Source: a virus. From it: a DNA stretch of 64,000 nucleotides. Numbering within the stretch: position 1 is the first letter of the stretch; each line of letters opens with the position of its first letter. The notes below the pieces were generated by a model. It was not told the DNA's origin. It saw only the letters and a list, made by a program, of their open reading frames with translations, and did not search any database. The stretch is from the IMG/VR virus record IMGVR_UViG_3300042876_000418, positions 1 through 64,000 of that record; one strand, written 5' to 3'. Made by a program: the position numbers and the translations under genes. Positions 1 to 64,000 of the stretch are shown here, in pieces.

Positions 1-1
1 A

Positions 2-637
2 TACTGTAGCTCCGATAATCCAGACGTCGTAAGTCTTGTCTTTGATCGTCTTCTTGCCCTTGGTTGCCGTTCCATTAGTAATCGCGTCCTGGAATTGCCT
101 CCAGTATTCAGCCGGCTTGCCGTACTTTCCGGTCGTTTCGGCCTTCTCCACGGCGAAGGTCATTTCACTGATTGAGCCGTCTTTCGTTTTGAGTCCCGAT
201 TTATTGATCCCGGCGGGCAGTTCCGATTCGGGTACCCACCGGTAGCGGTACTTCGATTCCCATGAATTGCAACTACCCTCAGCCGATCCAATCAGGCGGT
301 CGCCCCGGTACAACTTGCACCGCTGCCGATAATAGAACAGAGGTTCGCCGTTATGATCCGCGCCGGTCCAATCCTCCACGATTGTGACGTCCTCAAACAC
401 TGGGGCCAACGCAAAGAAACTGGCGATTTTTTCAGCGCCCGCTTTGAACAGGGCCGGCTTCGCCCCGGTACCAGGGATCACGCCAAAATCAACGTCCCGG
501 ACCAGAATCTTGTGGATAAAATCCAACTTGATCTGGTAGGTCCCCAACATCGTCTCCAGGGACGCAGCGGGAGTCAAAAAGTCCCCACTATTTCTCAATA
601 CAATTGCATTCGGATTATCGCTCAAAGTTCCCTCCAT
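2..637 (-). CDS. Phage recombination / putative single-strand annealing protein (partial, runs off left edge)
   Basis: Not in ORF track. Manual translation gives ..DFGVIPGTGAKPALFKAGAEKIASFF..GSCNSWESKYRYRW.., a motif I recall from phage annealing-like proteins. GGAGGGAAC RBS before TTG at 625; in-frame ATG at 637. Confidence 0.6.
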   Translation of the reverse strand, partial: MEGTLSDNPNAIVLRNSGDFLTPAASLETMLGTYQIKLDFIHKILVRDVDFGVIPGTGAKPALFKAGAEKIASFFALAPVFEDVTIVEDWTGADHNGEPLFYYRQRCKLYRGDRLIGSAEGSCNSWESKYRYRWVPESELPAGINKSGLKTKDGSISEMTFAVEKAETTGKYGKPAEYWRQFQDAITNGTATKGKKTIKDKTYDVWIIGATV

Positions 638-680
638 TGGGATTGAAATTTGAGCGCCGCCCTCTCGGCGCTCAGTTGGG

Positions 681-989
681 TTACATCTCGCAGCGCAGTG
701 CCGCGTAGTCTCTCTCGATTCCGGCGTCATCAGTCTGTTTCAGGTATTCGGCGGGGTCGGCTTGCCATTCAGCCAGCGCGGCGGACAATTCCGCTTTCGC
801 GGCGTCCAGAGTGGCTTGGGCGTCGTTGAAAAGATCATTGCTCAGGCATCCGAACCGGTCAAAGAAGTCTTGGGCCTCATCCACTTTGCCCTGCAACCGT
901 TGGATACTGGCGGGTAATTCCACTTCGGCCTGGATAAGTTCGGCCCGGTCGTTGTAATCCTGCTCGGTAATCATCAAATTCGCTACCAT
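681..989 (-). CDS. Hypothetical coiled-coil protein
   Basis: ORF with GGAGGG RBS, followed by hairpin at ~651-674. Confidence 0.7.
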   Translation of the reverse strand: MVANLMITEQDYNDRAELIQAEVELPASIQRLQGKVDEAQDFFDRFGCLSNDLFNDAQATLDAAKAELSAALAEWQADPAEYLKQTDDAGIERDYAALRCEM

Positions 990-1063
990 CGTGTGCCCTC
1001 CGGCGTCCTAAGATGGTCTAATGATAGCACGAAACACAGTGTAAAACAAGGTTACATTTGTCA

Positions 1064-1456
1064 CTATTTTGCATCGTGTTTTTTCAGCTTGGCAAATTCG
1101 GCATCAAGAGCGCTGGTATCCACGTCAAACGTGAGTTTGAGTGAGAGAACAGAAGGGGAGTACACCGGATCGCCCCTCACGATCATGCCGGGCGCAACCA
1201 TTCCAATTACGCTTTCCCCTGGTTGGGAGTCTACGATCCTGCCATTGATAAACACCCCGGTACGATCCGATCCTGGTTTGGCGTAGTCAACGCCACCCCA
1301 GACGCCACCCCAGACGCCACCCCATCTGATAAGCCCGTAGCATTTTGAGCAGAGATAATACCGTCTTCGCCGGGGAGTCTTGCGAACAACAAAGAACGGA
1401 AATTTTCTATACCGCCCACACCGGGCGCACAATTTGAGTTTACTTTTCTTTGCCAA
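1064..1456 (-). CDS. Zn-finger hypothetical protein
   Basis: CxxC...RRRRYYLCxxC; GGAG RBS before TTG 1456. Confidence 0.55.
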   Translation of the reverse strand: MAKKSKLKLCARCGRYRKFPFFVVRKTPRRRRYYLCSKCYGLIRWGGVWGGVWGGVDYAKPGSDRTGVFINGRIVDSQPGESVIGMVAPGMIVRGDPVYSPSVLSLKLTFDVDTSALDAEFAKLKKHDAK

Positions 1457-1484
1457 GGTGGCTCTCCGTATCGCGCGAAAATTG

Positions 1485-1721
1485 TTAAAATAATTTAGCA
1501 GGAACGCCGAACGCCTGAACAATCGCATCGGACACACGGCGAATCGACTCCGAAAACTCAGCGATTACGCTAAACAGTTTGGCGGTATCCAGGCCACAAA
1601 AACACGATCCGCACAGGTAGTATCTCCGCCGTCTTGACGTTTTCATGGTAAGAGTCACCGTGGATCGCCGGCCACAATGGGCGCATAATCTGAGGGGCGC
1701 GGGGTGGGCGTGATGGGTCAT
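1485..1721 (-). CDS. Zn-finger hypothetical protein, paralog of 1064-1456
   Basis: LCAHCGRR..KTSRRRRYYLCGSC. Confidence 0.6.
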   Translation of the reverse strand: MTHHAHPAPLRLCAHCGRRSTVTLTMKTSRRRRYYLCGSCFCGLDTAKLFSVIAEFSESIRRVSDAIVQAFGVPAKLF

Positions 1722-2072
1722 TTATATCTTTCCTTTCTCGATATCGTCCTCAATCTCTAAAATCAGTTTCGAGATTTTGAAACGATAGATAGATATCGGA
1801 GCGCCACGAAGCAAAATGTCAAGCTCCTGGATTGTCGCTTCATTGTGCGGCGCTTCGGTCTTGGCATAGGCCAGGTATGCCAGTAATTCGGACTTAGCTT
1901 GAGCGGCCTTCACTTCTTCGCCTTCACAGACATTGCAGATCGCTTTCACCGCCGGGCGAAATTCACCGGGTAGATAGGCGCGCGCACACGCCGGGCAAAC
2001 GGTATCACGTTCTGGTCTGTGCGTTGAGTCGAGATTTATTTTATCCAGGAGCGGGGTAGCGGGCTTTGTCAT
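1722..2072 (-). CDS. Hypothetical protein with two CxxC pairs
   Basis: ORF tightly packed in operon. Confidence 0.65.
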   Translation of the reverse strand: MTKPATPLLDKINLDSTHRPERDTVCPACARAYLPGEFRPAVKAICNVCEGEEVKAAQAKSELLAYLAYAKTEAPHNEATIQELDILLRGAPISIYRFKISKLILEIEDDIEKGKI

Positions 2073-2716
2073 TGTCCATCCCCATTCTTTGCGTTCTTTT
2101 CCACGAGCAACGCGGCCTCATTCAGCGCATCATTTAGGTCCCAGAATACAGCCAGATCGAAAGCGGTTCTGATTCCCGCTTTTTCAAGAGACGCAAGCAA
2201 CCGGGCAATAGCCTGCTCCAATCGTGTAACCTTACGATGAAGTTTTGAATTTGCATCGGTCACGGCCATCCTTTGAAACAACTGATTGAGAAACGGCTCG
2301 TTCGATTCAAGTAACCCCGTTTCAAGTTCCTTGATTCGCGCGGTCAATGCGTCCTCGCTTACCAGCAATCCGCGCAGCCGCTTGATCTCATCCAGCAGAA
2401 ACGGGATATCCTCACGGGAATGGGCGATAAAATAACCATTGTTTGCAGATCCGATATCATCAACGATAGCACCGCGTTCGCTCTCGATATAATATCCATC
2501 ATCAAAAGATAACTCCCACGGGCCTTGTTCGGCCTCATTCGCCCGCGCTTCAATCTCAGCCAGGCGGGAGTCGATGTCACCTGGCGCGGGAGTCCGGGTG
2601 ACGCAGCGCAAATACGCGCACGCGGCAAGTAAATCTTTATCGAATCCGGGAGCCTGAGATACATAGCCCTCCAGGATTGTCAATGCCGCTTCAGCAGAAT
2701 TAATTTGTATAGTCAT
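2069..2716 (-). CDS. Ead/Ea22-like phage protein
   Basis: RLAEIEARA..GPW...FIAHSREDIPFLLDEIKRLR motif. Confidence 0.6.
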   Translation of the reverse strand: MTIQINSAEAALTILEGYVSQAPGFDKDLLAACAYLRCVTRTPAPGDIDSRLAEIEARANEAEQGPWELSFDDGYYIESERGAIVDDIGSANNGYFIAHSREDIPFLLDEIKRLRGLLVSEDALTARIKELETGLLESNEPFLNQLFQRMAVTDANSKLHRKVTRLEQAIARLLASLEKAGIRTAFDLAVFWDLNDALNEAALLVEKNAKNGDGQ

Positions 2717-2724
2717 TAGTTCTC

Positions 2725-4347
2725 CTATTCCAACATCCCTTTGATTAGCGCCTTCGCCGTTTGCACGGGCACAGCATTACCAATTTGCTTGACCTTATCC
2801 CCGCGATTCCCGGCGAATTTGTAACTTGACGGGAAACTCATAGCCGCGCTCAATTCGTGGGGCTGAAGCATACGGAAACGGATATCCACGAGCACCTTAT
2901 CGCCGTTGATCATGGGTAGTACCAAGCCGAAACGGTCGTGAGTCGAAATGGTATCAAGTGGATCGTCAAGGTTTAGAGGCCCGCCAGTGCTATTGTATTT
3001 AACTAAGTAGGGTTCACATATTGCCCATGCGTCTACCCCGGTCACAGTCGGAAACGGTTGGTCTACGGAATGGGACCGATTCGGGGCGTCACCATGATTA
3101 CAGGCCACGATATAAGGCTCTGCCAGGTAAAGGTGCTGAGATTGGGCCGTAACCGTGGGCAGTGGTTCATCTACGCTACCGGCATTCGATTTACCGTAGT
3201 AACTCACGATGTACGGATCCGCAAGGAACAAATGATTTCCGGTTGCGGTAACAGTTGGGAGGGGTTGATCAATATCACTACCCACATTCGTATTGTACAA
3301 CTTGACAATATACGATTCAACCAGTCCGAATCGATTGGAGGTGTCCACGGTCGGAAGCGGAGCGTCAACCGAATTGACGCGCTCTGCACCTGCCTTGTCG
3401 CTGTGATAGACAACTAGAAACGGCTCAATAACCGAGATAGCGCCAGCGCCGGCCACGGTTGGGAGGGGATCGCTTACCGATCTTGGGGCCGCGCCCGACT
3501 GCTGCCCGATCACGAAAGGCAGACCGCTGTATTTCATCAGGCCCTTCATAATCCGGCGCATGGTGTTGGGCTTCAATGGGTGTTTGCGTCCAAAGATACT
3601 TTCGCCCTTGAGCGTCCAGTCGATGATATCCCGCGCCGGCTTCCAGTGTTTTGAGGGGGTGAACATCCCGACTCCGGGCGTTTTGGCGTGGGTGGGTTCC
3701 GGCCAAACTGGACGCCGGCCTAATGTCGCCATGATGAACAAGCGGGCGCGAGTCGTGGGGTCCCCATAATCAGCGCAGGTAATCACGCGATGGGAAACGT
3801 TATAACCCAACGACTCAAGCGCACCTATGAAAGCTAGGTACGTTTTGCCTTTCATCTCAGGGATGGGCTTCAGGTAGCGACACTTCTTTGTGTGTAGTTT
3901 GATATCAGCGTCAATCCCCGCGCCACAATCACAATCCTGATAAATGGGTCCCCAATCAAGTAACTCCCGGACATTCTCAATCAGGATATTCTTGATATGC
4001 AGCGTCTCTGCCCATCTCACGATCTGCCAGGCTGAGGACCGGCGTTGGTCATTGATTGGCTTGCCGCCACGGGCCTTCGAGTGCCACAAACATTCAGGAC
4101 TCGCTACAAGTAAATCCAACCGCCCACCCGGAACAACTTCTAGCGGCTGTACAGCATCGACATTCTGGCATAAATGCCGCGCCCACGGGTGATTGGCGGT
4201 ATGGGATTGAATCGCAAGCGGCCAATGGTTGATGACAACGAGGTCAATCTCATCCTCTTTATAGCCCAACTCTTTGAGCGCGGCAATCATCGCCGTACTA
4301 AATCCCCCGGCTCCGCAGAAATGGTCAGCACCACGAAACTTGATCAT
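2725..4347 (-). CDS. DNA (cytosine-5)-methyltransferase with internal repeats
   Basis: FCGAGG (motif I), SPEC (IV), ENV (VI), R-x-R (VIII), QIGNAV (X). Confidence 0.93.
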   Translation of the reverse strand: MIKFRGADHFCGAGGFSTAMIAALKELGYKEDEIDLVVINHWPLAIQSHTANHPWARHLCQNVDAVQPLEVVPGGRLDLLVASPECLWHSKARGGKPINDQRRSSAWQIVRWAETLHIKNILIENVRELLDWGPIYQDCDCGAGIDADIKLHTKKCRYLKPIPEMKGKTYLAFIGALESLGYNVSHRVITCADYGDPTTRARLFIMATLGRRPVWPEPTHAKTPGVGMFTPSKHWKPARDIIDWTLKGESIFGRKHPLKPNTMRRIMKGLMKYSGLPFVIGQQSGAAPRSVSDPLPTVAGAGAISVIEPFLVVYHSDKAGAERVNSVDAPLPTVDTSNRFGLVESYIVKLYNTNVGSDIDQPLPTVTATGNHLFLADPYIVSYYGKSNAGSVDEPLPTVTAQSQHLYLAEPYIVACNHGDAPNRSHSVDQPFPTVTGVDAWAICEPYLVKYNSTGGPLNLDDPLDTISTHDRFGLVLPMINGDKVLVDIRFRMLQPHELSAAMSFPSSYKFAGNRGDKVKQIGNAVPVQTAKALIKGMLE

Positions 4348-5477
4348 TTGCCCCGCTCCTGGAAGTAATCCCGCGCGATGTTTTTGGGCATCTTATCGCG
4401 GTTGAGTTCCATCGGCATTACCACGACCTGCCGCCCATTCCCGCTCACCAAAAACGGGCCGTTGATGTCGTTCTTGTTGGTGCCGATCTTGACGAATTCA
4501 CGCCCTGAGCAGTGTTCAACGGCACGGCTGAGATAACGCAGGTAGCACGACACGAGAAAGACGTTCTTTGGATACCCACACTCCAGGGATACCACCGGCT
4601 CCATGTGATCCACCCAAACTTCAAAATAGCCATCATTGGTGACGATCCAACATTGACCGTTATCGACAACCGTGCTGGTGCTGTAACTCGGGATCGTCAC
4701 TTCGTGCGCGAATTGGCTGGAAATAAATTCGCGCCACGCGGGATATTTGTCATAGGTCCTGTCAGCCAGGGTGATTCCGTCCGCCTTGACTTCGATAATC
4801 CGGTCATGATTCTTTGTTGCGTTTTCCTGCATAACCCGGATCGCAGCGCCGCCCACAGGGCCAAATTTGTCCAGGGCGTCGATCACCGAATGGGGCACCA
4901 GGAAGCCACGGTCACAGGCCCCAGCGCCACTATAAGCGATGCTATAGCCGTCAGTGACAACCATGTTGACCACGCCGTCTTTCTCTTCCAGTCGGACGCC
5001 GGACATTGACGGGCGGGCCTCTTCATCCTCACAAAACTGATTGTAGGCAATCAGATCCCGGATGAAGGTAGCGTCCACTTTCATCTCCCAGATTGGAGCG
5101 TCGAATAAGGACCAATTGAACCCGGACGGGATTTCCATTTTAACCGTTTTGGCGTAAGCACCGCAATGGATAGACACCTTATCGAGCGAGTCTAACGTCT
5201 CTACAGTGACGCGGGCATGAGTCCCGCGAATCCCCTTCAATCCATCGCGGAATTTAGGCAGGCTGACGTAAAATTCAGCCGCGTCAATCTCGCAGGTAGA
5301 TTCGAGGTCAACGGACGCGAGAATTCCGCGTGCCGTGGTGATCGAGATAGTCCCAACCCACGAGCTAAACTTGACAATCCGATCTCCCCTGATACCCTGG
5401 GCAAAGAACAGGGCCAGGATATAATCGCAGGCTTTACGCAGTGCGCCGATCTCAGTTTGAAATTTCATCTTCTTCAC
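4344..5477 (-). CDS. dnaN: DNA polymerase III beta sliding clamp-like protein
   Basis: ~375 aa; RPSMSGV..VVTDGY, KYPAW and VVVMPM motifs typical of beta clamps. Confidence 0.7.
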   Translation of the reverse strand: MKKMKFQTEIGALRKACDYILALFFAQGIRGDRIVKFSSWVGTISITTARGILASVDLESTCEIDAAEFYVSLPKFRDGLKGIRGTHARVTVETLDSLDKVSIHCGAYAKTVKMEIPSGFNWSLFDAPIWEMKVDATFIRDLIAYNQFCEDEEARPSMSGVRLEEKDGVVNMVVTDGYSIAYSGAGACDRGFLVPHSVIDALDKFGPVGGAAIRVMQENATKNHDRIIEVKADGITLADRTYDKYPAWREFISSQFAHEVTIPSYSTSTVVDNGQCWIVTNDGYFEVWVDHMEPVVSLECGYPKNVFLVSCYLRYLSRAVEHCSGREFVKIGTNKNDINGPFLVSGNGRQVVVMPMELNRDKMPKNIARDYFQERGK

Positions 5478-5676
5478 CTTCTACCGGCATTGAAGCTACG
5501 AATGAAGTCCAGGCTTCCAGCCAGTCGCCAAACCGCCAGCCATTATCCCGGCTGTATTCGACAAATTTGACGCGCAAAGCGTCGATCTCAGCGTCACAGA
5601 TCGCGCCGTCAACAAAGCGCTTGAATTCGGACACTTTCATCTTCTTGACTTGTTCGTAAATCTGATTGTTGCTCAT
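5452..5676 (-). CDS. Hypothetical protein
   Basis: GGAGGG RBS; upstream promoter. Confidence 0.65.
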   Translation of the reverse strand: MSNNQIYEQVKKMKVSEFKRFVDGAICDAEIDALRVKFVEYSRDNGWRFGDWLEAWTSFVASMPVEGEEDEISN

Positions 5677-5711
5677 GCGTCCCTCCGAACGTGAAATGTA
5701 TTACGCTTTGA

Positions 5712-5740
5712 ATTATAGTGTGATACGAGGGAAAAGTCAA
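5712..5740 (-). promoter_or_regulatory. Sigma70-type promoter
   Basis: TTGACT-N17-TATAAT. Confidence 0.75.
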
Positions 5741-5744
5741 TAGA

Positions 5745-5848
5745 CAAAAAGCAACCAGCCGGGGAGGGGCCGGCTGGTCGTTAAGCGATTGGGCAATGTC
5801 GGGCCGTCACGCTTCACATAGGATAGCATATTACAATGTAGATGTCAA
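5745..5848 (-). ncRNA. Candidate small RNA unit (promoter, ~65 nt, terminator with CCCCUCC loop)
   Basis: TTGACA-N17-TATCCT at 5848-5820; stem ACCAGCCGG/CCGGCTGGT followed by T-tract. Confidence 0.45.
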
Positions 5849-6651
5849 GCGTTTTCAAACAACGAATCTTGAGTTGGGGCCGGGGCGGGGGAATCGTATT
5901 GGAACAGGGCGGGATGAGATAGGGCAGTCTTGATCCGCGCTTGCATGATATCGAAATTCGCGGGGTCCTTCTCAATCAGAATGCAATTGCGCCCGGTTTT
6001 GATTGCAGCCTCACCCGTGGTACCCGATCCAGCACTAATATCCAAGACAATATCACCGGGGTTAGTATACGTGAGGATCAAATATTCGTACAATTCGACT
6101 GGCTTCTGATTAGGGTGTAATCCGCGTTCATCGTTATTCGCTGTATTGATTTTCAAAATACTTTGCGGATATGTCATATTCAACGGGATACCGCGCGGGG
6201 CACTTTCTTTGTACGCCCCATAATTATCAGATGCAGCGCGGCGGCTTACGGGGCGAATATTTTCTTTGGGCTTGCGTCTAATTTGTGGATTATATTGATT
6301 GCTACCCTCTGCAAAAACAAGGACGTTTTCATGTTTTCGCATTGGCCTATTTTCAGCGTCTAAATGTCCCGTTGCACGATCCTTTTCCCATATCCATTCG
6401 TATTTGAACCACTCCGGGTTACTCATTACCAGGGCACTTGTGAACGGTTGGCTTGCAGTCGTAACAAATACCCCCCCCGGTTTCAATATCCGCTTTACCA
6501 TAGCCCACATGGGCACAAACGGGATAACCGAATCAAATGCACATTGCGTAACTCCATAAGGCAAATCGGTTATGATGGAATCTATAGACTTGTCCAGTAT
6601 CGACTCGGACACTTCCAGGCAATCGCCCAACAGGCAAGTAACATTAGCCAC
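5845..6651 (-). CDS. DNA N4/N6 methyltransferase (beta class)
   Basis: TDLPY, HPNQKP, VLDISAGSGTT. Confidence 0.93.
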   Translation of the reverse strand: MANVTCLLGDCLEVSESILDKSIDSIITDLPYGVTQCAFDSVIPFVPMWAMVKRILKPGGVFVTTASQPFTSALVMSNPEWFKYEWIWEKDRATGHLDAENRPMRKHENVLVFAEGSNQYNPQIRRKPKENIRPVSRRAASDNYGAYKESAPRGIPLNMTYPQSILKINTANNDERGLHPNQKPVELYEYLILTYTNPGDIVLDISAGSGTTGEAAIKTGRNCILIEKDPANFDIMQARIKTALSHPALFQYDSPAPAPTQDSLFENA

Positions 6652-7066
6652 GACTCACCCGCCTTTTGTTGAGCATCAGCGCGTCACAAATGATATGCCC
6701 TATATCGCCCACGCCCAACCCAACGAGTGCCCATACCAGAACGTCAGGCGAAACGATAGGCAGGCCAGCCAGTCCGGCGATGATGAAATATAGGCCGTAG
6801 AGGTAGGCGAATCGCGCCAGGGTGCCGATAATCGGGCCATGACTGAGCAGGGAGCGGTGGGGGATGAAAGCACGGTAAGGCCACCACAGCACCCGCCAGG
6901 GGAGGAATGAGGCAACCATATCCAAATCCGGGTTGACTGCCAGACAAGCCAGACAACCGGCGGCGGATTCGATACCGGGGGCCAGACCGAATTGAGACCC
7001 GACCACGATTCCCGTGGGAATCACCAGGGCCAGGGTGACGGCGGCGTGTGTGCTACCCCCCGGCAT
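6644..7066 (-). CDS. DUF2227-like metal-binding membrane protein
   Basis: MPGGSTH..PDLD..WWPY..HRSLLSHGPIIGT..HIICD. Confidence 0.75.
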   Translation of the reverse strand: MPGGSTHAAVTLALVIPTGIVVGSQFGLAPGIESAAGCLACLAVNPDLDMVASFLPWRVLWWPYRAFIPHRSLLSHGPIIGTLARFAYLYGLYFIIAGLAGLPIVSPDVLVWALVGLGVGDIGHIICDALMLNKRRVSRG

Positions 7067-7424
7067 TGGTATGCTCCAACAGGTACCACGCCAGGATTAC
7101 CGCTTTACATACCGCGCGGGCGGGGTGGGCGTCGTGAAATGCTAACGTCGGCTCTTCGTTGAATGCCACCTCGGAGTCGTTGATCGTGTCGGTTGTCAGG
7201 TCAACACAGCACCACCCGCCATTATTCACGGGTACCAGGGCCAGTCCGAACGCCTCCATAAACGGGGTGAGTAAATTCAGGTCGGTTTCGTAGGGCGGTA
7301 TGGTAGATAAATCTATTTTGGAATCAGGGGATAGATTTATAAGATTCACGTTAGCCATACCCAACCGAAGCCCAAAATCGTCAAGGCTAGTTAGTTTATG
7401 TACAAATTCGTCAAGTTTGCTCAC
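7053..7424 (-). CDS. Hypothetical (phage ABA-sandwich-like) protein
   Basis: IPPYETDLN...PARAVCKA. Confidence 0.5.
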   Translation of the reverse strand: MSKLDEFVHKLTSLDDFGLRLGMANVNLINLSPDSKIDLSTIPPYETDLNLLTPFMEAFGLALVPVNNGGWCCVDLTTDTINDSEVAFNEEPTLAFHDAHPARAVCKAVILAWYLLEHTNAGG

Positions 7425-8107
7425 TGTTTATTCTCCTTTAACTCTGATTCACTCAGGTACCCAATCGACACAAGCGCCACCTTGTACAGGTATTCGTTTT
7501 TCCACTTTGCCGGCTTCGGACCGCTTGCTTCGTCCGCGTAACCGTTCGCAGTGAAATAGGCCGTCATGATCTGGGCATTGCGCCGGGCGTCGGTACCCTC
7601 GTTCCAACTTCCAACCGGGGTTAGGTAGGGATACTTGCCCAATTCGATGAACTGGGTAACGAACTCCCAGATCACGTCCCCATTTACGTCATCATTGATC
7701 GAGGGGAAATGTACGATATGGGCCGGGCCGTGATTGTCACCCGGAATTACCCCTAATGTCGCACGGTAGCGCCCCATAGCGGCGATATGCTCAGTGTCCA
7801 TCGACTTCAATTCGATCAACACGCGCCGGCGACTCTCGTTCAATTCGTATTCGCCGTTGATCCAGGCATAGGTGAAATCTCGCAAACGGATAACTAACTT
7901 GTACGCCAGCCAGTCGAACAGGTAGAACGCCGCGATTCCAACAAACACATAGAACAAAAAACTAATTCCGCCGGCCAGCCACTTATCGCCCGCCTCAATC
8001 GAACGTTCCCCGAGCACATAACAGATCGCCCCGGCAATCGAACAGATGATAACCGGGGATAGGCCAGGGGCACTGGAATTATGACGGCGGGGAGTCTCTC
8101 GGATCAT
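7421..8107 (-). CDS. Membrane protein (2 N-terminal TM helices)
   Basis: Two hydrophobic stretches; coupled ORF. Confidence 0.65.
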   Translation of the reverse strand: MIRETPRRHNSSAPGLSPVIICSIAGAICYVLGERSIEAGDKWLAGGISFLFYVFVGIAAFYLFDWLAYKLVIRLRDFTYAWINGEYELNESRRRVLIELKSMDTEHIAAMGRYRATLGVIPGDNHGPAHIVHFPSINDDVNGDVIWEFVTQFIELGKYPYLTPVGSWNEGTDARRNAQIMTAYFTANGYADEASGPKPAKWKNEYLYKVALVSIGYLSESELKENKQ

Positions 8108-8122
8108 GCTTTACCTTCAATC

Positions 8123-8908
8123 TCAATCATAAAATGCTTCAATGGAATCGGTTATCGTTCGTAGCCGGGTTGCGATTTGCGCCAATTCACCAGCTAACCA
8201 AGTCATCTGTTTGTCGCCCCGAAACTCTGCTACACGGGCATTCAGGCGGGCCAGGGCGTCGGGCACATCGACAACGGTATCCCGCACCTCTTCCAACATC
8301 CGGCGCTTACGGGTGGCCGCGGTGACTTCCGGGTTTAGGTCCGCTTCGGGGTGGGGGGAGTCGTAACTCGGATTGTACCTTTCCTCATCCGATTCCGGTT
8401 GGGTGGGTTGGGGAGGGAGATTGTCAATCACACGTTCATCCCGGTCAGGCAGACGCGGGGTGGGGTTCGTAGCGCCGATCTGCCCGGTTATCTGGAGGTG
8501 CTCTAACTTTTCAACCGACAACAAGCGGCCCGTCTGGGCGAAATGATCTAAGCTCGATTCCAATAACGCCCGCCAGGCTGGATTACCTTTCGCGTCGAAT
8601 TGGTTCTGGTACCCAAGCGCGAAAACCAGATGTGAGTGGGGTAACACCTCATACCGCTCACGCTCAGCGGGCGGATAGAACGCGGCGGCGGCGGCATGGG
8701 CGCGTACCGTGCGCACCGATAAGCCGACTACCTCAGCTACAAACAGGTAGACGGGGCCGATCATCGCGCCTGAGTCGCGGGATAGCTCAGATTGAAATAT
8801 CTCGTTGGTGATATCCCCAACCTGCCAGGCCGTGCGCGTGATCGTATCGCGCAAGTGGAGAAGGCGGTTTTGGGTGGATTCGGGCAATTGGGCGAGAGTC
8901 GTGATCAT
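8123..8908 (-). CDS. Putative HTH DNA-binding protein
   Basis: WQVGD...VAEVVGLSVRTVR..FYPP..LPHSH; ATG 8908 overlaps the uORF stop. Confidence 0.6.
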   Translation of the reverse strand: MITTLAQLPESTQNRLLHLRDTITRTAWQVGDITNEIFQSELSRDSGAMIGPVYLFVAEVVGLSVRTVRAHAAAAAFYPPAERERYEVLPHSHLVFALGYQNQFDAKGNPAWRALLESSLDHFAQTGRLLSVEKLEHLQITGQIGATNPTPRLPDRDERVIDNLPPQPTQPESDEERYNPSYDSPHPEADLNPEVTAATRKRRMLEEVRDTVVDVPDALARLNARVAEFRGDKQMTWLAGELAQIATRLRTITDSIEAFYD

Positions 8909-8940
8909 AACGACTCCCATTGGCAAAAGGTTTTACGCAT
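8905..8940 (-). CDS. 11-aa leader peptide (MRKTFCQWESL)
   Basis: Strong GGAGGGAACAACG-ATG RBS; TGA overlaps the next ATG (ATGA). Confidence 0.45.
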   Translation of the reverse strand: MRKTFCQWESL

Positions 8941-8963
8941 CGTTGTTCCCTCCGATATTACAC

Positions 8964-8978
8964 TGTCAATTTGTGACA
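8964..8978. promoter_or_regulatory. 15-bp motif TGTC(A/C)ATTT(A/G)TGACA, copy 1 of 5
   Basis: Other copies at 20481, 30657, 45642 and 57631. Confidence 0.7.
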
Positions 8979-9025
8979 TTGTAACACACTAGAGAACAAC
9001 ATTCAACCCCATTGACGAATTGTGT

Positions 9026-9093
9026 TATACTAAGTCTACCCATCGTTCGTGTTCCTAAGAATCCGCCGGCTGATTAATCAGCCGGCGGAATTC
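9026..9093 (+). ncRNA. Candidate small RNA complementary to AACGAUG start contexts; long palindromic hairpin
   Basis: Extended -10 TGtTATACT; CCCATCGTTCGTGTTCC; hairpin TCCGCCGGCTGATTAATCAGCCGGCGGA. Confidence 0.4.
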
Positions 9094-9099
9094 GTTGTC

Positions 9100-9456
9100 C
9101 TATCCCTTTATCATTTCCCGGATTCTGACCGCCATCTCAGCGGCATACCCGCCGATGTTATTCATGGATGATCGCTCCGCCCCGCCAGGCAACTTGACGG
9201 ATTCAAGGCACGCGGCAAGCGCAGGAAGGGAATCGGCCACGATGGAGTCATAAACGTGCTGGAGTGTAGCGCCGAATTTCTCCACAAACCAAGCGTCATG
9301 CCCGCCCAAAATAAATAGCGGCATTGCGGTTGACCCGTCCTCGGAGCGCAGGCCATACTTACCTTCTCCCAACAAGATACAGGCCAGCGCGGCGATTCGC
9401 AGATCGTCCGCTTGCATCGTGTAGGGGTCACTTGGATTTACGATTTCAAATTTCAT
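9100..9456 (-). CDS. Hypothetical phage protein
   Basis: ORF MKFEIVNPSDPY. Confidence 0.7.
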   Translation of the reverse strand: MKFEIVNPSDPYTMQADDLRIAALACILLGEGKYGLRSEDGSTAMPLFILGGHDAWFVEKFGATLQHVYDSIVADSLPALAACLESVKLPGGAERSSMNNIGGYAAEMAVRIREMIKG

Positions 9457-9457
9457 A

Positions 9458-10441
9458 TCACCACCATTTACCCTCATCTGGAAATTGCTGGATTTGAACG
9501 CCGCCCAGCATGTGCCCGGCTAATTTGCGCCCCACTCGGAAATATTCCACGCCTTCCTTAGTTGTCGATTCCCGGCCCGCCAGGACTTCGGGATCGCCAC
9601 CCATCGCAAACCACTCGGGGGCCGTGATCCATTCGCCGTTTTGCTTGTGGAAGAATGGGATCTGCTTGAGATTGAAGCCGCCATCGGTGTACATCTTTTC
9701 GGCCTGCTTGCGAAGGTAATTCTCAGACGCGCAATAAGCGAACACGTGATTCGCCCAATCCGGGTTCATCACGCGGGAATTATCGCCCGATTCGGCCCCC
9801 GTAATCACGTGAATATCGGGGAACTCCCACAGCCCAGCGGCGGCGATTCCGATGTCCCCAATCAACGGCTCAAAGCTCACAAACGCCTTGCCTTTCCACG
9901 CGGCCCGTAGCGCGGGAATCCGCTTGTATGCCCATTCGGCGTTTTCCGCCGTCACCCCCAGCCGGACGTAAGGCGGAGGGTTATCCAGCCAGCGCTGAGG
10001 CAGCATGTGGAAATTCTCGTGCCGCTTTGTGAGCAGCAACCACATTAGCCCGCCGATCTTGCCAGTCTGGTCAATCACGTCACAGTATTCCTCTAGCCAT
10101 TCGTGGGGCACTTCGGAATCGAGCGGATCGCACAGATCGCCACCAAACACCCGGCGCATGACGCTAGTTTTGACGGCTTCTTTCGCCCATTTGAAAGGTT
10201 GTTTCCAGTATCCGTAACTGGTATGTTTACGGGGCTTTCCTTTGCCCCAACCGGAAATGAATTTATCGCCTTCCATGTGCCCAACCCAATGAAAACGGGA
10301 GTCGTTCATCCGCTTTGCAAAGCACTCACGGCATCCATCTGAGACCTGAGTACACCCCAACCAGGGTGAGAACGTATAACCCGGCAGCACTTCGCCGTTG
10401 TCCAATACCGTTGCTGTCCATCCAATCGTAGTTTGTCCCAT
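9458..10441 (-). CDS. DUF5131 (Gp37/Gp68) radical-SAM-like protein
   Basis: TTIGWT, GCTQVSDGCRECFA, LLLTKR, SFEPL, GAESG, FFHKQ. Confidence 0.9.
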   Translation of the reverse strand: MGQTTIGWTATVLDNGEVLPGYTFSPWLGCTQVSDGCRECFAKRMNDSRFHWVGHMEGDKFISGWGKGKPRKHTSYGYWKQPFKWAKEAVKTSVMRRVFGGDLCDPLDSEVPHEWLEEYCDVIDQTGKIGGLMWLLLTKRHENFHMLPQRWLDNPPPYVRLGVTAENAEWAYKRIPALRAAWKGKAFVSFEPLIGDIGIAAAGLWEFPDIHVITGAESGDNSRVMNPDWANHVFAYCASENYLRKQAEKMYTDGGFNLKQIPFFHKQNGEWITAPEWFAMGGDPEVLAGRESTTKEGVEYFRVGRKLAGHMLGGVQIQQFPDEGKWW

Positions 10442-10443
10442 CG

Positions 10444-10632
10444 TTACTCCTTCCTCTTGATCTTGCGAATGATAAAACTGACAATCGCCTCAATTGGCTT
10501 GAGTACAATCCTGCCAATCTGTTCATAGGTGTCCACCGTTCCAGCAATAACAATTATCCAGATCCCTATGATTATTTGAAGCACGAGGTGGATAAGCAGC
10601 ACAATCAAAATAGATTGTATTATCTCACCCAT
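10444..10632 (-). CDS. Small membrane protein
   Basis: Hydrophobic ORF in operon. Confidence 0.55.
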   Translation of the reverse strand: MGEIIQSILIVLLIHLVLQIIIGIWIIVIAGTVDTYEQIGRIVLKPIEAIVSFIIRKIKRKE

Positions 10633-11344
10633 TCGCGCCCCTTTCGTTTTTCTGAATCGCGTCTTTCAGCACATCAATAAACTTATCCCTATCGCTACTG
10701 CTTAAATGCAAGCCATTGGTGAACCAGTCAAGCGCCAGTTTGCAGGCTTCAAGCAAGCTGGAGTCAGTCGGCTTTGGTTGCGATTCCACTTGCCCGGCGC
10801 GTTTCGCCCGCTTTTGCTCCGCCAGCTTTGGCAAGTCAGGCAATTCAATCCAGGCCACGATATTGTCAACGTACCCGTTTTCATTTATCCAGCGATGGGT
10901 GATACCAAAACAACTCCCTTTGAAAACATCGTTTCCGTTTGTCATCAAAACGGTATGACACGCCGCTGGTAAATCCCCATCCTCTACCAGATGAACATTT
11001 TCAAGTTCTGCGATTCGGGCGGCCTGGCGCTTGCACAATTGCGCGTTCCACTCCGCTCCGCTTTCCGGCGTATCCTTGCGGAGCAGGGCGTCCACGCGTC
11101 TCTCTAATTCCCGCACTTTTGCGCTCAGAACTTCGCATTCATCCAAAATCGGGCTAGGCGGTTTTTCCCATTGCGTTCTTACGTGTGTTGACAATTGCGC
11201 CTTGCCTTCAGTGATCAATGCTTGGATGCTAAACGCACCACATGTCGGACAAACATTACTATTTTCCCGTGGGAAACGAGTGCCACAAACCGTACACATC
11301 CATTCCCAATCTACGCTAGAATCATCAGGATATTTGAAAATCAT
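10625..11344 (-). CDS. Zn-ribbon / DUF551-like mosaic protein
   Basis: WMCTVCG..CPTCG; VAWIELPDLP. Confidence 0.6.
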   Translation of the reverse strand: MIFKYPDDSSVDWEWMCTVCGTRFPRENSNVCPTCGAFSIQALITEGKAQLSTHVRTQWEKPPSPILDECEVLSAKVRELERRVDALLRKDTPESGAEWNAQLCKRQAARIAELENVHLVEDGDLPAACHTVLMTNGNDVFKGSCFGITHRWINENGYVDNIVAWIELPDLPKLAEQKRAKRAGQVESQPKPTDSSLLEACKLALDWFTNGLHLSSSDRDKFIDVLKDAIQKNERGANG

Positions 11345-11353
11345 ACTTACCTC

Positions 11354-12775
11354 CTACGAAAAATACGATCCTGAGCAAAATTCATTCCAAATTTCCGCGC
11401 TACTCCGATCATCCCCAACCGCAAATCTCAGCAGGTTGTAAAAATACGGGTAGTCGCTTTCCATCGCCTCTCTGACTGCCAGGGCCACGGCCCGGTAAGC
11501 CGGGTGCCCATTCTTGCCGCTCCGCAACCGGACGAAATTGTACATCTCCCTGAAGTTCATCGTGATAAAAACACGACGGTGGAAGGCGTTAGGCACGACG
11601 TAACGGGCCAGTTCGGGCGACAAGGTACAAATGGACTGGTATGCGCTAGAAACGCGCCTCATGGCCTCGTGGAAGCGCTCAGACAGGCCCGCGTCGTGGA
11701 ACATGCGCGGCATGGAATAGGCGAAAGGATGAAGCGGCTGGGGTGTCTGAGTCATCATCCGGTGGCGCTTTACGTCGTAATAAGCGCCCTGGTCAAGGGT
11801 GATGACGAATGAGAAATTGATGTGCTCGAATTCGCGGGGAATAGACGAATTGAACCCGGTCGTGCGAATCGTAGCGGGAATCACAATCCCGGTTATCTCT
11901 TCGGTAAGATTAGGCCCACCGGACAATAGAGAATCCTCTGTATTCGAGAGAGTAAACGCCTTGCATAAATTCTTAATCATGCGATTCTGGCTTTCACCCC
12001 GAATCAAATCGACATCGACCGCGCAATTTAGCGGTTTGATCTCGCTTGATAATTTCTCTCGCAAGAATGCCCGCGTGCGGCCTGACAACTCATTTCTTTC
12101 CGCGTACTTTACCAGAGTCGGAACCTCATCCAGTGCCACCCGCTTGATTTCCTCCCCAACCATGCGCGATTCGGGCAGGTCACTGGACAACAGCTTGATT
12201 AGCGTGTGCTCCAACGAGCGGGCGTTGATCGTCATTCCCACATTGGTGAGCATCGCGGTTGGGAGCACATAGCGGGCGGAGTCCATAACCTTCGTGCGAA
12301 TCCGGGCGGCGTAGGCGGCGGGTGATTCGTCCTCACCCTGGGGGTACTTCTGGACTGCCAACTTCTCGAATGGGGCCAGCGCGTCCTGGTAGAGATCCAG
12401 GAGCGCCCCAATCGTGGAATGATACAACGGCTCAACCGTCGTGCCAGCCAGTTCGGGCGGGATGAAGTAGTGATCGCGGTCAAACACCTGGTACCGGCTT
12501 GACTTCTCTGTGTAGCTTGCCAGGCGACACGACTCAAGCTCTTCGGCGGCAAGGCGCGAGATACCCTCAACCGCGATGTGTAAAACGGCGTGCTCCGCAA
12601 CAGATGAATGCCCGAACCCCAACACCCATTTCTCATGGAAACGGGCGGCCTGGGCGGCATTCAGTTCATCCGCATTATCCTGGAAGGAGTCGGGCGTCCG
12701 GCTGGTCTTGGCGAACGCAACCGCGATAACTTCCGGGCTGTATTTCTGAGGGGAAAGGGAGTAAATCTTAGCCAT
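11354..12775 (-). CDS. thyX: FAD-dependent thymidylate synthase (two-domain Thy1)
   Basis: GHSSVAEH, SYTEKSSRY, ARYVLP, RHRMMTQ. Confidence 0.93.
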   Translation of the reverse strand: MAKIYSLSPQKYSPEVIAVAFAKTSRTPDSFQDNADELNAAQAARFHEKWVLGFGHSSVAEHAVLHIAVEGISRLAAEELESCRLASYTEKSSRYQVFDRDHYFIPPELAGTTVEPLYHSTIGALLDLYQDALAPFEKLAVQKYPQGEDESPAAYAARIRTKVMDSARYVLPTAMLTNVGMTINARSLEHTLIKLLSSDLPESRMVGEEIKRVALDEVPTLVKYAERNELSGRTRAFLREKLSSEIKPLNCAVDVDLIRGESQNRMIKNLCKAFTLSNTEDSLLSGGPNLTEEITGIVIPATIRTTGFNSSIPREFEHINFSFVITLDQGAYYDVKRHRMMTQTPQPLHPFAYSMPRMFHDAGLSERFHEAMRRVSSAYQSICTLSPELARYVVPNAFHRRVFITMNFREMYNFVRLRSGKNGHPAYRAVALAVREAMESDYPYFYNLLRFAVGDDRSSAEIWNEFCSGSYFS

Positions 12776-13025
12776 GAGACTCCCCGACTTTCATGCCCAA
12801 TATCCAGGCGATAAACTTTAGCGCAGCCGCCATGATCTTGACCTGGGTTTCATCGCCCTCGGTAACGAGCGCCGTCATTGCGATAGCGTCACCCGACTCT
12901 TGCACGATCTGGGAAACGGGGGTCGGGGTCGCGGGGTGTTTTCCTAACTCCAACACCTGAGCGGCAAGCGCCTTATTCTGGGCTTCAAGTTTACAGACAT
13001 ACATTTCCATCGCTGGTTTAGCCAT
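12768..13025 (-). CDS. Hypothetical protein
   Basis: Coupled ORF. Confidence 0.55.
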   Translation of the reverse strand: MAKPAMEMYVCKLEAQNKALAAQVLELGKHPATPTPVSQIVQESGDAIAMTALVTEGDETQVKIMAAALKFIAWILGMKVGESHG

Positions 13026-13314
13026 TGCTCTTTTCCTTTTCCTTTGCTATTTCAACTAACTTTCCATCACGCTGATTGAGAGCGGCCCGTAGAACAGCCA
13101 CGTCAACGTAGGTATTCCCCGACTCCCACGTGATCGCCCGTTTCGCCTCAGCCACCTCGGGGATTGAGGTATCCCACACGCGGCGGGGTATCTTTTTCAG
13201 CCAGCCATTAGTATGGACGGGCGGAATTACCTTATCGGCCATCTCCTGATGATTCTCACGGGTAACAGGCCCGAGGGCCAGCACCGCCGATTCGATCTGT
13301 TCGCAGGTTAGCAT
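13018..13314 (-). CDS. Hypothetical protein
   Basis: GGAGGG RBS; coupled ORF. Confidence 0.6.
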   Translation of the reverse strand: MLTCEQIESAVLALGPVTRENHQEMADKVIPPVHTNGWLKKIPRRVWDTSIPEVAEAKRAITWESGNTYVDVAVLRAALNQRDGKLVEIAKEKEKSNG

Positions 13315-13628
13315 GTAATCAACCCTCCGTCATACGCTTGCATGGCCTCGATCATGATTTCTTTCTTCTCTGCCTTGCTGAGCGATAACCGTTTCAAAAG
13401 ATTACACAAGCATTCAATAGTCGATTCCGAGTAAGGCGCGGGGCAATCCGCAAACCGCGCGGCGTCCAACTCTTCGGCCCCAACGAAGTCGTACCCACTC
13501 CCGAATCCAACCTTGCGATTGAGGATGATCGACGTTTTTTCCAGCCCGCGACCGTTCTGGCCGCAATGGTTCACCCACACCCGGAAACGGGCGGTTTGTA
13601 CTACTTTGTTGCGGTTCTGGTTATCCAT
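13308..13628 (-). CDS. Hypothetical protein
   Basis: Probable start MDNQN at 13628. Confidence 0.55.
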   Translation of the reverse strand: MDNQNRNKVVQTARFRVWVNHCGQNGRGLEKTSIILNRKVGFGSGYDFVGAEELDAARFADCPAPYSESTIECLCNLLKRLSLSKAEKKEIMIEAMQAYDGGLITC

Positions 13629-14149
13629 GCTTCCGTTCCTTTGAACTCCGCCGCGCGTTCGTTGCACATCCGGTCGCAAGCCACATTGTGAATGCTCACC
13701 GGGTGGCCGTGGTGTCCGATTCCGGCGGTCAATTGCGCCTTCGTTGGGTGGCCCGCCAGCAGTACCGGGGTGATCATGCTCCAATCCGTAAACCGTGACC
13801 GTTGCTTCTGGTATTCCTGGTGCATCCACGAGGGGATCCCCGTCCACTTCCAGCCCCAAAACAGCCGGCCTAATGTGATCTGTGAGTCTGAGCACAGATC
13901 GCCCGCCCAATCGCGGGGTAAGCACGATAGCCCACGTAGGGCCGCCAGCATTTCAGTGAGGTTGTTGGTTACTTTGGGCATCCCGGCATTCAGCGGGGTT
14001 ACGACTGCGGAGTCCTCGAATACGACCGTATCCACCCCGCCCACCGTGCGCACCCGGCGGTAAGCCCAAGTGCCGCCCGACTCACTCGGATTCCGGTCAA
14101 TACATCCCCCATCGCAGAAAAGTTTCTCTATTTCCATTCTTCCCTCCAC
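13601..14149 (-). CDS. rnhA: Ribonuclease HI-like protein
   Basis: FCDGGC, TNNLTEMLA, SDSQ, AGH, N..CD catalytic motifs. Confidence 0.85.
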   Translation of the reverse strand: MEGRMEIEKLFCDGGCIDRNPSESGGTWAYRRVRTVGGVDTVVFEDSAVVTPLNAGMPKVTNNLTEMLAALRGLSCLPRDWAGDLCSDSQITLGRLFWGWKWTGIPSWMHQEYQKQRSRFTDWSMITPVLLAGHPTKAQLTAGIGHHGHPVSIHNVACDRMCNERAAEFKGTEAWITRTATK

Positions 14150-14642
14150 TACTCCACAGCTTTCAATGTGTGACTATCATTCGGATTGTGCCACAGTCCG
14201 TTTTCGTCTTTGTGCGGTAATTGAATCCCGCAAAACCGGCAAAACAAGACGGTCGAATCGCACCAGCGGCAGTTGTCGCAAGAGACAACTTTTTCGGAAA
14301 CGGGGTGCACTGGGATAGAAATGTTACTGGCATTCAGATGACCGCCGCAATTCGGGCAAGCATGTCCGACTCCGTGCTCTTTGATGTTCAATTCTTGCCG
14401 AACAAACGTATAAGTGTAATCCCCGGCGTTTTTTAGTGATTCGTCTTTCCAAAAGAACATAATCAGGCATTGCACCGCATACCCCGCCAGATCGCGCCAT
14501 GTGTCCGCCTGCGTTTCGTCCTTCACTTCGGCGTCCCGCTTCAGTAGGTTTTCGATCCGGGCCAGCTTATCCGAGCAGCGTACCAGGATACCGAGCACCC
14601 CAAACCGGGCCAGGTTGTTTTCGCCGTGAGCTACGAACCCGT

Positions 14643-15821
14643 TCATAGGGTAACGCTTCCGGCTTCCACGAGTACCGCCTGACAAGCAGGTCTTACACAC
14701 TCTCCACCGGCGTTGATTCTTTTGGCCGCTCCGGCCATAGAAAATTCACGAATATTTATTGCTGCATTTCCGTCCCGGTTATGGTGGGTGTTGCATTGGG
14801 GGCAATCCCATTCCCGAACGGATAAGTCTAACTTTTCGAGCACGTACCCACAGGTTGAGCAGGTCTTGGATGACGCCTCAAACCGCCCAATCCTTACAAT
14901 TTCAGATCCATGCCAGAGACCCTTATAGTCCAGTTGTCGCCCAAACGTGCTCCATCCTACATCCGAGATGTGTTTGGCAAGACTGTGGTTTTTGATCATG
15001 CCAGACACATTCAAGTTTTCAATAGCGATGTAACCGTATTGGTTGACAAACATTCGACTAGTCTTGTGTAGAAAATCGGCCCGTTGGTTCGCTACCTTCT
15101 CATGGGCTAAGGCTAACTTATGTTTCGCCTTATACCACCCGGATGAACCTTTCACTCTACGGGACAAGACTCGACTAGCCCGCTTGATTTTCTTTTCAGA
15201 CTTGAGTAAGAATCGTGGGTTAGGAATTACCTCACCATCTGAAGTTACGGCAAAGTCTTTGATACCCAAGTCGATTCCGACCTTGCCTGGTCTGTTTTGG
15301 GGAGGGTCAATCTCAATCTCGCATTGAAAAGATGCGAAATATTTACCCGTTGAGGTCTTGCTGATTGACAAATTATTTATCTTGCCATCTATAGGTCGGT
15401 GGAGCTTGATTTTTACCCAACCGACTTTCGGGGCATAGATTTTATTCTCAACCAGCTTGAAACGCTGAGGGTATCTAATGGACTGCTTTGCGGTTTTCTT
15501 TTTGAATTTTGGGAAACCGCGCCCATTGAAGAAATTCTTGTATGCCTTATCCAGATTTTTTAGGCTTTGTTGTAAAACCTGAGCATCTGCATCTTTCAAC
15601 CAGATATGTTCCGAATTTTTCTTCAATTCAGTCAGCATACTGCATGTATCGTACAGAGTTAGACCTTTTTTCTCTTCGGTCTTGTGCTCTTGGTAGAACT
15701 CAATCCGCTTGCCTAAGAAAAAGTTATAGACAAACCGGGCGTGCCCAAACTGAATTGCAAGAGCTTTCTTTTGCGATTCGTTTGGGTAAATCCGGTAGCG
15801 GAATGATTTATGGATTAGCAC
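14643..15821 (-). CDS. tnpB: RNA-guided endonuclease TnpB
   Basis: YRIYP N-terminus, GIDLG, IENL, Zn finger, RDGNAAINI; RuvC D-E-D intact. Confidence 0.95.
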   Translation of the reverse strand: MLIHKSFRYRIYPNESQKKALAIQFGHARFVYNFFLGKRIEFYQEHKTEEKKGLTLYDTCSMLTELKKNSEHIWLKDADAQVLQQSLKNLDKAYKNFFNGRGFPKFKKKTAKQSIRYPQRFKLVENKIYAPKVGWVKIKLHRPIDGKINNLSISKTSTGKYFASFQCEIEIDPPQNRPGKVGIDLGIKDFAVTSDGEVIPNPRFLLKSEKKIKRASRVLSRRVKGSSGWYKAKHKLALAHEKVANQRADFLHKTSRMFVNQYGYIAIENLNVSGMIKNHSLAKHISDVGWSTFGRQLDYKGLWHGSEIVRIGRFEASSKTCSTCGYVLEKLDLSVREWDCPQCNTHHNRDGNAAINIREFSMAGAAKRINAGGECVRPACQAVLVEAGSVTL

Positions 15822-15955
15822 TAGACCTTCTTTACGTCAGACTCAATCAGATGAATGAGATATTGAACGAAGTTCATCTCAAGCTGGTGGGCACGCTTCC
15901 GGGCCAGGATATACAAATCCATTGACATTCTGAGAAGGTATGTTTTGATTTCCAT
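15821..15955 (-). CDS. 44-aa ribbon-helix-helix protein
   Basis: Not in ORF track: MEIKTYLLRMSMDLYILARKRAHQLEMNFVQYLIHLIESDVKKV; TAG overlaps the tnpB GTG. Confidence 0.7.
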   Translation of the reverse strand: MEIKTYLLRMSMDLYILARKRAHQLEMNFVQYLIHLIESDVKKV

Positions 15956-15961
15956 AGATTT

Positions 15962-15990
15962 ATTATATATCATTTATAACATAGTGTCAA
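15962..15990 (-). promoter_or_regulatory. Consensus sigma70 promoter, leaderless
   Basis: TTGACA-N17-TATAAT, ATG 6 nt downstream. Confidence 0.85.
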
Positions 15991-16137
15991 GCGTTTCTGG
16001 TTAACTTACTCTCCGCCTCTCGCCGCAATCCTAGAAGGTATTAGGTTTTCCAGGCGTTTCGCCGTAGTCGTGGTGCTTCTTGAGAAGCATTGCGCGAATG
16101 GACGCAAGAGTCGCGTCAAGTTTTTGTTCGTATTCCA

Positions 16138-16668
16138 TTAGTCCTCCAGGTACTTAATCATGTCGTGCATAAATTCGGCGTCTGGCTTGATCAACTCCAA
16201 CTCAAACGCGCCGTGATTGTCAATCGCCTCAAAGAAGGTGAACCAGGGATTGAGTGAAGCCGCAACGCGCAGGTGAGTCCGGGCGTCCCGGTAATTGGTC
16301 TGACGGGTCGATCCCTTGATTTCAACGAACGCGATTCGCCCGTTGTCCAGGATATAATCGTAGTCCGGGGTATATGTCAGTCCGGGCAACTTGAATGACA
16401 TCCACTCGTAAAGCACAATTTTGACGCGGCCCCCAATGGCGTCCTCAATCATGTGAGAATGGGCGCGGTCCCTCAGCCATTTCGATTCGGCCTGGGACCG
16501 GCCCACCGCGCAGAATTTGAGCAGAGACGCGGATTCGGCGGGCAGGGTGTAGCCCTGGATTGAGCGGAGTAAATCATCCTTGATCGTGCCATAATCAAGG
16601 ATATGAGTGAGTGGATCCCGCTTTTCGGCCTGGGCGGGTTTCGGTTTCGTGGTACGAATCCGCCTCAT
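16138..16668 (-). CDS. PD-(D/E)XK nuclease (DUF1064 / resolvase-like)
   Basis: TYTPDY...FVEIKG. Confidence 0.75.
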   Translation of the reverse strand: MRRIRTTKPKPAQAEKRDPLTHILDYGTIKDDLLRSIQGYTLPAESASLLKFCAVGRSQAESKWLRDRAHSHMIEDAIGGRVKIVLYEWMSFKLPGLTYTPDYDYILDNGRIAFVEIKGSTRQTNYRDARTHLRVAASLNPWFTFFEAIDNHGAFELELIKPDAEFMHDMIKYLED

Positions 16669-16859
16669 TTGCGCACCTGGGCGCGTACCATGATGATCTT
16701 ACCGGGGGCCTTCGCCATTTTCTGAATAAGACCAACGATTTCAACCCACGCGGCATGAGTCGGGGTCGGCTCAACATGGTGAATGGGTTGCAGATAATCC
16801 AAAAACAGGACAGAGTCAATCGGGCGGTACGCTTGTGTTGCTTTATCAGATGGTTCCAT
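16665..16859 (-). CDS. Hypothetical protein
   Basis: GGAGGGAACA-ATG; TTGTAT-N17-TAAAAT promoter upstream. Confidence 0.55.
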   Translation of the reverse strand: MEPSDKATQAYRPIDSVLFLDYLQPIHHVEPTPTHAAWVEIVGLIQKMAKAPGKIIMVRAQVRK

Positions 16860-16913
16860 TGTTCCCTCCGAACTAAGATAATTTATTTTACCACGTTTTA
16901 TAGTGTAATACAA

Positions 16914-17987
16914 CTACTCATTTATGTGATTCCAGACGTTGCCCGACTTCTTAGCCGTGATACTCGGATCGGTTGCGATGGTACCGGCGTTGTAGTTGAT
17001 CCGGCATGGGAAAGTACGCCCGGCAGGCAGGCCCCCACGCTGTTTGGCGGCTTTAAAAAAGATCATATCCTCTTCAACCGTAAACGAGATATCGCCGTGG
17101 GTGATACGAGCGCCCACCGGTGAGGTTTGCTTGACAAGCCATTGGGTGATAATACGATCTACCCGCTGAGGAATCGCGTTAGTCTCTTCGCCGTCCTTCC
17201 ATCCGGGTAACTGCCATTCGCCCGTACCACATTCCATATTCTGTTTCGCCTGAGCAGCGTACACCACCGGGCAGTTGAAAATCTTGGGCCAATCCTGGAG
17301 ACGATATACATCGTCTCTCACCTGCAAGCGGCGCTGTACTTCGATGTTCGCCTTACGCATTTCAGGATCAAGGGGCAGCGCCTGGAGGTAATCCACGAAG
17401 ATCCCGGCAGGCTTCACTACATCCCCGGTAATGTCACCCCCAACCAGTTTCTTGATTCCCCGTTCGATGTTGGACAGGGTGAGCGGGCCTTTGAACGAGT
17501 CTTCCCTCATACTCGATTCCCCAATCCGAAAGATGGGGATGGACGCCAGCTTGGTTGAGGACATCAGGATATTGTCAAAGTTCTTGACCGTCCCCCGCGC
17601 CATGTTTCCGGTATTCTCCCCTCCAATCTTCGAGAATCCACGAAAGGCCATCGCCTCGATTGTCTCTTCCACGCTAACGTGAATGATACATTCGTCAAAG
17701 CGCTCCTGGGCGATAAGCTGCTGTGCTGCTACCATCTCGAAAAAATCCAACATGGTGCTTTTCGCCTGGGACGGCTGTGCTATGAACACCATCGTTTCAA
17801 ACGGCATGAGGGGAGCCACGTAATCGCGCATACCCTCAATCGGGAAAATGAGGCTGCGGTACTTACCGGCCTGTACAGCGCGAATCATCTCCGTACCGTA
17901 GAACGCGGTTTGCTGGGGAGTGTAAACCATGCGCCCGGCGTCAAACATATTTTTTAGCTCAGGGACCGTGGGTTGGGAGTTAGGCAT
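16914..17987 (-). CDS. dnaB: DnaB-like replicative helicase
   Basis: AQPSQAKST Walker A-like, SVEE, FVDYLQ, AAQ, KQRGG. Confidence 0.8.
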   Translation of the reverse strand: MPNSQPTVPELKNMFDAGRMVYTPQQTAFYGTEMIRAVQAGKYRSLIFPIEGMRDYVAPLMPFETMVFIAQPSQAKSTMLDFFEMVAAQQLIAQERFDECIIHVSVEETIEAMAFRGFSKIGGENTGNMARGTVKNFDNILMSSTKLASIPIFRIGESSMREDSFKGPLTLSNIERGIKKLVGGDITGDVVKPAGIFVDYLQALPLDPEMRKANIEVQRRLQVRDDVYRLQDWPKIFNCPVVYAAQAKQNMECGTGEWQLPGWKDGEETNAIPQRVDRIITQWLVKQTSPVGARITHGDISFTVEEDMIFFKAAKQRGGLPAGRTFPCRINYNAGTIATDPSITAKKSGNVWNHINE

Positions 17988-18942
17988 AAAATCCTCCATC
18001 AGATTCGCGCTTAATTTCTTTCTGAGGAGTGACACGCATTAGTCCAACCGTTCCTCTTGCAGTTTTTATTAAGGACTGAGGACTTGTCGGAACCCACCGT
18101 GGGATTCCGCCATTTTCCACCATTTGTCTATCCCAATCGGCATGAATCTTATCAATTACAGGTAATCCAATTTCAGCGCAAATTTGACGCAATTCTTCCG
18201 CGCTTTGTTCCCAAAGTATAAAATCTCCGCCTTTCTTTCCTTTCCGGCGCGGCGGGGTAATCTTCCACAATTGACAGAATTTCGCCACGACTGGCCGAAC
18301 CGATTCGGAATAGTCCTCAACGTGCAAAATATTCATACCTGTATAATCCCAATATGGTTGACTGGCAGCCATGGCGGCTAAAATATCCCGTTTCTTTCCA
18401 TCGGACTGAGTGGAAGAAGGCTTTCCAGTGTTCATTTGGCTGGATTCGTCTTGCATGGGTTGTTCCTCCTGGATTGTCTCAACTGGACTGGACAGTGATT
18501 TTTCATCGCACGCGGGATCCGATTTTTTCGCGCCCAAACTTATGTTTAGATTATCGGATCTATTATGATTAGGGGGTGCTACAGGGGAGGGGTGAGGGGT
18601 GCTGTAGAGGGGGGGTGAGGGGTGCTGTAGAGGGGGGGTGCTACAGGGGAGGGGTGAAACTTTGCCTAAATTTTTTGAAACTACGCGATACACATTCGCG
18701 GATCGTCCCCCTCCAACTTTGACAATCTCAAGCTCAGGGTCAGACTCTTTGCATAACTCATGAATCAAATCCTGGGTATGCTTTGGGCTTGCCCTGATTT
18801 TCTTTGCCAAAGTTGCTACGCTCGGCCATGCCGTACACCCATTGGCTTCGTTGGCAGAATCGGCAATAGCCAGCAAGAGAAGCAATTTGGCCCCGCTCTG
18901 GCGCGATTTCTTCCAAACGTCTGTCATGATTTCAATGCTCAT
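17980..18942 (-). CDS. Phage replication initiator (N-terminal winged HTH)
   Basis: MSIEIM..KLLLLLAIAD..AWPSVATLA; lies upstream of the helicase. Confidence 0.8.
   Translation of the reverse strand: MSIEIMTDVWKKSRQSGAKLLLLLAIADSANEANGCTAWPSVATLAKKIRASPKHTQDLIHELCKESDPELEIVKVGGGRSANVYRVVSKNLGKVSPLPCSTPPLQHPSPPLYSTPHPSPVAPPNHNRSDNLNISLGAKKSDPACDEKSLSSPVETIQEEQPMQDESSQMNTGKPSSTQSDGKKRDILAAMAASQPYWDYTGMNILHVEDYSESVRPVVAKFCQLWKITPPRRKGKKGGDFILWEQSAEELRQICAEIGLPVIDKIHADWDRQMVENGGIPRWVPTSPQSLIKTARGTVGLMRVTPQKEIKRESDGGFYA
18572..18656. repeat. G-rich iteron-like repeats inside the initiator gene (probable origin)
   Basis: GGGGTGCTACAGGGG x2 and GGGGTGCTGTAGAGGG x2, flanked by AT-rich tracts. Confidence 0.75.
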
Positions 18943-19297
18943 TGCCGTATTCCTCTTCAGTCTGAAGGAACACCCGCCCGAATCGGTACGATCCAATCTT
19001 GACGCGCGGTTTCCAGAATGGGCACTTGGTTTGCATCTGGCTTGCAGTATCCCCGGCCCCCATATCAGTCTGGTCATGGCGTTCAGCGCAAACCGGAATC
19101 CATGAGTTATCGCAGACATCTTCACCAAAAATAAGTTTATGGTGATCTTGATCCTGAGCGATAAGGTCGCCACACGTTACGCACGATTGAGTCGCTGGAT
19201 TGTGGTAGCACTGCGATTCGTGCTTTTGCGCATTCTTGTTTACCTTGTACTCCTTAGCGCAATGGACACAGGCGTATTTCGTGATTATGATTGGCAT
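18932..19297 (-). CDS. Cys/His-rich Zn-binding protein
   Basis: YACVHC..KHESQCYHNP..CVTC. Confidence 0.65.
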   Translation of the reverse strand: MPIIITKYACVHCAKEYKVNKNAQKHESQCYHNPATQSCVTCGDLIAQDQDHHKLIFGEDVCDNSWIPVCAERHDQTDMGAGDTASQMQTKCPFWKPRVKIGSYRFGRVFLQTEEEYGNEH

Positions 19298-19301
19298 TGG
19301 G

Positions 19302-19520
19302 CTATTCCTTCATCGTTCCTGGGAAAACGGCATTCACGACTTCGGTCATTTGTTCGATAAACTCCTTGAACTCTTCCGGCGTGAATGTGATTTTCTCCCC
19401 TGCATTCCATTGAAACGGTCTCCCATTCATCCACAGCTTGATCTCGTTCGATTCCGACTCGCAAATCACCCGGACATTCCCGCCCGGCTTTGAATATCGC
19501 AAACTATCACACTTCAGCAT
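19302..19520 (-). CDS. Hypothetical protein
   Basis: ORF after the structured RNA. Confidence 0.55.
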   Translation of the reverse strand: MLKCDSLRYSKPGGNVRVICESESNEIKLWMNGRPFQWNAGEKITFTPEEFKEFIEQMTEVVNAVFPGTMKE

Positions 19521-19536
19521 AACCTATCCTTTCAAA

Positions 19537-19640
19537 TAAAAAACCGCTTTGCTCGCTTATCTCAGACTTCGGCAAAAGGATTAACTCTGGTTGGCTGACC
19601 AGGAAAACCCGAAGCCTGAGGTAAACAAACAAAGCGGCGA
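19537..19640 (-). ncRNA. C4/CI-like antisense RNA
   Basis: Long bulged stem plus U-tract; internal segments complementary to upstream 19654-19665 and 19682-19692; promoter TTGCAA-N17-TAAAAT upstream. Confidence 0.65.
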
Positions 19641-19748
19641 ATACACCACTCTCGTTAATCCTTTTCTAAACTGTACTGCTGCTGGGTAGCCATCCCAACA
19701 CAATCATTTTACCCCATTCCGCCCCGGATTGCAAGCGTTTCACGGTGC

Positions 19749-19982
19749 CTATTTTCCCGGCAGATCGAACACCCGCATCTCTACGCCTTTCGCGTACTCA
19801 GCGGGGTAGTTCGCTTTGAACCACGCTATCGCCTCTTCATCGCCGGTAAAGAATTCCTTGCCGTGGTGGATTTTCTCTTTCCCGTCTTTACTCCAAAACT
19901 CGTAAGGGAATGTAACGTCCCCGATTATGATTCCGTTGACGTTTTCGACTAAACCCAGTTGCATCTCGCGGATCGTTGGCAT
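19749..19982 (-). CDS. Hypothetical protein
   Basis: GGAGGG RBS; MPTIREM. Confidence 0.6.
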   Translation of the reverse strand: MPTIREMQLGLVENVNGIIIGDVTFPYEFWSKDGKEKIHHGKEFFTGDEEAIAWFKANYPAEYAKGVEMRVFDLPGK

Positions 19983-19983
19983 T

Positions 19984-20460
19984 CTACCCTCCCATCCCGT
20001 CGCCCAACTCAAGTACATTTGTCCCCGGTAATAGCCCGGCCATCTCATCCACGTCAAGCTCACTGGCTACGATCACGCGCCCACGCATCCCTGTCAATTC
20101 CATGTAGCCGAATAGCGCCTGGGGCTGAGTTTCAGCCGCCGTCAATATGGCCTTGACAAAATAAACCGCTGTACGCCCCATCTGGAATCGGGCCTGCTCT
20201 TCAAATGCCCGCTTCTTTCCGCCGAACGAACCGACATTCGCAGGCCGGCGGCAAGCCAGGGGGATGAAGGTAAACCGATAAGATTTGCTTTGCCACTGGA
20301 AACGAATTAGCCAAGCGTAGCAGCCATTGGCGGAGCCTTGGGTGATGATCGTAGCCTCAGCCCCGAACGACTCAAGCAACTCTTGGATCTCCCCAAGCGA
20401 TTTCGCGGGGGTGACGGTCGTATCCCAATAGGGGCGATCTTCGGCGTAAGCAGTTATCAT
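19984..20460 (-). CDS. Hypothetical phage protein
   Basis: GGAGG RBS; coherent ORF. Confidence 0.65.
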   Translation of the reverse strand: MITAYAEDRPYWDTTVTPAKSLGEIQELLESFGAEATIITQGSANGCYAWLIRFQWQSKSYRFTFIPLACRRPANVGSFGGKKRAFEEQARFQMGRTAVYFVKAILTAAETQPQALFGYMELTGMRGRVIVASELDVDEMAGLLPGTNVLELGDGMGG

Positions 20461-20487
20461 GATTCCTCCATGTTTTGCAGTGTCCAT

Positions 20488-21159
20488 TTATGACAGTGGA
20501 GTACCGTTATTATCGTCAAGCTCAACCTCCCACAAGTCGGGATCACTGTAATCAACTGTGCTCGATCCAATCTTGTCCGCCGTCCTATTGATCGCGTCCT
20601 GTTCGCTTTTGGCGTCGATGTACTGCCATGCCTGAGAGAGAGACGGAATCCGCAACTTCCATTTCCGCGTGCCCGTTTCCTTCCACCCAATGTAAGCCGC
20701 GCACAATGCCAGCTTCAATGTTTCACCCCGCCAGATTCCGCCAGGCTCGGGTGGATTGCCGTCACCCCACCCTTGCCGGTCGATCTTCGCTTCGTGCAGC
20801 CCGCCAGGGTTGAACGGCGTCACCATTTTGACGAAAAAGCCAGCCTGCTCGATTTCCTCTACCAGGAGGAACACATTCTCGTATGGGCCTGCGGCGAAAT
20901 CGGGGACAGGGGACCAAATGGGAACCTTCTCAGAAATGAGAGCGGAATCCGCCATGTAGGCTTCAAGTTTGTAGCACAGGGCGCTATAGTATTCCCGGTT
21001 TCTTTTGTAGCGCTTCCAGTCAAACGATTCCGGGTAATTGGATTGCACCTCATATCCACCGTCACTGAAAAGGTGGTACTTGCATACCCGGACTTCCAAT
21101 TTATCCGCCCCCCATTTCAATTCCGCGATTCTGCGGTTGATTTCATCGTTTGTCATCAT
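20488..21159 (-). CDS. Hypothetical (ABA-sandwich-like) protein
   Basis: MTNDEINRRIAE..PDF..LALCAAY. Confidence 0.55.
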   Translation of the reverse strand: MMTNDEINRRIAELKWGADKLEVRVCKYHLFSDGGYEVQSNYPESFDWKRYKRNREYYSALCYKLEAYMADSALISEKVPIWSPVPDFAAGPYENVFLLVEEIEQAGFFVKMVTPFNPGGLHEAKIDRQGWGDGNPPEPGGIWRGETLKLALCAAYIGWKETGTRKWKLRIPSLSQAWQYIDAKSEQDAINRTADKIGSSTVDYSDPDLWEVELDDNNGTPLS

Positions 21160-21464
21160 TCCTCCACATATCCATTCACTTGATCGAACAGCGTCGGCTG
21201 CTCTGTCTTGCCGTTGATAATCGCCAGCATGGCGGGGTCCTTGATCACATACCACTTCCCACGATACGGCGCGGCGTTGAATGGGGGATAATTAGCTGGG
21301 AATCCAAGGAACCAGGAATACACATAAAATTTCAACGGCTGATTGGGTAGGCTGGACTGCCAGGCGAACCCAGCGTACCAGTGGGGCACCTGCCCGGACT
21401 CGCCGGCTAGAAACATGATCGGGGTATTGAGCGGCGGGATATCGAAGGTGACGGGCTGAATCAT
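21156..21464 (-). CDS. Hypothetical protein
   Basis: ORF in operon. Confidence 0.55.
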   Translation of the reverse strand: MIQPVTFDIPPLNTPIMFLAGESGQVPHWYAGFAWQSSLPNQPLKFYVYSWFLGFPANYPPFNAAPYRGKWYVIKDPAMLAIINGKTEQPTLFDQVNGYVEE

Positions 21465-21475
21465 TGGGCGTCCTT

Positions 21476-22171
21476 TCAAAACAATAACATTTGCTGCGCG
21501 GCATTTTTGATTCGCCTCTCGCTAATGGCGAAATAATCCGCCTTCTTTTCGCAGCCGATGAAGTGTCTACCAGTCATCATGCAGGCTACACCAGTAGATC
21601 CCCCGCCCATGAAAGGATCGAAAACGGTATCCCCTTCATCGGTAAAATCACAAATCAATCTTTTCATCAGTGTAAGCGGTTTTTGGGTGGGGTGTTCCTT
21701 CTTTCCGAATTCAACCCCGAATCGCCAGATACCCGGTCTACCCCCCCCATTCCATGCTTTCTTTACATTCGGATTGTGCATAATTGCGATTGCGTCACAC
21801 GCCTGAGAAGGACGATCCCCGCTAAATTGCGGAGCGGGATTGACGCGGTCCCATACGCCCGTTCTCACCCATGCCTTTTGTTCCCACGCTACATCGCGCC
21901 ACTTTTTGATGTCCTCAAACGTACAGAATGCAAGAGACCATCGGCGTGATATCCTGAGAAATTCGGCGGCAAGATATCCAGGATCGAGCAGGGCCGTGAA
22001 TTCATCTATGCCAGTATCGTTGTTCCCAATTTGTACCATGCCTGAGTAGTGAACCGCTCCGCTATGTGTTCGTTCATCGTATGGCGGATCTGTAATGATA
22101 TGGTCAACGCTACTCGAATCCATTTTCTTCATGAATTCAAGCGCGTCACCGTGGAATAATTCATAATTCAC
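21476..22171 (-). CDS. DNA N4/N6 methyltransferase
   Basis: TDPPY, HPTQKP, DPFMGGGSTG. Confidence 0.93.
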   Translation of the reverse strand: MNYELFHGDALEFMKKMDSSSVDHIITDPPYDERTHSGAVHYSGMVQIGNNDTGIDEFTALLDPGYLAAEFLRISRRWSLAFCTFEDIKKWRDVAWEQKAWVRTGVWDRVNPAPQFSGDRPSQACDAIAIMHNPNVKKAWNGGGRPGIWRFGVEFGKKEHPTQKPLTLMKRLICDFTDEGDTVFDPFMGGGSTGVACMMTGRHFIGCEKKADYFAISERRIKNAAQQMLLF

Positions 22172-22476
22172 GATTTCACCATCCCCTTGACAATCGCCGC
22201 CCGCTTCAGCGCGGCAATGTAGTGAACCAGCGGTACAATCGCGTCGGGCGGCACAATCGGCATGATCGCATTGAGCGCGTCAACGCGAGCGGCAATCTGC
22301 TCTACGGTTGCGGCGGGCGTCTCGATCAACATGATATCCCCGGCCCCGATTCCCTCCAGCATCGCGCGGATGGATCCGGTTTTGCCGTCGGGCTGGGCGT
22401 ACCCGGCTAAGCGGGCCGCCGTGGTGACGGCCCGCTTACGAGTGAGATAGGCTGAATAGTTCACTTTTTGGGGCAT
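22168..22476 (-). CDS. Hypothetical protein
   Basis: Coupled ORF. Confidence 0.55.
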   Translation of the reverse strand: MPQKVNYSAYLTRKRAVTTAARLAGYAQPDGKTGSIRAMLEGIGAGDIMLIETPAATVEQIAARVDALNAIMPIVPPDAIVPLVHYIAALKRAAIVKGMVKS

Positions 22477-22477
22477 G

Positions 22478-22690
22478 TTACCAACCTTTCGATTCGATCT
22501 GCTTCCAGATATCCGATTCCGACATCCCGCCGTCTTGCCATGCCAGGATCTCGAAAATCCGATCTTCGGTAAAACCCAACTTCCACCATTTCGCCCCGCG
22601 CCAATTTTCCTCGCCGGCGCTCAATTCCCGTTTAGCGCGTTTTTGCGCCAGTTGCTCACGTAATTCTTTTTCGTTCAATATTCCCTCCAA
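22478..22690 (-). CDS. Hypothetical protein
   Basis: ORF in operon. Confidence 0.55.
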   Translation of the reverse strand: MEGILNEKELREQLAQKRAKRELSAGEENWRGAKWWKLGFTEDRIFEILAWQDGGMSESDIWKQIESKGW

Positions 22691-22691
22691 C

Positions 22692-23009
22692 CTACTTTTT
22701 GATGATTAACATAGACGGGGTAACGCGGGTGCAATCCGGTTGCGGATCGTCCCGGTCGTCAACCAATTCATTATGGCTGTTGCCATGAGGCAGAACCGCG
22801 CTATCCCAGGTTTCACCGTCCGGCAATTCGACAATCGTGCCGATATCAATCGGGCTATTGCTGTTATTGTGCCCGACTTGCCAGCACGAATAGCACGAAT
22901 TCCCATCCACGATTTTACCGGTACGGTCATCAATGGTTTCGATTTCAACATCAAAACCACGGCACCCATGATTGTTATTCGGGGTTTCATATAACCAAAC
23001 TTTAGCCAT
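22692..23009 (-). CDS. Hypothetical protein
   Basis: GGAGGGAACG-ATG RBS. Confidence 0.65.
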   Translation of the reverse strand: MAKVWLYETPNNNHGCRGFDVEIETIDDRTGKIVDGNSCYSCWQVGHNNSNSPIDIGTIVELPDGETWDSAVLPHGNSHNELVDDRDDPQPDCTRVTPSMLIIKK

Positions 23010-23054
23010 CGTTCCCTCCAGGGAGTGCTGGTCAACCGGGCCAGCACGGTCTAA

Positions 23055-23342
23055 TTACTTGGGCCAGATATCGGCTACGAATTGCTTGTACGATTCCAGC
23101 GGGTTATCGGTCGTGGCGCAAAAACCGTTGTAGTACAGGTAATGCCCGTTCACCACGATATAATGCCCGGCCTTGTCTGATGTCAGGCGGAGCGCCACGG
23201 CTACGCTGATATTCTTTGATCCAAGATCAACGTACATAATTCCGTCAATCGCCTTGATTCGCATCGAATCGAGAAGATCGAACAAGCGAACCTCTTTTCC
23301 TTTCGATTCGATCTGAGCGGCATTTTCGCCAAAAGTTGCCAT
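23055..23342 (-). CDS. Hypothetical protein
   Basis: GGAGG RBS. Confidence 0.6.
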   Translation of the reverse strand: MATFGENAAQIESKGKEVRLFDLLDSMRIKAIDGIMYVDLGSKNISVAVALRLTSDKAGHYIVVNGHYLYYNGFCATTDNPLESYKQFVADIWPK

Positions 23343-23344
23343 GA

Positions 23345-23608
23345 TTACGCCTCCAACTTTGCAGCGTGGATCGCGGTACCCAGTTCGGCTTCAATGAATT
23401 TCGCGGCGGAGTAGAAATTCTTATCGCGGTTTTCATACGCCATATAGGTGAAGTTGTAGCCAATCCGCTTGAAGCATTCGTTGAGTCTGACGTCATCACC
23501 ACAGAACGGGCCTTCAACGTTGAACGCGAATTTGACACAGGCTTCGTACTTATTGGTCTTGAGATACCCTTGCACTTTCACGAGCGCGGCTTCCAGTTTT
23601 TCTAACAT
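23345..23608 (-). CDS. Hypothetical protein
   Basis: GGAGGG RBS; promoter upstream. Confidence 0.6.
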   Translation of the reverse strand: MLEKLEAALVKVQGYLKTNKYEACVKFAFNVEGPFCGDDVRLNECFKRIGYNFTYMAYENRDKNFYSAAKFIEAELGTAIHAAKLEA

Positions 23609-23727
23609 CGTGATCCCTCCGGATAACCTCAGCCGAATTACCGAGGTGCTTATATGATACCACAAATTTAGCGTATTACAATGTAAAACGTATTTTATAA
23701 TCTATTTCTAATCTTATCCGACAAACG

Positions 23728-23755
23728 AAAAAGCCCCGGATAACCGAGGCTTTTC
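23728..23755 (-). terminator. Intrinsic terminator (bidirectional-looking)
   Basis: AAAAGCCTCGG-TTAT-CCGGGGCTTTTT. Confidence 0.75.
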
Positions 23756-24153
23756 TACAATGGAGAACTCAGGCCCGCGCAGGGCCGTAGACGTCAGATT
23801 ATATGGCCCTGTTGTAAATTTTCGCCGTGGGCCACCGTAGGGACTGGAGTAGGCGTCAGATGGGCGTCGATAAGCCTTTGCCATTTATCTTTTTCGGCCT
23901 GAGTGCGGGCCATGCGCTGGCCTAATTTCAGGCGGGCACATTCTCTACACACAATCAGAGTCGCGTGGTGTTGGATGGGTTTCATGATTATTATCCTCCT
24001 AGTCCGGCATAAACGAAACGCGAAATTCGGATAATCCAGGGGCACACCACGAGATGCACCACCATGCAAACCAGACAACTTTATATGTGCCGGATAGCTC
24101 GATTGAGAAATGGGGCGTCCAATTGTATATAGGCTTACAGTTTATTTTGTCCA

Positions 24154-24750
24154 TCAGCATTCGCTCCGCCCGCAAGAATAACATTTGCGGCACCCCTCTT
24201 CGTTGACCACCGACGCCTGCCCACATTCCGGGCACAATTCGCCGATCTTCAATGCGCCTTTGGGCATGGGTGCTTGGGTTGGGACGCCTACCTGAGTCGC
24301 AACGGAATCCAGAACAACCACCGGCGCGTTATCGCCCCGCTGGTCAATGTAATCTTTCAGCGCGTGCGCGATCCCGTCAGGGAGGGATTGCACCCGATTC
24401 GGGCCGAACCCCAACGAGCGCCCGCCGCCAATGCCGGACAACTGGCTGTAAATCTCATTCAGCCGATCACGGGGCGAGACAGGGGAGTCTAAGCGCAGGA
24501 TGTAGGATATCAGGCGTCCCAACGATTCCGACACAGCGGCGGTTTCCGATCCGGCTTTGGCTGTGTTGACGAATACCTCGAACGGCTGATTGCCCCCGTT
24601 CTCGTTGATCGTCACGAACGCCTTGCCGAGCGGGGTGTCAACCGAAATAGTACATCCCGGTAAGCAATGAACGCGCGGCTTTTTCGAGTTATGCCACGGG
24701 GTTGTTGTAATTGGGATTGTATTTAGTTCTGAGTCTGATATTGATTTCAC
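24154..24750 (-). CDS. TSCPD-domain protein (class II RNR C-terminal-like) with Zn ribbon
   Basis: PFEVF..KAGS..GRLIS..SLPDGIA; CPECG..EEGCRKCYSCGRSEC. Confidence 0.85.
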   Translation of the reverse strand: MKSISDSELNTIPITTTPWHNSKKPRVHCLPGCTISVDTPLGKAFVTINENGGNQPFEVFVNTAKAGSETAAVSESLGRLISYILRLDSPVSPRDRLNEIYSQLSGIGGGRSLGFGPNRVQSLPDGIAHALKDYIDQRGDNAPVVVLDSVATQVGVPTQAPMPKGALKIGELCPECGQASVVNEEGCRKCYSCGRSEC

Positions 24751-24911
24751 TGTTTGCTCCCTGCCTTCGATTCGATTTTCTTCTGATTTTCCACGATCCT
24801 GAGTACCCACGACTGGCTAATCAGCCAACGATCTGCAATTTTTTCAGTGGGCGTGCCCGCCTTGAAAAGTTGATATATTTTTTGGTTTCTGTCCTCGTAC
24901 CATGTCAACAT
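24747..24911 (-). CDS. 54-aa Mor-like HTH protein
   Basis: Not in ORF track: MLTWYEDRNQKIYQLFKAGTPTEKIADRWLISQSWVLRIV..; GGAGGGAAC RBS. Confidence 0.6.
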   Translation of the reverse strand: MLTWYEDRNQKIYQLFKAGTPTEKIADRWLISQSWVLRIVENQKKIESKAGSKQ

Positions 24912-24924
24912 GTTCCCTCCGAAA

Positions 24925-26007
24925 TTAGAAATAGCTGGGCGTCACAGCCCCGCGCATCATGGCGTGTAAATCTGATTTGTCCATCCACCCGTTGTTGATC
25001 ATGTCGTCTGGCTTCCCTGTGAATCGCATCAGCCGCGCCCGATTAGGATGAATCGCGTCCACTCGTTTCGCCAGTTCAAACGCACGCTTAGACGCCTCTA
25101 CGCCCGGATCAAAGCCGATGAACACCCGCCCGGCGTGCTGCAATAGTGGCATTGCGCATTCAAGGCTCTTGATACCAGGGACGCCGATCACCTGGTACTC
25201 CATGCTGTCCAGCGTCTTGAATCCTACCGCGGCTTTGATCTCCCCTTCAAACACCACGAATTCCCCGTCCCATTCCGGATTCCTGTCCGGATCCGCAATG
25301 AACGAATGCGATTCCAGGGAGGCTTTGTCTGGGCGGTATTTGTCGTTCTCTTCAAACGGTTGGAGTAGGCGGTGACGAATGGTGACGGGCTTCCAGCCCG
25401 GCGCGAAAATTGGGATTGATAATGTGGGCGTCTTCCAGAACGATTCGTACCCATCCCCGTCTGTCTTTTTGCGCCATAAGTGAAACTCAGGATTGTACCC
25501 GAGTTGCCAGTATTCCTGCCATTCCTGCGGTATCCCCCGCGCCGCCCACAATCCCCGCGTATTGTAGCGATCCAAGTTGTCGTGATATTCCTCCCATCTT
25601 CTTGCCGACTGGAGATCCAATTTCGCCTTCTCCATCCTGGCCCGCGCAAATTCAAGTTCTTTCGCTGCCACCGCTGCCCGCTGCTCTGCCAACATCCGAA
25701 TTTGAACCGGGTCGGCATCCTCTCCACCCAAAATCCGGCAGGCTTCCGGGAAATCACAGTTGGGGGTTACTTTCATCACAAAATCAATTGCATCACCACC
25801 CCCGCAATGAGTGAAGCACGTCCACTGCATGATCCCGGTTTTCTTTGAGCGGTACACACAAAACCCGGTAGGATTGTCGCCCCCATGAATCGGACACGGT
25901 CCCCGGAATTCGTGCCCCATCTGGCGTAATCTCACGTTCATCATGGTTTGAACGAGATTCACTAAATCAGTTGAATTTATCAGCGTCTTTACGTCGATAT
26001 TAGGCAT
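24925..26007 (-). CDS. DNA primase (CHC2 Zn finger + TOPRIM)
   Basis: GPCPIHGG..CFTHCGGGDAIDF; FEGEIKA; GFDPG. Confidence 0.88.
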   Translation of the reverse strand: MPNIDVKTLINSTDLVNLVQTMMNVRLRQMGHEFRGPCPIHGGDNPTGFCVYRSKKTGIMQWTCFTHCGGGDAIDFVMKVTPNCDFPEACRILGGEDADPVQIRMLAEQRAAVAAKELEFARARMEKAKLDLQSARRWEEYHDNLDRYNTRGLWAARGIPQEWQEYWQLGYNPEFHLWRKKTDGDGYESFWKTPTLSIPIFAPGWKPVTIRHRLLQPFEENDKYRPDKASLESHSFIADPDRNPEWDGEFVVFEGEIKAAVGFKTLDSMEYQVIGVPGIKSLECAMPLLQHAGRVFIGFDPGVEASKRAFELAKRVDAIHPNRARLMRFTGKPDDMINNGWMDKSDLHAMMRGAVTPSYF

Positions 26008-26725
26008 TGGTACCCTCTCTGTTTATGTACTCAACCACGTCGAAAGCCGTGATTCCGTGAGAGAAGAAAAATTCATTCCAGTTATCCGGCTTGATCTCTA
26101 ACCCCCGCTCTTTCCTGATTCCTGCCATACCCATCTCCCACCGTTGCGAATCGGGCAGATCGTACCAATCATCATTATGGTAATCGGCTGATGACTGGTC
26201 GGGGAACGAGTCGCCCCCGCTGAAACTCAGTACCACGGGAGAATCGCCGGTCATCTCCAGGAGAGAGATTACCTCTTCCCAGCCCTGATTCGCGCGGTAA
26301 ATTTTCGATTTCAGTCCAACTTTGATAATCTCAGCCATCCACGCCCGGTTAGGACCCTCCATAAAACAGTGAAGTTCACATTGACCGTGGATCCGCGTGG
26401 CAAGTTTGATAGGATCGCTACCGACTACATAAGCCGTATTGAGCGCGACTTCAAACGTGTCGATATTCTTACCGTTCATAGAGAACCCTTCACGATCAGA
26501 ACCAACCCTAAGCCACAGTCTGAAATTGCGCTCAAATTCGCGTTCATCGCTCAGCGCTACATAACTATTTGCCGGGAAAACCTTCTTGTACCGTTCCATA
26601 TTATGCGAAGAGGGTTGCAATACAGCTAAAGCAATCTCGCTAATCAGGCCCCCAAAATACGCCCGCTCCGATCCTCTTACCCCTATTTCGTCACCTTCGA
26701 TTGAGTGAAAATAAATTCTGCTCAC
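26000..26725 (-). CDS. Hypothetical phage protein
   Basis: Long ORF with RBS. Confidence 0.7.
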   Translation of the reverse strand: MSRIYFHSIEGDEIGVRGSERAYFGGLISEIALAVLQPSSHNMERYKKVFPANSYVALSDEREFERNFRLWLRVGSDREGFSMNGKNIDTFEVALNTAYVVGSDPIKLATRIHGQCELHCFMEGPNRAWMAEIIKVGLKSKIYRANQGWEEVISLLEMTGDSPVVLSFSGGDSFPDQSSADYHNDDWYDLPDSQRWEMGMAGIRKERGLEIKPDNWNEFFFSHGITAFDVVEYINREGTNA

Positions 26726-26886
26726 TGATCCTCCTGGTAAATAAAAATTCCCAAACTCTTAGCTGGGGACGACCGAGGGACAACGCCTGGCGGGCTAACA
26801 CGTCATCCACAGCTAACAGTTTGGGAACTGTTCTGTCATCCCTTGGCACCGGCTCCGCCAGAAGCCTCGTATGTTGGTGCGCTTTC

Positions 26887-26947
26887 AGTTTACGGCATTT
26901 CGGGATCAAAGTCAATAGTTGACGGCACCCGTTTTATAGTGTATTAT
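26887..26947. promoter_or_regulatory. Divergent promoter pair at the strand switch
   Basis: Minus strand TTGACT-N17-TAAACT; plus strand TTGACG-N17-TATTAT. Confidence 0.65.
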
Positions 26948-26990
26948 GTTTCCATATCAACCTATTCCAAACTAGAGAGGATACCTACTT

Positions 26991-27248
26991 ATGCCCCCTG
27001 TAAAAACGTTCAACGCCCAAGCAACATTCCCGCTCACGACCAGCGCGAATGAAGCGCTCCAAAATATCGCCCTGCGTCACAAGGAAAAGAAGTCAGACAC
27101 GCTTCGGCGCGCATCGAACCTCGTTATTTTCCTGGACAATGCAGATCGCGATTCCACCCGGCGACTGCTGGTCACTGACAGTCTGTCCGAAATTGCCGCC
27201 CTGCTTCACAAGATCGCCGGCGAAATCGAACAGGCCGCCCAGCCCTAA
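26991..27248 (+). CDS. RHH-like transcriptional regulator
   Basis: ATFPLT..NEALQNIA..KKSDTLRRA; own promoter and terminator. Confidence 0.55.
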   Translation: MPPVKTFNAQATFPLTTSANEALQNIALRHKEKKSDTLRRASNLVIFLDNADRDSTRRLLVTDSLSEIAALLHKIAGEIEQAAQP

Positions 27249-27265
27249 CCCGGCCCATGCAGCCA

Positions 27266-27299
27266 CAAAACACCCCGCCAATCGCGGGGTGTTTTGTTT
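27266..27299 (+). terminator. Intrinsic terminator
   Basis: CAAAACACCCCGC..GCGGGGTGTTTTG. Confidence 0.8.
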
Positions 27300-27367
27300 G
27301 GGGGCTTGTATTACATTGTATATCGTGATATCATAGGAGAACCTTAGTAAAGCCGGAGGGCGAAGCA

Positions 27368-27973
27368 ATGCGAGAATTACGCAGTGAACCAGATCGTTCC
27401 AAGTGGTACCGCCTGCCTGAGCGGGAATCGGTGAAGCACGTCACCTCCCTGCCCATTGGCACGCGGATCACGACTGCCCGCCAGATCGCGCGGGTGGGGT
27501 ACTACTACGAACCCAACGACGCCCCGATCTTTGATATCGCCAAAATGCGGATTCCGTTCCTGGAAGGGCGTCTCGATCATACCGTCAACGAACGCGAGAT
27601 GAACGATCTAATCAAGGCGCTCGGGATCAAGGATGATCAATTCTACCGTTGGGTGGATTACCAGAATCGTGGCCGCTGGCAAAGATCGAAATCTGCCGGG
27701 CAGGATTATGACGGCATGAGAGTCGCGTGGTATCAGAATTGCGATTACTCCAAAGATTACCCATTGACAATCACAGGGACGAAAGCGGCATGGCAAGGGG
27801 AATACTACGCGCCAGATAGCTGGGTATCCCATACCGAATACGGGGATGAACACGAATATGAACCCGGTGGCCTGTCCAATCGGGCATATCTCAAGTATTA
27901 CATCTGCGAAGAGTCATGGTCGGGGCGAGTCGTTTTCGTCCATCCCCTTGACGCCCGGGAGGTGAAAAAGTGA
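27368..27973 (+). CDS. Hypothetical protein
   Basis: GGAGGG RBS; promoter TTGTAT-N17-TATCAT. Confidence 0.7.
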   Translation: MRELRSEPDRSKWYRLPERESVKHVTSLPIGTRITTARQIARVGYYYEPNDAPIFDIAKMRIPFLEGRLDHTVNEREMNDLIKALGIKDDQFYRWVDYQNRGRWQRSKSAGQDYDGMRVAWYQNCDYSKDYPLTITGTKAAWQGEYYAPDSWVSHTEYGDEHEYEPGGLSNRAYLKYYICEESWSGRVVFVHPLDAREVKK

Positions 27974-28293
27974 AAGGTATCGTACCGTCCGAATCGCCTG
28001 CCCAATTCGAGCGCGGGCAGAATGAGTTATTCCAGGCCGAGAAGGCCGCCGCGAATCAGTGGATCGCAAACCTGCGCGCGGTGGGAATCGCAATGGCTAC
28101 CCCGGCCATCTGGGCGGATGAAAACGATTGCACAATTCACCCGATTCAGCCGTACTTCAACGATGGGGTAACAGTCGGATCTATGGTCGCCATTGGGACG
28201 CCGGGCAACTTCCGGGTAGTGCAAATCCTGGCTAAGGCGAACGGGTATTATCGCTACGGTCCGGTAGATGACCAGGACGTGCCGTCTATCTAA
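27970..28293 (+). CDS. Hypothetical protein
   Basis: Coupled ORF. Confidence 0.6.
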   Translation: MKGIVPSESPAQFERGQNELFQAEKAAANQWIANLRAVGIAMATPAIWADENDCTIHPIQPYFNDGVTVGSMVAIGTPGNFRVVQILAKANGYYRYGPVDDQDVPSI

Positions 28294-28396
28294 CCACTCC
28301 CCTTTCCCGGCCCCCTCTCCAGGAATCACACCCCTCTAGGCTCCCGCAAGCTAGAATCGGGGTTTGGAGAGGGCAGTAGGGGGGTGAAAGGAAACC

Positions 28397-28612
28397 ATGA
28401 GACAGAATCGTAAATTCAAGCCACAAATCAGGCCCCGGCGGAAAGCCGTCAAACTGTATTTCACTCCCACAGGGCGAAGGATAACGGACGCGATTGTCCA
28501 GCACGAAGAGCGGGTCATCTGCCCGATCTGCGAGGCGGCGGTTATTCAGGATGAATTCTTGAGTATCAACGGGCGCGAATTGTGCCTGTATTGTTTTGAG
28601 AATGGAGAATAA
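28397..28612 (+). CDS. Small Zn-finger protein
   Basis: CPIC..CLYC. Confidence 0.55.
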   Translation: MRQNRKFKPQIRPRRKAVKLYFTPTGRRITDAIVQHEERVICPICEAAVIQDEFLSINGRELCLYCFENGE

Positions 28613-28616
28613 AAAC

Positions 28617-28838
28617 ATGAATAAACCTTGGTTGCAAAACGTTGATCCGACACAAGAATGCAATCCCGATGATTCCGCGATTCGGGCGGGATTGCCTGAA
28701 ATCGACAAGCCGGTATTTGTCAAACTAGAAGGCGACAAAAACAAGAAAGAGTACAACGCCCGTTATCTGGGCGGTAATTTATGGACGGTTGCAGGTAAGA
28801 TCGTGTCTACCTGCTCAATCGCAAATTGGCGTTATTAG
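28617..28838 (+). CDS. Hypothetical protein
   Basis: GGAG RBS. Confidence 0.55.
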   Translation: MNKPWLQNVDPTQECNPDDSAIRAGLPEIDKPVFVKLEGDKNKKEYNARYLGGNLWTVAGKIVSTCSIANWRY

Positions 28839-28850
28839 GAGAATTGAACC

Positions 28851-29603
28851 ATGAAAACTATCTGTATCACCAACCAAAAAGGCGGGGTAGGAAAGACTAC
28901 CACTGCCGTTAGTCTGGCCCACGGGCTGGCCCTACTGAAAAAGAAAGTGCTGTTGATCGACTTTGACCCCCAGGGTCAAGCCGCAACCTGCCTGAATATG
29001 GAGCCGCGCAACGATGTATTCAACTGGCTGATTAGCGAGTCTCCCTACGACTCATGTGCCCAGGAAACCAGCCGGCCCCGCTTGCACCTGCTGGCAGGTA
29101 GCAAGAAAACGGCCACCGCTCAGACGGTCATCACCTCCAATCGTGAGCCGGTTGAATTTATCAAGCAAGCCATCCAAGTGCTACTCAAAGGCCGCGGCTT
29201 CGATTACGTAATCCTGGACACGGCCCCCAGCCTGGGCGGCATTCAAGAGTTGGCTATTTTCGCTTCTGACTACCTGGTTATCCCGGCTTCGTGCAATTTC
29301 CTCCCGGTCGAGTCCATCGGTAAGACGCTTGAGACCGCCGGCGTCTTACGTGAGCGATTCGGGTGGGGTGGGCATCTGATTGGAATCCTCCCTACATTCC
29401 TTGACGAAAGGACCAACGAGTCGACTACCGTGTACAACGAGATCCGCGCGAAATTCAACGGGCAGACATTGACCCCGATTCACGCGGCTACTGTCCTTTC
29501 CGAGTGCCCGGCTGAAGGGTTGACCATCTTCGAGAAAGCACCCAAGAGTCGGGCGTCCAACGAGTATGGCGCTCTTGTGCGCAAAGTCGCTGAGGTGAAA
29601 TAA
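28851..29603 (+). CDS. parA: ParA/Soj family partition ATPase
   Basis: NQKGGVGKTT, IDFDPQG, LDTAP. Confidence 0.93.
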   Translation: MKTICITNQKGGVGKTTTAVSLAHGLALLKKKVLLIDFDPQGQAATCLNMEPRNDVFNWLISESPYDSCAQETSRPRLHLLAGSKKTATAQTVITSNREPVEFIKQAIQVLLKGRGFDYVILDTAPSLGGIQELAIFASDYLVIPASCNFLPVESIGKTLETAGVLRERFGWGGHLIGILPTFLDERTNESTTVYNEIRAKFNGQTLTPIHAATVLSECPAEGLTIFEKAPKSRASNEYGALVRKVAEVK

Positions 29604-29911
29604 TGGCCCGCCGATCTTCCACCGCTGCAATTTCAGATGAACCCGTTTCGGCATTCCTGCCGCCGGCGGAATCGCGCTCAAAGCGTGATCGTAGTTGGGA
29701 AGCCGAACAACGCAAGAAGGGTGTGGTCACCTATCGAGGAATCCCGTCCGATGTCACAGCGAAAATTCGCGCCGTGTCCGAGGAGTTGGATGTCCCCGTG
29801 GGCGACGTGGTGCGCCTGTTTTTGGAGCACGGGTTAGCCCAATACAAGGCAGGTGTGCTGCCCATGAAACCCCGGCTAATCAAGGGCAAGTATGGTCTCT
29901 ACGGAAAATGA
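29603..29911 (+). CDS. ParG-like RHH centromere-binding protein
   Basis: Coupled to parA; disordered N-terminus then VTYRGIP..IRAVSEELDVPVGDVVRLFL. Confidence 0.6.
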   Translation: MARRSSTAAISDEPVSAFLPPAESRSKRDRSWEAEQRKKGVVTYRGIPSDVTAKIRAVSEELDVPVGDVVRLFLEHGLAQYKAGVLPMKPRLIKGKYGLYGK

Positions 29912-29916
29912 GATAT

Positions 29917-30042
29917 TTTTTTGTCCTCAGCCTTGCCGCTTGCGTCAATGTAAGCGGGCTGTAAGCGGCATGTAAGCGGCGTGAATACTTGACGCTTGCG
30001 GAGTGGTAAGCGGTAAGACTACAGGACGGGCTGAGACAAAAA
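29917..30042. repeat. Putative centromere: TGTAAGCGG x3 at 11-bp period inside imperfect inverted repeats
   Basis: Copies at 29949, 29960 and 29971; partial copies at 30006 and (inverted) 29936. Confidence 0.6.
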
Positions 30043-30115
30043 TTCACGGTATAGACGCAGGATTTTACACAGTAGTGAAAATAGGCCCGGAATCTGGTAA
30101 AAGGTAGGCGTAAGG

Positions 30116-30643
30116 ATGATGAAGAAAACGAAAGTCGGTAACGGAATATTCACATCGTTTGAAATTGCGAATGGGGCGTGGTTCACCTGTACCCGATCCG
30201 CCTGTGGACATACGGAGTATTCAAGCGGGCGGTATTATCTCAAGCGGGCGAATCGCTGCCCGGTGTGCAAGTATGGGCTGTTCCTGTCTGAATTCTTTCT
30301 GAAAACTTACACCGCCTGGCTGGAAGAAAACGAGCCAACATTGCAACGGATGATTGCAGATCATCACCGCTACCTGGCTACCCTGCGCGAAAAGTCGTTT
30401 TCCATCATGCTCAACGCCGCCGTGGATTGGCAATACCTGACGGTCAAAGCCGGGCGCATGGCCCATAAAAGCGAGTGCGATTCGTGGCTGATGACGCGGT
30501 ACGGAATAGACGAATGCGCCGCGCGGGATATCACCAACACGATCACGTCCGGCCCGCGCCACTTTATCACCGGTAACGATGGGGTATCGTGGATCGCTAC
30601 CCGGCCAGAGCCGAAGGAGGAAGACTACCCAGACTTGAAATAA
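30116..30643 (+). CDS. Hypothetical Zn-ribbon protein
   Basis: CTRSACG..CPVC. Confidence 0.6.
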   Translation: MMKKTKVGNGIFTSFEIANGAWFTCTRSACGHTEYSSGRYYLKRANRCPVCKYGLFLSEFFLKTYTAWLEENEPTLQRMIADHHRYLATLREKSFSIMLNAAVDWQYLTVKAGRMAHKSECDSWLMTRYGIDECAARDITNTITSGPRHFITGNDGVSWIATRPEPKEEDYPDLK

Positions 30644-30756
30644 GGACGATTCTCACTGTCCATTTATGACAGTGTAAAACGATAATTTTAATCTATTTCT
30701 AATATAACGGATGTATTATTGAACTAGAAACAAATTTCAGTTCTGGAGGGAACGAG

Positions 30757-31104
30757 ATGATTACAGTAAATTGTCACAGTGGCGGTACGGACTATCAGGC
30801 AGAAATTGAACCCGGAAAAAACATCACGGTCAAGGCGACGGTAGTAGTCGGCTATACCAGTTCACCTATCACCCCGAAAACGCAAGATTTTGAAACCTCT
30901 TTCAACCTGGGCGACAAAGCCGAATATGATAGTTATAACTTATCGTATTACGGGACGATTACCAAAATTTCCCCTAAGCAGGTTTGGATTGAGGATCACG
31001 GCACGACTCGCCGCCTGAAGATCGAAGATTTCTGCTGGCGCAATTATCGGTTCAATCTCAAGCAAACCATTGAAAGTAATTCCTTGACTCTGCAAAGTAT
31101 TTAG
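30757..31104 (+). CDS. Hypothetical phage protein
   Basis: GGAGGGAAC RBS; AEYDSYNLSYYGTI. Confidence 0.7.
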   Translation: MITVNCHSGGTDYQAEIEPGKNITVKATVVVGYTSSPITPKTQDFETSFNLGDKAEYDSYNLSYYGTITKISPKQVWIEDHGTTRRLKIEDFCWRNYRFNLKQTIESNSLTLQSI

Positions 31105-31117
31105 GTATAGAGGGAAT

Positions 31118-31495
31118 ATGAAACCAATTTTCTATAAAGCCGAATCGCGCTGGATATGTGCCCCAGGTGGGCTACTTGACCCAACCGAGTGCCGCTTGAT
31201 CGTGGACGAATTGAACGCTACCGGATTCAAGATCGGGGTCTATGTCCGATTACGGACTGGCGGCACAATCGGAATTGTTACCGATATTGACGGTTGCAAG
31301 CCGGTTGTTAGTTTCGAGAACGGCATTGAGGATACCATAGCCGATTCTCTGCCCGCCACTTATTATGAGGTCGTGTCTCAAACGGCCTATGAAGCCGAAC
31401 TGCAAGCCAACGCCGAATACGTGGAAGAGTGCGCCCGGCGTAATCAGGGAGCCTCCGAAAAATGGGGCTTTGTGTTTCAGGAATATGGAGGATGA
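31118..31495 (+). CDS. Hypothetical protein
   Basis: ORF with RBS. Confidence 0.6.
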   Translation: MKPIFYKAESRWICAPGGLLDPTECRLIVDELNATGFKIGVYVRLRTGGTIGIVTDIDGCKPVVSFENGIEDTIADSLPATYYEVVSQTAYEAELQANAEYVEECARRNQGASEKWGFVFQEYGG

Positions 31496-31496
31496 A

Positions 31497-31964
31497 ATGA
31501 AAATCGCTGTTATCCTTTTACTCACCGCTGTTATCGCCTTGGGATTGTGGTCTTTGATCCCGCCACAAAGTACTGCCGCGACTCGTCTTGACGTGGTTGA
31601 GGGTTGGGTATCCAGCCTGGACAAGCCGTCTACCAATCGCGGGATCGCTTACCATACCGAAAACTCAGGCATGACCTACGTTAGCCCGGCGGGCGGGATG
31701 GCGATCATGAAATGGGATGTTGACGGCGTGGGTGTTGGATTCGTGCTGCTCCGCAACCGGGGCGCGTGGTACAACGATAACGGCGGGTTTATCTCCAGCC
31801 CGACTACATGGGCCACTATTCGAGATGGAATCGTGGCGCTCGGATGGAGTGAGGCTGAAACCGGAAAACAGAATCCCGGTAAAATGTCGGTAATGAAGGA
31901 CGAAATCGACTCCGATGCAGGCTTGTCAATCTCTGATTTTTTGGCGAAGTTGGAAGGAAAATAA
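31497..31964 (+). CDS. Secreted or membrane-anchored hypothetical protein
   Basis: MKIAVILLLTAVIALGLWS signal-like N-terminus. Confidence 0.6.
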   Translation: MKIAVILLLTAVIALGLWSLIPPQSTAATRLDVVEGWVSSLDKPSTNRGIAYHTENSGMTYVSPAGGMAIMKWDVDGVGVGFVLLRNRGAWYNDNGGFISSPTTWATIRDGIVALGWSEAETGKQNPGKMSVMKDEIDSDAGLSISDFLAKLEGK

Positions 31965-31966
31965 AC

Positions 31967-32179
31967 ATGTGGCGCGATGGAATTTTTATCGAACAGGGTG
32001 ATTACGAATCCGATCTGATTTACTGCTCGGAGTGCGAGGTTCTTTTTAGCGGATCGCCAGAAATGCGCATTGAGCAGAAAACGGGCGGGAATCCGGGCGA
32101 AGAATTCCCGATTGACGTGGTGATTGCAAAGTACGCCTGTACAAATTGCGGGCATACGTGGGAAGAGGTGCAAGGATGA
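31967..32179 (+). CDS. Small Zn-ribbon protein
   Basis: CSEC..CTNCG. Confidence 0.55.
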   Translation: MWRDGIFIEQGDYESDLIYCSECEVLFSGSPEMRIEQKTGGNPGEEFPIDVVIAKYACTNCGHTWEEVQG

Positions 32180-32601
32180 AACAATCCGATCTTGATAAGC
32201 TGGAAGAGTTGCGCGCCAAAGCGGATATGCCGCGCGTGATGAAATTTAGCCCGGATAGTTTGAACGGGTGGAACACAATGTATATGCTCGTGCCTGAGTT
32301 CGGTAAGGTGCCCGGAATCGGGATTGAAATTTGTGAGCCAGTCCCAGGATTCGGGGATCTGGAAAAGCAGAAAACCCGCGCTGAGTATGTTGCCCTGGTC
32401 TGCAATATCGCCCCTGCCCTGGCTAAATCTAACGCAGCTATGATCGCCATCATGCGTGACGCTATTGAGCGGGCGATTGAAGCACAAGAGGAATGGGCGG
32501 ACGTTGAATTGCCCTACGCGCCCGAGTGGGTGTACCCACTCCGCCAGATCGTCAATCTACTGACGAATGCCGTCGCTCAGGCTGAGGGGGAATCGTCATG
32601 A
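32176..32601 (+). CDS. Hypothetical (Ead-like) protein
   Basis: Coupled ORF. Confidence 0.55.
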   Translation: MKQSDLDKLEELRAKADMPRVMKFSPDSLNGWNTMYMLVPEFGKVPGIGIEICEPVPGFGDLEKQKTRAEYVALVCNIAPALAKSNAAMIAIMRDAIERAIEAQEEWADVELPYAPEWVYPLRQIVNLLTNAVAQAEGESS

Positions 32602-32915
32602 CACAATGGAGATTGGAAATCGACAACGATGATGACGACCCAAAGAAATGCGTAAACGCGCCGATCATGGCATGGGTCTGGGACGGTGAAAATTCCGTAA
32701 TTTGTCGCCCAATCCGAGATGAACGCGACCGCAAAAACATGCGCCTGATTACTGCGTCTCCCAGGCTGCTTGAGGCGTGCAAACTTCAAATTTCATTTCT
32801 GCGCACGCTGCGCGATAATTACCCGGACTTATGGGATCAAATCGTCAACATATCATCCGTCACAGCATGGGACGAATTGAAAACCGCTATTCGTGAGGCT
32901 GAGGCGGAATCATGA
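32598..32915 (+). CDS. Hypothetical phage protein
   Basis: NMRLITASPRLLEAC motif common in phage early proteins. Confidence 0.65.
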   Translation: MTQWRLEIDNDDDDPKKCVNAPIMAWVWDGENSVICRPIRDERDRKNMRLITASPRLLEACKLQISFLRTLRDNYPDLWDQIVNISSVTAWDELKTAIREAEAES

Positions 32916-33340
32916 CTATTCGATTTCTTCTCCAGCACATCCGCCGTCCTGTCAAGCCTGATGAAACCGTACCTGACTCAGACTGGCATACCATGACCGC
33001 GCATACGAGCGAGAGCGCCGCGGATAAGGCGCTCGGTCGTGCTTACGGTAAAATGATGGAACGTTGCGGAATCAAATGGGATGACTCGTTCCGGGTTACG
33101 CCGGCGAAGGATACCGTAATCTCGTTTTCGTTCATCTGCAAAGGTTACGCGAATCCAGATCAGCACGAGTTTACCCCATGCCCTGATAACGCGATGGAAG
33201 TTACCACGGTGATATGGAAGTCTAAAACCGCAAAACCGCCCATCGTAACGTCACGGCCCTGGTATTCACAATTGCAATGCGAAAACTGCAATGAACTCGA
33301 AAGGCAGTGCTACGAAAATAAAAACCGGGCAGTGAGTTAG
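32912..33340 (+). CDS. Hypothetical protein
   Basis: Coupled ORF. Confidence 0.6.
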   Translation: MTIRFLLQHIRRPVKPDETVPDSDWHTMTAHTSESAADKALGRAYGKMMERCGIKWDDSFRVTPAKDTVISFSFICKGYANPDQHEFTPCPDNAMEVTTVIWKSKTAKPPIVTSRPWYSQLQCENCNELERQCYENKNRAVS

Positions 33341-33372
33341 GTCACCGCCCGGCCCGCCAGTTAGGAATTTAG

Positions 33373-33747
33373 TTACGAGGGATCAACGGGGTGGAGTTTG
33401 ACAATCTCAGCTTCGCCCCGGTCGATTTTGCCCTGGAGTTTAGCTTTCTTCACCACGTCAGGCAGGGGGGTGATCGCGTAAGCTGCCTGATTGCCGAGCA
33501 GGGCGGGGATAAGAATTTGAAGCGCAAACGACAATATTCCATCCTTTGAGCATTGAAGCACGACAATCAGCCCGGTACAACTGGCAACGCCACCGATCAG
33601 GGCCAGGCCGATCAACAACATTGCCATGATCTGCTTCTTTTCGTCCTCGGGTTTCGATGCAAACCAGACGTTGAGCTTGGGGACAAAGGTCACAATCAGG
33701 GACACCAGGATCCCACACGCCGCCGCAAAAGTTTCAGTAGTCCACAT
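33373..33747 (-). CDS. Holin-like membrane protein
   Basis: 3 TM helices, PKLNVWF, basic C-terminus; at end of late operon. Confidence 0.55.
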   Translation of the reverse strand: MWTTETFAAACGILVSLIVTFVPKLNVWFASKPEDEKKQIMAMLLIGLALIGGVASCTGLIVVLQCSKDGILSFALQILIPALLGNQAAYAITPLPDVVKKAKLQGKIDRGEAEIVKLHPVDPS

Positions 33748-33749
33748 AT

Positions 33750-34046
33750 TTAACCTTTCCTTTCTGAGTCTAAAATATCGGGGTGGTCTGTCAGGTTGGC
33801 AAACACGACTCCACACCCAAATGCCGGGAATGCCAGGAAGTAAGCGAGGGTCAAGCGCTCTTCGCCCTCGAATTGATTCAATTCCCGAAACGTCAGGTAA
33901 ATCATCGGGAATGCCGCCAGTACGCCAATCGTGTGCCGGATGATATTGGCCCAACGATCCTGGAATACCAGGGTTTTACTATACGTTCCTTTCTGTACTG
34001 CATACCCCATCGCAATAGCCAGGGCAATCAGCCTCAAATACTTCAT
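33750..34046 (-). CDS. Membrane protein
   Basis: 3 hydrophobic segments. Confidence 0.55.
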   Translation of the reverse strand: MKYLRLIALAIAMGYAVQKGTYSKTLVFQDRWANIIRHTIGVLAAFPMIYLTFRELNQFEGEERLTLAYFLAFPAFGCGVVFANLTDHPDILDSERKG

Positions 34047-34048
34047 CT

Positions 34049-34498
34049 TTACCAGTCCTTTCGCCTATCGTTCTGAATTCCGCTTGCCGGGGCGGGCTGC
34101 CATACCGGGGTAATCCTGCGGTCCTTGAGTTGCCCAACCAGGTGCCCGATTCCGATTCTCCATTCGTCAATGATCCGGTCTTTCGCGTCGATCTCGTGTT
34201 GAAGCCGATCTATCTGCTTTTGCATTTCAGCCATTTCAATGCCGTGCTCTTTACGCATGTCGCCCATTTCTTTGCGCAGGTCTGAAATTTCATCGCTATA
34301 ACTCTTGATCGCCGTGGCCGCGCTGTTCGATGTTGAGATAGCCATGTTGGTATCTTCGATGGGGGCCTTCTGATTGGCGCGTTTCTCAGCCCGTTTATCT
34401 AAATAAAATTGACGGCCCAACGATCCTAAACCGGTAAGGAATCCGCCGATTCCCATAATCGTTGCGAAGTTCGCTACAATGAAATCCCATAGATTCAT
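34049..34498 (-). CDS. TM + coiled-coil protein (lysis-region)
   Basis: N-terminal TM then heptad region. Confidence 0.6.
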   Translation of the reverse strand: MNLWDFIVANFATIMGIGGFLTGLGSLGRQFYLDKRAEKRANQKAPIEDTNMAISTSNSAATAIKSYSDEISDLRKEMGDMRKEHGIEMAEMQKQIDRLQHEIDAKDRIIDEWRIGIGHLVGQLKDRRITPVWQPAPASGIQNDRRKDW

Positions 34499-34500
34499 GA

Positions 34501-34788
34501 CTAAATACCCCTTCTTGACATACGAATATAACGCATAATCTCAACCGACAAGAGAGTGGCTATCCCCTGGAGATGAACTGCGTTTGACCATAGATTGTAA
34601 AGTTTTGCATCAACACCACCGCTAAAATTGTCAATAATAAACGTGAGGATCATAATAAACCCGTGAATACCGAACATTAGCCATGCCACGGGTTCGCCCC
34701 ATCGTTTCGTCTTCACGATCTGCATGATCATAAGTACGATCAATCCGGCGTAGGTAATCAGGCTGAGGTAGATCGAAACGTCAAACAT
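34501..34788 (-). CDS. Membrane protein (holin candidate)
   Basis: 3 TM helices. Confidence 0.55.
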   Translation of the reverse strand: MFDVSIYLSLITYAGLIVLMIMQIVKTKRWGEPVAWLMFGIHGFIMILTFIIDNFSGGVDAKLYNLWSNAVHLQGIATLLSVEIMRYIRMSRRGI

Positions 34789-35619
34789 TTACACTCCAAA
34801 GAAATGCCGTGTGACTTTGAATATCCGCGCTAAAATTGCGTCGGGTAGTGCATCCGCGCACACAAAGGCCAGGGTGATATAACCGGAAAGGTAGTTCTTT
34901 ACATCGTAGCCGCCGATCACGAAGTCTTTGTCAGGGCGATTGATCGAGGCTGGAATACTGGTCGTGTTTACGACTTTGACTCCGTTGTCGAAAACCGCTA
35001 TTTCGGTTGACGGTGTAAATCTACCCGCAACAAAATGCCAACTATTGACCGCGACCGTAGTAGTGTGTACAACTTCCGTATTCCCCACGCCGGTTTCGTC
35101 AACCCTGAAAGCGGCATGAGTCAAGTGTGTCGCTGGATCCACGAAGAAATCCATGCCTAACCCGGCTTTGTCCTCACCAATGACCGTGCCCCATTTTGAT
35201 ATCAGGCCCTGGTAAGTCCCATCGGCCTGAGCTGCGGTATTGCTGCACCAGCATCCAATCGTAAGGCCGTAGGTGGGGGCCGGGTACATCTCCGGTTCAT
35301 CGGGCCGGTTGAACGACTGAGAGGACGCGCGGTCAAATATCCCGTACGGCAAGATGTCATTCAGAATCCCGTAGGTGGGCGCATTGCGGGCCGCCATGTG
35401 CCGTGAATGCCCGGACACGTCCGCAAGATAAGACACGCCGCCTGCGTTGAACACCTGAGACGAAAACGGCCAAAACGCACGCAGGGCAGGCAGGAACATA
35501 TACGCGCTCATGACCTCCCCAATCGACTGCCCGCCATGATCGTAGGTCCGTAATCGCCTAATTTCCGATTCCAGATTCGTAATCCTGCGCACAGTGGTGA
35601 TATCAAGCGGCTCTGGCAT
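34789..35619 (-). CDS. LamG/concanavalin-like tail protein
   Basis: TIGCW..WHFVAGRF..VFDNG..FVIGG. Confidence 0.75.
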   Translation of the reverse strand: MPEPLDITTVRRITNLESEIRRLRTYDHGGQSIGEVMSAYMFLPALRAFWPFSSQVFNAGGVSYLADVSGHSRHMAARNAPTYGILNDILPYGIFDRASSQSFNRPDEPEMYPAPTYGLTIGCWCSNTAAQADGTYQGLISKWGTVIGEDKAGLGMDFFVDPATHLTHAAFRVDETGVGNTEVVHTTTVAVNSWHFVAGRFTPSTEIAVFDNGVKVVNTTSIPASINRPDKDFVIGGYDVKNYLSGYITLAFVCADALPDAILARIFKVTRHFFGV

Positions 35620-36731
35620 TAGAGTACCTTCTCTCCGTATAGGCGTAATGTGATCTGCTCGCCGTTGTCCTGGTCAAAGCCAATCACCAGGGTATCCAAG
35701 CGACAATTCACCGCGTATCCCTTGTACTGAGCGGTCACGAGGTCCCCATAGCGGTAATTGATCCCATACATATAGGTTTTGGTGTCCAGCATATTACCGG
35801 ACAGGATCAGCCGTGGGCGACCCTTGAAAATGATGGTATCCCCAAGATTCTGAAGCGCCACCGAGTCCGAACTATCCCCACCGTCCACAAACGTTTCGCA
35901 ACGGGCGTAGGGTGACGCTGTAGCGCGGATGGTATCCGTGACCGTCTCAATAATCCGAACGTCACCACTACCCGCGCCACCCACATAAGCGGTATTGATC
36001 TCTTCCGAGTAATCGAACAGTAATTCCGGCTGAGACAGATTCCCGTAATCGTAGCCGACATACACCGGGTTGGGACTGCCCGAGGTGTGATCCGTGCCCC
36101 GGTAGTAGGGGTAGGTTTTGAATATCAAGTGACCGGGCGTCGATCCCCGTTCCATATCGAACACCACACGGATTCCTTCCTGTTCTGAATTAGACGCCAA
36201 TTGTGCCACCGCGTCCCAAATATTGCGCCAGGCCAAATCCCCGAATACCGCTTCCCCATCCCCATTATCCGGATCCACGGTAATCCACAGTGAAGCATCA
36301 CGCTCCGCCTCAATCGCCAGGGTTCCGTAGTTCTCGCGTATCAGCGACTTCATGATATCGCCGGCCACCCCGGCTTTTAGGGCGTAATCCGTGCCCGCCG
36401 CATACGCGATGATCCGCCGCTTCAATATGCTATTGCCGTCCTGGGCTACAATCTCCAACGTTTCCACGCCGCCCTGGTCAATCTGGTAGCGGATATACAC
36501 GACAAACCACAAGGCATTTCCAACCAACTCAGAGCGCCCCCCAACCGCGCGCCATACTTCTATTGTCCCATCCCGCCTAAAGAATCCAGGGGGATAGACT
36601 GCCGGGGGTAGACGCAAAGTCAGAGACCCGATCTGATTTTCTTGCAGGGCCAGATCGAGGGTGGAAAACTCCAAATCTCTCAGGAATATTCCGCCGGGGT
36701 TGTAGTACTTGATCGTGTATACCGCTCCCAC
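35619..36731 (-). CDS. Siphovirus minor tail / hub protein (ReqiPepy6 Gp37-like)
   Basis: AYVGGAGSG, RCETFVD, YGINYRYGDLVT. Confidence 0.75.
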   Translation of the reverse strand: MGAVYTIKYYNPGGIFLRDLEFSTLDLALQENQIGSLTLRLPPAVYPPGFFRRDGTIEVWRAVGGRSELVGNALWFVVYIRYQIDQGGVETLEIVAQDGNSILKRRIIAYAAGTDYALKAGVAGDIMKSLIRENYGTLAIEAERDASLWITVDPDNGDGEAVFGDLAWRNIWDAVAQLASNSEQEGIRVVFDMERGSTPGHLIFKTYPYYRGTDHTSGSPNPVYVGYDYGNLSQPELLFDYSEEINTAYVGGAGSGDVRIIETVTDTIRATASPYARCETFVDGGDSSDSVALQNLGDTIIFKGRPRLILSGNMLDTKTYMYGINYRYGDLVTAQYKGYAVNCRLDTLVIGFDQDNGEQITLRLYGEKVL

Positions 36732-39509
36732 TTAGGGCCTCATTTGGTCAATGGAGAGATAGGATTCTTGATAGGCCACGAAGATCAATGGGACGTCAAT
36801 CGTAAACGTTTTGTCTGTGTCGTAAGCGTAGGCAAGTTCGTACAGGCCATAAATTCCACTGGCGTTCACCTGGTCAATTTGAGTTATTGCGCCCGTGGTA
36901 ACTGCCCCGGTTTGGGCAACCTCTAGCGTTCTTGCCGCGTCTTTGTAGATGTGAAGTACCGCCGTTGCTCCGGGCTTTGTGAATGTCGCGTATAGCCGCC
37001 CGTTATCGGTGTTATCCTGAGTAAACCCGCTCAACTCAAGCCGCTGGAATATGGCATCATCACCGGTAATAGTCGGGAACATAGTTTCGCTCATAGAAAG
37101 AAGATTATCTCCAGGAGATAGGTAGAATATTGCGCTACTGTCTGGTGTAACGTAACTGGATAGGTTCCCTCTAACGTTAGAAATGATAGAGAAGTTTGAG
37201 GGTCCCGTCGTTATCTTTACCAATTCGTCTTTATAAATTTCAAGATCGGTTGCATCAAACTTAGCGGAGAAGTATATTTTGGATCCGTTCGTTTGATTGA
37301 TAACCGCGGTCAATCTCGGGATAGGACCCTGGATATAAATCACCGGATAAGTGATTACAGGAGAATCATTCGCTACGGTGGATGTAAGATTGGCGATATA
37401 CCCATAACGAGTCCCGCCGCTGTCAACGTCCTGTCCGAAATAAACATCATTTGTATTCGGGTTCAGCCACTTCGGACCATCGTTATCAAACGAATATGTA
37501 ACCGAATGGGACAATCCAGGGTGAAACTGACCACGATTATAGATCGCATAATTTGTGCCGTATTTCGCCTCTGCTTTGATATTCATCAGAATTTCGCCAG
37601 TAGGCAAAGCAACCATTTTTGATCCAGTATAATATGGCGCGGCAAAGTCGGGCGGGTTTAGATCAACCCATGACGCTCCATTCCACATAGAGAAATTATC
37701 CGCCGCCACTCCGCCGATTGTGGTAAAGTTTCCTCCGGCATAAAGATTACCATCTGCCCCAAATACGATTGATCTCACGGGAGCATCGGTATTACCATCA
37801 CCAACAGAACTCCATACTGTACCGTTCCATTTTGCGATTGACGCAGTATTAGCCACGCCGCCAGCGCTCGTAAATGATCCCGCCACATATAGGTTTCCGA
37901 TGGAATCTAGTTTCATGTCATAAACCACGCCATCTGGTATCCCGGTTCCAAGAGGAACGTATGCCGTCCCGTTCCACCTTGCGATTCTTGTGGTATCCGC
38001 CACGCCTCCAGCTAAAGTAAAAGCGCCGGCAAGATAAATCCCGTTTCTTTCTGGAGTTTCGACAATCGCATTCACATCCCCGTTTGTGCCTGTTCCTACC
38101 GCTATCCAGTTGGACCCATCCGTAAAAGCAATGTGAGCAGTGTTCGCGATTCCGGTAATGGCTGTAAATTTTCCACCAACAGATAGGCCACCAGAATAAC
38201 TTTTAGTTATCGCTAATACGGCTCCGTTTGGAGACGTTGCGCCTACGAGCGTATAACTTGATCCGTCCCATTTATAGAGATATGGAGCCGCCCTTCCTCC
38301 CAAGAATAAATCTCCATTCTCGTTCATAGCGAAAGCTATAGCTTGAATAGCCGCAGAAACTCCAGGACTAACAAGACTAAAAATGCCGTAGCGATTCATC
38401 TGTAGAATTTGCCCGGCTTCCGAGAAATACGCAGGTTTCACATATGACGCGGCATTCGTTTGGTCGTTTGTAATCAACGGTATGAATTGCCGAAACACAA
38501 TTCCGCTCCGGTCTTGGTTGAAATTATCAAGACTGCCCTCCAGCCCCGACTCGTACGCGCATTCAATATTCCCGGCCAGGGCCTCTTGCCCATCGCCGTC
38601 GATGACGTGATATTTCATCAGTAGGGGCTGTTGTTCCCCGAGATTGAACGGGCTGCATAGTTCGATCAATTCCGAGCGCTGTTTTTGAACTTCGCTCAAC
38701 GATGTTCCCGTGATCGCCCCGGCCAGGGTAAATTGCCGGGATTGGTACACCGAACGCTGATACATGCCCCCGCCGTTAGCCAGGGGTAATACCGCGTTTA
38801 TGATTGGGAGCATACCAAATCCTAGTACCGCCATAAGGCGGAAACCCAAATCTAAGAGTCGCATTTCTCTGCCTCCATTGCCGTTAGCAAGACGTTGAGA
38901 CCTGCTGGCGTGAGATAATCCTTCCCACCAGTAGGATTGAACATAAGGTAACATCCCCGGTTCATCACCGTCGATGTAAGTCGTGACGTAGGACTTCGCT
39001 TCACTTTGGGCCGCGTCGATGTAGAACGGGTTGACCGTACCGCCCGACTTCCGGGCCACCACGAGCGCCCCACCGGCATGACAGGTAATCACCAACCGCT
39101 GCCAGCGCCCATTACCCACCACCTCTTTGATCTGGCTGGACACGCTCCGACTACCAAAAGAGCCGGCGTACAGTTGGTACGTATCGCCGGGGTGCCCGAG
39201 CAGGTACACACTCATGGTATTCGGGACGCTTGACGATATCCCCGCCACGGTATAAGACACGCCCGCCGCGTTTCCGTTGGTCGGGGTGATCTTCAGCGAG
39301 TATATCCCGCGGTACTGATAGGTGACGGCCCGCGCTATGGTAGAGTTTTGAGCCGTCCAACCCGTGGTGTTGCGTTCAAAACTAGGGTTGGTGATATCGT
39401 TCTGTCCGTTCTCGGGCTTGATAATCGAGAACCAGCCCTTGTCGTACTCAAGGAAATATCCGCCGATTGGATCCGGTACTGTTTGGTATGACTGTTGAGT
39501 ACGATTCAT
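36732..39509 (-). CDS. Distal tail protein with CBM-like N-terminus and beta-propeller insertion
   Basis: NPSFE..W CBM motif; repeated G.FT.AGGVA..IA.W.G..W blades; follows the tape measure. Confidence 0.75.
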   Translation of the reverse strand: MNRTQQSYQTVPDPIGGYFLEYDKGWFSIIKPENGQNDITNPSFERNTTGWTAQNSTIARAVTYQYRGIYSLKITPTNGNAAGVSYTVAGISSSVPNTMSVYLLGHPGDTYQLYAGSFGSRSVSSQIKEVVGNGRWQRLVITCHAGGALVVARKSGGTVNPFYIDAAQSEAKSYVTTYIDGDEPGMLPYVQSYWWEGLSHASRSQRLANGNGGREMRLLDLGFRLMAVLGFGMLPIINAVLPLANGGGMYQRSVYQSRQFTLAGAITGTSLSEVQKQRSELIELCSPFNLGEQQPLLMKYHVIDGDGQEALAGNIECAYESGLEGSLDNFNQDRSGIVFRQFIPLITNDQTNAASYVKPAYFSEAGQILQMNRYGIFSLVSPGVSAAIQAIAFAMNENGDLFLGGRAAPYLYKWDGSSYTLVGATSPNGAVLAITKSYSGGLSVGGKFTAITGIANTAHIAFTDGSNWIAVGTGTNGDVNAIVETPERNGIYLAGAFTLAGGVADTTRIARWNGTAYVPLGTGIPDGVVYDMKLDSIGNLYVAGSFTSAGGVANTASIAKWNGTVWSSVGDGNTDAPVRSIVFGADGNLYAGGNFTTIGGVAADNFSMWNGASWVDLNPPDFAAPYYTGSKMVALPTGEILMNIKAEAKYGTNYAIYNRGQFHPGLSHSVTYSFDNDGPKWLNPNTNDVYFGQDVDSGGTRYGYIANLTSTVANDSPVITYPVIYIQGPIPRLTAVINQTNGSKIYFSAKFDATDLEIYKDELVKITTGPSNFSIISNVRGNLSSYVTPDSSAIFYLSPGDNLLSMSETMFPTITGDDAIFQRLELSGFTQDNTDNGRLYATFTKPGATAVLHIYKDAARTLEVAQTGAVTTGAITQIDQVNASGIYGLYELAYAYDTDKTFTIDVPLIFVAYQESYLSIDQMRP

Positions 39510-39512
39510 TGG

Positions 39513-42500
39513 TTATGCACCTAAAATTTGCATAGTCTGGAATCCCTGCCGGACGTTTTCGGCCTGCATCCGGGTTTGAAGGGTGAGGTTGTACTGATTC
39601 GTATTGATGTTTGAATACGTCTGCATCATCATACTTTGGGCTGAGGCAGGCGGGGATATACGTTGCTGATTGGCTACGATTCCAGTGCCACTACCGCCGC
39701 CGCCCGCCGATCTTGCCCATTCAAGCGCATCTGGAAGATTGACGATATTCTTGGAGTTGTTCCCCCAAATCCAGCCCCATAGTTTTTCGAGCGCCTTGAT
39801 AACATCGCCCACCCACGATGAAATGTTGTCGAATGCAGTTTTGAATGGGGATGCAATCGCGTTCCCGATTTCAATAGCCTTACCGGAGAACGAATCCCAC
39901 CAACCGCTGATTTTCGTTATGATTCCATCCGGTCCATTCCAAATATTAGTTGCAAACAGTTTTATTGCATTCCAACTGTTTTGAATGGTATCGCGGATAC
40001 TTTGGACCGGATTATTAGGACTGTCTACCCAACTTTGGAATGTATCCCATATCCCGGTAATTGTGCTTGTGATCCCGTTCCAAATTGTTTCCGCGCTACC
40101 TTTTACCGCGTTCCACGCCGTTTCGAGCGCCGTTTTTACCGCGCCCCAAACCGTGCTTGCCGCAGTCTCAACCCCGTCCCACGCCGTAATGACGGCTGTT
40201 TTGATCCCGCCCCACACCGTTTCCGCCGCCGTCTTGATCCCGCCCCAGATCGTCTCAAGGGAAGTCTTGACATTACCCCAGATCGTTTCGGCGGTAGTCT
40301 TGATCCCTGTCCAAATCGAACCAATCGCATCCTTGACTCCACCTAAGATCGTTTCGGCACTATTGCTAATGGAGTTCCATGCCGAAATAAGAGCGCTTTT
40401 TATTTCCGCCCATTTCTTATCGACTTCCGTAGCAATATCTTTCCACGCTTTGGTCACTTTAGCGTAGATACTGTTAGGCCCGGTGAAATAATCCACGGCC
40501 TTCGACTTGATTTTTTCCCAGACAGAAACGAGATTAGCTACAACTTTATTCCAGGCCGAAACCAGCGCGGTTCTGATTTTCTCCCACGCATCGGTGATAA
40601 CCTTTTTGATCGCGTCCCATGCTTTACCTGTAACTTCGTTGATTTTGTACCAGACTACAACCAGCGTTTTCACCAGGTCAATATTTTCAGCGTCGATCCC
40701 GATCTGTTTGAACGCGGCGCGAATCGGACGCCCGAATATTTCATCGAACTTTTCCCCGATTGACTCCCCGAAAATCTTACCTAAATCGTACTTACCGGGA
40801 TTCCTGAATATCTCTCCGATTACGTCACCAATACGAGAAGCAGTGTCCCGAATCCCCTGCCAGTTCTCAGACCACGCCTTGACGGAAAAAATGATCCCGC
40901 TGATGATAACGCCAATCGCGCCTAATCTCGTGAGCAGTGCGCCCGCGCCGGTAGCCCCGCCAATCGTCTGAAATACGGCACTTATTTTCGTCCCTACATT
41001 CAGGATGAACCCGATGGGCTTTGACGCTAACCATAAGATCGCAACCCACTTACCCGCTGCAATCACATTCTCGTTGAGCGCCTTGCCCATTTCGGTCATA
41101 CCATAGGTGGTCTGCCCGCCCTCGGGTAGCCCTTCGTCCTGGAAGCCGCCTTTTTTCTTTGCGCCGGGAGTCGTGGTCTTGGTCAGGATTCCCATCTCTA
41201 CCAGTAAATCCAATACCCGGTAAAGTTGTTTCTCGAATTCCTTGAATACCGGGACCACATGGGTATTGAAACTATCCGCGACTGGCTGGAAGATGGTCAA
41301 TAGCCGCTGCTTGAATTCGTCAATCTTATTCTGTAGACTCGTAACCGCGCCGCCGGCCTTCTCAAATGGGGCTGACGGGTTATTCTTGCCGCCTTCACCT
41401 TCGCCGGCCCCCGCGCCCTTGTACGCTTTGGTCATCTCAATCAGAGCGCTAACCAAATCTTGTTGTAATTTTACTTGCTTTTCAAGTGCATCGGCGTTTT
41501 TCTTTGCAACTTCAAGATTCTTTTCGTCCTCTTTGCGCTTGTCAACTGAGTTTTTATACGCATCTTTAGCTGCCTTGAATTCAGCCCGTTTCGCCGCCAG
41601 TTTCGCCGGGTCCTTCTCCGTTTGAGCCAACTTGTTGTACTCGTTGACCATATCGGTGATATTCTGCCCGGCCTCTTTTTCGGCTTCACGTGATTTTTCG
41701 AGCGCTTCCTCGGCAGCATTCACTTTCTCGGTAGCATCGGCTAATTGCAACTGTAAGCCAGCCAGCTTGCCAACTTCGCCGCCGTACTGCCCCAATTGGG
41801 CCTGGAGTTGCTTGATAAAATCATCCCCGCCGCCCCCGGACAGGGCCTTCGTCATACTGCCTGCCAGGTTCTTCCACATCGCGTCTTGACTCGCCGCGTC
41901 CCCACCCATCGCGGCAAGTGCGCTCTTGATCGTGCCGCCCAACGACGTGAATACCCCAAAATCAGCCTGAGTCATGCCGTCAAGGTAGGCGGTCATAGTT
42001 GACGCGCCCCACTTGTCGATGTCAGGCAGTAAGTTCGGTGGTGAATGGGCCTCCAGGAAATAACTAATCAGATCGCCAATCCCCTGCATGGATAGGGCCA
42101 GGACCGTGCCGGTGCCCTCTGCGATTCCGATGGCGAAGGACGAAATGAGGTTGAAGCCCCATTGGGCGGCCTGCCCAATCAGTGACGCGATTCCACTGAA
42201 CATCGGTCCTGAGAAGAAATTGATTAACGTATTGGCCGCCTCACCCGCGCCACCCTTGACGATATCGAAGAATGCGCCGAACGCCGCGCCGGTACTCTCC
42301 AGCATGGGAGCTAAACGACCGCCTGTGTTGAATGCGTCTGTAATCCGCTTTGTAAAGTCGGTAATCGCCTGACCGGCCATCATTGACGCCTTGAGGAATG
42401 GGGTGCCGAGGGTCAATTGTAGATCGTTGACCACCCGCTCGTAGCTGCCCCACACCTTAGACGCCGTACCTAATGACGCCTCATAGGAGCCGGCGGATTT

Positions 42501-43172
42501 CTTTCCCTCTTCCAATACCGCGTTCAATGTAGCCTGAGACCGCTCGGTATTGGTCAGTTGTTCGGATGATTTATTCAGGCTTTTGGCGTACTTATCGAAC
42601 GCCTGCTGCATGTTGATATTCAGGCCAGCAGTGCGGAATATCTCCGTATTATAGGTCTGAATACCGTACAGGAGTCGTTGTAGAGTCTCACTTGAGTTAC
42701 TACCCGACACCTGAGCTTGATCTTGGGCCACGCGGGCTAACTGGGTGCTCTTGGCTAAATCAAGATTGTAGCGGGAAAAGTTGATAACCAGATTCGCCGC
42801 CACCCCGGCCTCGATCCCGTACTTACGGATTGAGTTGACGTTCTGGTCAACCGACTCCGCCGTGGATCCGTTTTGTGCCGCCAGATTGTAAGCGACCTGC
42901 TGCAACTGCTCAAACTTAGACGCCACGTCAAGCGAACCACCGACCAGGGCGTCAATCTTCCCCACAACTTGATCTATCGCGCGGGTCAACTGCTGCCCGA
43001 GCGCGTTGTTCAGGATCATCTGAGCAGGGGAAAGGCGGTTGTTGATCGTATTGGTAAGACTGAGCATAGACTGATTTAGGCTAAGGGTACTTTGATTAGC
43101 CGCAGTCTGCCCGCTTTGAAAGGCAGATAACCCGTCCATTACCAGTCTTACGCCTACATCAACTAAACCCAT
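39513..43172 (-). CDS. Tail tape measure protein
   Basis: 1219 aa, Ala/Gly-rich helical, 11-aa Trp-periodic repeats, HSPP motif. Confidence 0.92.
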   Translation of the reverse strand: MGLVDVGVRLVMDGLSAFQSGQTAANQSTLSLNQSMLSLTNTINNRLSPAQMILNNALGQQLTRAIDQVVGKIDALVGGSLDVASKFEQLQQVAYNLAAQNGSTAESVDQNVNSIRKYGIEAGVAANLVINFSRYNLDLAKSTQLARVAQDQAQVSGSNSSETLQRLLYGIQTYNTEIFRTAGLNINMQQAFDKYAKSLNKSSEQLTNTERSQATLNAVLEEGKKSAGSYEASLGTASKVWGSYERVVNDLQLTLGTPFLKASMMAGQAITDFTKRITDAFNTGGRLAPMLESTGAAFGAFFDIVKGGAGEAANTLINFFSGPMFSGIASLIGQAAQWGFNLISSFAIGIAEGTGTVLALSMQGIGDLISYFLEAHSPPNLLPDIDKWGASTMTAYLDGMTQADFGVFTSLGGTIKSALAAMGGDAASQDAMWKNLAGSMTKALSGGGGDDFIKQLQAQLGQYGGEVGKLAGLQLQLADATEKVNAAEEALEKSREAEKEAGQNITDMVNEYNKLAQTEKDPAKLAAKRAEFKAAKDAYKNSVDKRKEDEKNLEVAKKNADALEKQVKLQQDLVSALIEMTKAYKGAGAGEGEGGKNNPSAPFEKAGGAVTSLQNKIDEFKQRLLTIFQPVADSFNTHVVPVFKEFEKQLYRVLDLLVEMGILTKTTTPGAKKKGGFQDEGLPEGGQTTYGMTEMGKALNENVIAAGKWVAILWLASKPIGFILNVGTKISAVFQTIGGATGAGALLTRLGAIGVIISGIIFSVKAWSENWQGIRDTASRIGDVIGEIFRNPGKYDLGKIFGESIGEKFDEIFGRPIRAAFKQIGIDAENIDLVKTLVVVWYKINEVTGKAWDAIKKVITDAWEKIRTALVSAWNKVVANLVSVWEKIKSKAVDYFTGPNSIYAKVTKAWKDIATEVDKKWAEIKSALISAWNSISNSAETILGGVKDAIGSIWTGIKTTAETIWGNVKTSLETIWGGIKTAAETVWGGIKTAVITAWDGVETAASTVWGAVKTALETAWNAVKGSAETIWNGITSTITGIWDTFQSWVDSPNNPVQSIRDTIQNSWNAIKLFATNIWNGPDGIITKISGWWDSFSGKAIEIGNAIASPFKTAFDNISSWVGDVIKALEKLWGWIWGNNSKNIVNLPDALEWARSAGGGGSGTGIVANQQRISPPASAQSMMMQTYSNINTNQYNLTLQTRMQAENVRQGFQTMQILGA

Positions 43173-43175
43173 AAA

Positions 43176-43425
43176 CTAACCGCCTTTCCTGCCTGCTTTG
43201 ATTTTATCGTTCTGGACTTTCGCCAGTACCGCTTCTACTTGATTGTGCGATCTATAAGCCGCCACGAGCAGAGATTGGCGCTCGCCTTCCAGGGCTTCAA
43301 AGTCTTCAAGTTTGTAATTCGCCCATTGCGCCACGAATATTTTCTCCAGGATTGGGTCGTAACTTATCCCGCTCCTGGAGACCGGGATCCCGAACACGTC
43401 TTCGCCGTGATACTCAACTCTGAAA
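43176..43425 (-). CDS. Tail assembly chaperone frameshift extension (T-like)
   Basis: +1 frame opens just before TTT-C at 43425-43422. Confidence 0.6.
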
Positions 43426-43902
43426 CGTGTCTAGCGCCTCTTGGGTCGCTCCCTCCGTAACGCCAGAGCGGCGCATGATCGCTTCGATCAATTCCATCAG
43501 GTCGGAATCCGTGCCTACGCACAAATCCTTGATATAGATCGCCTTGTCGGATCCCTTCAGTTCAACCCCGATTTCCAGCATGTCCGCCCGCAGGGCTTCG
43601 ATCTCCGCTTTAATTTCATCGGTGATTTCAACTACCACACCCCGCGCCACGACCAAATCCTGCAATTTTTCATTGACAAGCTCTTCATTCGCGGCAAGCG
43701 ATTTGATGTAATCCGGGTGGGCACGATTCTCTTCTTGCACGACCGTGCCGTCAGGATAGGTCACGCTTTGAACGGGCGGCATTGGGATCGGGAAAGACTT
43801 CCGGATCTCTTGGGCCAGGTAGGGGGAAACTTTGCGGATAAGGACGGTCTTGCCGGTGTCCTTGAATGTGAACGGGACCAAACCAGGATTTCTTGTAGAC
43901 AC
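43414..43902 (-). CDS. Tail assembly chaperone (G-like)
   Basis: Between tail tube and tape measure; ends ..TFQS*. Confidence 0.75.
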   Translation of the reverse strand: MSTRNPGLVPFTFKDTGKTVLIRKVSPYLAQEIRKSFPIPMPPVQSVTYPDGTVVQEENRAHPDYIKSLAANEELVNEKLQDLVVARGVVVEITDEIKAEIEALRADMLEIGVELKGSDKAIYIKDLCVGTDSDLMELIEAIMRRSGVTEGATQEALDTFQS

Positions 43903-43963
43903 AATCTCACCTCATCAATATGAATTTTCCGGGCGGGAATGGGATTCCCCGCCCGGTTTGGAT

Positions 43964-45511
43964 TTACATCTTGACGGCGCTGCCAATTAGGAGGATACCG
44001 TCAGTGCCATTGCCAGCCAGCCCGGCCACGATAATGTTATTCGCGTCGGCTGAGGGGTCCGAGGTCACAGGGACAACCAGCCGCCCGGCCTTGTCGAAAG
44101 TGGGTAGATTGTTGATCCGGGGTGCCGAGTTGGTCCAATCCGCGCCACCGTTGAAGGTAGCGAAGATTCGCGCAGCCGGCCCGGTTGTGCTGTGGGACAC
44201 ATAGCCCACTTCATCGGTAGCGAAAGTAATGTCCCAGACGGTGCCGGTGCCAGAGCCTGAGAACGCCTTCTCTACCCAGGTCTTGCCACCGTTGAGGGTG
44301 TAGTACAGCTTGCCCCCGGTAGCGGTGCCAACCCAATAACGCAGATCGTCCATCACTGCTACCGCCTGAATGGTATTTGCCGCGTCTGGTGTTGCGACTG
44401 TGGTAGACCAGGTAATGCCGCGATTGATTGACTTGATAATCGTGCCGGTAGCACCCACGGCTACCAGGGTGTTTCTCGACTCATTGCCGTCAATCCGGTA
44501 CAAATCGTTGGTGGTAGCGTCACCCGCGCTCAGTACAGTAGCGCCACTCGGGACGTCGGTAATCTTGTAGATGTACCCGCCCGCCGCGGCGATGTACGCT
44601 TCATTCGAGTTGAAGACCACGATGTCATTGCCGGATTTACCGGAAACGAACCCGGTTGAAACTTTGGTGAATGCGCCGGGAATACCGGTATCGGTGTCAA
44701 TCTCAGCGTAGAAATACGCCTCGCTGCCCAGGATCACCAGGTAATTACCAATCAGGTCGATTGCCGTGATTACCTCAGCGGCCCCGAGTCCAGAGATGTC
44801 TACCGCGGTCCAGGTGGCCCCCTTGTTGACCGTGTAGTGTAGTTGTCCGGGCAGGCCCGGAGAACCAGCCCCGGACGGCGCGGTAATGGCATAAGCGCGA
44901 TTGGTACCATCATCTTGCTCACCGCACGACCCACACGATTCACGATTGGCGTAGACCGCGTCAACAACCTCGCGGTTGACCTGAGTCGCGGCCTTCTCCC
45001 CAAAACTAATCGCGCCGATGGGGTACACCTCACTCAGGATCACCGACACCCGAGTCTCAAGCGCTTCATCCGAGTCGAACGAGGTCCGCTGCCCGGCGTC
45101 TTTGTCGGTGACTTTCGCCCCGCTGTAGATCAAGACGTAATCTGACCAGCCGCGCTGAAAATCCGCCAGATCGCCGCAAACGCCGCTCACTTCGTAGAAG
45201 GTGAACGGGCATCCAATTTTGGTCAGAGGAAGGGGGATTGAGGCGTGTTTTTCGCGGAAAACTAACTCCGCCTTAGCCAGATCAGCCGGGGCAATCGTGG
45301 TCCCTGCCAGATGGAAGGTTTTGGCCCGCTTGCCAGGTACCCAGATCGGGGTGATTGAGCCGGATTCCGGAATGGTCAGGCCGTTGATAGACGCATACTG
45401 ACTGTTCTGCCCTGCGAATAGAACGGGGTTGTTTGGCCGGGCGGACCCAATCTGTATGTATACCCGCTTATTCTGTCGGGTAATCAATTCATCGTTTTTT
45501 AAGTCAGGCAT
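43964..45511 (-). CDS. Major tail tube protein with C-terminal BNR/beta-propeller domain
   Basis: Position; Asp-box repeats T.N.G.TW. Confidence 0.7.
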   Translation of the reverse strand: MPDLKNDELITRQNKRVYIQIGSARPNNPVLFAGQNSQYASINGLTIPESGSITPIWVPGKRAKTFHLAGTTIAPADLAKAELVFREKHASIPLPLTKIGCPFTFYEVSGVCGDLADFQRGWSDYVLIYSGAKVTDKDAGQRTSFDSDEALETRVSVILSEVYPIGAISFGEKAATQVNREVVDAVYANRESCGSCGEQDDGTNRAYAITAPSGAGSPGLPGQLHYTVNKGATWTAVDISGLGAAEVITAIDLIGNYLVILGSEAYFYAEIDTDTGIPGAFTKVSTGFVSGKSGNDIVVFNSNEAYIAAAGGYIYKITDVPSGATVLSAGDATTNDLYRIDGNESRNTLVAVGATGTIIKSINRGITWSTTVATPDAANTIQAVAVMDDLRYWVGTATGGKLYYTLNGGKTWVEKAFSGSGTGTVWDITFATDEVGYVSHSTTGPAARIFATFNGGADWTNSAPRINNLPTFDKAGRLVVPVTSDPSADANNIIVAGLAGNGTDGILLIGSAVKM

Positions 45512-45531
45512 CTTGTACTCCTTATCGAAAT

Positions 45532-45565
45532 AAAAACAGCCACTCCTAAGATTTAGGAGCGGCTG
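45532..45565 (-). terminator. Leader terminator before the tail tube gene
   Basis: CAGCCGCTCCTAA/TTAGGAGTGGCTG + TTTTT. Confidence 0.65.
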
Positions 45566-45666
45566 CCAAAGTCCGCCACGATTGGGATTCCAATCCGGCC
45601 TACGATTTCATTATAGCACAACTAGCAAAGCCGTTTCATAGTGTCAATTTATGACACTGTAAAACG

Positions 45667-46986
45667 TTAGGGCATATACGCCGTGAGTACCCGATTCGGC
45701 TTGACAAACTTCCATGCTTCCACCTGCCCGCGCCGCGTTCCGAACGGGTTGCCTAAATCCTCACGGCTGATGTACCCATAAGCTTCATCATTTGCGCCGG
45801 CGGAGCGGGCCAGATCGAACTGCCAGCGTGCAAGCTCACGGTTGGAGGAATCGCACGCGCAAATACGATTGGGCATTTCCGCCGCCGCCAGACGGCTTAC
45901 CGCGGTGGCATAGTTGGAACTCATGCGCCCGGATTTATCCAGGGGGAATCCCGCCAAATAACGCACAATCACACGATCCGGCTGCCTGAATTTGTAGATC
46001 GAAGAGTACCAGGGTACCGCGTCCCAGGCCCCGGTGGTGGCGTTGTAGCACGACTCCCCAATCCCCAATACGCCATTGACGCTATCGGTCAGAGTGGCCC
46101 GCCCAATCGCCCAGGCGTAGCCAGCCGGATCGGTTGACGCGAAAACAATATTGTAGTTGATCATGGGGTAAGGCGGGGTTTGCCAGATGAAGATCAATGA
46201 CGCATCGGCAAGGGTGGTGCCCTCGGTATAGGGATACCTCCAGCACACGTCAAGGGTAGAGGCGTAGTTAGTCGTGTCCGCCGCGTCAAGGGGATTGAGT
46301 GCCATCGATTCGTACAGGATGGGCTTGACCAGAAGCCACGCCGGGCCTGTGATTGTCAACACGCCGCCAGATAGGGACGTCCGAATTGGGGCGATACGCC
46401 ATCTTTCCTCGAAACTATCCCCGGTAAAACGATCCGCCGCGCTGAAGTACACCACGATCTGAGTGAGATCCACCAGTCCCACAGGGGCGTTGGCGGTCAC
46501 CGTGAATTTATCCACCAGCCCATCCCCATTGGCGTCACTGAGCGTCACGACTGAGGCCAGGCCCACCGCCACGATCTTCTCTACCCCCACCGTTTGAACG
46601 TGCTTATGCGGGACGTTGACAGTCAACCATCTATCGTTTGCCCCCGCATACCCCAAGCGGTGTACATCTACTTTCGGATAGGCCGGCCACGCCACGGTGT
46701 CCTCGCAGTAGCGCGGGGCCGGGTAGAATCCCAAGTGTGGCTCGATCCTTTCCTCCGCCGTCTGAATCGCGCTCCGAATCCCATGCCGCCCGACTACGTC
46801 CGCCTGTTGGTAGCCGTACTGAGGCACGATTGAGTTGCAGTTCGATGTTACCGGCACAATCTGCCCGCCCAAGCCCCAGAAGTGGTACGGGTGGTAGTTG
46901 ATCGAATCGCGCCACGATTCCAGCGGCAATAAATTCCAGTCAGGCAGGGGTGTTTGAATTATCGCGCCTACGCCAGTATTGGTCAT
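45667..46986 (-). CDS. Head-tail adaptor-like virion protein
   Basis: AEERIEPHLGFYPAP..VRYLAG..AVSRLAAA; position upstream of tail genes. Confidence 0.6.
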   Translation of the reverse strand: MTNTGVGAIIQTPLPDWNLLPLESWRDSINYHPYHFWGLGGQIVPVTSNCNSIVPQYGYQQADVVGRHGIRSAIQTAEERIEPHLGFYPAPRYCEDTVAWPAYPKVDVHRLGYAGANDRWLTVNVPHKHVQTVGVEKIVAVGLASVVTLSDANGDGLVDKFTVTANAPVGLVDLTQIVVYFSAADRFTGDSFEERWRIAPIRTSLSGGVLTITGPAWLLVKPILYESMALNPLDAADTTNYASTLDVCWRYPYTEGTTLADASLIFIWQTPPYPMINYNIVFASTDPAGYAWAIGRATLTDSVNGVLGIGESCYNATTGAWDAVPWYSSIYKFRQPDRVIVRYLAGFPLDKSGRMSSNYATAVSRLAAAEMPNRICACDSSNRELARWQFDLARSAGANDEAYGYISREDLGNPFGTRRGQVEAWKFVKPNRVLTAYMP

Positions 46987-46998
46987 GAAACCTCCAAC

Positions 46999-47020
46999 AA
47001 AAAACCCGCCATGAGGCGGG
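46999..47020 (-). terminator. Leader terminator
   Basis: CCCGCC-TCAT-GGCGGG-TTTTTT. Confidence 0.65.
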
Positions 47021-47089
47021 CGTCAATTCCGTAAGATTCCGGCTAACCGGTCAGACAGTTAGATTATAGCATATCTCGCAAATGACCCC

Positions 47090-47118
47090 TTGACAAGAAA
47101 CGTTTTACAGTGTAGAAT
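47090..47118 (+). promoter_or_regulatory. Sigma70 promoter of the inserted operon
   Basis: TTGACA-N17-TAGAAT. Confidence 0.75.
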
Positions 47119-47152
47119 AAATTATATCAGATTGACAGTTTCGGAGGGAGCA

Positions 47153-47359
47153 ATGACGGTAATCATTCACGTAATCGAGCGAACGGATAGCAAACCAGAG
47201 GGGCGGCTATTTGACGGTTGGATCGAAAACGGCTCCAACCTGGAAACTCAGCTTGTCGCTCAGTCTAGCCGCAACACAATCGCGTGGTGCTGCCGGGTAG
47301 AGAAGGCCGCTTTCATTCGCGGCTACGATTGCAGCCGGTCTATGGATTTACGGTTTTAG
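47153..47359 (+). CDS. Hypothetical protein
   Basis: GGAGGGAGCA-ATG. Confidence 0.55.
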   Translation: MTVIIHVIERTDSKPEGRLFDGWIENGSNLETQLVAQSSRNTIAWCCRVEKAAFIRGYDCSRSMDLRF

Positions 47360-47368
47360 GAGGAAATA

Positions 47369-47584
47369 ATGAAAATCAGCAAAGCAGTGGGCTCGTCGCC
47401 TTTCAAGGTGGTTGTCGTGAAACTTTCTGACGGAATCTACCAGGGGAAAGCGAGTGGATACGAGGTTGAAATCACGGAAGGGAAGTACACAGGCACCATT
47501 GTAAAAATGGCTAATGGGGTTCGTGGCATGAATATTCCTGCGACCATTACCGTTGAAAACGGGGATATCTCCATCACAATTTGA
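47369..47584 (+). CDS. Hypothetical small beta protein
   Basis: AGGAGG RBS. Confidence 0.65.
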   Translation: MKISKAVGSSPFKVVVVKLSDGIYQGKASGYEVEITEGKYTGTIVKMANGVRGMNIPATITVENGDISITI

Positions 47585-47607
47585 TGCGAATTTCAAAGGG
47601 AGCGATC

Positions 47608-47862
47608 ATGTAAAACATCACCATCAAAATCGTAATGCCGTTCGATAAGTTCAACACCCAAAAATCTACCGTCAACGAGCAGATTGGGATCGCCGCTGGA
47701 TCCGATGTCTACGCCACCGCGCGCGGCACGGCAAAGAAAATGATCCGCGCCCTCAATTCCCTACCGTAGGCGTGGGGGAATCTGTTCATCGAAGGCGGTC
47801 CGAGTTATCATATTTATAAGAATGCTGGAGTTTGGAAAGTGGAGGAATTGAAACATGCCTGA
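47608..47862 (+). pseudogene. 85-codon gene with two in-frame stops
   Basis: GGGAG RBS; ATG-TAA at codon 2; TAG at 47767; frame continues to TGA overlapping the next gene. Confidence 0.55.
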
Positions 47863-48223
47863 ATTCATGGTTGAATTATTTGACGGCTCCGAAAACGGGA
47901 TGGTTATCACCGACACGCAGCGCAAAGTCGGGTTAGCCAACTGCCTGCAAAATTCCGACTTCATCGCGCGGGCATGGAACCAAGCAAACGGAATCGGATT
48001 CATGATCGCGCCCGGATCGGTTGACGCCCGTGCCGCTGTGACTCGTGAGGTCGCACAGTTCTTTGGGTGGCACGTCACCACGCCGCCGAATTTCATCATG
48101 GTCAAAGCGATGGTAGCGGGCGGAGAGGTGATGACCGGGCAAAGAGAAGTTGAGCGGTTTCGGTTCGACAATGGCCTGTCGGTCATCCCGATTGAGAGTG
48201 TGGTGGCCTGGAGGGTATCATGA
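47855..48223 (+). CDS. Hypothetical protein
   Basis: GGAGG RBS. Confidence 0.6.
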   Translation: MPEFMVELFDGSENGMVITDTQRKVGLANCLQNSDFIARAWNQANGIGFMIAPGSVDARAAVTREVAQFFGWHVTTPPNFIMVKAMVAGGEVMTGQREVERFRFDNGLSVIPIESVVAWRVS

Positions 48224-48440
48224 TCTGGGAACGCCGTGATGGTTGGGTTATCCGCTACATTTATGCCTACGATCCATTTGGCCTGTCATCTCGCATGGAT
48301 GGACGCCGGGGTAGCGCCGGGCGTCACCGGGGCACTCCTGGAGTCCGCGACTCCGGTCGGGGCGGTGGGCGGTATACGAAACGATACGCCGATAAACGTA
48401 ATCGTCAACCGCGAAAGCGGAATTAGATAAGGGAGTAACG

Positions 48441-48761
48441 ATGAAAACACTGCAAGAATGTATTCGTGAGGACCAAGAAAGCCCCGCGTCCCAATTGATT
48501 AGCCGGATGGAACGCGAAACAGGCCAGCGGGTTGACGATCCTGGAAGTAACGCACTCGCCGGCCTGTTCGGTGCAATGGCGCGAATGATGGGTAAAACGA
48601 ATTACCCCCCCCAGGATGATGTGGTGGCGGGCCTGTTGATCCTGCATCAGATGACACCGGAATACCAGAACGATCAACGCAGTAAAGAAATGATCACAGG
48701 TATGCTTACCGCTGGAATGTCGCCCGATGATATCCGTGCCATGTTTGGGAAAGGTAGTTGA
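48441..48761 (+). CDS. Hypothetical protein
   Basis: AAGGGAG RBS. Confidence 0.6.
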   Translation: MKTLQECIREDQESPASQLISRMERETGQRVDDPGSNALAGLFGAMARMMGKTNYPPQDDVVAGLLILHQMTPEYQNDQRSKEMITGMLTAGMSPDDIRAMFGKGS

Positions 48762-48863
48762 CATCCTGCCCGCGTGGTGCTAATATAAAAACACCTCCTA
48801 ACGGTTTTTGAGCCTGAGTTCCATTCTCCACGGAAAGACCCCGACACGACGCGGGGTCTTTCT
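48758..48863 (+). ncRNA. Small RNA gene A (anti-SD CACCUCCU)
   Basis: TTGACA-N17-TAATAT; ~70 nt; terminator GAAAGACCCCG/CGGGGTCTTTC. Confidence 0.65.
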
Positions 48864-48868
48864 CGTTA

Positions 48869-48975
48869 TTGACAATCTGATTGTGTCGTGCTAAACTGAA
48901 TGCACTCCCTTAGTGCTGCTCCACCCCATTCTTGCCCCACGAAAGAGCGCCGCCCACCCCGGCGCTCTTTCAATT
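48869..48975 (+). ncRNA. Small RNA gene B (C-rich)
   Basis: TTGACA-N17-TAAACT; ~70 nt; terminator GAAAGAGCGCCG/CGGCGCTCTTTC. Confidence 0.65.
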
Positions 48976-49293
48976 TCACGTCCGATACAGCGTCAAGTGA
49001 AGCATGATCGTAACGCACGACAACGCCGCCCCGATCACGCCCCACTCTACGATTCCCGCCAGGGTAAACGAAAACGGGAACATCAGTGCCGCCGCGATCA
49101 AGCCCAGCCAGAACGACTGGCAGATTGGGCAACGTGAAAATTCGGCCTGCCACGATTTATAACCGTAACGCGCGATTAGCCATTCCCGCGCTCGGTCAAA
49201 GATAGCGAACGGCCCGGTCATCACTGCGAATGCATGGGCGAAGGTGTAGACTGCCAGTGCCGTGATGATAAACCTCACTGTGAAGTTGTCCAT
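48976..49293 (-). CDS. DUF1360-like membrane protein
   Basis: GPFAIFDRAR..CPICQSFW, TM helices. Confidence 0.7.
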   Translation of the reverse strand: MDNFTVRFIITALAVYTFAHAFAVMTGPFAIFDRAREWLIARYGYKSWQAEFSRCPICQSFWLGLIAAALMFPFSFTLAGIVEWGVIGAALSCVTIMLHLTLYRT

Positions 49294-52214
49294 TATTTCG
49301 CCTTACGGGTGCCGCGTTTGGGGGCTGAGGTAGGCTCTGCCGGGGTGACAGTCGCGGGTTTGACTGGTTCGGGTGGCTTGACAGGCTCCGGCTCCGGGAT
49401 CTTATCCACCACCTTCGCTAACGGACGCTCGAACACCTTTTCTTGATCTTTCCACATTTCATCAAACTCCGCACGCGCCTTCATAATAGCGTCCTGCGCT
49501 TGCTGAGGGGTGATGGGCGCGGGTTCTGGGGCTGGGGTGGGCATAGTTACCGGCGCAGCCTGTTGCACTGCCTGAGCGGGCGGGGGAGGCGTGGGGCGCG
49601 ATACGACCCGGAATAACTCGGTACGCATCAACTCGTTTACGTCCTCGGGCAGGCAGTCCACAAAGCGCTCAAACTGATTGTTGCCCGCGCGGTACTGATG
49701 ACCATTGGCGACAAACGTTCTGGCCCCAACCGTGGTGCCGGTGAACTCAAGGCGCACTTTAGACGCCGGCGGGGTGGATGGTACATACTGGATATCTTCC
49801 TGGTTGCCCCCGGCCCGTTTCGCTTTCAGAATTTCATTGGCGGCTTCACTGCCACCACAAGATGCACATGGACTCATTGTCTTTTCTCCTGTGAAGTAAC
49901 TCCCGTAACGTTCGCTCAGAACAGCCAGGATCCGCGATCCTTGATCGTTCGTAGTTCCGTCCGGGTTGATAGCTTTCATTCTGCGGAAGCCAGAGCCTAA
50001 CCGGTAAATCAATAGTGGCTCTGCAATCCGCTTTCCACAAACGCCGCGCGTCGCCAGATTGAGGAATAACTCCCAATCCTCCCACGACTCCAACTCTTCA
50101 TCGAAAGGATATTGCTTCATCGTTTCTGTTGGAATCAGCACCGAAACCGGGTGGTACATTTTCCACTCGTTGCGGTTCGGCTCTCCCGCCTCTCCCGTTG
50201 TCCACTTCCCTTTATCCAGCGCCAGCCAATCCGAGTACACATACCCGCCGTCAAAAGCCGCAGTCATCTTCTCCAGGCAGGTTGCGTCAAGTAGATCGTC
50301 AACGTCAAGAAAGAACACCAACGGCGCACGGGCCGCGCGTATCCCAATGTTTCGCGCTACGCCGGCCCCGCCACGTCTGCTCTTGTTGTCGATCACCCTT
50401 GCGAATGGGTAGCAAGATGGAATCTCTAGTTTATGCCCGGTGTCGTTGACAATCACGACTTCCCATGGGTAAAACGTCTGCCCGAGCAGGGTATCCACCG
50501 CGCTGGACACGTAACCCTCATGCCCAGGCCCTACCGGAACAATCACACTTACCGCCGGCTGGACATTGGCCCGCACCAACGGACGCGCCACGGGTGCCCC
50601 CATCGGATAATTCTTGCTTACCATCCAAGGATTTCCAACCTCAATCGAACGGTAAACCTTCGTTCTTGACGCCGATCCCTCATGACCGCGGTAAAGGAAC
50701 AGTGGATCTGACGTCACCTTTTTGGCCCGGAATCCAACCGATAACCCGCGCGTCCAAAATTCCGCATCCTCACCTGGCGCGTACTCCTGTTTGTACCCAC
50801 CTGCCCGTCGCCACATTTCGCGCCGAAACATACAGGCTGAGGGGATGCAGTTGGAGGGAGGATTGCTTACCGCCGATTGAATCTTCCAATCGAAGTTAGG
50901 CGGCCAATGTGATACCGATTGTATGTCCCCGTCCGGGTTGGTGATAGCCAGGCCAGAATAAGCGATTCCCAATCCGCGATCACCCGCTAACGCCGGCTGT
51001 AGCACCTGAATGAAGCGCTTATCCAGACGATCATCCGCGTCAAGACTGACGATGAATTCAGCCTTTGCCGCCGCGATCCCATTATTCCGCGCCCCGGCTA
51101 CCCCGGTATTAGTCTGATAGATTCCGGTGAATGCGATTCCCGCGCTTCTAACTTTATCTTCCATCCCTTGAATCGCCACCACACTATCATCCGTTGACCC
51201 GTCATCTACCACGATCAACTCAGCGGGCTTCACTGCCTGGCTGATGACACTATCTATCGCCGCGCCCACCCAACCCGCGTAATTGTGGCATGTGATTACC
51301 ACCGCCACGTCGTGCCGCTGTGGGTAGCGGGCGATCACATCGAACAGGCGGGCATACCGTTCCATCACGCGCGGCCACGTGTAGCGCTCCGCTGTAGCCC
51401 GCGCCCCGGCAGATAGGGCCGCACGATTCGCGCGGATGTACTCCACCCCTTCCACCAGACCCGCCACGTCGCCCGGCTTGACCAGGTACCCGGACTCGCC
51501 GTGCTTGACAATATCCGAAGTGCCGCCCCAATCCCACCCGAGTACCGGAATCCCACACGCCATTGCTTCAAGAGTCCCGATTCCGAAGGTCTCCATCGTG
51601 GTAGCAAGGTAGATGTCTGCCCCCGCAATAATCCCTTTCATCTGCTCAAACGGGATATTGCCGGTCAGGCGCATGGAGTCGGGTACGGGCAGTTTGTCAG
51701 GGGAGAAGGTAGACGTAACCTTGATTCCTCTATTCGCTAACTCCCATGCTGGTTGAGATTGACACACATCCCCCTCACGATTCTTGTTGTAGAGGATGTA
51801 ACCCCCATTTTCGCCCGGTCTGAATTCGTCAAGCTCAATCCCGTGGGGAATCACCACCGGGTTGAAGCGCATATCACGCCGGAAAGGCTCACCTACCCAC
51901 GAGGAAGGCACGGTCACGGCGATAGACTGGCGCACGGATTCGACAATGCTGCCGTTAGCATCGTGGTGCCAGGCTGAAAATTGATTGTGGGGGGTATCTT
52001 GCCAGTATAGCCCGTGTACCATCGTCAAGTCGATTCGGGGCCAATACGAAGGTTTGCCGATATGGGCCGCGTACACGTCCACATTGTCGCCCGGTTCTGA
52101 TATCAGATCAATTCCTAATCCAGGTAGATATTTCCATTGCGCCAATACCACCTGGCCTATGCCGGTATTCCGGGTAACTTGATCAGGGGACAGGCTAAGG
52201 CAAACTTTCATCAT
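49293..52214 (-). CDS. Multi-domain glycosyltransferase (GT4 + GT2 + GT2) with C-terminal Pro-rich extension
   Basis: ETFGIGTLEAMACG; VVDDGSTD..ARNNG..LDADD; VIVP..ARNIG..LDVDD. Confidence 0.9.
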   Translation of the reverse strand: MMKVCLSLSPDQVTRNTGIGQVVLAQWKYLPGLGIDLISEPGDNVDVYAAHIGKPSYWPRIDLTMVHGLYWQDTPHNQFSAWHHDANGSIVESVRQSIAVTVPSSWVGEPFRRDMRFNPVVIPHGIELDEFRPGENGGYILYNKNREGDVCQSQPAWELANRGIKVTSTFSPDKLPVPDSMRLTGNIPFEQMKGIIAGADIYLATTMETFGIGTLEAMACGIPVLGWDWGGTSDIVKHGESGYLVKPGDVAGLVEGVEYIRANRAALSAGARATAERYTWPRVMERYARLFDVIARYPQRHDVAVVITCHNYAGWVGAAIDSVISQAVKPAELIVVDDGSTDDSVVAIQGMEDKVRSAGIAFTGIYQTNTGVAGARNNGIAAAKAEFIVSLDADDRLDKRFIQVLQPALAGDRGLGIAYSGLAITNPDGDIQSVSHWPPNFDWKIQSAVSNPPSNCIPSACMFRREMWRRAGGYKQEYAPGEDAEFWTRGLSVGFRAKKVTSDPLFLYRGHEGSASRTKVYRSIEVGNPWMVSKNYPMGAPVARPLVRANVQPAVSVIVPVGPGHEGYVSSAVDTLLGQTFYPWEVVIVNDTGHKLEIPSCYPFARVIDNKSRRGGAGVARNIGIRAARAPLVFFLDVDDLLDATCLEKMTAAFDGGYVYSDWLALDKGKWTTGEAGEPNRNEWKMYHPVSVLIPTETMKQYPFDEELESWEDWELFLNLATRGVCGKRIAEPLLIYRLGSGFRRMKAINPDGTTNDQGSRILAVLSERYGSYFTGEKTMSPCASCGGSEAANEILKAKRAGGNQEDIQYVPSTPPASKVRLEFTGTTVGARTFVANGHQYRAGNNQFERFVDCLPEDVNELMRTELFRVVSRPTPPPPAQAVQQAAPVTMPTPAPEPAPITPQQAQDAIMKARAEFDEMWKDQEKVFERPLAKVVDKIPEPEPVKPPEPVKPATVTPAEPTSAPKRGTRKAK

Positions 52215-52774
52215 TTCGCCTTTCGCGTCACCATCGTGGTGTCAACCAGATAGACAAATTCCAGTTTTCCCGATCCGATCCATTCGTCAATCACGCGCTT
52301 TACATCCGCCCAATTGATGGAGTCGTAATCATGGAAGGCCATGAAGCCCCCTGGTTTGAGGTGGGGGTACCATGCCTCAATATCCCCACGGCAGCCAGCT
52401 TCACTATGATCCGCGTCAATAAAGATGCAATCCGCTTTCGGCCCGGCATAATCACGCCCGGCTTTATGACTGTCACTGTGGATCTGCTTTGGGTAGGGCA
52501 GCCCGGCTTGATCGAAGGCATTGCGCTCGTTGCCCAGGCCACCGAACGGGTTGCCCTCGTTGGTGATATCCACGGTGGTGAGATTAAGCCCGCGCCCGGC
52601 TTCAGCAAAGCACAGGCCCGAGGTACCGAACCCCGCGCCCACGTTGATCACCACCCCGCCCTCCGGGACCATCGCGGCAAGGGTATACATGCCGAAGCAT
52701 TCAATATCATGCAGCATTCCGAACGCCTTGCTCAGTTCAAAGGCTTGATAGGTCTTCATAGGCTTATACGACAT
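52211..52774 (-). CDS. Class I SAM methyltransferase (Methyltransf_24-like)
   Basis: NVGAGFGTS, FIDADH, LKPGG..HDY. Confidence 0.85.
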   Translation of the reverse strand: MSYKPMKTYQAFELSKAFGMLHDIECFGMYTLAAMVPEGGVVINVGAGFGTSGLCFAEAGRGLNLTTVDITNEGNPFGGLGNERNAFDQAGLPYPKQIHSDSHKAGRDYAGPKADCIFIDADHSEAGCRGDIEAWYPHLKPGGFMAFHDYDSINWADVKRVIDEWIGSGKLEFVYLVDTTMVTRKAK

Positions 52775-53477
52775 AATTCAAACTCTCCAGTTCTTGATAA
52801 TCTTGATTGCTCAATTGCCGCGCCGGGTTCATCCAATCGCCGCCGCGCTCAAACTTACCGCCCCGCACCATGATCTGATATTGAAGCGGCCATTGACGGG
52901 TTCCGAATACCCGCAACTGCGGGAATTCATCCTTCAGCCGCGATCCCCCTGCGATCTCGCATTGCCAGGGGTCCCAATTGGAATGGAGCAGGGCCGAAAG
53001 GTGATCTGCATTCCATATGGATGCCTGGAAGCTCACCTGATACGGACTCTCTAACCCCTCTATGATATCCACCCGCCCAATCGCCCCCACCGGCGCGATA
53101 TTGCCGGAATACAGGCGATCCGTGGTGATGTCGAATCGTAGCGCGTTGGGGTTGCTCTGCATGAATTCAGTGCACACCCCAAGCGCCCAGATATCAGCCC
53201 GCCGGGTTAGCCAGTAGTCCTCCAGCAGAATCGCAACGTGCCCGCCTGCGTAGCCCCTGAGCAGTTCCTTTAGCGCGTTACTCCACTTCCCAATCGGATA
53301 ATTCGCCATGTCACCGATTGAGACGAAATCAAATCCTTCCAGTAGATCGAACTGAGGCTGACGGAATCCAGCGATTGTGACCGGAATCTCAGGCGCGTAT
53401 TTGCGCCACTGGTGCATAAAGCCGGGAATCATATGGTCGTGCTTATCAGACGTAAGGCAGATGTAAGGAATGGTCAT
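52764..53477 (-). CDS. Glycosyltransferase-like (GT-A fold) protein
   Basis: KWSNAL..LLEDYWL..QASIW..PWQCE; leaderless start. Confidence 0.6.
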   Translation of the reverse strand: MTIPYICLTSDKHDHMIPGFMHQWRKYAPEIPVTIAGFRQPQFDLLEGFDFVSIGDMANYPIGKWSNALKELLRGYAGGHVAILLEDYWLTRRADIWALGVCTEFMQSNPNALRFDITTDRLYSGNIAPVGAIGRVDIIEGLESPYQVSFQASIWNADHLSALLHSNWDPWQCEIAGGSRLKDEFPQLRVFGTRQWPLQYQIMVRGGKFERGGDWMNPARQLSNQDYQELESLNYVV

Positions 53478-53543
53478 GATTTGATTATATCACGATGGAC
53501 AACCGCTTGACTTTTAGTGTATTACGATGTAGAATAAGTGTCA

Positions 53544-53651
53544 TACAGATTGAGCGCGGCAGAAACGCAATGTTGAAACCTGCGTTTTACAACCATAGCG
53601 GACAACCGCTGTGATAGCGATCCCTGGTTAAAGCATGGCGCTCAATCTGTA
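53544..53651 (+). ncRNA. Multi-branched structured RNA
   Basis: 14-bp closing stem TACAGATTGAGCGC/GCGCTCAATCTGTA with internal hairpins; promoter TTGACT-N17-TAGAAT at 53507-53535. Confidence 0.6.
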
Positions 53652-53677
53652 ACTTTCTGAATGTTCTGGAGGGAACA

Positions 53678-53947
53678 ATGACGCGATTAGAGGCTTTACG
53701 AGCAGCAAAAGACGCCGGATTTACCCATGCGGTTTTGCACCCATACACGTATCACGCCCGGACGATTGAATCGCATATCCAGGAGGCGCAAACCGGGCAG
53801 AATGATATCTCTTATCCAGGATCAAGCGCCGCGTCCGAAGTGTGGACTTTCGACGTAAACGAAAATGCAGTTAACGGAGACAGCGCGTGGTACTCTCTTT
53901 CTATCAAAGATGCCGCCGTGTTTGATAATTCTGGAGGGAACGAATGA
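53678..53947 (+). CDS. Hypothetical protein
   Basis: GGAGGGAACA-ATG. Confidence 0.65.
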   Translation: MTRLEALRAAKDAGFTHAVLHPYTYHARTIESHIQEAQTGQNDISYPGSSAASEVWTFDVNENAVNGDSAWYSLSIKDAAVFDNSGGNE

Positions 53948-54489
53948 GTTACGACATCGACACAGGAACAATAACGCACGAATGCTCCGGGTGCGGAGCG
54001 GTTTTTTCTATTGGGCCGAAAGAAAGTTTCACCGTGTTTTGCCCGGTATGCACAGAGAAGCGCGAAACGACTAGCCGCAAACTTTCTTTGCGGAGTTATT
54101 TGAATGCGCTGAAAGTTCAACGTCAAAAGATCGTAGACGGGAAAAAGCTATCCGGCTTCGATGACACGACCGTCGGGGATAAGGACACTCAAGTGACTTG
54201 GGGTATGTGCCACGAAGATCCCGACTTATTCCCAGACCCAGAAGATCATCGCTGGCCTTACGAATTTAAATCAAGAGGAAGATACGCGCCGAAAAGTATG
54301 CCCCATAGATGCCCATTTCGACGTGTTCCCAGATTCAACAAGGGCGAAGTCGATAAAACATCGCCTGATGGGTGCTTTTATGAGTGCGCGTTTTTCAGGG
54401 GGCAAAAGCCTCAAAAAGAGCAGGCGTTAGCATGGTATGACGAAATTATCCTTGAAGTAGAAGCAAGAATATCAAAGGGGGAGTCGTAA
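53944..54489 (+). CDS. Zn-binding hypothetical protein
   Basis: CSGC..CPVC; further Cys. Confidence 0.65.
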   Translation: MSYDIDTGTITHECSGCGAVFSIGPKESFTVFCPVCTEKRETTSRKLSLRSYLNALKVQRQKIVDGKKLSGFDDTTVGDKDTQVTWGMCHEDPDLFPDPEDHRWPYEFKSRGRYAPKSMPHRCPFRRVPRFNKGEVDKTSPDGCFYECAFFRGQKPQKEQALAWYDEIILEVEARISKGES

Positions 54490-55292
54490 TGCTTGACGAT
54501 AAGATTATCAGCCGTCAAACTGTATCCGGCATGGTGGGCGCGTACAAACAAGCCTGTGACGAAATAGACCGCGGTTATGCCCTGCTCTGGCAGGCCCAAC
54601 AGCGCTTGGTAGCGGCATTCTCGGATAAGTACAGCACGTTTACGGTGATCAACGATCATCACCACCGTCTGGAAGGCGAGGAAGCGCGAATCGCAAAGTT
54701 GCGGATTCGCAAGGCCGCGTGGCGTCAAGTCATATCCCTGCTCGAAATTCACAAAGTCATGACTGCGAAGGCATGGGACGATATGATTGAAAAGTTGAAT
54801 AGCGATAGCGTGCCCGAGCTAACCGAGGAAGAGGTATTCAGCACGTTAGAGACGCTACGCCAGAATGCCAGGGAATACGCCAAAGCCGCGATCATTGAGA
54901 CTTACAATTTCCTAATGCGTGGTCAGGATGATTGGAATCGGCACAAAACCAACACAAAAAACGCCCGGCGCTCCCTGGGAGAAAAGATAATTATCCCTGG
55001 GATATTGGAACACGACTACGGTGAGGGTATGCGCGTCAAGTCTTATTATGATAACGACGTGGTCGGAATCGACAAGGTGTTTTCGGCCCTTGACGGTTGC
55101 GGCATTCCAGACGGCTATAAATCGCCCCTGGTCGATGCAATCAATACCAGCAAGGGCGCGATGGGCGGATCGACCACTTATTTTTCGTTTCGTTGCCACC
55201 ACAACGGGAACCTTCATCTTGTTTTCAAGCGCATGGATCTGGTTGACCTGCTCAATCGCAAAGCGGGCTATAGCGGGAAATTACCTGATTGA
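54489..55292 (+). CDS. DUF4942-domain protein
   Basis: IDKVFSALDG..YFSFRCHHNGNLHLVFKRMDLV. Confidence 0.75.
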   Translation: MLDDKIISRQTVSGMVGAYKQACDEIDRGYALLWQAQQRLVAAFSDKYSTFTVINDHHHRLEGEEARIAKLRIRKAAWRQVISLLEIHKVMTAKAWDDMIEKLNSDSVPELTEEEVFSTLETLRQNAREYAKAAIIETYNFLMRGQDDWNRHKTNTKNARRSLGEKIIIPGILEHDYGEGMRVKSYYDNDVVGIDKVFSALDGCGIPDGYKSPLVDAINTSKGAMGGSTTYFSFRCHHNGNLHLVFKRMDLVDLLNRKAGYSGKLPD

Positions 55293-55380
55293 CAGAACTG
55301 TAATACAATGTATAATAGAAAGTGTCATACAAAACGCCTGGAGGGAAACCGGGCGTACCTATCAAATGAAAGGATGAACG

Positions 55381-56084
55381 ATGGAAGATAAACCTACCTG
55401 GGACTACACCCCCGCCCCGGTCCCATACCCCAATCGGGTGATGGAGTTGGCCTGCGAATTGCGCCGGATGCGCGATGTGTTGGCCGAAACTCGCCTGTTG
55501 ATTGGCGATTACGACTTGATCATTGAGCATACCGAACTCAGCCTCACGCCCGCCGAAGGCTGGCCTGGAAAGAACGAAGCCGAGAGCAAAGTCAGTCAGG
55601 CCCGCGTGTACGCTGAGTATCCACCCCTGCGCGAATACCGCAATAACCGCTCCGGGCATATCTCGATTGCCGAACGGTTGGAAGCGTCAATCCAATCCGC
55701 CCGTGATGAACTGCGGGCCTGGGAATTGTCCATTCAGGATAATCTGACTGCGGTCCTGGGCGGCGTGTTCGCCTTCGCTTACGCCGCGCAATTGGCGGGG
55801 AAACAGGCCGCGAAGATCAAGCCGCGGTCAAAGAAGATGAGTTTATCGCGTCTCAACCCGAACCGGACTCAGACTGGCCCGGAAGCGGGATTCCGGTATC
55901 GGACAACACGATTACGCATTGCAACGGCTGTGATCTTTGCGATCCCGATCTGGACTTCGATAATTTGCCCGGTACGGATATCCCGATTGAGGCGGGTGAT
56001 TGTACGATGATCCACGACCCCGCCGCGGGCAAGTCAACGTCCAACCCGAACACCACCGATCCATTTGGCGAACTGCCATTCTAA
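55381..56084 (+). CDS. Coiled-coil protein with acidic SSB-like tail in -1 frame (frameshifted)
   Basis: Frame 0 ends at 56010; -1 frame ends DPFGELPF* at 56084. Confidence 0.55.
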
Positions 56085-56128
56085 CAGACGCCGGAAGGGG
56101 GCCGGCGTATCATTCAACTGGAGGAAAT

Positions 56129-56305
56129 ATGCTCTGGAAACTTATCCCGCCCGCGGTTATCGCGGCTATTTGCGCCCTGTTTTGGGCGGGGCTGTTGTCC
56201 CTGCTCAAAGCGCCCGCCGCTATCACGTGGGGAGTCGCCGCGCTCACCTTCGTGGTGATGTTCCCTACCCTAATTGCCATGCAGATTGCAAAGAGGACGC
56301 AATGA
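56129..56305 (+). CDS. Small membrane protein
   Basis: GGAGG RBS; 2 TM helices. Confidence 0.6.
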   Translation: MLWKLIPPAVIAAICALFWAGLLSLLKAPAAITWGVAALTFVVMFPTLIAMQIAKRTQ

Positions 56306-56871
56306 GTAAAACTCGCACTGAGCAAATCTCAGCCCGCCTGCCTGACTTTATGGCGGAATGGTTGCGGTTGGGTACCGATGGTTTGACCGGGGAATTGAAA
56401 GACTCCGTTCGCCGCGCCATGATCACCCGCGATTTTGACCGCTACCGGGATATCTACGCCGGGGACCTCGATCTTATCCAGGTGCTCAATATCACCCCGA
56501 CCATGATCGAGTCGGAGAACCCGGACGAAAGTACCGCGATGGTCGCTTACATCCTGGTGCAGGGGGCCGCCGCAAAGCTGGCTGAGGCTGTGTCCAGTAT
56601 GGTCCGCACAGGCGCGGTTGATCCGAAAGTTACCGAGCGGATTCGATTATGGCTGCTGGCAGATCGCGCTACATTCAACAATCAGGGTGAAGATATTGTC
56701 ATCTACCTATCACGCCGCTGGCGGAATCACGTTGCGGTAGAAAACGGGGCGGCATCTCTGAAATCCGCTATCAGCAATTTTATTCACGCGGGGATCAAGA
56801 TTGACGCAGGAGAATACCCCGGCATTGAATCCGTGGTCACCACCGGAAAGGAAAACGACAATGCCGCCTAA
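56302..56871 (+). CDS. Hypothetical protein (possible RHH N-terminus)
   Basis: EQISARLPDFMAEWL. Confidence 0.55.
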   Translation: MSKTRTEQISARLPDFMAEWLRLGTDGLTGELKDSVRRAMITRDFDRYRDIYAGDLDLIQVLNITPTMIESENPDESTAMVAYILVQGAAAKLAEAVSSMVRTGAVDPKVTERIRLWLLADRATFNNQGEDIVIYLSRRWRNHVAVENGAASLKSAISNFIHAGIKIDAGEYPGIESVVTTGKENDNAA

Positions 56872-57124
56872 ACCGCCAATCCACGTTTTCGATTTACAGC
56901 GCTATCAGCGCGGCTGGTCATTCGTGGTGGAATTCCACCGTCACGGGCAGGGGATGAAGGTCTACTACTGTACCGGACCGGATGGAGTCGGGCTGTGGGC
57001 GGGCAAGCGCCCCGGCACCTTACCCGAATCGTGCATCGCGCCCGAGTTGACCGTGCCGTCTCACCACCAGGGGGCACTGAAAGTTATCCGCGATTACTTT
57101 TCAAATAGGAAGGCGGAAGGATGA
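56861..57124 (+). CDS. Hypothetical protein
   Basis: Coupled ORF. Confidence 0.55.
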   Translation: MPPKPPIHVFDLQRYQRGWSFVVEFHRHGQGMKVYYCTGPDGVGLWAGKRPGTLPESCIAPELTVPSHHQGALKVIRDYFSNRKAEG

Positions 57125-57630
57125 ACCTGGGCGACCTGACGATTGGCGCGATTATCATCTTCCTGATTCTATTCGGGCTGAGTAAAGCGCGGTACGAAAC
57201 GATCAAAGAGTCGCGCATTCGTCAGGCCCGCGCCACCTATGCCCGCGAATCCCCGTTCAACAAAAGCGCCGCCCTTTACGCCCCCGGCGAATATTGGGAA
57301 GAGCAGAGAAAATACGGGTTGACACCAGAGGAATCGGAGAACATCAAATTTCTACTTGAGGCCGAAGAGCGCGGGCGGCAAGAGATTGAGCAGGTGCGCA
57401 CGGTGGTCCGAGAGAACAACCGGGCCGAACAGTTAGCGCGACTCGAATCACAAAGCGTATTCAACCGTATGCGCCAGGACTCGGGTGGCAGTGTTATCTC
57501 GAAATACGACCGGGAGCACCTACCGCCAGAGACGATGGAAGAGGTTATGGACGCGAAAGTGAACGAGGATATGGAGTCCAGGCGGCAAGAAGAGGCCGAA
57601 GGACGAAGAAAAGCATATCAAGAATGGTAA
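57121..57630 (+). CDS. Membrane-anchored hypothetical protein
   Basis: N-terminal TM. Confidence 0.6.
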   Translation: MNLGDLTIGAIIIFLILFGLSKARYETIKESRIRQARATYARESPFNKSAALYAPGEYWEEQRKYGLTPEESENIKFLLEAEERGRQEIEQVRTVVRENNRAEQLARLESQSVFNRMRQDSGGSVISKYDREHLPPETMEEVMDAKVNEDMESRRQEEAEGRRKAYQEW

Positions 57631-57707
57631 TGTCCATTTATGACAATGGGAAACAATAAACTCGGATTCCGAGTTATTCCGAGATAATTCCGAGATTGGA
57701 GGGAACA

Positions 57708-57926
57708 ATGCAAACAGGCATGTTATGGTTCGACAATGACCCCAAGACCGATATCCCCACAAAAGTGCGCCGGGCGGCGGGGTACTACGAACACAAGTAC
57801 GGCAAGGCCCCCACGATCTGTTTTGCCGCTCCGAATTTCACCAACCCGCCTGACAACGTAGACGGGATCACCGTCAAGACGAACCGGGCGATCATGGCGA
57901 GTCACCTTTGGATTGGGGTGGAATAG
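57708..57926 (+). CDS. Conserved small protein (GMLWFDND..RAA.YY..KYG..P), recalled from Anaerolineae
   Basis: Motif recognition from memory; GGAGGGAAC RBS. Confidence 0.65.
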   Translation: MQTGMLWFDNDPKTDIPTKVRRAAGYYEHKYGKAPTICFAAPNFTNPPDNVDGITVKTNRAIMASHLWIGVE

Positions 57927-58012
57927 CAAACTCCGCCGAAGGGGCGGCGGAGTCCGATCTACTTGTGCGCATGGCACATAGGGCTAAGTAGATTATAGCA
58001 CTTGGAGGATGG

Positions 58013-58222
58013 ATGGGAAAACCAACTTTAGCGCAATATCTAGCGATTCAATCGGCTTATGATTATTGCGTTTCGGCTGAAGGCATGGAAGGCGGAAAGC
58101 ACGCAACGCTAATCACTGTTTTAGGGGACGCCGGAATCAGAACAAATTCAAGGGAGCAGGCATTCAAAGCCGCTCGCAAAATTTTGAAGGGAGATTGGCG
58201 TGACGAAAAAACAGAACGGTAA
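58013..58222 (+). CDS. Hypothetical protein
   Basis: GGAGG RBS. Confidence 0.55.
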   Translation: MGKPTLAQYLAIQSAYDYCVSAEGMEGGKHATLITVLGDAGIRTNSREQAFKAARKILKGDWRDEKTER

Positions 58223-58559
58223 GCCAGTTTATGCCCCTAAACGTGGTGATATTTTCAAGACGACCTCCAGCGTGGGCGTGATTGTGGATACCTACATCAG
58301 CCCGGACACCGGGGATGTGGTCCTAAAGGTTTATTCCCCCAATCGTGTCCTTCGCCTGCAAGAGCCTGAGCTTGTCACACTCGAATCGTTGCGAGAGGTT
58401 GACCTTCGCCCGGCGGCTCAAGACGATCTCGAAAAGCAACTGCGCTTTATATTCGATTTTCAGTCCGGGCAGTATCAAACCAGAATCAACGAAGTGCTGA
58501 GCGCCGCCGGATTGCCGCCAGTTGAAGTCAAGTCGATTTTGGGAGGGACTCATGGGTAG
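58200..58559 (+). CDS. Hypothetical protein, paralog 1
   Basis: PKRGDI..VGVIVD.Y.S.DTG. Confidence 0.65.
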   Translation: MTKKQNGKPVYAPKRGDIFKTTSSVGVIVDTYISPDTGDVVLKVYSPNRVLRLQEPELVTLESLREVDLRPAAQDDLEKQLRFIFDFQSGQYQTRINEVLSAAGLPPVEVKSILGGTHG

Positions 58560-58911
58560 AACCACGACAATGAACGAATGGGATTTATGCTCTGACTACA
58601 TCCCAAAACGCGGGGATATCGTCAAGAGCCATGTAGGTGTGGGAGTCGTGGTGGATGTGTACACCAGCCATGACACCGGGCGGATTCTGTTAGAGATCCA
58701 CTATGCCAAGAACGCCGCTCAAGGTCAACGCCCTGAATTCTCACCGTTGGGGCTGATGCAAGGAATTGATCTTGCCCCGGCCACTACCGAGGAATTCCAG
58801 GCGGAAATGAAATTGATCTTCAAGCGCCGGACAAAACAGTACCGCGCTAAAGTCAAAGAACTGCTGGCCTACGCCGGAATGGAGCCGATCCGTGTTAATT
58901 CCTGTCTCTAA
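58552..58911 (+). CDS. Hypothetical protein, paralog 2
   Basis: PKRGDI..VGVVVD.Y.S.DTG. Confidence 0.65.
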   Translation: MGRTTTMNEWDLCSDYIPKRGDIVKSHVGVGVVVDVYTSHDTGRILLEIHYAKNAAQGQRPEFSPLGLMQGIDLAPATTEEFQAEMKLIFKRRTKQYRAKVKELLAYAGMEPIRVNSCL

Positions 58912-59074
58912 AGTCCTCCCCAATCCCGAGCAACCCCGCCGCAAATTCGACAAAACCCAACTGCGCGAATTGGCGGATAGTATTCTGATTCATGGTGTGC
59001 TTACACCGATATTAGTTTACAAGGTAGGGGATAACTACGTGCTGAAGGACGGCGAACGTAGACTCCGGGCGTGA
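58892..59074 (+). pseudogene. parB: Truncated ParB N-terminal domain
   Basis: PNPEQPRRKF..LADSI..GVLTPILV..DGERRLRA*; the stop is created by the TnpB right end. Confidence 0.8.
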
Positions 59075-60269
59075 CGCTCCCTACTCTTGCGAGAGGGGTT
59101 CTTCGGACAGCCTTATCCCAATGGATGTGCTTTTGTCCGAACGGGCACGTCCTGCCCGGTAAAGAATGTTTATTGCAGCGTTTATGTCTCTGTCCATAGA
59201 CAGGCCACAATCGCATTTCACCCAACGAGCAGAAAGATCGAGATGTTCAAAAATCGTGCCACACGAACTGCAAGTACGAGACGTATAGGCCGGGTTTACT
59301 GCGACGACTACTCTGCCAGCTTCTACCGCTTTGCTGAGTAGTCGTTCTTTGAAGTAACCCCAACCGGCGTCAAGTATGCTTTTCGCTAGACAATGATTCC
59401 GAACCATGTTCACGATCTGTAAATCTTCCAGGGCAATAAGATCGTAACCCTGAATGAACTTGTACACCAACTTATTGAGATAATCTTCTCTCTGGTTGGT
59501 GACGTGCTGATAATGTCTTTGAATCGCTATCACAGCTTTACGGCGGTTGGATCCGCCTTTCTTTCGCCTTGATAGGGTTCTATTCAATATTCTGAGTTTC
59601 TTCTGACTGGCCCGGTAATACTTCGGGTTCTCAATCGTTTCACCTTCACTCGTGGCAATCAGGTGGTGAATACCAACGTCGATTCCGATTGCTTTACCGG
59701 CCTCAGGAAGTGCGGGTTTTTCGGGAATTTCGCAAGTAAAACAAGCGTACCATTCTCCGGCCTGCTTGCAGATTCGGATGGTTTTTATTTTTCCCTCCAT
59801 CTGTCTATGCCAACGAACACGGATTCGGCCAATACCTGAAACCTTCAGCCTGCGCCCGTCAACACGAAATCCATTCCCGTATTCTTTCAGGCCAAAACTA
59901 TTGAATCGCCCCTTTCCTTTGAATCGTGGGTATCCGGGAGCGCCCCCAGACTTTACCCGCCTAAAGAAAGCCTGAAAAGCCTTGTCTAAATCAGCCACCA
60001 CCACCTGGAGAATGTGGCTATGAACCCGGAAAGCATAAGGATTCTCTTTTCGGTAGTCCTTGATCTTGGCAGCTTGTTCAAACTTGCTAACGCTTCTTTT
60101 TTCTTTCTCCCAGACATTCTTTCGATCTTCAAGACACACGTTATACCAGCGACGGCACGTTTCAACCGTCTCGTCCATCAGTGACGCTTGTTTCTTGGAA
60201 GGGTATAACCTATACTTGAAATCCTTGAATGACATAAATCAATTATAATCCATATCTTGTATTTGTCAA
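59071..60269 (-). mobile_element. tnpB-only IS200/IS605-type element (right end clear, left end not found)
   Basis: Right-end hairpin ending GCGTCAC at 59071; promoter TTGACA-N16-TATAAT, leaderless. Confidence 0.7.
59081..60235 (-). CDS. tnpB: RNA-guided endonuclease TnpB
   Basis: YRLYP, GIDVG, LEDL, CSSCG..CDCG, RDINAAINI; D-E-D intact. Confidence 0.95.
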   Translation of the reverse strand: MSFKDFKYRLYPSKKQASLMDETVETCRRWYNVCLEDRKNVWEKEKRSVSKFEQAAKIKDYRKENPYAFRVHSHILQVVVADLDKAFQAFFRRVKSGGAPGYPRFKGKGRFNSFGLKEYGNGFRVDGRRLKVSGIGRIRVRWHRQMEGKIKTIRICKQAGEWYACFTCEIPEKPALPEAGKAIGIDVGIHHLIATSEGETIENPKYYRASQKKLRILNRTLSRRKKGGSNRRKAVIAIQRHYQHVTNQREDYLNKLVYKFIQGYDLIALEDLQIVNMVRNHCLAKSILDAGWGYFKERLLSKAVEAGRVVVAVNPAYTSRTCSSCGTIFEHLDLSARWVKCDCGLSMDRDINAAINILYRAGRARSDKSTSIGIRLSEEPLSQE

Positions 60270-60304
60270 TGATTTATAGTACAATGCAAAAAAGGAGCGA
60301 AACG

Positions 60305-60535
60305 ATGTTAGAAGTCATTCAAAAGTACATGAAACTCAAAGGGGTGAGCATGTCTGGCCTATCAATGCTACTCGGTATCTCCCCTCCTACGATGTGGCGC
60401 TGGTACGCGGGGCAACAGTTCCCCGGCGGTCGCTACATATCGCAATGGTACTGCTCGGACACCTGGACTCACCAGTTCGCTATCGACATGATGGAAGCGA
60501 TAAAAGCGGCGAATGGCACTATTACTGAACGCTAA
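60305..60535 (+). CDS. XRE-family HTH protein
   Basis: SMSGLSMLLGISPPTMWRWYAG..P; divergent from tnpB. Confidence 0.7.
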   Translation: MLEVIQKYMKLKGVSMSGLSMLLGISPPTMWRWYAGQQFPGGRYISQWYCSDTWTHQFAIDMMEAIKAANGTITER

Positions 60536-61763
60536 CGCACTGCATCTCCCAATCGCTGATAACTCAGTCCAGATGTGCGTGACTAGCCCGCCGTATTGGG
60601 GGTTGCGCGATTACAATGTAGACGGGCAACTTGGGTTAGAGCGCGTCCCTGATTGTCTAGGATGGGCTACGGGTGCGCCGTGTGGAAAATGTTATGTCTG
60701 TGATATGGTAGCCGCGTTTCGTGAGGTACGCCGGATACTGAGAAACGACGGGGTTCTATTTCTCAACTTGGGCGATTCTTACGCTGGAAGTTGGGGCAAT
60801 TATCATCCCAATAGTCCTCCTGGAAAGCACGGTCAACGGGTAGCAATAGAGGCAAGATGGAATAGGCCGGCCTATGAAAGCCAGGAATTTTTACCTCCAA
60901 CCTCTCAAAAAATCGCCGGTCTAAAGCCAAAAGACCTCTGCATGATTCCTGCCCGCGTAGCCCTGGCGCTTCAGGCTGACGGCTGGTGGTTGCGATCCGG
61001 GATAACGTGGGTAAAATTAAACCCGCTACCGGAATCGGTTACAGACCGGCCCACGAAGTCAACTGAGATGGTTTACGTTCTCACGAAGTCGGAAAGCTAC
61101 GTTTGGGACCAACAGGCAGTACGAGAGCCGAATAGCCCCACGTCTGGAAAATGGGGCAAGAGTGTGATACCGAAAACCGCACAAGCACAAGGTGACGGTA
61201 GACATGGTAAATCTGGATTCATGGGCGGCGAAATCAGCCAGGAAGAAATAACAGAAAAGTATTACACAAATGGCCGCAACATGCGAGATGTGATCGTCCT
61301 GGCGACTCAGCCCACCAAAGAAGCGCACTTTGCCACGATGCCAGAGGCGCTAGTGGATAAGTGTATACGCGCCGGGACAAGTGAGGGCGGGTGCTGTCCT
61401 GCTTGCGGCAAAGCGTGGGAGAGGGTGACTCAGGACGGCGATAAAGTACAACAGCATTGGGCACCAGAAACGCAAGAGAAAATAGACATTGCGCAGGGTA
61501 ATCACGGCAAAACAAGTGTCATGAATACCGGATTTACCACCACAAAAGAAACCCTCGGCTTCCGCCAATCCTGCACCTGCCCGCCTCAGCCGCCGGTCGG
61601 TTGCCTAGTTTTTGACCCATTCACAGGATCGGGCACGTCTGGCAGAGTCGCAACGAAGCTGAATCGGCGCTTTGTTGGGACTGAGTTGAGTCTCAAGTAT
61701 CTACTCGAAATCGCAAAGAAGCGAACCAGTGAGATACAGCCTAAGATGATAGGGATGGAATAA
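60513..61763 (+). CDS. DNA N4/N6 methyltransferase with Zn-finger insertion
   Basis: TSPPYWGLRDY, NLGDSY, HFATMP, DPFTGSGT. Confidence 0.93.
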   Translation: MALLLNANALHLPIADNSVQMCVTSPPYWGLRDYNVDGQLGLERVPDCLGWATGAPCGKCYVCDMVAAFREVRRILRNDGVLFLNLGDSYAGSWGNYHPNSPPGKHGQRVAIEARWNRPAYESQEFLPPTSQKIAGLKPKDLCMIPARVALALQADGWWLRSGITWVKLNPLPESVTDRPTKSTEMVYVLTKSESYVWDQQAVREPNSPTSGKWGKSVIPKTAQAQGDGRHGKSGFMGGEISQEEITEKYYTNGRNMRDVIVLATQPTKEAHFATMPEALVDKCIRAGTSEGGCCPACGKAWERVTQDGDKVQQHWAPETQEKIDIAQGNHGKTSVMNTGFTTTKETLGFRQSCTCPPQPPVGCLVFDPFTGSGTSGRVATKLNRRFVGTELSLKYLLEIAKKRTSEIQPKMIGME

Positions 61764-61768
61764 ACCGC

Positions 61769-61975
61769 ATGAATAACACCGAAGAAATTATCCAGACGGT
61801 AAAGAAAACAATTCCCGCCGAATCTTGCCCGACCGTATTTTATGGGTACGATCCAAAATCGAATAAATATGGTTGGCACGTTCGGCTTTCACGCTGGCCT
61901 GACGCCCGCTTCATGGGAAACGGCATTGACAAGGCCCTTGAATTCGCCGCCAATCCGGCTAACTTTGCTACTTGA
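61769..61975 (+). CDS. Hypothetical protein
   Basis: ORF after the MTase. Confidence 0.5.
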   Translation: MNNTEEIIQTVKKTIPAESCPTVFYGYDPKSNKYGWHVRLSRWPDARFMGNGIDKALEFAANPANFAT

Positions 61976-62096
61976 TCTATAGTGTAATACGTGCTATACT
62001 GTATGACAGATTAGTAAATCGGCACCGGATTGCGCCCGGTAAATACCCCGCCCGAAATTGATGTGAGATTGCGCAATAGGGCGGGGTGTTTTTTTT
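61972..62096 (+). ncRNA. Promoter + two-hairpin leader RNA ending in a terminator
   Basis: TTGATC-N17-TATACT; ACCGG/CCGGT; ATACCCCGCCC/GGGCGGGGTGT + T8. Confidence 0.5.
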
Positions 62097-62106
62097 GGAG
62101 GGAAGT

Positions 62107-62376
62107 ATGAACCGAAAACAAGCCTTTGATTTTCTGGCCGATATCGCCACGGTTTGCGGGTGCGAGATCGAGAATCGCATTCGGACCAACGGGGATTGGT
62201 TTGTTACCTCGCTATCCTGTTTCCGGGCTGTACACGGTGACGCCGGCGAAACGTTGATCTTCCTGGGACCCCACCGGGTAGCCGCCGTAATTTCACAAGA
62301 ACGGGATCACGTCAAATTAGCCGAGATGATTGTATCCAAAGCCAACCAGCACAAAATGCAGGCCGACCATGTCTGA
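62107..62376 (+). CDS. Hypothetical protein
   Basis: GGAGGG RBS. Confidence 0.6.
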   Translation: MNRKQAFDFLADIATVCGCEIENRIRTNGDWFVTSLSCFRAVHGDAGETLIFLGPHRVAAVISQERDHVKLAEMIVSKANQHKMQADHV

Positions 62377-62803
62377 CTTCGATAAAATGACCCTGGCTGA
62401 GCTGAGAATGGCAATCGCAGAGGTGCAAGGCTGGCAGAATATCCGCACGGTTGATGGCCCGACTCCCGAAGGATTGATCATCGCTGAAACGCCTGATTTT
62501 GAGGGTTGTGATATCCAGCAATTCGACACGGTGACTCTGCCCGATTGGCCGAATAGCGATTCAGACTGCGCGGCGCTGGTCAATGACATCGTTGGAACCG
62601 ATAGAAATTCAATTCAAACTGGGCTGAAATGGGTGGGAGAAAAATATCGTCCGGGTTACTATGAAGCATGGGCATTGATCTCATGGAAAAATGCACCTAT
62701 TCTGTCTAGTTGCTCAACTGAGCAGGGCGCAACCGCAAACCTGCGCGTGGCAATCTGCAAGGCTTATCTGCAATGGAGGAAAGCGAACGATGGACAAAGA
62801 TAG
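62369..62803 (+). CDS. ABA-sandwich-like hypothetical protein
   Basis: ELRMAIAEVQGW..LPDW..AICKAYL. Confidence 0.55.
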   Translation: MSDFDKMTLAELRMAIAEVQGWQNIRTVDGPTPEGLIIAETPDFEGCDIQQFDTVTLPDWPNSDSDCAALVNDIVGTDRNSIQTGLKWVGEKYRPGYYEAWALISWKNAPILSSCSTEQGATANLRVAICKAYLQWRKANDGQR

Positions 62804-63203
62804 ACGCGCCGAACTACTGAAGTTTATTGCCGAACAGGTTGATACCCACGGCCAATCGCAAGAGCGGTTTGATACCGAATTGGATATCAAAGTCGATAAA
62901 TTTTACGTTGACGAAATTGTGATTATGCACAGCCCCTACACCGGCGAAGATGTACCCATGAGTTACCGGGGCAGCCCCGAGTACGGCAAAGCCGTCGTAT
63001 TCAATATCGAGAATGGCTACCAAATGACCGTGCCTGTGGAATGGCTACGGAAACGGTTCATTCCAGGAGAGAACGTGATCATCGACAATGACGCTATTGC
63101 TATATACGTAAGTTGCGACGGCGGCTCCTGTACGGTTTATACCCCTGAAAAAGGTGAATTTAAAGTATCCGCGAATCGTATCCGCAAAGTTGAGGCGAAA
63201 TGA
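62790..63203 (+). CDS. Hypothetical protein
   Basis: GGAGG RBS. Confidence 0.6.
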   Translation: MDKDRRAELLKFIAEQVDTHGQSQERFDTELDIKVDKFYVDEIVIMHSPYTGEDVPMSYRGSPEYGKAVVFNIENGYQMTVPVEWLRKRFIPGENVIIDNDAIAIYVSCDGGSCTVYTPEKGEFKVSANRIRKVEAK

Positions 63204-63478
63204 CCATCACGCTTGACGACAAAAACAAAGTTCGCAAAATAGCCCGCGACTCCTTCGGGGAATTGCTTGACCTGTCTGAAAACGACAAGGCACGGCTGAA
63301 AGAGGCGCTAAAGGATAACAAGACCCTGCGTCTGGTTGAAATGGTGATCGTGGCGCACGAACTTGAGATTGACGACAACGCGCGCGGCCTGCTGAAATTG
63401 CGGGCCGAAATCCTCCAGGAACGCATGGGTGAAATGATGAAATCAGCAAGAGAGGTGAAGTATGCCAACCAGCAATAA
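63200..63478 (+). CDS. Hypothetical protein
   Basis: Coupled ORF. Confidence 0.6.
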   Translation: MTITLDDKNKVRKIARDSFGELLDLSENDKARLKEALKDNKTLRLVEMVIVAHELEIDDNARGLLKLRAEILQERMGEMMKSAREVKYANQQ

Positions 63479-64000
63479 GACCCGCGCCTATTGGATCGAC
63501 AAAGCGAAGGGATGGGCCGAAGGATTCCTAACCCACCCGGACTACGGCGGATCGCCGCAATTGGATGAATTCAACGCCGTCATGGATGAACTCATGGCGC
63601 TGTCCAATCAGCCCGTGACCACAATGCGCGTCAAGCTCAATTCGGATGATGTCAAGAATATTGACGCCGCGATTGAGAAGGAATTCGACAAAATTGTGAC
63701 CCCCGAGTTGAGAGAGGCGATCCGCGCGATTCCCGCTCCAATCCTCAATGTAGTCCAGGAAATCCTGGCTACCATCCCGGACGCGTTCAATGATCAAGAG
63801 TCGCTGGATACCATTGTAGCCGCCATGAGAGACGGGCGCGGGGCGTACCAGTGGTATCAAGTCGCCAATAAGCGAAAAATTCAGCCGGCCATTTTGAAAC
63901 TTGCCGCCCGGTTGTTGGAGGACGCCGCCGAATCGTATGGATCCCACGGCTGCAACGATTTTCACATGGAAGATACCCCGGAAAACCTCAGCCTTGTCAG
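63462..64000 (+). CDS. Hypothetical protein (partial, runs off right edge)
   Basis: GAGG RBS; open frame MPTSNKTRAYW.. to the window end. Confidence 0.6.
   Translation, partial: MPTSNKTRAYWIDKAKGWAEGFLTHPDYGGSPQLDEFNAVMDELMALSNQPVTTMRVKLNSDDVKNIDAAIEKEFDKIVTPELREAIRAIPAPILNVVQEILATIPDAFNDQESLDTIVAAMRDGRGAYQWYQVANKRKIQPAILKLAARLLEDAAESYGSHGCNDFHMEDTPENLSLV

Follow-up and report, generated by a model that had tools for sequence, protein, structure and literature searches.

The phage genome analyzed here plausibly carries two tandem sRNA genes, each running from a promoter to a terminator, and perhaps one or two further short RNA elements, with exposed C/U-rich stretches that mirror ribosome binding sites (RBSs). 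The window, the 64,000 nucleotides at positions 1 to 64,000 of record IMGVR_UViG_3300042876_000418, is part of a 90-kb genome of an uncultured phage from a rhizosphere (soil) metagenome. In the original prediction a family of five dispersed non-coding units, numbered 1 to 5 here, was proposed to act as sRNAs antisense to SD and start codon sequences. All five stretches and the five motifs quoted for them were found in the sequence. They are a mixed set rather than one family. The reading that we prefer, with a probability of roughly 40%, is that units 4 and 5 are tandem anti-SD riboregulator genes, that unit 3 is a similar element located in a 3′UTR, that unit 1 gives a promoted short RNA, and that unit 2 is punctuation.

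Units 4 and 5 follow each other on the plus strand (48758–48975). The promoter of unit 4 (48758–48786) reads TTGACA-17-TAATAT with a TG-extended −10, and its −35 includes the TGA stop codon (48759–48761) of gene 48441–48761; unit 4 is also the 3′UTR of the 47090–48761 operon. Promoter, fold and terminator together predict an RNA of about 74 nt (48793–48866), which would begin with ACCUCCUAA (48793–48801, predicted unpaired), continue with GAGUUCCAUUCUCCAC, a CU-rich middle part of little structure, and end in a hairpin terminator at 48831–48864. For unit 5 the promoter is TTGACA-17-TAAACT, again with a TG-extended −10 (48869–48897), and the same three features predict an RNA of about 72 nt (48904–48975). 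Its 5′ part contains 49% C and 11% G, starts with ACUCCCUUA (48904–48912, predicted unpaired) and has a second C-rich stretch, CAUUCUUGC, at 48927–48935. The terminator hairpin (48945–48967) is palindromic with the loop CCCACCC, and the convergent gene 48976–49293 ends right next to it. The predicted +1 coincides with the first base of ACCUCCUAA in unit 4 and of ACUCCCUUA in unit 5, both of which are unpaired in the folds. Of the quoted motifs, CACCTCCT was located at 48792–48799 in unit 4 and ACTCCCTTA equals 48904–48912 in unit 5; CACCTCCT by itself is at chance level, with one occurrence in the window and at least one in 71 of 100 shuffles.

The two units share a cassette pattern of TTGACA-N17-TGnTAxxxT, about 72 nt in which no ORF is preceded by an SD, and a strong terminator hairpin, the terminators following the promoters within 66–69 nt. 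Their promoters score 11.5 on the scale of the scan, one of the highest values in the 90-kb genome. Units 4 and 5 (108 and 107 nt) align co-linearly with a z-score of 3.2, and judged from their sequences they are probably a duplicated tandem pair of sRNA genes. Both terminators are in any case needed to close two convergent operons. That the units encode very small proteins is hardly credible. Two ORFs do overlap them, one of 28 aa (48808–48894, TTG start) and one of 35 aa (48900–49007, ATG start), but neither has an SD, and no SD-preceded ORF was found inside units 4 and 5. The ATG at 48900 lies only 3 nt past the −10, upstream of any likely transcription start, and terminators lie within both ORFs.

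The other units differ from this pattern and from each other. A strong hairpin is present in all five (z-scores of the folds, −2.8 to −7.5). A sigma70-type promoter was found by the scan criterion in just three (units 1, 4 and 5); for units 2 and 3 the strand claimed has no listed promoter of at least 9/12. Accordingly, a promoter and a terminator that enclose no ORF were seen, at the level of sequence, in units 1, 4 and 5 and not in units 2 and 3. Similarity between the units is weak. Searches with blastn-short gave E > 0.1, and only two of 15 pairwise alignments were better than shuffles, the pair of units 4 and 5 mentioned above and the pair of units 3 and 4 (z 3.8). In the predicted folds UCCC is unpaired at the 5′ end of unit 5, CCUCC is unpaired in unit 4 and CCCCUCC forms the terminator loop of unit 1; neither UCCC nor CCUCC occurs in units 2 and 3. 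A single family of five dispersed members is thus not upheld, given that unit 2 has no promoter and unit 3 no usable −35 of its own.

Unit 1 (5745–5848, minus strand) has a TTGACA-17-TATCCT promoter with TG (5820–5848) and a ACATTGTAAT box in the spacer, and the TGA stop codon (5847–5845) of the methyltransferase gene 5845–6651 is inside its −35. Promoter and terminator are on a par with those of units 4 and 5. The RNA of about 66 nt predicted from the fold (5748–5813) is almost wholly structured, consisting of a 5′ stem-loop and a terminator (5781–5751) whose 7-nt loop CCCCUCC (5769–5763) is the only anti-SD of the unit. Compared with the SD of the same mRNA, this loop matches the generic GGAGGG alone. 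Unit 1 is therefore predicted to give a short, tightly folded RNA from a promoter of its own. It is followed by a second promoter (5740–5712, 11/12) and gene 5452–5676.

Unit 3 (23727–23791, minus strand) lies in the 3′UTR of gene 23794–23985. It consists of a 5′ hairpin (23786–23772), a single-stranded linker with UGAGUUCUCCAU (23771–23760) and a terminator (23756–23727), and the quoted motif TTCTCCATT is present in it. There is a perfect TATAAT at 23803–23798, and a −35 at 16–18 nt from it reaches 3/6 at most. From these features unit 3 reads as the 3′UTR of the upstream gene, with no usable −35 of its own. The linker that immediately precedes the terminator bears a weak similarity to unit 4.

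The hairpin of unit 2 (unit 9026–9093, hairpin 9062–9089, not assigned to a strand) has a 12-bp palindromic stem and is found 10 nt past the stop codon of the minus-strand gene 9100–9477. It is best read as the (bidirectional) terminator of that gene and as ordinary punctuation. As an sRNA gene unit 2 was rejected; it lacks a promoter, and its anti-start motif, CCATCGTTC on the plus strand (9040–9048), mirrors the start-site-like coding-strand sequence AGGAACACGAACGAUGG of the minus strand beside a gene-end hairpin.

If units 4 and 5 are riboregulator genes, host sigma70 polymerase would transcribe them from the consensus extended −10 promoters and stop at the intrinsic terminators. The resulting RNAs of about 72 nt would begin with an unpaired anti-SD and expose further CU-rich single-stranded stretches, which may pair with SD and start regions of particular phage mRNAs. 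By analogy with sRNAs that carry C-rich boxes, such pairing could keep the 30S subunit off and cause repression. The best candidate targets would be two RBSs of the neighboring operon 47090–48761, together with a small number of replication and late genes. In the adjacent gene 48441–48761, the start region (48428–48460, plus strand) holds 9-nt perfect complements of unit 5 at two places: UAAGGGAGU in the RBS (48428–48436) and GCAAGAAUG in codons 4–7 (48452–48460). Two 9-mers in one start region were equaled by 16 of 5000 shuffle sets, which makes this a 0.3% event; the two sites are in crossed order, not co-linear. The 5′ end of unit 4 may target UUAGGAGG (47356–47363, plus strand), an 8-nt match in the RBS of gene 47369–47584, which belongs to the operon whose 3′UTR is unit 4. 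The RNase H-like gene 13601–14137 has, at its start codon, a 9-nt complement of the middle of unit 4, AGAAUGGAA (14132–14140, minus strand), and both unit 3 and unit 4 have 9-nt complements in GAGAAUGGA(GAA) in the RBS region of gene 28617–28838 (28598–28606, plus strand). The best match of unit 3 is a 12-nt perfect complement (−19.3 kcal/mol, seed unpaired) to positions −11 to +1 of gene G000 86682–88370, a late gene that heads an operon with the endolysin; 257 of 5000 shuffle sets were as good, a 5% event. A trans-acting role in blocking RBSs is plausible for units 4 and 5 and possible for unit 3, whose seeds are all predicted to be unpaired; unit 1 has no complementarity to start regions beyond its terminator loop.

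The statistics of these matches point in two directions. The start regions were those of 94 of 109 start calls, kept by a heuristic. Duplex energies were to be compared with shuffled controls according to a refutation criterion set beforehand, and against these 94 start regions no unit had an advantage over dinucleotide shuffles (fraction at least as good on the minimum, 0.06–0.9). Exact 8- and 9-mer complements of units 2, 3 and 4 to the same regions exceeded dinucleotide shuffles (p 0.001–0.04; pooled 0.001–0.005), with per-unit p-values that are inflated because the units were picked for their anti-SD look; units 5 and 1 lacked this enrichment. By seed complementarity unit 2 ranks in the top 0.14% of the 35-nt windows of the whole genome, unit 3 in the top 0.22% and unit 4 in the top 1%. 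In a census of 24 non-coding hairpin orientations, chosen blind to this finding, three reached the genome-wide 99th percentile, and seed matches were 4- to 6-fold likelier in start regions than in other sense RNA.

All of this could be punctuation only, which we consider possible rather than probable. The hairpins would then end operons, the promoters would be part of terminator/antiterminator timing in the manner of lambda PR′-tR′, the short RNAs would be by-products that pair with nothing, and the C-rich matches would reflect chance and the way in which the units were picked. Promoter-proximal terminators are indeed a general habit of this genome. A terminator was found at most 140 nt after a strong promoter in 6 of 21 cases against a background of 3.5% (P about 6e-5), and in 0 of 95 cases in four other viral records; this coupling is non-random, and the promoter-terminator logic of the phage looks unusually rich. 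Promoter-proximal terminators also occur in the late-operon leaders at 45639 and G000 88371, and a promoter-terminator-promoter-gene unit precedes the integrase. Punctuation would agree as well with the location of units 1, 3 and 4 exactly between the stop codon of a co-directional gene (5845–6651, 23794–23985 and 48441–48761) and the operon terminator, a position not shared by units 2 and 5, with the unit 5 hairpin that abuts the stop codon of the convergent gene, and with duplex energies equal to those of shuffles.

Poor conservation also favors it. Among homologues of the flanking gene the nearest has 68% identity, and the units are kept in this gene family at none of 11 viral loci, for which 7 distinct 3′ flanks were read, and at none of 40 metagenome loci. 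Anti-SD pentamers were present in 6 of the 39 distinct homologue 3′ flanks, compared with 14.5% of random windows. Rfam gave no match at the gathering score in the window, and permissive covariance scans of three unit regions returned only terminator-like sub-threshold matches, the best with an E of 0.017 and bits far under gathering.

Against punctuation, the seed enrichment in start regions survives the blind census, the two-site match of unit 5 is rare, and there is nothing behind units 4 and 5 to antiterminate into. In lambda, PR′ is a strong promoter with an intrinsic terminator, tR′, within about 100 nt; it gives the abundant short 6S RNA, and Q reads through into the late genes. Units 4 and 5 resemble this in that a strong promoter is closely followed by an intrinsic terminator, but differ in having no same-strand genes behind them. 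As a lambdoid terminated leader they were rejected, since what lies behind unit 5 is the 3′ end of gene 48976–49293, which is convergent, and so was unit 1, where the following gene is served by a separate 11/12 promoter at 5740.

Since unit 4 doubles as the operon 3′UTR, it could act in cis too. A precedent is the icaR mRNA of Staphylococcus aureus, in which, according to the account in PMC3868564, UCCCCUG in the 3′UTR pairs with the SD of its own mRNA. Like icaR, units 1, 3 and 4 have a 3′UTR position, and the 5′ end of unit 4 matches an RBS of its own operon. One may then suppose that the units are cis-acting 3′UTR elements only: the anti-SD of unit 4, or that of unit 5 after read-through, would fold onto RBSs of its own mRNA, damp translation and invite RNase III, with the internal promoters being secondary. 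Both the unit 4 5′ end and unit 5 indeed match best to RBSs of the same operon. Nevertheless, we find this unlikely; such a role would hardly account for a pair of consensus promoters within a gap of 220 nt, the unit 4 match is only 8 nt long, and no start region in the operon of unit 3 has an 8-mer complement in that unit. The icaR element acts inside one mRNA that has no internal promoter, whereas units 1 and 4 carry consensus promoters and free short RNAs are therefore expected.

Blocking of the SD by C-rich seeds is a known mechanism (RsaE, LhrC, RNAIII, the icaR 3′UTR, P1 c4), and the statement that no named system has this form does not hold, as C-rich-box sRNAs, the icaR 3′UTR and the c4 RNA of P1/P7 already act so. 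The c4 RNA recognizes its target at two sites, is released by cleavage from the leader of the operon under its control and governs immunity. Units 4 and 5 would be like it as short phage RNAs that pair around an RBS, and the two 9-mers of unit 5 on one start region resemble its two-site pairing. Beyond this they differ: units 4 and 5 have their own promoters, sit downstream of the candidate target and have no Rfam match. Their promoters and position led us to reject them as leader-processed RNAs of the c4 type. As summarized in the review PMC12197685, c4 is a short phage RNA that blocks translation by pairing around an RBS. In the Firmicutes C-rich-box sRNAs RsaE/RoxS and RNAIII an unpaired C-rich motif is described to pair with the SD and to prevent the initiation complex (PMC2790875). 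Units 4 and 5 are predicted to share with these a classical terminator and exposed C-rich seeds; the known RNAs come from chromosomal genes that are conserved, and their targets are proven, whereas the units have no family match, are not known to be conserved and have candidate targets only. LhrC1–5 of Listeria monocytogenes is presented as a multicopy CU-rich sRNA in which redundant C-rich motifs bind the G-rich SD region and block translation (PMC4132741). In these sRNAs, UCCC or CU-rich motifs that mask the SD are found in 5′ ends, linkers and terminator loops (RsaE and RNAIII, PMC2790875; LhrC, PMC4132741). Likeness to LhrC consists of short, G-poor, terminator-ended copies, C-rich motifs in single strands and in a terminator loop, and the adjacent, paralogue-like arrangement of units 4 and 5. 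Differences are that there is no sequence or Rfam-level similarity, that UCCC is confined to unit 5 and the unit 1 loop while unit 4 has CCUCC, and that the present units are phage-borne and known from sequence alone.

The idea is thus not new, being a C-rich-box mechanism placed in a phage, and at present it is a hypothesis at the annotation level for a phage that is uncultured. If units 4 and 5, and unit 3, are real riboregulators, the phage would time or partition translation by its own SD-masking RNAs, on top of its promoter-terminator logic. Few phage-encoded sRNAs have defined targets according to the review cited above (PMC12197685), so each clear case with testable pairs is useful; here unit 5 would pair with the start region of gene 48441–48761 and unit 3 with that of the late operon.

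Targets could also lie outside the phage. The RNAs might act on host or competitor mRNAs, or titrate SDs by mimicking the 3′ tail of 16S rRNA, with the phage matches being incidental. The 5′ end of unit 4 contains CACCUCCU, which we take to be the anti-SD of bacterial 16S rRNA, and the promoters of units 4 and 5 lack the ACATTGTAAT box of other phage promoters and therefore may fire constitutively. An 8-nt anti-SD would, however, not tell mRNAs apart, and we regard a host-directed role as very improbable. The stereotyped phage RBS, in turn, was confirmed, with GGAGGGAAC found 9 times where 0.59 are expected, and its full complement is in none of the five units. A bolder and highly improbable proposal is that units 4 and 5 constitutively mimic the mRNA-docking tail of the ribosome. 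Two abundant RNAs of about 72 nt, each with the anti-SD at +1, would then act with unit 3 to sort mRNAs by the bases that flank the SD, mask ordinary or particular SD contexts (host, early, premature late) and spare the private extended RBS GGAGGGAAC. If true, this would amount to an RNA-only program of translational take-over and timing. Assignment of the phage to a Chloroflexi host finds no support in the analysis; the sole host hints come from the endolysin, which shows 24–25% identity to proteins of Paenibacillus and Alicyclobacillus phages.

The original prediction joined five non-coding stretches, unit 1 (5745-5848, minus strand), unit 2 (9026-9093, plus), unit 3 (23728-23800, minus), unit 4 (48758-48863, plus) and unit 5 (48869-48975, plus), into one dispersed family of phage small RNAs antisense to Shine-Dalgarno (SD) and start-codon contexts. 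The five stretches and the five motifs quoted for them are all present in the sequence, strong hairpins occur in all five units (fold z-scores -2.8 to -7.5), and the stereotyped ribosome-binding site (RBS) GGAGGGAAC has nine matches against 0.59 expected. Individual promoters, claimed for most of the units, are present in units 1 (TTGACA-17-TATCCT), 4 (TTGACA-17-TAATAT) and 5 (TTGACA-17-TAAACT), each with a TG, and not in units 2 and 3, where no promoter on the claimed strand fits the sigma70-type -35 and -10 hexamers in at least 9 of 12 bases. A single sequence family did not emerge. Thirteen of the 15 pairwise unit alignments were not significant and blastn-short of unit against unit gave nothing under E 0.1 except a promoter box common to unit 1 and 23685-23669, and on these two comparisons the one-family reading was rejected. 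Membership in any named RNA family also fails on homology: Rfam gave no matches at gathering score, and permissive scans of 48740-48990, 5680-5860 and 23610-23830 returned only sub-threshold matches, all on terminators. A tRNA/tmRNA search found none.

The units can be viewed against the promoters of the genome as a whole. Every promoter of the 90-kb phage genome was scored and a hairpin with a T-run was sought within 140 nt downstream, irrespective of the units. Such a terminator followed six of the 21 promoters scoring at least 10.5, namely those of units 4, 5 and 1, the leader of the late operon at 45639, a unit at 58019 and a case at 84893, which lies within a coding region and is taken as false. 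With a background terminator chance of 3.5% per position the probability is about 6e-5 for 6/21 and about 7e-4 for 5/21, and the 95 such promoters of four further viral records (360 kb) included none with a terminator. Promoter-proximal termination is therefore a genuine and recurrent trait of the phage, with units 1, 4 and 5 as the examples that lack an ORF. The -35 TTGACA of units 1 and 4 (5843-5848, minus, and 48758-48763, plus) contains the TGA that ends the preceding gene; TTGACA across a stop was also seen in two of 39 flanks of homologues of the protein encoded beside units 4 and 5 (loci L044 and L047), without a matching -10. Promoter-proximal terminators lie, for example, at 45534-45639 (minus), 57933-58019 (minus) and 61972-62106 (plus). 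Several are leaders directly before an RBS, an arrangement that suggests regulation by antitermination. The integrase gene (88464-89456 of the whole genome) has a leader at 89510-89586 (minus) with TTGACG-N14-TGCTAGCTT, a hairpin terminator of about 35 nt and a second promoter before the gene, the same promoter-terminator-promoter-gene order as at unit 1.

Units 4 and 5, cassettes of 108 and 107 nt, align co-linearly (z 3.2, equalled by 0.4% of 500 shuffles). Seven nucleotides past the -10 lies the A that begins ACCUCCUAA or ACUCCCUUA; both segments are unpaired in the predicted folds, the terminators are strong, and the 5' part of unit 5 consists of 49% C and 11% G. A reading of these units as small-protein genes was rejected, since the overlapping ORFs of 28 and 35 aa both lack an SD; the ATG of the 35-aa ORF is 3 nt past the -10. 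The main rival explanation is that the units are by-products of the phage's promoter and terminator punctuation. Unit 4 forms the 3'UTR of the 47090-48761 operon, the hairpin of unit 5 abuts the stop of 48976-49293, and A- and U-runs border both hairpins, which are terminator-like on both strands. The two convergent operons make use of them as well, and thus the terminators are accounted for without any sRNA. What the convergent operon ends leave unexplained are two consensus promoters within a 220-nt non-coding gap. We consider units 4 and 5 predicted small-RNA genes that are probably real, with a probability of about 0.7 that they give discrete transcripts. Masking of RBSs as their function is a more tentative proposal, about half as probable as the transcripts themselves.

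Such masking would follow a mechanism that is already known. C-rich-box sRNAs of Staphylococcus, Bacillus and Listeria bind the SD through unpaired UCCC/CU-rich motifs and block initiation, the motifs being located in single-stranded stretches and terminator loops (PMC2790875, PMC4132741). LhrC is multicopy (PMC4132741). The icaR 3'UTR directs UCCCCUG against its own SD (PMC3868564), and the c4 RNA of phages P1 and P7 targets the RBS region of ant (PMC12197685). The proposed SD-blocking mechanism therefore has precedents in these systems.

Whether the anti-RBS content of the units exceeds chance depends on the measure. Start regions were defined heuristically by their SD, start codon and length of the ORF; 94 of the 109 have an AUG or GUG start and were kept. 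Duplex energies of the unpaired parts with these regions were no better than those of 200 dinucleotide shuffles for any unit, an outcome that the original prediction had listed among those that would refute it. Two values alone were marginal: for unit 4 the number of regions under -12 kcal/mol (p 0.01), and for unit 2 the minimum energy (p 0.06). Exact seeds were tested against 2000 shuffles, with a pooled p of 0.001-0.005: 8- and 9-mer complements to start regions exceeded the shuffles in units 2, 3 and 4 (p 0.001-0.04), and no excess was found for units 1 and 5. Ranked by exact seeds against every 35-nt window of the genome outside start regions (165,942 windows), unit 2 falls in the top 0.14%, followed by unit 3 (0.22%), unit 4 (1%), unit 5 (9%) and unit 1 (41%). 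Because the units had been chosen for their anti-SD appearance, the 35 nt preceding each of 24 non-coding hairpin orientations were scored as a correction for selection. Three of the 24 flanks, those of units 2, 3 and 4, reached the genome-wide 99th percentile and a fourth reached the 95th. The matches of units 2-4 are 4- to 6-fold enriched in start regions relative to other sense RNA, with binomial p-values that are inflated by overlapping k-mers; the corresponding count for unit 5 is too low because the sense mask had the wrong strand at 48441-48761.

Several candidate target pairs can be considered. Unit 5 has two separate 9-mer matches in the start region of the neighbouring gene (48441-48761), ACUCCCUUA on the RBS and CAUUCUUGC on codons 4-7. 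Of 5000 sets in which all five units were shuffled, just 16 gave a two-site match of this kind. The order of the sites is crossed, which precludes a single continuous duplex. The 5' end of unit 4 has an 8-nt match to UUAGGAGG, which is the RBS of gene 47369-47584 within the operon to which unit 4 belongs, and the middle part of unit 4 has 9-nt matches around the start codon of the RNase H-like gene and in the RBS region of 28617-28838. The linker of unit 3 contains a perfect 12-nt complement (-19.3 kcal/mol) of positions -11 to +1 of the gene at 86682-88370 of the whole genome, which is located after a late-type leader terminator and before the endolysin; matches of at least 12 nt occurred in 257 of 5000 shuffle sets, which makes this a 5% event.

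The other three units differ in character. Unit 3 is the 66-nt 3'UTR of gene 23794-23985, with a 5-bp hairpin, a 16-nt unpaired linker and a 12-bp terminator in the predicted fold. It has a perfect TATAAT at 23803-23798, for which the best -35 at 16-18 nt fits in only 3 of 6 bases. Units 3 and 4 have GCCUGAGUUC and adjoining bases in common (alignment z 3.8; blastn E about 4 for the 10-mer alone). We read unit 3 as a 3'UTR element, plausibly a riboregulator, that possibly gives a 3'UTR-derived sRNA. The segment GGTTATCCGG, located in the loop and 3' arm of its terminator (23736-23745), recurs at 23619-23628 within GGUUAUCCGGAGGG, from the start region of the gene that follows (23345-23608). 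Two unit 3 complements, CUCAGGC at -22 and ACAAUGGAGA at +5, are also found in the start region of gene 32598-32915 (32573-32612, plus), in crossed order like unit 5 and its candidate target.

The predicted RNA of unit 1 is probably expressed. It folds nearly completely, and its sole anti-SD sequence is the 7-nt terminator loop CCCCUCC; among the 24 non-coding hairpin orientations only this loop and the CCCACCC of unit 5 are anti-SD-like. We do not regard unit 2 as an sRNA. Its hairpin comes 10 nt past the stop of the minus-strand gene 9100-9477 and is followed on that strand by the start-site-like AGGAACACGAACGAUGG, a promoter (9006-8978) and the real RBS. The plus-strand "seed" is the mirror of AGGAACACGAACGAUGG, an effect also seen at one other palindromic hairpin (72054, plus), and TTGACG and TATACT are just 8 nt apart.

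The virus record is a single contig of 89,961 bp, the first 64 kb of which form the window. Minus-strand genes for replication and nucleotide metabolism (1-26.9k; two DNA methyltransferases, clamp-like, ThyX-like and DnaB-like proteins, an O-like initiator and a primase) are followed by small plus-strand genes (27-33.3k), a minus-strand tail module with a 1219-aa tape measure protein (33.4-47k), a short plus-strand operon (47.1-48.76k) and a convergent minus-strand operon with a 973-aa glycosyltransferase (48976-53477). The endolysin, a function-unassigned 562-aa protein and the integrase are encoded outside the window. The same DNA occurs in two rhizosphere metagenome runs, both of which may be the source of the record, and their contigs had no other letters over 40000-59999. 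In one of these public runs that stretch lies in a 99,694-nt contig, about 10 kb longer than the record, and the record may be incomplete or trimmed. The runs listed for 44000-53999 included no RNA run.

The phage has no close relative in GenBank phages or the IMG/VR records compared. GenBank phages gave no blastn match for 47000-53500, no tblastn match for the 515-aa protein and at best 24-28% identity for the endolysin; a search with the 973-aa glycosyltransferase found no viral locus. Among the four viral records compared only one (G002) has about a dozen genes in common, at 24-45% identity. The 106-aa protein encoded beside units 4 and 5 is a member of a widespread family; 68 homologues were found, the nearest at 68% identity. 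Homologue loci, sought with an alignment of 46 of the 68 sequences, numbered 11 viral, 40 metagenome and none among genome contigs. The units were absent from all 39 distinct homologue 3' flanks, in which anti-SD pentamers (6/39) were no commoner than in random windows (14.5%), and five related-gene records had no DNA similarity to units 4 and 5. At 5280-5335 of L005, another of these loci, a homologue with 56% identity to the gene preceding unit 4 is followed directly by UAUUCCCCCUCCAU and a strong terminator, an isolated case that resembles an anti-SD 3'UTR.

Two further features concern the regulatory setting. At 8905-8953 (minus) the stereotyped RBS GGAGGGAACAACG precedes an 11-codon upstream ORF (ATG at 8940) whose TGA overlaps the ATG (8908) with which gene 8123-8908 begins, an arrangement that resembles translational coupling via a leader peptide. 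The near-palindromic box ACATTGTAAT has eight matches with at most one mismatch (5830, 8957, 8976, 23675, 27310, 53521, 55302 and 60610) against 3.7 expected, a number reached in 5 of 100 shuffles. The boxes lie within or next to several promoters, that of unit 1 among them, and may be operators.

Follow-up and report, generated by a model that had tools for sequence, protein, structure and literature searches.

Two tandem promoter–terminator units, candidate small RNA genes, at a convergent gene junction of an uncultivated soil phage

Results

Genomic context of the locus

The locus belongs to an uncultivated rhizosphere or soil phage of approximately 90–100 kb, an orphan without a close relative, and was analysed within a window of 64,000 nt (positions 1 to 64,000 of IMG/VR record IMGVR_UViG_3300042876_000418). 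The 89,961-bp virus record is incomplete, as one of the two DNA runs that carry the phage yielded a contig of 99,694 bp; the contigs from both runs were identical to the window over 44000-54000, with no variants, joints or ends seen. No tRNA or tmRNA genes were found, nor any AT-rich stretch or iterons suggesting an origin of replication or attP. The nearest homologues of the phage TnpB were metagenome proteins (83-84 % identity), with a homologue in an Anaerolineales MAG at 53 %.

Two units, A and B, exactly occupy the 214-bp gap between two convergent genes (Table 1) without overlapping coding sequence, and the gene map by coding potential was empty over 48762-48975. The TGA stop of the upstream 106-aa gene falls within the -35 of unit A, and the tail of terminator B extends to the stop codon of the convergent 105-aa gene. 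The latter is the final gene of a minus-strand operon, 53477-48976, which includes a glycosyltransferase and a methyltransferase; the plus strand 3' of unit B is without coding for ~4.7 kb, and the genes over 48976-53477 lie on the opposite strand. The proteins of the upstream island, including the 106-aa and 71-aa products, matched no Pfam, PHROG or NCBIfam family, and their Atlas structure matches all had TM ≤0.5.

Table 1. Coordinates of the two units, their parts and the flanking features within the window
Feature	Start	End	Strand	Description
Island promoter	47090	47118	+	TTGACA-N17-TAGAAT; drives six-gene island 47153-48761, which ends at unit A
Upstream flanking gene	48441	48761	+	Encodes 106 aa; the protein has an ETGQR motif and belongs to a conserved phage family
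Unit A	48758	48868	+	Promoter, body, terminator
Promoter A	48758	48786	+	TTGACA 48758-48763, 17-nt spacer, TAATAT 48781-48786
RNA A body	48793	48832	+	Predicted start near A48793 by the usual 7-nt rule; 5' end ACCUCCUAACGG
Terminator A	48833	48870	+	Perfect 11-bp hairpin 48833-48862, then UCGUUAUU
Unit B	48869	48979	+	Promoter, body, terminator
Promoter B	48869	48897	+	TTGACA 48869-48874, 17-nt spacer ending TGC, TAAACT 48892-48897
RNA B body	48904	48940	+	Predicted start near A48904 (7-nt rule); 5' end ACUCCCUUAGUG
Terminator B	48941	48979	+	Perfect 12-bp hairpin 48941-48971, then AAUUUCAC
Convergent flanking gene	48976	49293	-	Predicted membrane protein of 105 aa, matching phrog_781 (E 1.5e-5)

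Anatomy of the two units

A preliminary description had reported two architecturally matched, gene-less promoter–terminator units at this position, and both are present as it described them. Their common plan is TTGACA, a 17-nt spacer ending TGC, TAANNT, ~40 nt unpaired and an 11-12-bp GAAAGA...TCTTTC hairpin, giving predicted transcripts of ~76 nt (A) and ~72 nt (B). On one strand and 111 bp apart, the promoters each precede their hairpin by 43-46 nt; the -35 of promoter B begins 6 nt past the stem of hairpin A. In promoter A, as in promoter B, the last three nucleotides of the spacer are TGC, which supplies the TG of an extended -10. Hairpin A has arms GAAAGACCCCG/CGGGGTCTTTC around an 8-nt loop, ACACGACG, and hairpin B a 7-nt loop, CCCACCC; directly before them the bodies end in UUCCAUUCUCCACG and CCCCAUUCUUGCCCCAC, respectively. 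An 11-nt complement (91 %) between the spacer of promoter A and the loop and 3' arm of hairpin A is probably due to chance, as is a 20-nt direct repeat (75 %) at 48921 and 49026.

The middle of the units, previously called C-rich in both, deserves that name in RNA B (18 C in 37 nt, or 49 % C, with 11 % G and no structure) but not in RNA A, which has 13 C in 40 nt (33 % C) and is 65 % pyrimidine. No AUG occurs in either predicted RNA, and the body of RNA A contains neither AUG nor GUG; a 35-aa ORF at 48900 opens before the point where RNA B is predicted to begin and continues through its terminator.

In MFE folds the first 9-10 nt of both RNAs were free and the hairpins were strong (z -3.25 for A and z -7.46 for B). 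Each hairpin is flanked symmetrically by GAAA...UUUC and folds no less well as minus-strand RNA; terminator A, with its symmetric A-tract and U-tract, should thus also be able to stop minus-strand transcripts. Among the hits of the strict scan described below, U-richness after the hairpin was greater on the plus than on the minus strand, which would suit the hairpins more to ending the small RNAs than to stopping transcripts of the opposing operon. Because the U-tracts are short and broken up (UCUUUC...), neither efficient termination nor Hfq binding is assured.

The anatomy of A and B is real and not a product of chance. Over both strands of the 89,961-bp genome there are 10 perfect TTGACA-N16-18-TAnnnT sites, and the genome holds 12 perfect GC-rich hairpins of at least 9 bp. 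A strict scan for a promoter followed by a hairpin within 15-100 nt returned four genome units, as against none in 30 of 30 dinucleotide shuffles, and a 44-nt pattern common to A and B matched only these two in the window and was absent from all 100 shuffles. The claim of 5' ends resembling an anti-Shine–Dalgarno (anti-SD) sequence was borne out: the pentamer CCUCC in RNA A and CUCCC in RNA B falls exactly at the predicted start and is unpaired in the MFE folds. CCTCC or CTCCC stood at the start of 2/33 predicted genome promoters, namely A and B only, whereas 1.0 % of all 12-nt windows contain either pentamer.

Similarity between the whole units was significant (z 6.9) and came from the promoter, the hairpin arms and CCATTCT..CCACG.GAAAGA, a stretch located in both immediately before the hairpin (p 0.03 by local alignment). 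The ~40-nt bodies alone were not significantly alike (p 0.33), so the shared scaffold is weakly defined, and a MAFFT alignment placed the hairpins one column out of register. The suggested origin by cassette duplication is accordingly weak, drawing on the likeness of the whole units but not on that of their bodies.

Search for relatives and further copies

No copy of A or B was found in the IMG/VR, JGI metagenome, phage, plasmid or E. coli collections. Neither the promoter-spacer pattern in IMG/VR nor the 44-nt promoter and anti-SD pattern in JGI metagenomes gave a match, and blastn of the units against phages, plasmids and E. coli genomes returned none. The pattern CCATTCT..CCACG.AAAGA occurred at 27 IMG/VR loci, all without promoter and hairpin, and these were judged to be chance matches. 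Five distantly related phage records, which have just 22 of 134 proteins in common with the phage, gave only 12-19-nt matches (E at least 0.18) and no counterpart of the units. The mini-array proposed earlier, and the longer arrays to be sought in relatives, are therefore unsupported, no further member having been found in the collections searched or in these five records.

The flanking genes led to no further copy either. The nearest homologue of the 106-aa protein is 68 % identical; homologues at 47-63 % identity, at 11 IMG/VR loci and on one 4-kb MAG contig labelled Gammaproteobacteria in a genome-contig search, had no units downstream. The 105-aa protein had no homologue among 5.8 billion proteins, and single-protein IMG/VR scans with either flank found nothing except the record itself. 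Searched along its full length, the window gave no Rfam match at the gathering threshold, and at E up to 10 only five sub-threshold matches, mainly on terminator hairpins, the best of which scored 19.1 bits where the gathering score is 40; the families covered include RsaE, C4, CRISPR-DR repeats, 6S and tmRNA.

Cassettes of similar form exist. One promoter, short RNA and terminator lies elsewhere in the genome, at 5848-5754(-), and another, with a CU-rich stretch, in one of the distantly related records (G002, 20699-20603(-)). A third unit of the phage, 23746-23796(-), has GCCTGAGT..TCCATT in common with A (p 0.007). The other convergent junction (69332-69358) carries a similar hairpin with no promoter or body ahead of it, which indicates that the promoter and body at A and B are an addition rather than a by-product of a junction terminator.

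Complementarity to ribosome-binding regions

Three target complementarities had been named, and all are present: at 14132-14140, spanning the start codon of an RNase H gene (Pfam identification); at 2080-2089, which lies 8-17 nt before the start at 2072; and at 48428-48436, the SD of the 106-aa gene (UAAGGGAGU), which the 5'-terminal 9 nt of RNA B complement exactly. As a set, these proved to be at chance level. Exact 9-mer matches to the 134 phage initiation regions numbered two for RNA A (shuffles mean 0.94, 22 % reaching two) and two for RNA B (shuffles mean 0.74, 18 % reaching two). Mean duplex energy against all 134 regions was matched or beaten by 17/60 shuffled RNAs for A and 12/60 for B, and full-body RNAduplex energies, dominated by long-loop artefacts, were no different from those of shuffles.

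The longest exact 5'-seed matches among the 134 regions both fall in the six-gene island, unique for B and tied for A. For RNA B the pairing covers 9 nt in the SD of the 106-aa gene; for RNA A it covers 8 nt in the SD (UUAGGAGG) of the island's second gene (47369-47584, 71-aa), its joint-longest match. The post-hoc chance that both would lie in the units' own island was estimated at roughly 0.005. By duplex energy, these pairings ranked only 5th and 8th of 134, and the SDs of the 106-aa homologues vary.

Discussion

Proposed explanation and alternatives

Our analysis suggests that units A and B are probably transcribed, and we infer that their product is the RNA itself and not the process of transcribing it. 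Tentatively, and with some doubt, we favour the reading that they are independent gene-less RNA genes ('RNA morons') acting in trans by base pairing with ribosome-binding regions; if transcription is granted, the balance for and against such pairing as the mechanism is about even. A host sigma-70-type RNA polymerase would read both units from strong promoters with a perfect -35 and an extended -10, and the intrinsic terminator of each would end synthesis to give non-coding RNAs of ~76 and ~72 nt. In each predicted RNA, a pyrimidine-rich 5' part of ~40 nt, mostly free of pairing, leads into the terminator hairpin at the 3' end. The 5'-terminal CCUCC of A and CUCCC of B, possibly with the common CCAUUCU, may then anneal to purine-rich SD or start-codon regions of phage or host mRNAs, which would block 30S binding.

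A bolder version concerns the units' own island. Here A (CCUCCUAA) would be tuned to UUAGGAGG of the 71-aa gene at 47369, and B (ACUCCCUUA) to the 106-aa gene (48441) with its unusual UAAGGGAGU, as programmable copies of the ribosome's mRNA-docking tail. Cassette duplication and seed change would have produced a self-contained RNA-controlled module, a translational timer or a lock resembling a type I toxin–antitoxin system. The placing of both longest 5'-seed matches in this island speaks for it. We regard this version as improbable, and the energy ranking gives it no confirmation.

Several other explanations do without mRNA targets. The absence of any mRNA target that stands out would suit a transcription-level element, a reinforced insulator at the convergent junction of which the RNAs are by-products. 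Its two bidirectional terminators would stop both operons, and its promoters would fire short transcripts at incoming minus-strand polymerases (interference or roadblock) or serve as local polymerase sinks. The units do sit precisely where the operons 47153-48761(+) and 53477-48976(-) converge, and their hairpins, with symmetric flanks and equal folding on the minus strand, have a like at the other convergent junction (69332). That junction, however, copes with a single hairpin and no promoter, and terminators by themselves would suffice; the anti-SD pentamer at both starts (2/33 promoters) and the ~40-nt unpaired body between promoter and hairpin are left without reason. We consider the insulator unlikely. 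It is rather unlikely, too, that the RNAs are real but bind protein, as a decoy or sponge for a host factor (e.g. Rho or Hfq/ProQ) or a defence protein, with the common CCAUUCU..CCACG and hairpin as the handle. The composition of the B body (49 % C, 11 % G, unstructured), the stretch CCATTCT..CCACG.GAAAGA that A and B have in common 5' of the hairpin (p 0.03), the GCCTGAGT..TCCATT that unit 23746-23796(-) has in common with A (p 0.007) and the lack of enrichment of mRNA targets would all fit. The A body, at 33 % C, is not C-rich, and no Rfam protein-binding RNA or CRISPR repeat model was matched at E up to 10. Rho loading sites are C-rich and G-poor, but forty nucleotides is short for such a site, and U-tails of the kind seen in A and B are poor for Hfq.

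Quite unlikely, in our view, is that A and B are leftover or redundant promoter–leader–terminator cassettes without a role in trans, whose downstream gene was lost or whose terminators are read through by means of a phage antiterminator to give antisense RNA into the minus-strand operon. The late-leader mark TGCTATAAT has three matches in the window and CGGA-N1-2-TTGRC has four, none of them at A or B; the perfect -35 of A and B is missing from the leader units, and downstream lie ~4.7 kb of plus strand without coding. What speaks for such an origin is that promoter, short leader and terminator units precede genes at 45618-45512(-), 47071-46987(-) and 5848-5754(-), the last followed directly by a second promoter and a gene, and that the -10 region opens with (G)TGCTA in A, B and the leader units alike. 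Finally, the terminators could be functional and the promoter-like sequences fortuitous and inactive, since a consensus match is no proof of activity and the sigma-factor preferences of the host may differ. This is highly improbable given the common 44-nt pattern (0/100 shuffles), the cassette scan (four observed against 0 in 30 shuffles) and the placing of two same-strand promoters 111 bp apart, each 43-46 nt from a hairpin.

To our knowledge, few phage non-coding RNAs have been characterized, nearly all of them from E. coli, Salmonella or Staphylococcus phages. If expressed, A and B would add a sequence-novel RNA pair from a soil phage without a cultured relative, and their simple form (strong promoter, 5'-terminal anti-SD seed, terminator) makes them easily tested by cloning. 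The value of the locus is as one more candidate for pooled experimental testing rather than as a discovery by itself.

Comparison with known systems

With respect to the generic features of a trans-acting sRNA gene, each unit has its own promoter and intrinsic terminator bounding a unit of 50-300 nt, and no translatable ORF; complementarity across the 134 phage initiation regions did not go beyond chance. In lambdoid phages the PR'-tR' unit gives a short transcript (6S RNA/StxS), is subject to Q antitermination and lies ahead of a co-oriented late operon. Its strong constitutive promoter is followed tens of nucleotides later by an intrinsic terminator, an arrangement that A and B resemble. Unlike at PR'-tR', the genes after A and B converge on the opposite strand, so read-through would give antisense RNA only, and assignment to a PR'-tR'/Q-type unit was rejected as no co-oriented late operon follows the terminators. 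Membership of the phage's late promoter–leader–terminator set was likewise rejected, TGCTATAAT and CGGA-N1-2-TTGRC being absent at A and B and no plus-strand gene following.

Among bacterial sRNAs, RsaE/RoxS of Firmicutes are C-rich or CU-rich and target SD sequences. The cuckoo RNA family of Alphaproteobacteria consists of 2-4 adjacent hairpins with CCUCCUCCC in each loop, according to the part of the source available to us (PMC4615179). A and B are similar to these RNAs in their accessible, pyrimidine-rich, anti-SD-like motifs and in the presumed occlusion of purine-rich initiation regions. They differ from cuckoo RNAs, as that part of the source presents them, in that the motif is at a free 5' end rather than in hairpin loops and the units are phage-borne; each unit has a single hairpin, the terminator, and CCUCCUCCC is absent, A having CCUCCUAA and B CUCCCUUA.

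Stand-alone phage or prophage sRNA genes ('RNA morons') include LPR1/PreS of lambda (bioRxiv 10.1101/2024.10.31.621285), and DicF and AsxR (PMC12197685). A and B are comparable in being non-coding with their own expression signals in a phage genome, and in having host or phage mRNAs as the presumed objects of regulation. Those RNAs, as far as the portions of the sources available to us go, have mapped transcripts and targets, Hfq and an E. coli setting, whereas A and B are known from sequence alone and are without a homologue in the collections searched; for LPR1/PreS, DicF or AsxR the same portions describe neither a tandem arrangement nor an anti-SD at the 5' end, as A and B have.

A further parallel is with antisense RNAs such as lambda OOP and P22 sar, phage RNAs that block a ribosome-binding site in trans or in cis. 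The c4 RNA of P1/P7 is likewise described as a phage sRNA blocking a ribosome-binding site, in the part of the source at hand (PMC12197685). Differences from this class lie in the complementarity of only 8-9 nt, the target gene, which A and B do not overlap, the tandem pairing, the absence of an Rfam match (E up to 10) and a target match that is not significant genome-wide. Like the class, A and B are short (~70-80 nt), have their own promoter and terminator hairpin and are proposed to occlude an RBS; as with c4, so far as that source goes, a candidate target gene is nearby, its SD, 470 nt upstream, being exactly complementary to the 5'-terminal 9 nt of B. That RBS-blocking sRNAs are, on these sources, an established kind in phages counts for the sRNA reading of A and B. 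Taken together, the comparison suggests that the two units are a plausible phage sRNA pair of an already known kind, with a putative function.

Genomic setting and conservation

The virus record is 89,961 bp long, of which the window covers the first 64 kb, and the same phage is carried by a 99,694-bp contig from a rhizosphere metagenome run. It is a tailed phage, with a tape-measure gene at 39513-43172, and encodes several DNA methylases, ThyX, RNase H, a DnaB-like helicase, a primase and two TnpB genes; a tyrosine-recombinase match was marginal (27.7 bits). The coding-potential gene map holds 134 genes and covers 94% of the genome. The TnpB genes lie at 14643-15821 (-), with metagenome homologues at 83-84% identity, and at 59081-60235 (-), adjoining a ParB_N match (58898-59089) that contains one in-frame TGA.

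Units A (48758-48868, +) and B (48869-48979, +) are tandem promoter-to-terminator units without a gene, and fill the 214 bp (48762-48975) that separate two convergent genes, encoding proteins of 106 and 105 aa. The TGA stop of the 106-aa gene falls within the -35 element of unit A, and at the other end the tail of unit B reaches the stop codon of the 105-aa gene, leaving the gap exactly filled. The spacer of the promoter of the upstream gene island holds ACGTTTTACAGTG, which occurs a second time at ~45650, in a divergent region (45640-45670), and may be an operator common to two promoters. The first gene of the convergent operon (52764-53477, -) starts 7 nt past an extended -10, TGATATAAT, and lacks a Shine–Dalgarno (SD) sequence (window 53478-53540), and its mRNA is therefore probably leaderless.

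The 105-aa neighbour had no homologue among 5.8 billion proteins. The 106-aa protein, which had no Pfam, PHROG or NCBIfam match, belongs to a conserved small phage family of 68 homologues (47-68% identity) with the invariant core E.ETGQR..L.GA..R..DD..G. Four whole records with a member of this family had 22 of 134 proteins in common with the phage, mostly at 24-46%, and, judged on these identities, the 106-aa protein is far better conserved than the remaining genome. Family members are encoded at 11 viral loci and on one MAG contig, the four records being among these; other genes lie downstream of them, and the units are absent. No DNA similarity to the units was found in related records, GenBank phages, plasmids or E. 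coli genomes, and three scans for unit patterns in IMG/VR and JGI metagenomes returned chance matches only; the phage is an orphan. The preliminary description had proposed a mini-array that might be longer in relatives. No longer array was found wherever the search could run, which is weak evidence because close relatives are absent, and the mini-array idea is left unsupported, the units being without counterpart in the records and collections searched.

Positions and layout of the units, related cassettes and flanking operons
Feature	Position	Strand	Description
Unit A promoter	-35 TTGACA at 48758	+	17-nt spacer with TGC end, then TAATAT
Unit A hairpin	48833-48862	+	11 bp, perfect, arms GAAAGACCCCG/CGGGGTCTTTC; 46 nt after -10
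Unit B promoter	-35 TTGACA at 48869	+	17-nt spacer with TGC end, then TAAACT
Unit B hairpin	48941-48971	+	12 bp, perfect, arms GAAAGAGCGCCG/CGGCGCTCTTTC; 43 nt after -10
Third strict cassette	5745-5848	-	TTGACA-N17(TGC)-TATCCT, 41 nt, 9-bp hairpin, UUUUU tract
Fourth strict cassette	58019-57930	-	Antisense within plus-strand operon; also a copy of the late-type family
Late-type family, TGCTATAAT promoters	Window 45512-45618, 46987-47071, 57930-58019; genome 76171-76265, 88371-88456	-	No -35
Sister hairpin	Genome 69332-69358, beyond window	Bidirectional	Arms AAAGAGCGCC/GGCGCTCTTT, those of hairpin B; other convergent junction
Six-gene island	47153-48761	+	106-aa gene last, upstream of unit A
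Island promoter	47090-47118	+	Perfect TTGACA-N17-TAGAAT
Minus-strand operon	53477-48976	-	237-aa leaderless-looking gene, methyltransferase, 973-aa glycosyltransferase, 105-aa membrane protein (last)

Anatomy of the units and predicted RNAs

Perfect TTGACA-N16-18-TAnnnT promoters occur at just 10 sites on both strands of the whole genome, and perfect GC-rich hairpins of at least 9 bp number just 12. A 44-nt degenerate pattern spanning the -35, the TGC, the -10 and the first transcribed bases matched A and B only (0 of 100 shuffles), and a strict scan for a promoter followed by a hairpin recovered four units in the genome, compared to none in each of 30 shuffles. Given this rarity of promoters, hairpins and combined units, the promoters and terminators were treated as selected features.

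Assuming the usual spacing between -10 and start, transcription is predicted to begin near A48793 and A48904, yielding an RNA A of ~76 nt and an RNA B of ~72 nt. MFE folding leaves the first 9-10 nt of both RNAs free of pairing, the 3' hairpins being the dominant structure (A, -26.5 kcal/mol, z -3.25; B, -25.0 kcal/mol, z -7.46). Neither predicted RNA contains an AUG, and the sole nearby ATG-ORF (48900, 35 aa) begins upstream of the predicted start of B and reads through its terminator. No tRNA or tmRNA genes were found for the units. Rfam gave no match at gathering thresholds across the window, and at E values up to 10 gave five sub-threshold matches, mostly on hairpins, with CRISPR-repeat models not among them.

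The predicted 5' ends are ACCUCCUAACGG (A) and ACUCCCUUAGUG (B). CCTCC or CTCCC is present in 1.0% of 12-nt windows of the whole genome, and directly follows the -10 in two of 33 predicted promoters, which are those of A and B; these pentamers mimic the ribosome's anti-SD core. The sequence bears out the tandem anatomy claimed in the preliminary description, whose interpretation is partly supported, the proposal of sRNA genes with anti-SD ends being plausible. The bodies (between start and hairpin) had been called C-rich, which holds for B (18 of 37 nt are C) but not for A, whose 13 C and 13 U in 40 nt are pyrimidine-rich at most.

Relation between the units and to other cassettes

The whole-unit alignment of A and B scored far above shuffles (z 6.9), with similarity in the promoter, in CCATTCT..CCACG.GAAAGA and in the hairpin arms, whereas spacer interiors (p 0.23) and bodies (p 0.33) showed no significant likeness. 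Local alignment of the 51 nt 5' of each hairpin gave p 0.03 for A against B; comparison of A with a third unit (23746-23796, -), which has GCCTGAGT..TCCATT in common with A, gave p 0.007. Common descent, or a constraint shared by the 3' portions of the bodies, is therefore likely, the 5'-proximal and middle sequence being free. The third unit, which precedes a terminator (window 23728-23800, -) and whose promoter is a TATAAT without a good -35, is possibly a paralogue of A that has diverged. The inner stems of the two hairpins differ with full compensation, two sequences being too few for a covariation call. Over 11 nt, the promoter A spacer (48769-48779) is 91% complementary to part of hairpin A, its loop and 3' arm (48845-48855). 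This spacer is transcribed only via read-through from the island mRNA; alternative pairing could form in that long transcript, and the match is probably chance.

The third strict cassette has no anti-SD at its start; a second promoter, TTGACT-N17-TATAAT, begins 3 nt behind it, and then comes a gene for a 74-aa protein. A like cassette with a CU-rich stretch, then a second promoter and gene, is present in G002, a distantly related phage record (20603-20699, -); that gene has almost no leader and an N-terminus that, by eye, looks like that of an Arc/CopG-type regulator. In another such record, G005 (54862-54958, -), the CU-rich body of the cassette is simply antisense to a plus-strand gene at its SD and start, which indicates that pyrimidine-rich bodies may have trivial causes. 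This explanation is excluded for A and B, as the opposite strand has just 8- and 12-codon mini-ORFs behind terminators, without a promoter. Members of the TGCTATAAT family have a structured leader, CGGA-N-TTGRC and an intrinsic terminator, with an RBS and virion gene behind four of them, and the set looks like a terminator-gated late-gene system. A and B were rejected as units of this type, since TGCTATAAT and CGGA-N-TTGRC are both absent and no gene lies behind.

Candidate targets

The three complementarities previously named, to the RNase H start region and two RBS regions, are all present, but blastn-short gives dozens equally long per unit (E 7-29), and support for them as targets was not obtained against the 134 phage initiation regions (-25 to +12). 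Exact 9-mers matched twice for A (shuffle mean 0.94; 22% of shuffles reach 2) and twice for B (mean 0.74; 18%), exact 8-mers matched seven and four regions (reached by 12% and 34% of shuffles), and the mean duplex energy was equalled or beaten by 17 of 60 shuffled RNAs for A and 12 of 60 for B. Within the first 16 nt of each RNA, the longest exact match of B (9 nt) is unique and falls on the SD of the neighbouring 106-aa gene; for A it is 8 nt, at the SD of a 71-aa gene at 47369, tied with gene 10625-11344. Both the 106-aa and 71-aa genes belong to the six-gene island ending at the units. When bulges and G-U pairs were allowed, the two island pairings ranked just 5th and 8th of 134 by duplex energy. 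That the units target SDs within their own adjacent island would be the boldest reading, and is post hoc.

Interpretation and comparison with known systems

The best explanation, held tentatively and with slightly less than an even chance of being correct, is that A and B would be a pair of small RNAs acting in trans. It is possible that they instead form a pure transcriptional insulator at the convergent junction, given the symmetry of both hairpins and the presence, at the other such junction (69332), of a sister hairpin whose arms are the same; however, that junction has neither promoter nor body before its hairpin, and an insulator leaves the anti-SD starts unexplained. A role of the RNAs as protein decoys is also possible.

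A limited literature search found no description of phage sRNAs arranged in tandem and carrying anti-SD seeds at their 5' termini. Among bacterial sRNAs, A and B resemble RsaE/RoxS, which is reportedly CU-rich and SD-blocking. They also resemble the cuckoo RNAs, CU-rich, SD-blocking bacterial sRNAs with CCUCCUCCC loops (PMC4615179). Lambda LPR1/PreS (bioRxiv 10.1101/2024.10.31.621285) are stand-alone phage sRNA genes, as A and B are predicted to be. By sequence and structure (Rfam comparison), A and B fall outside c4, the cuckoo RNAs, RsaE/RoxS and LPR1/PreS. In their proposed mode of action, A and B come closest to phage antisense regulators of ribosome-binding sites, such as P1/P7 c4 (PMC12197685).
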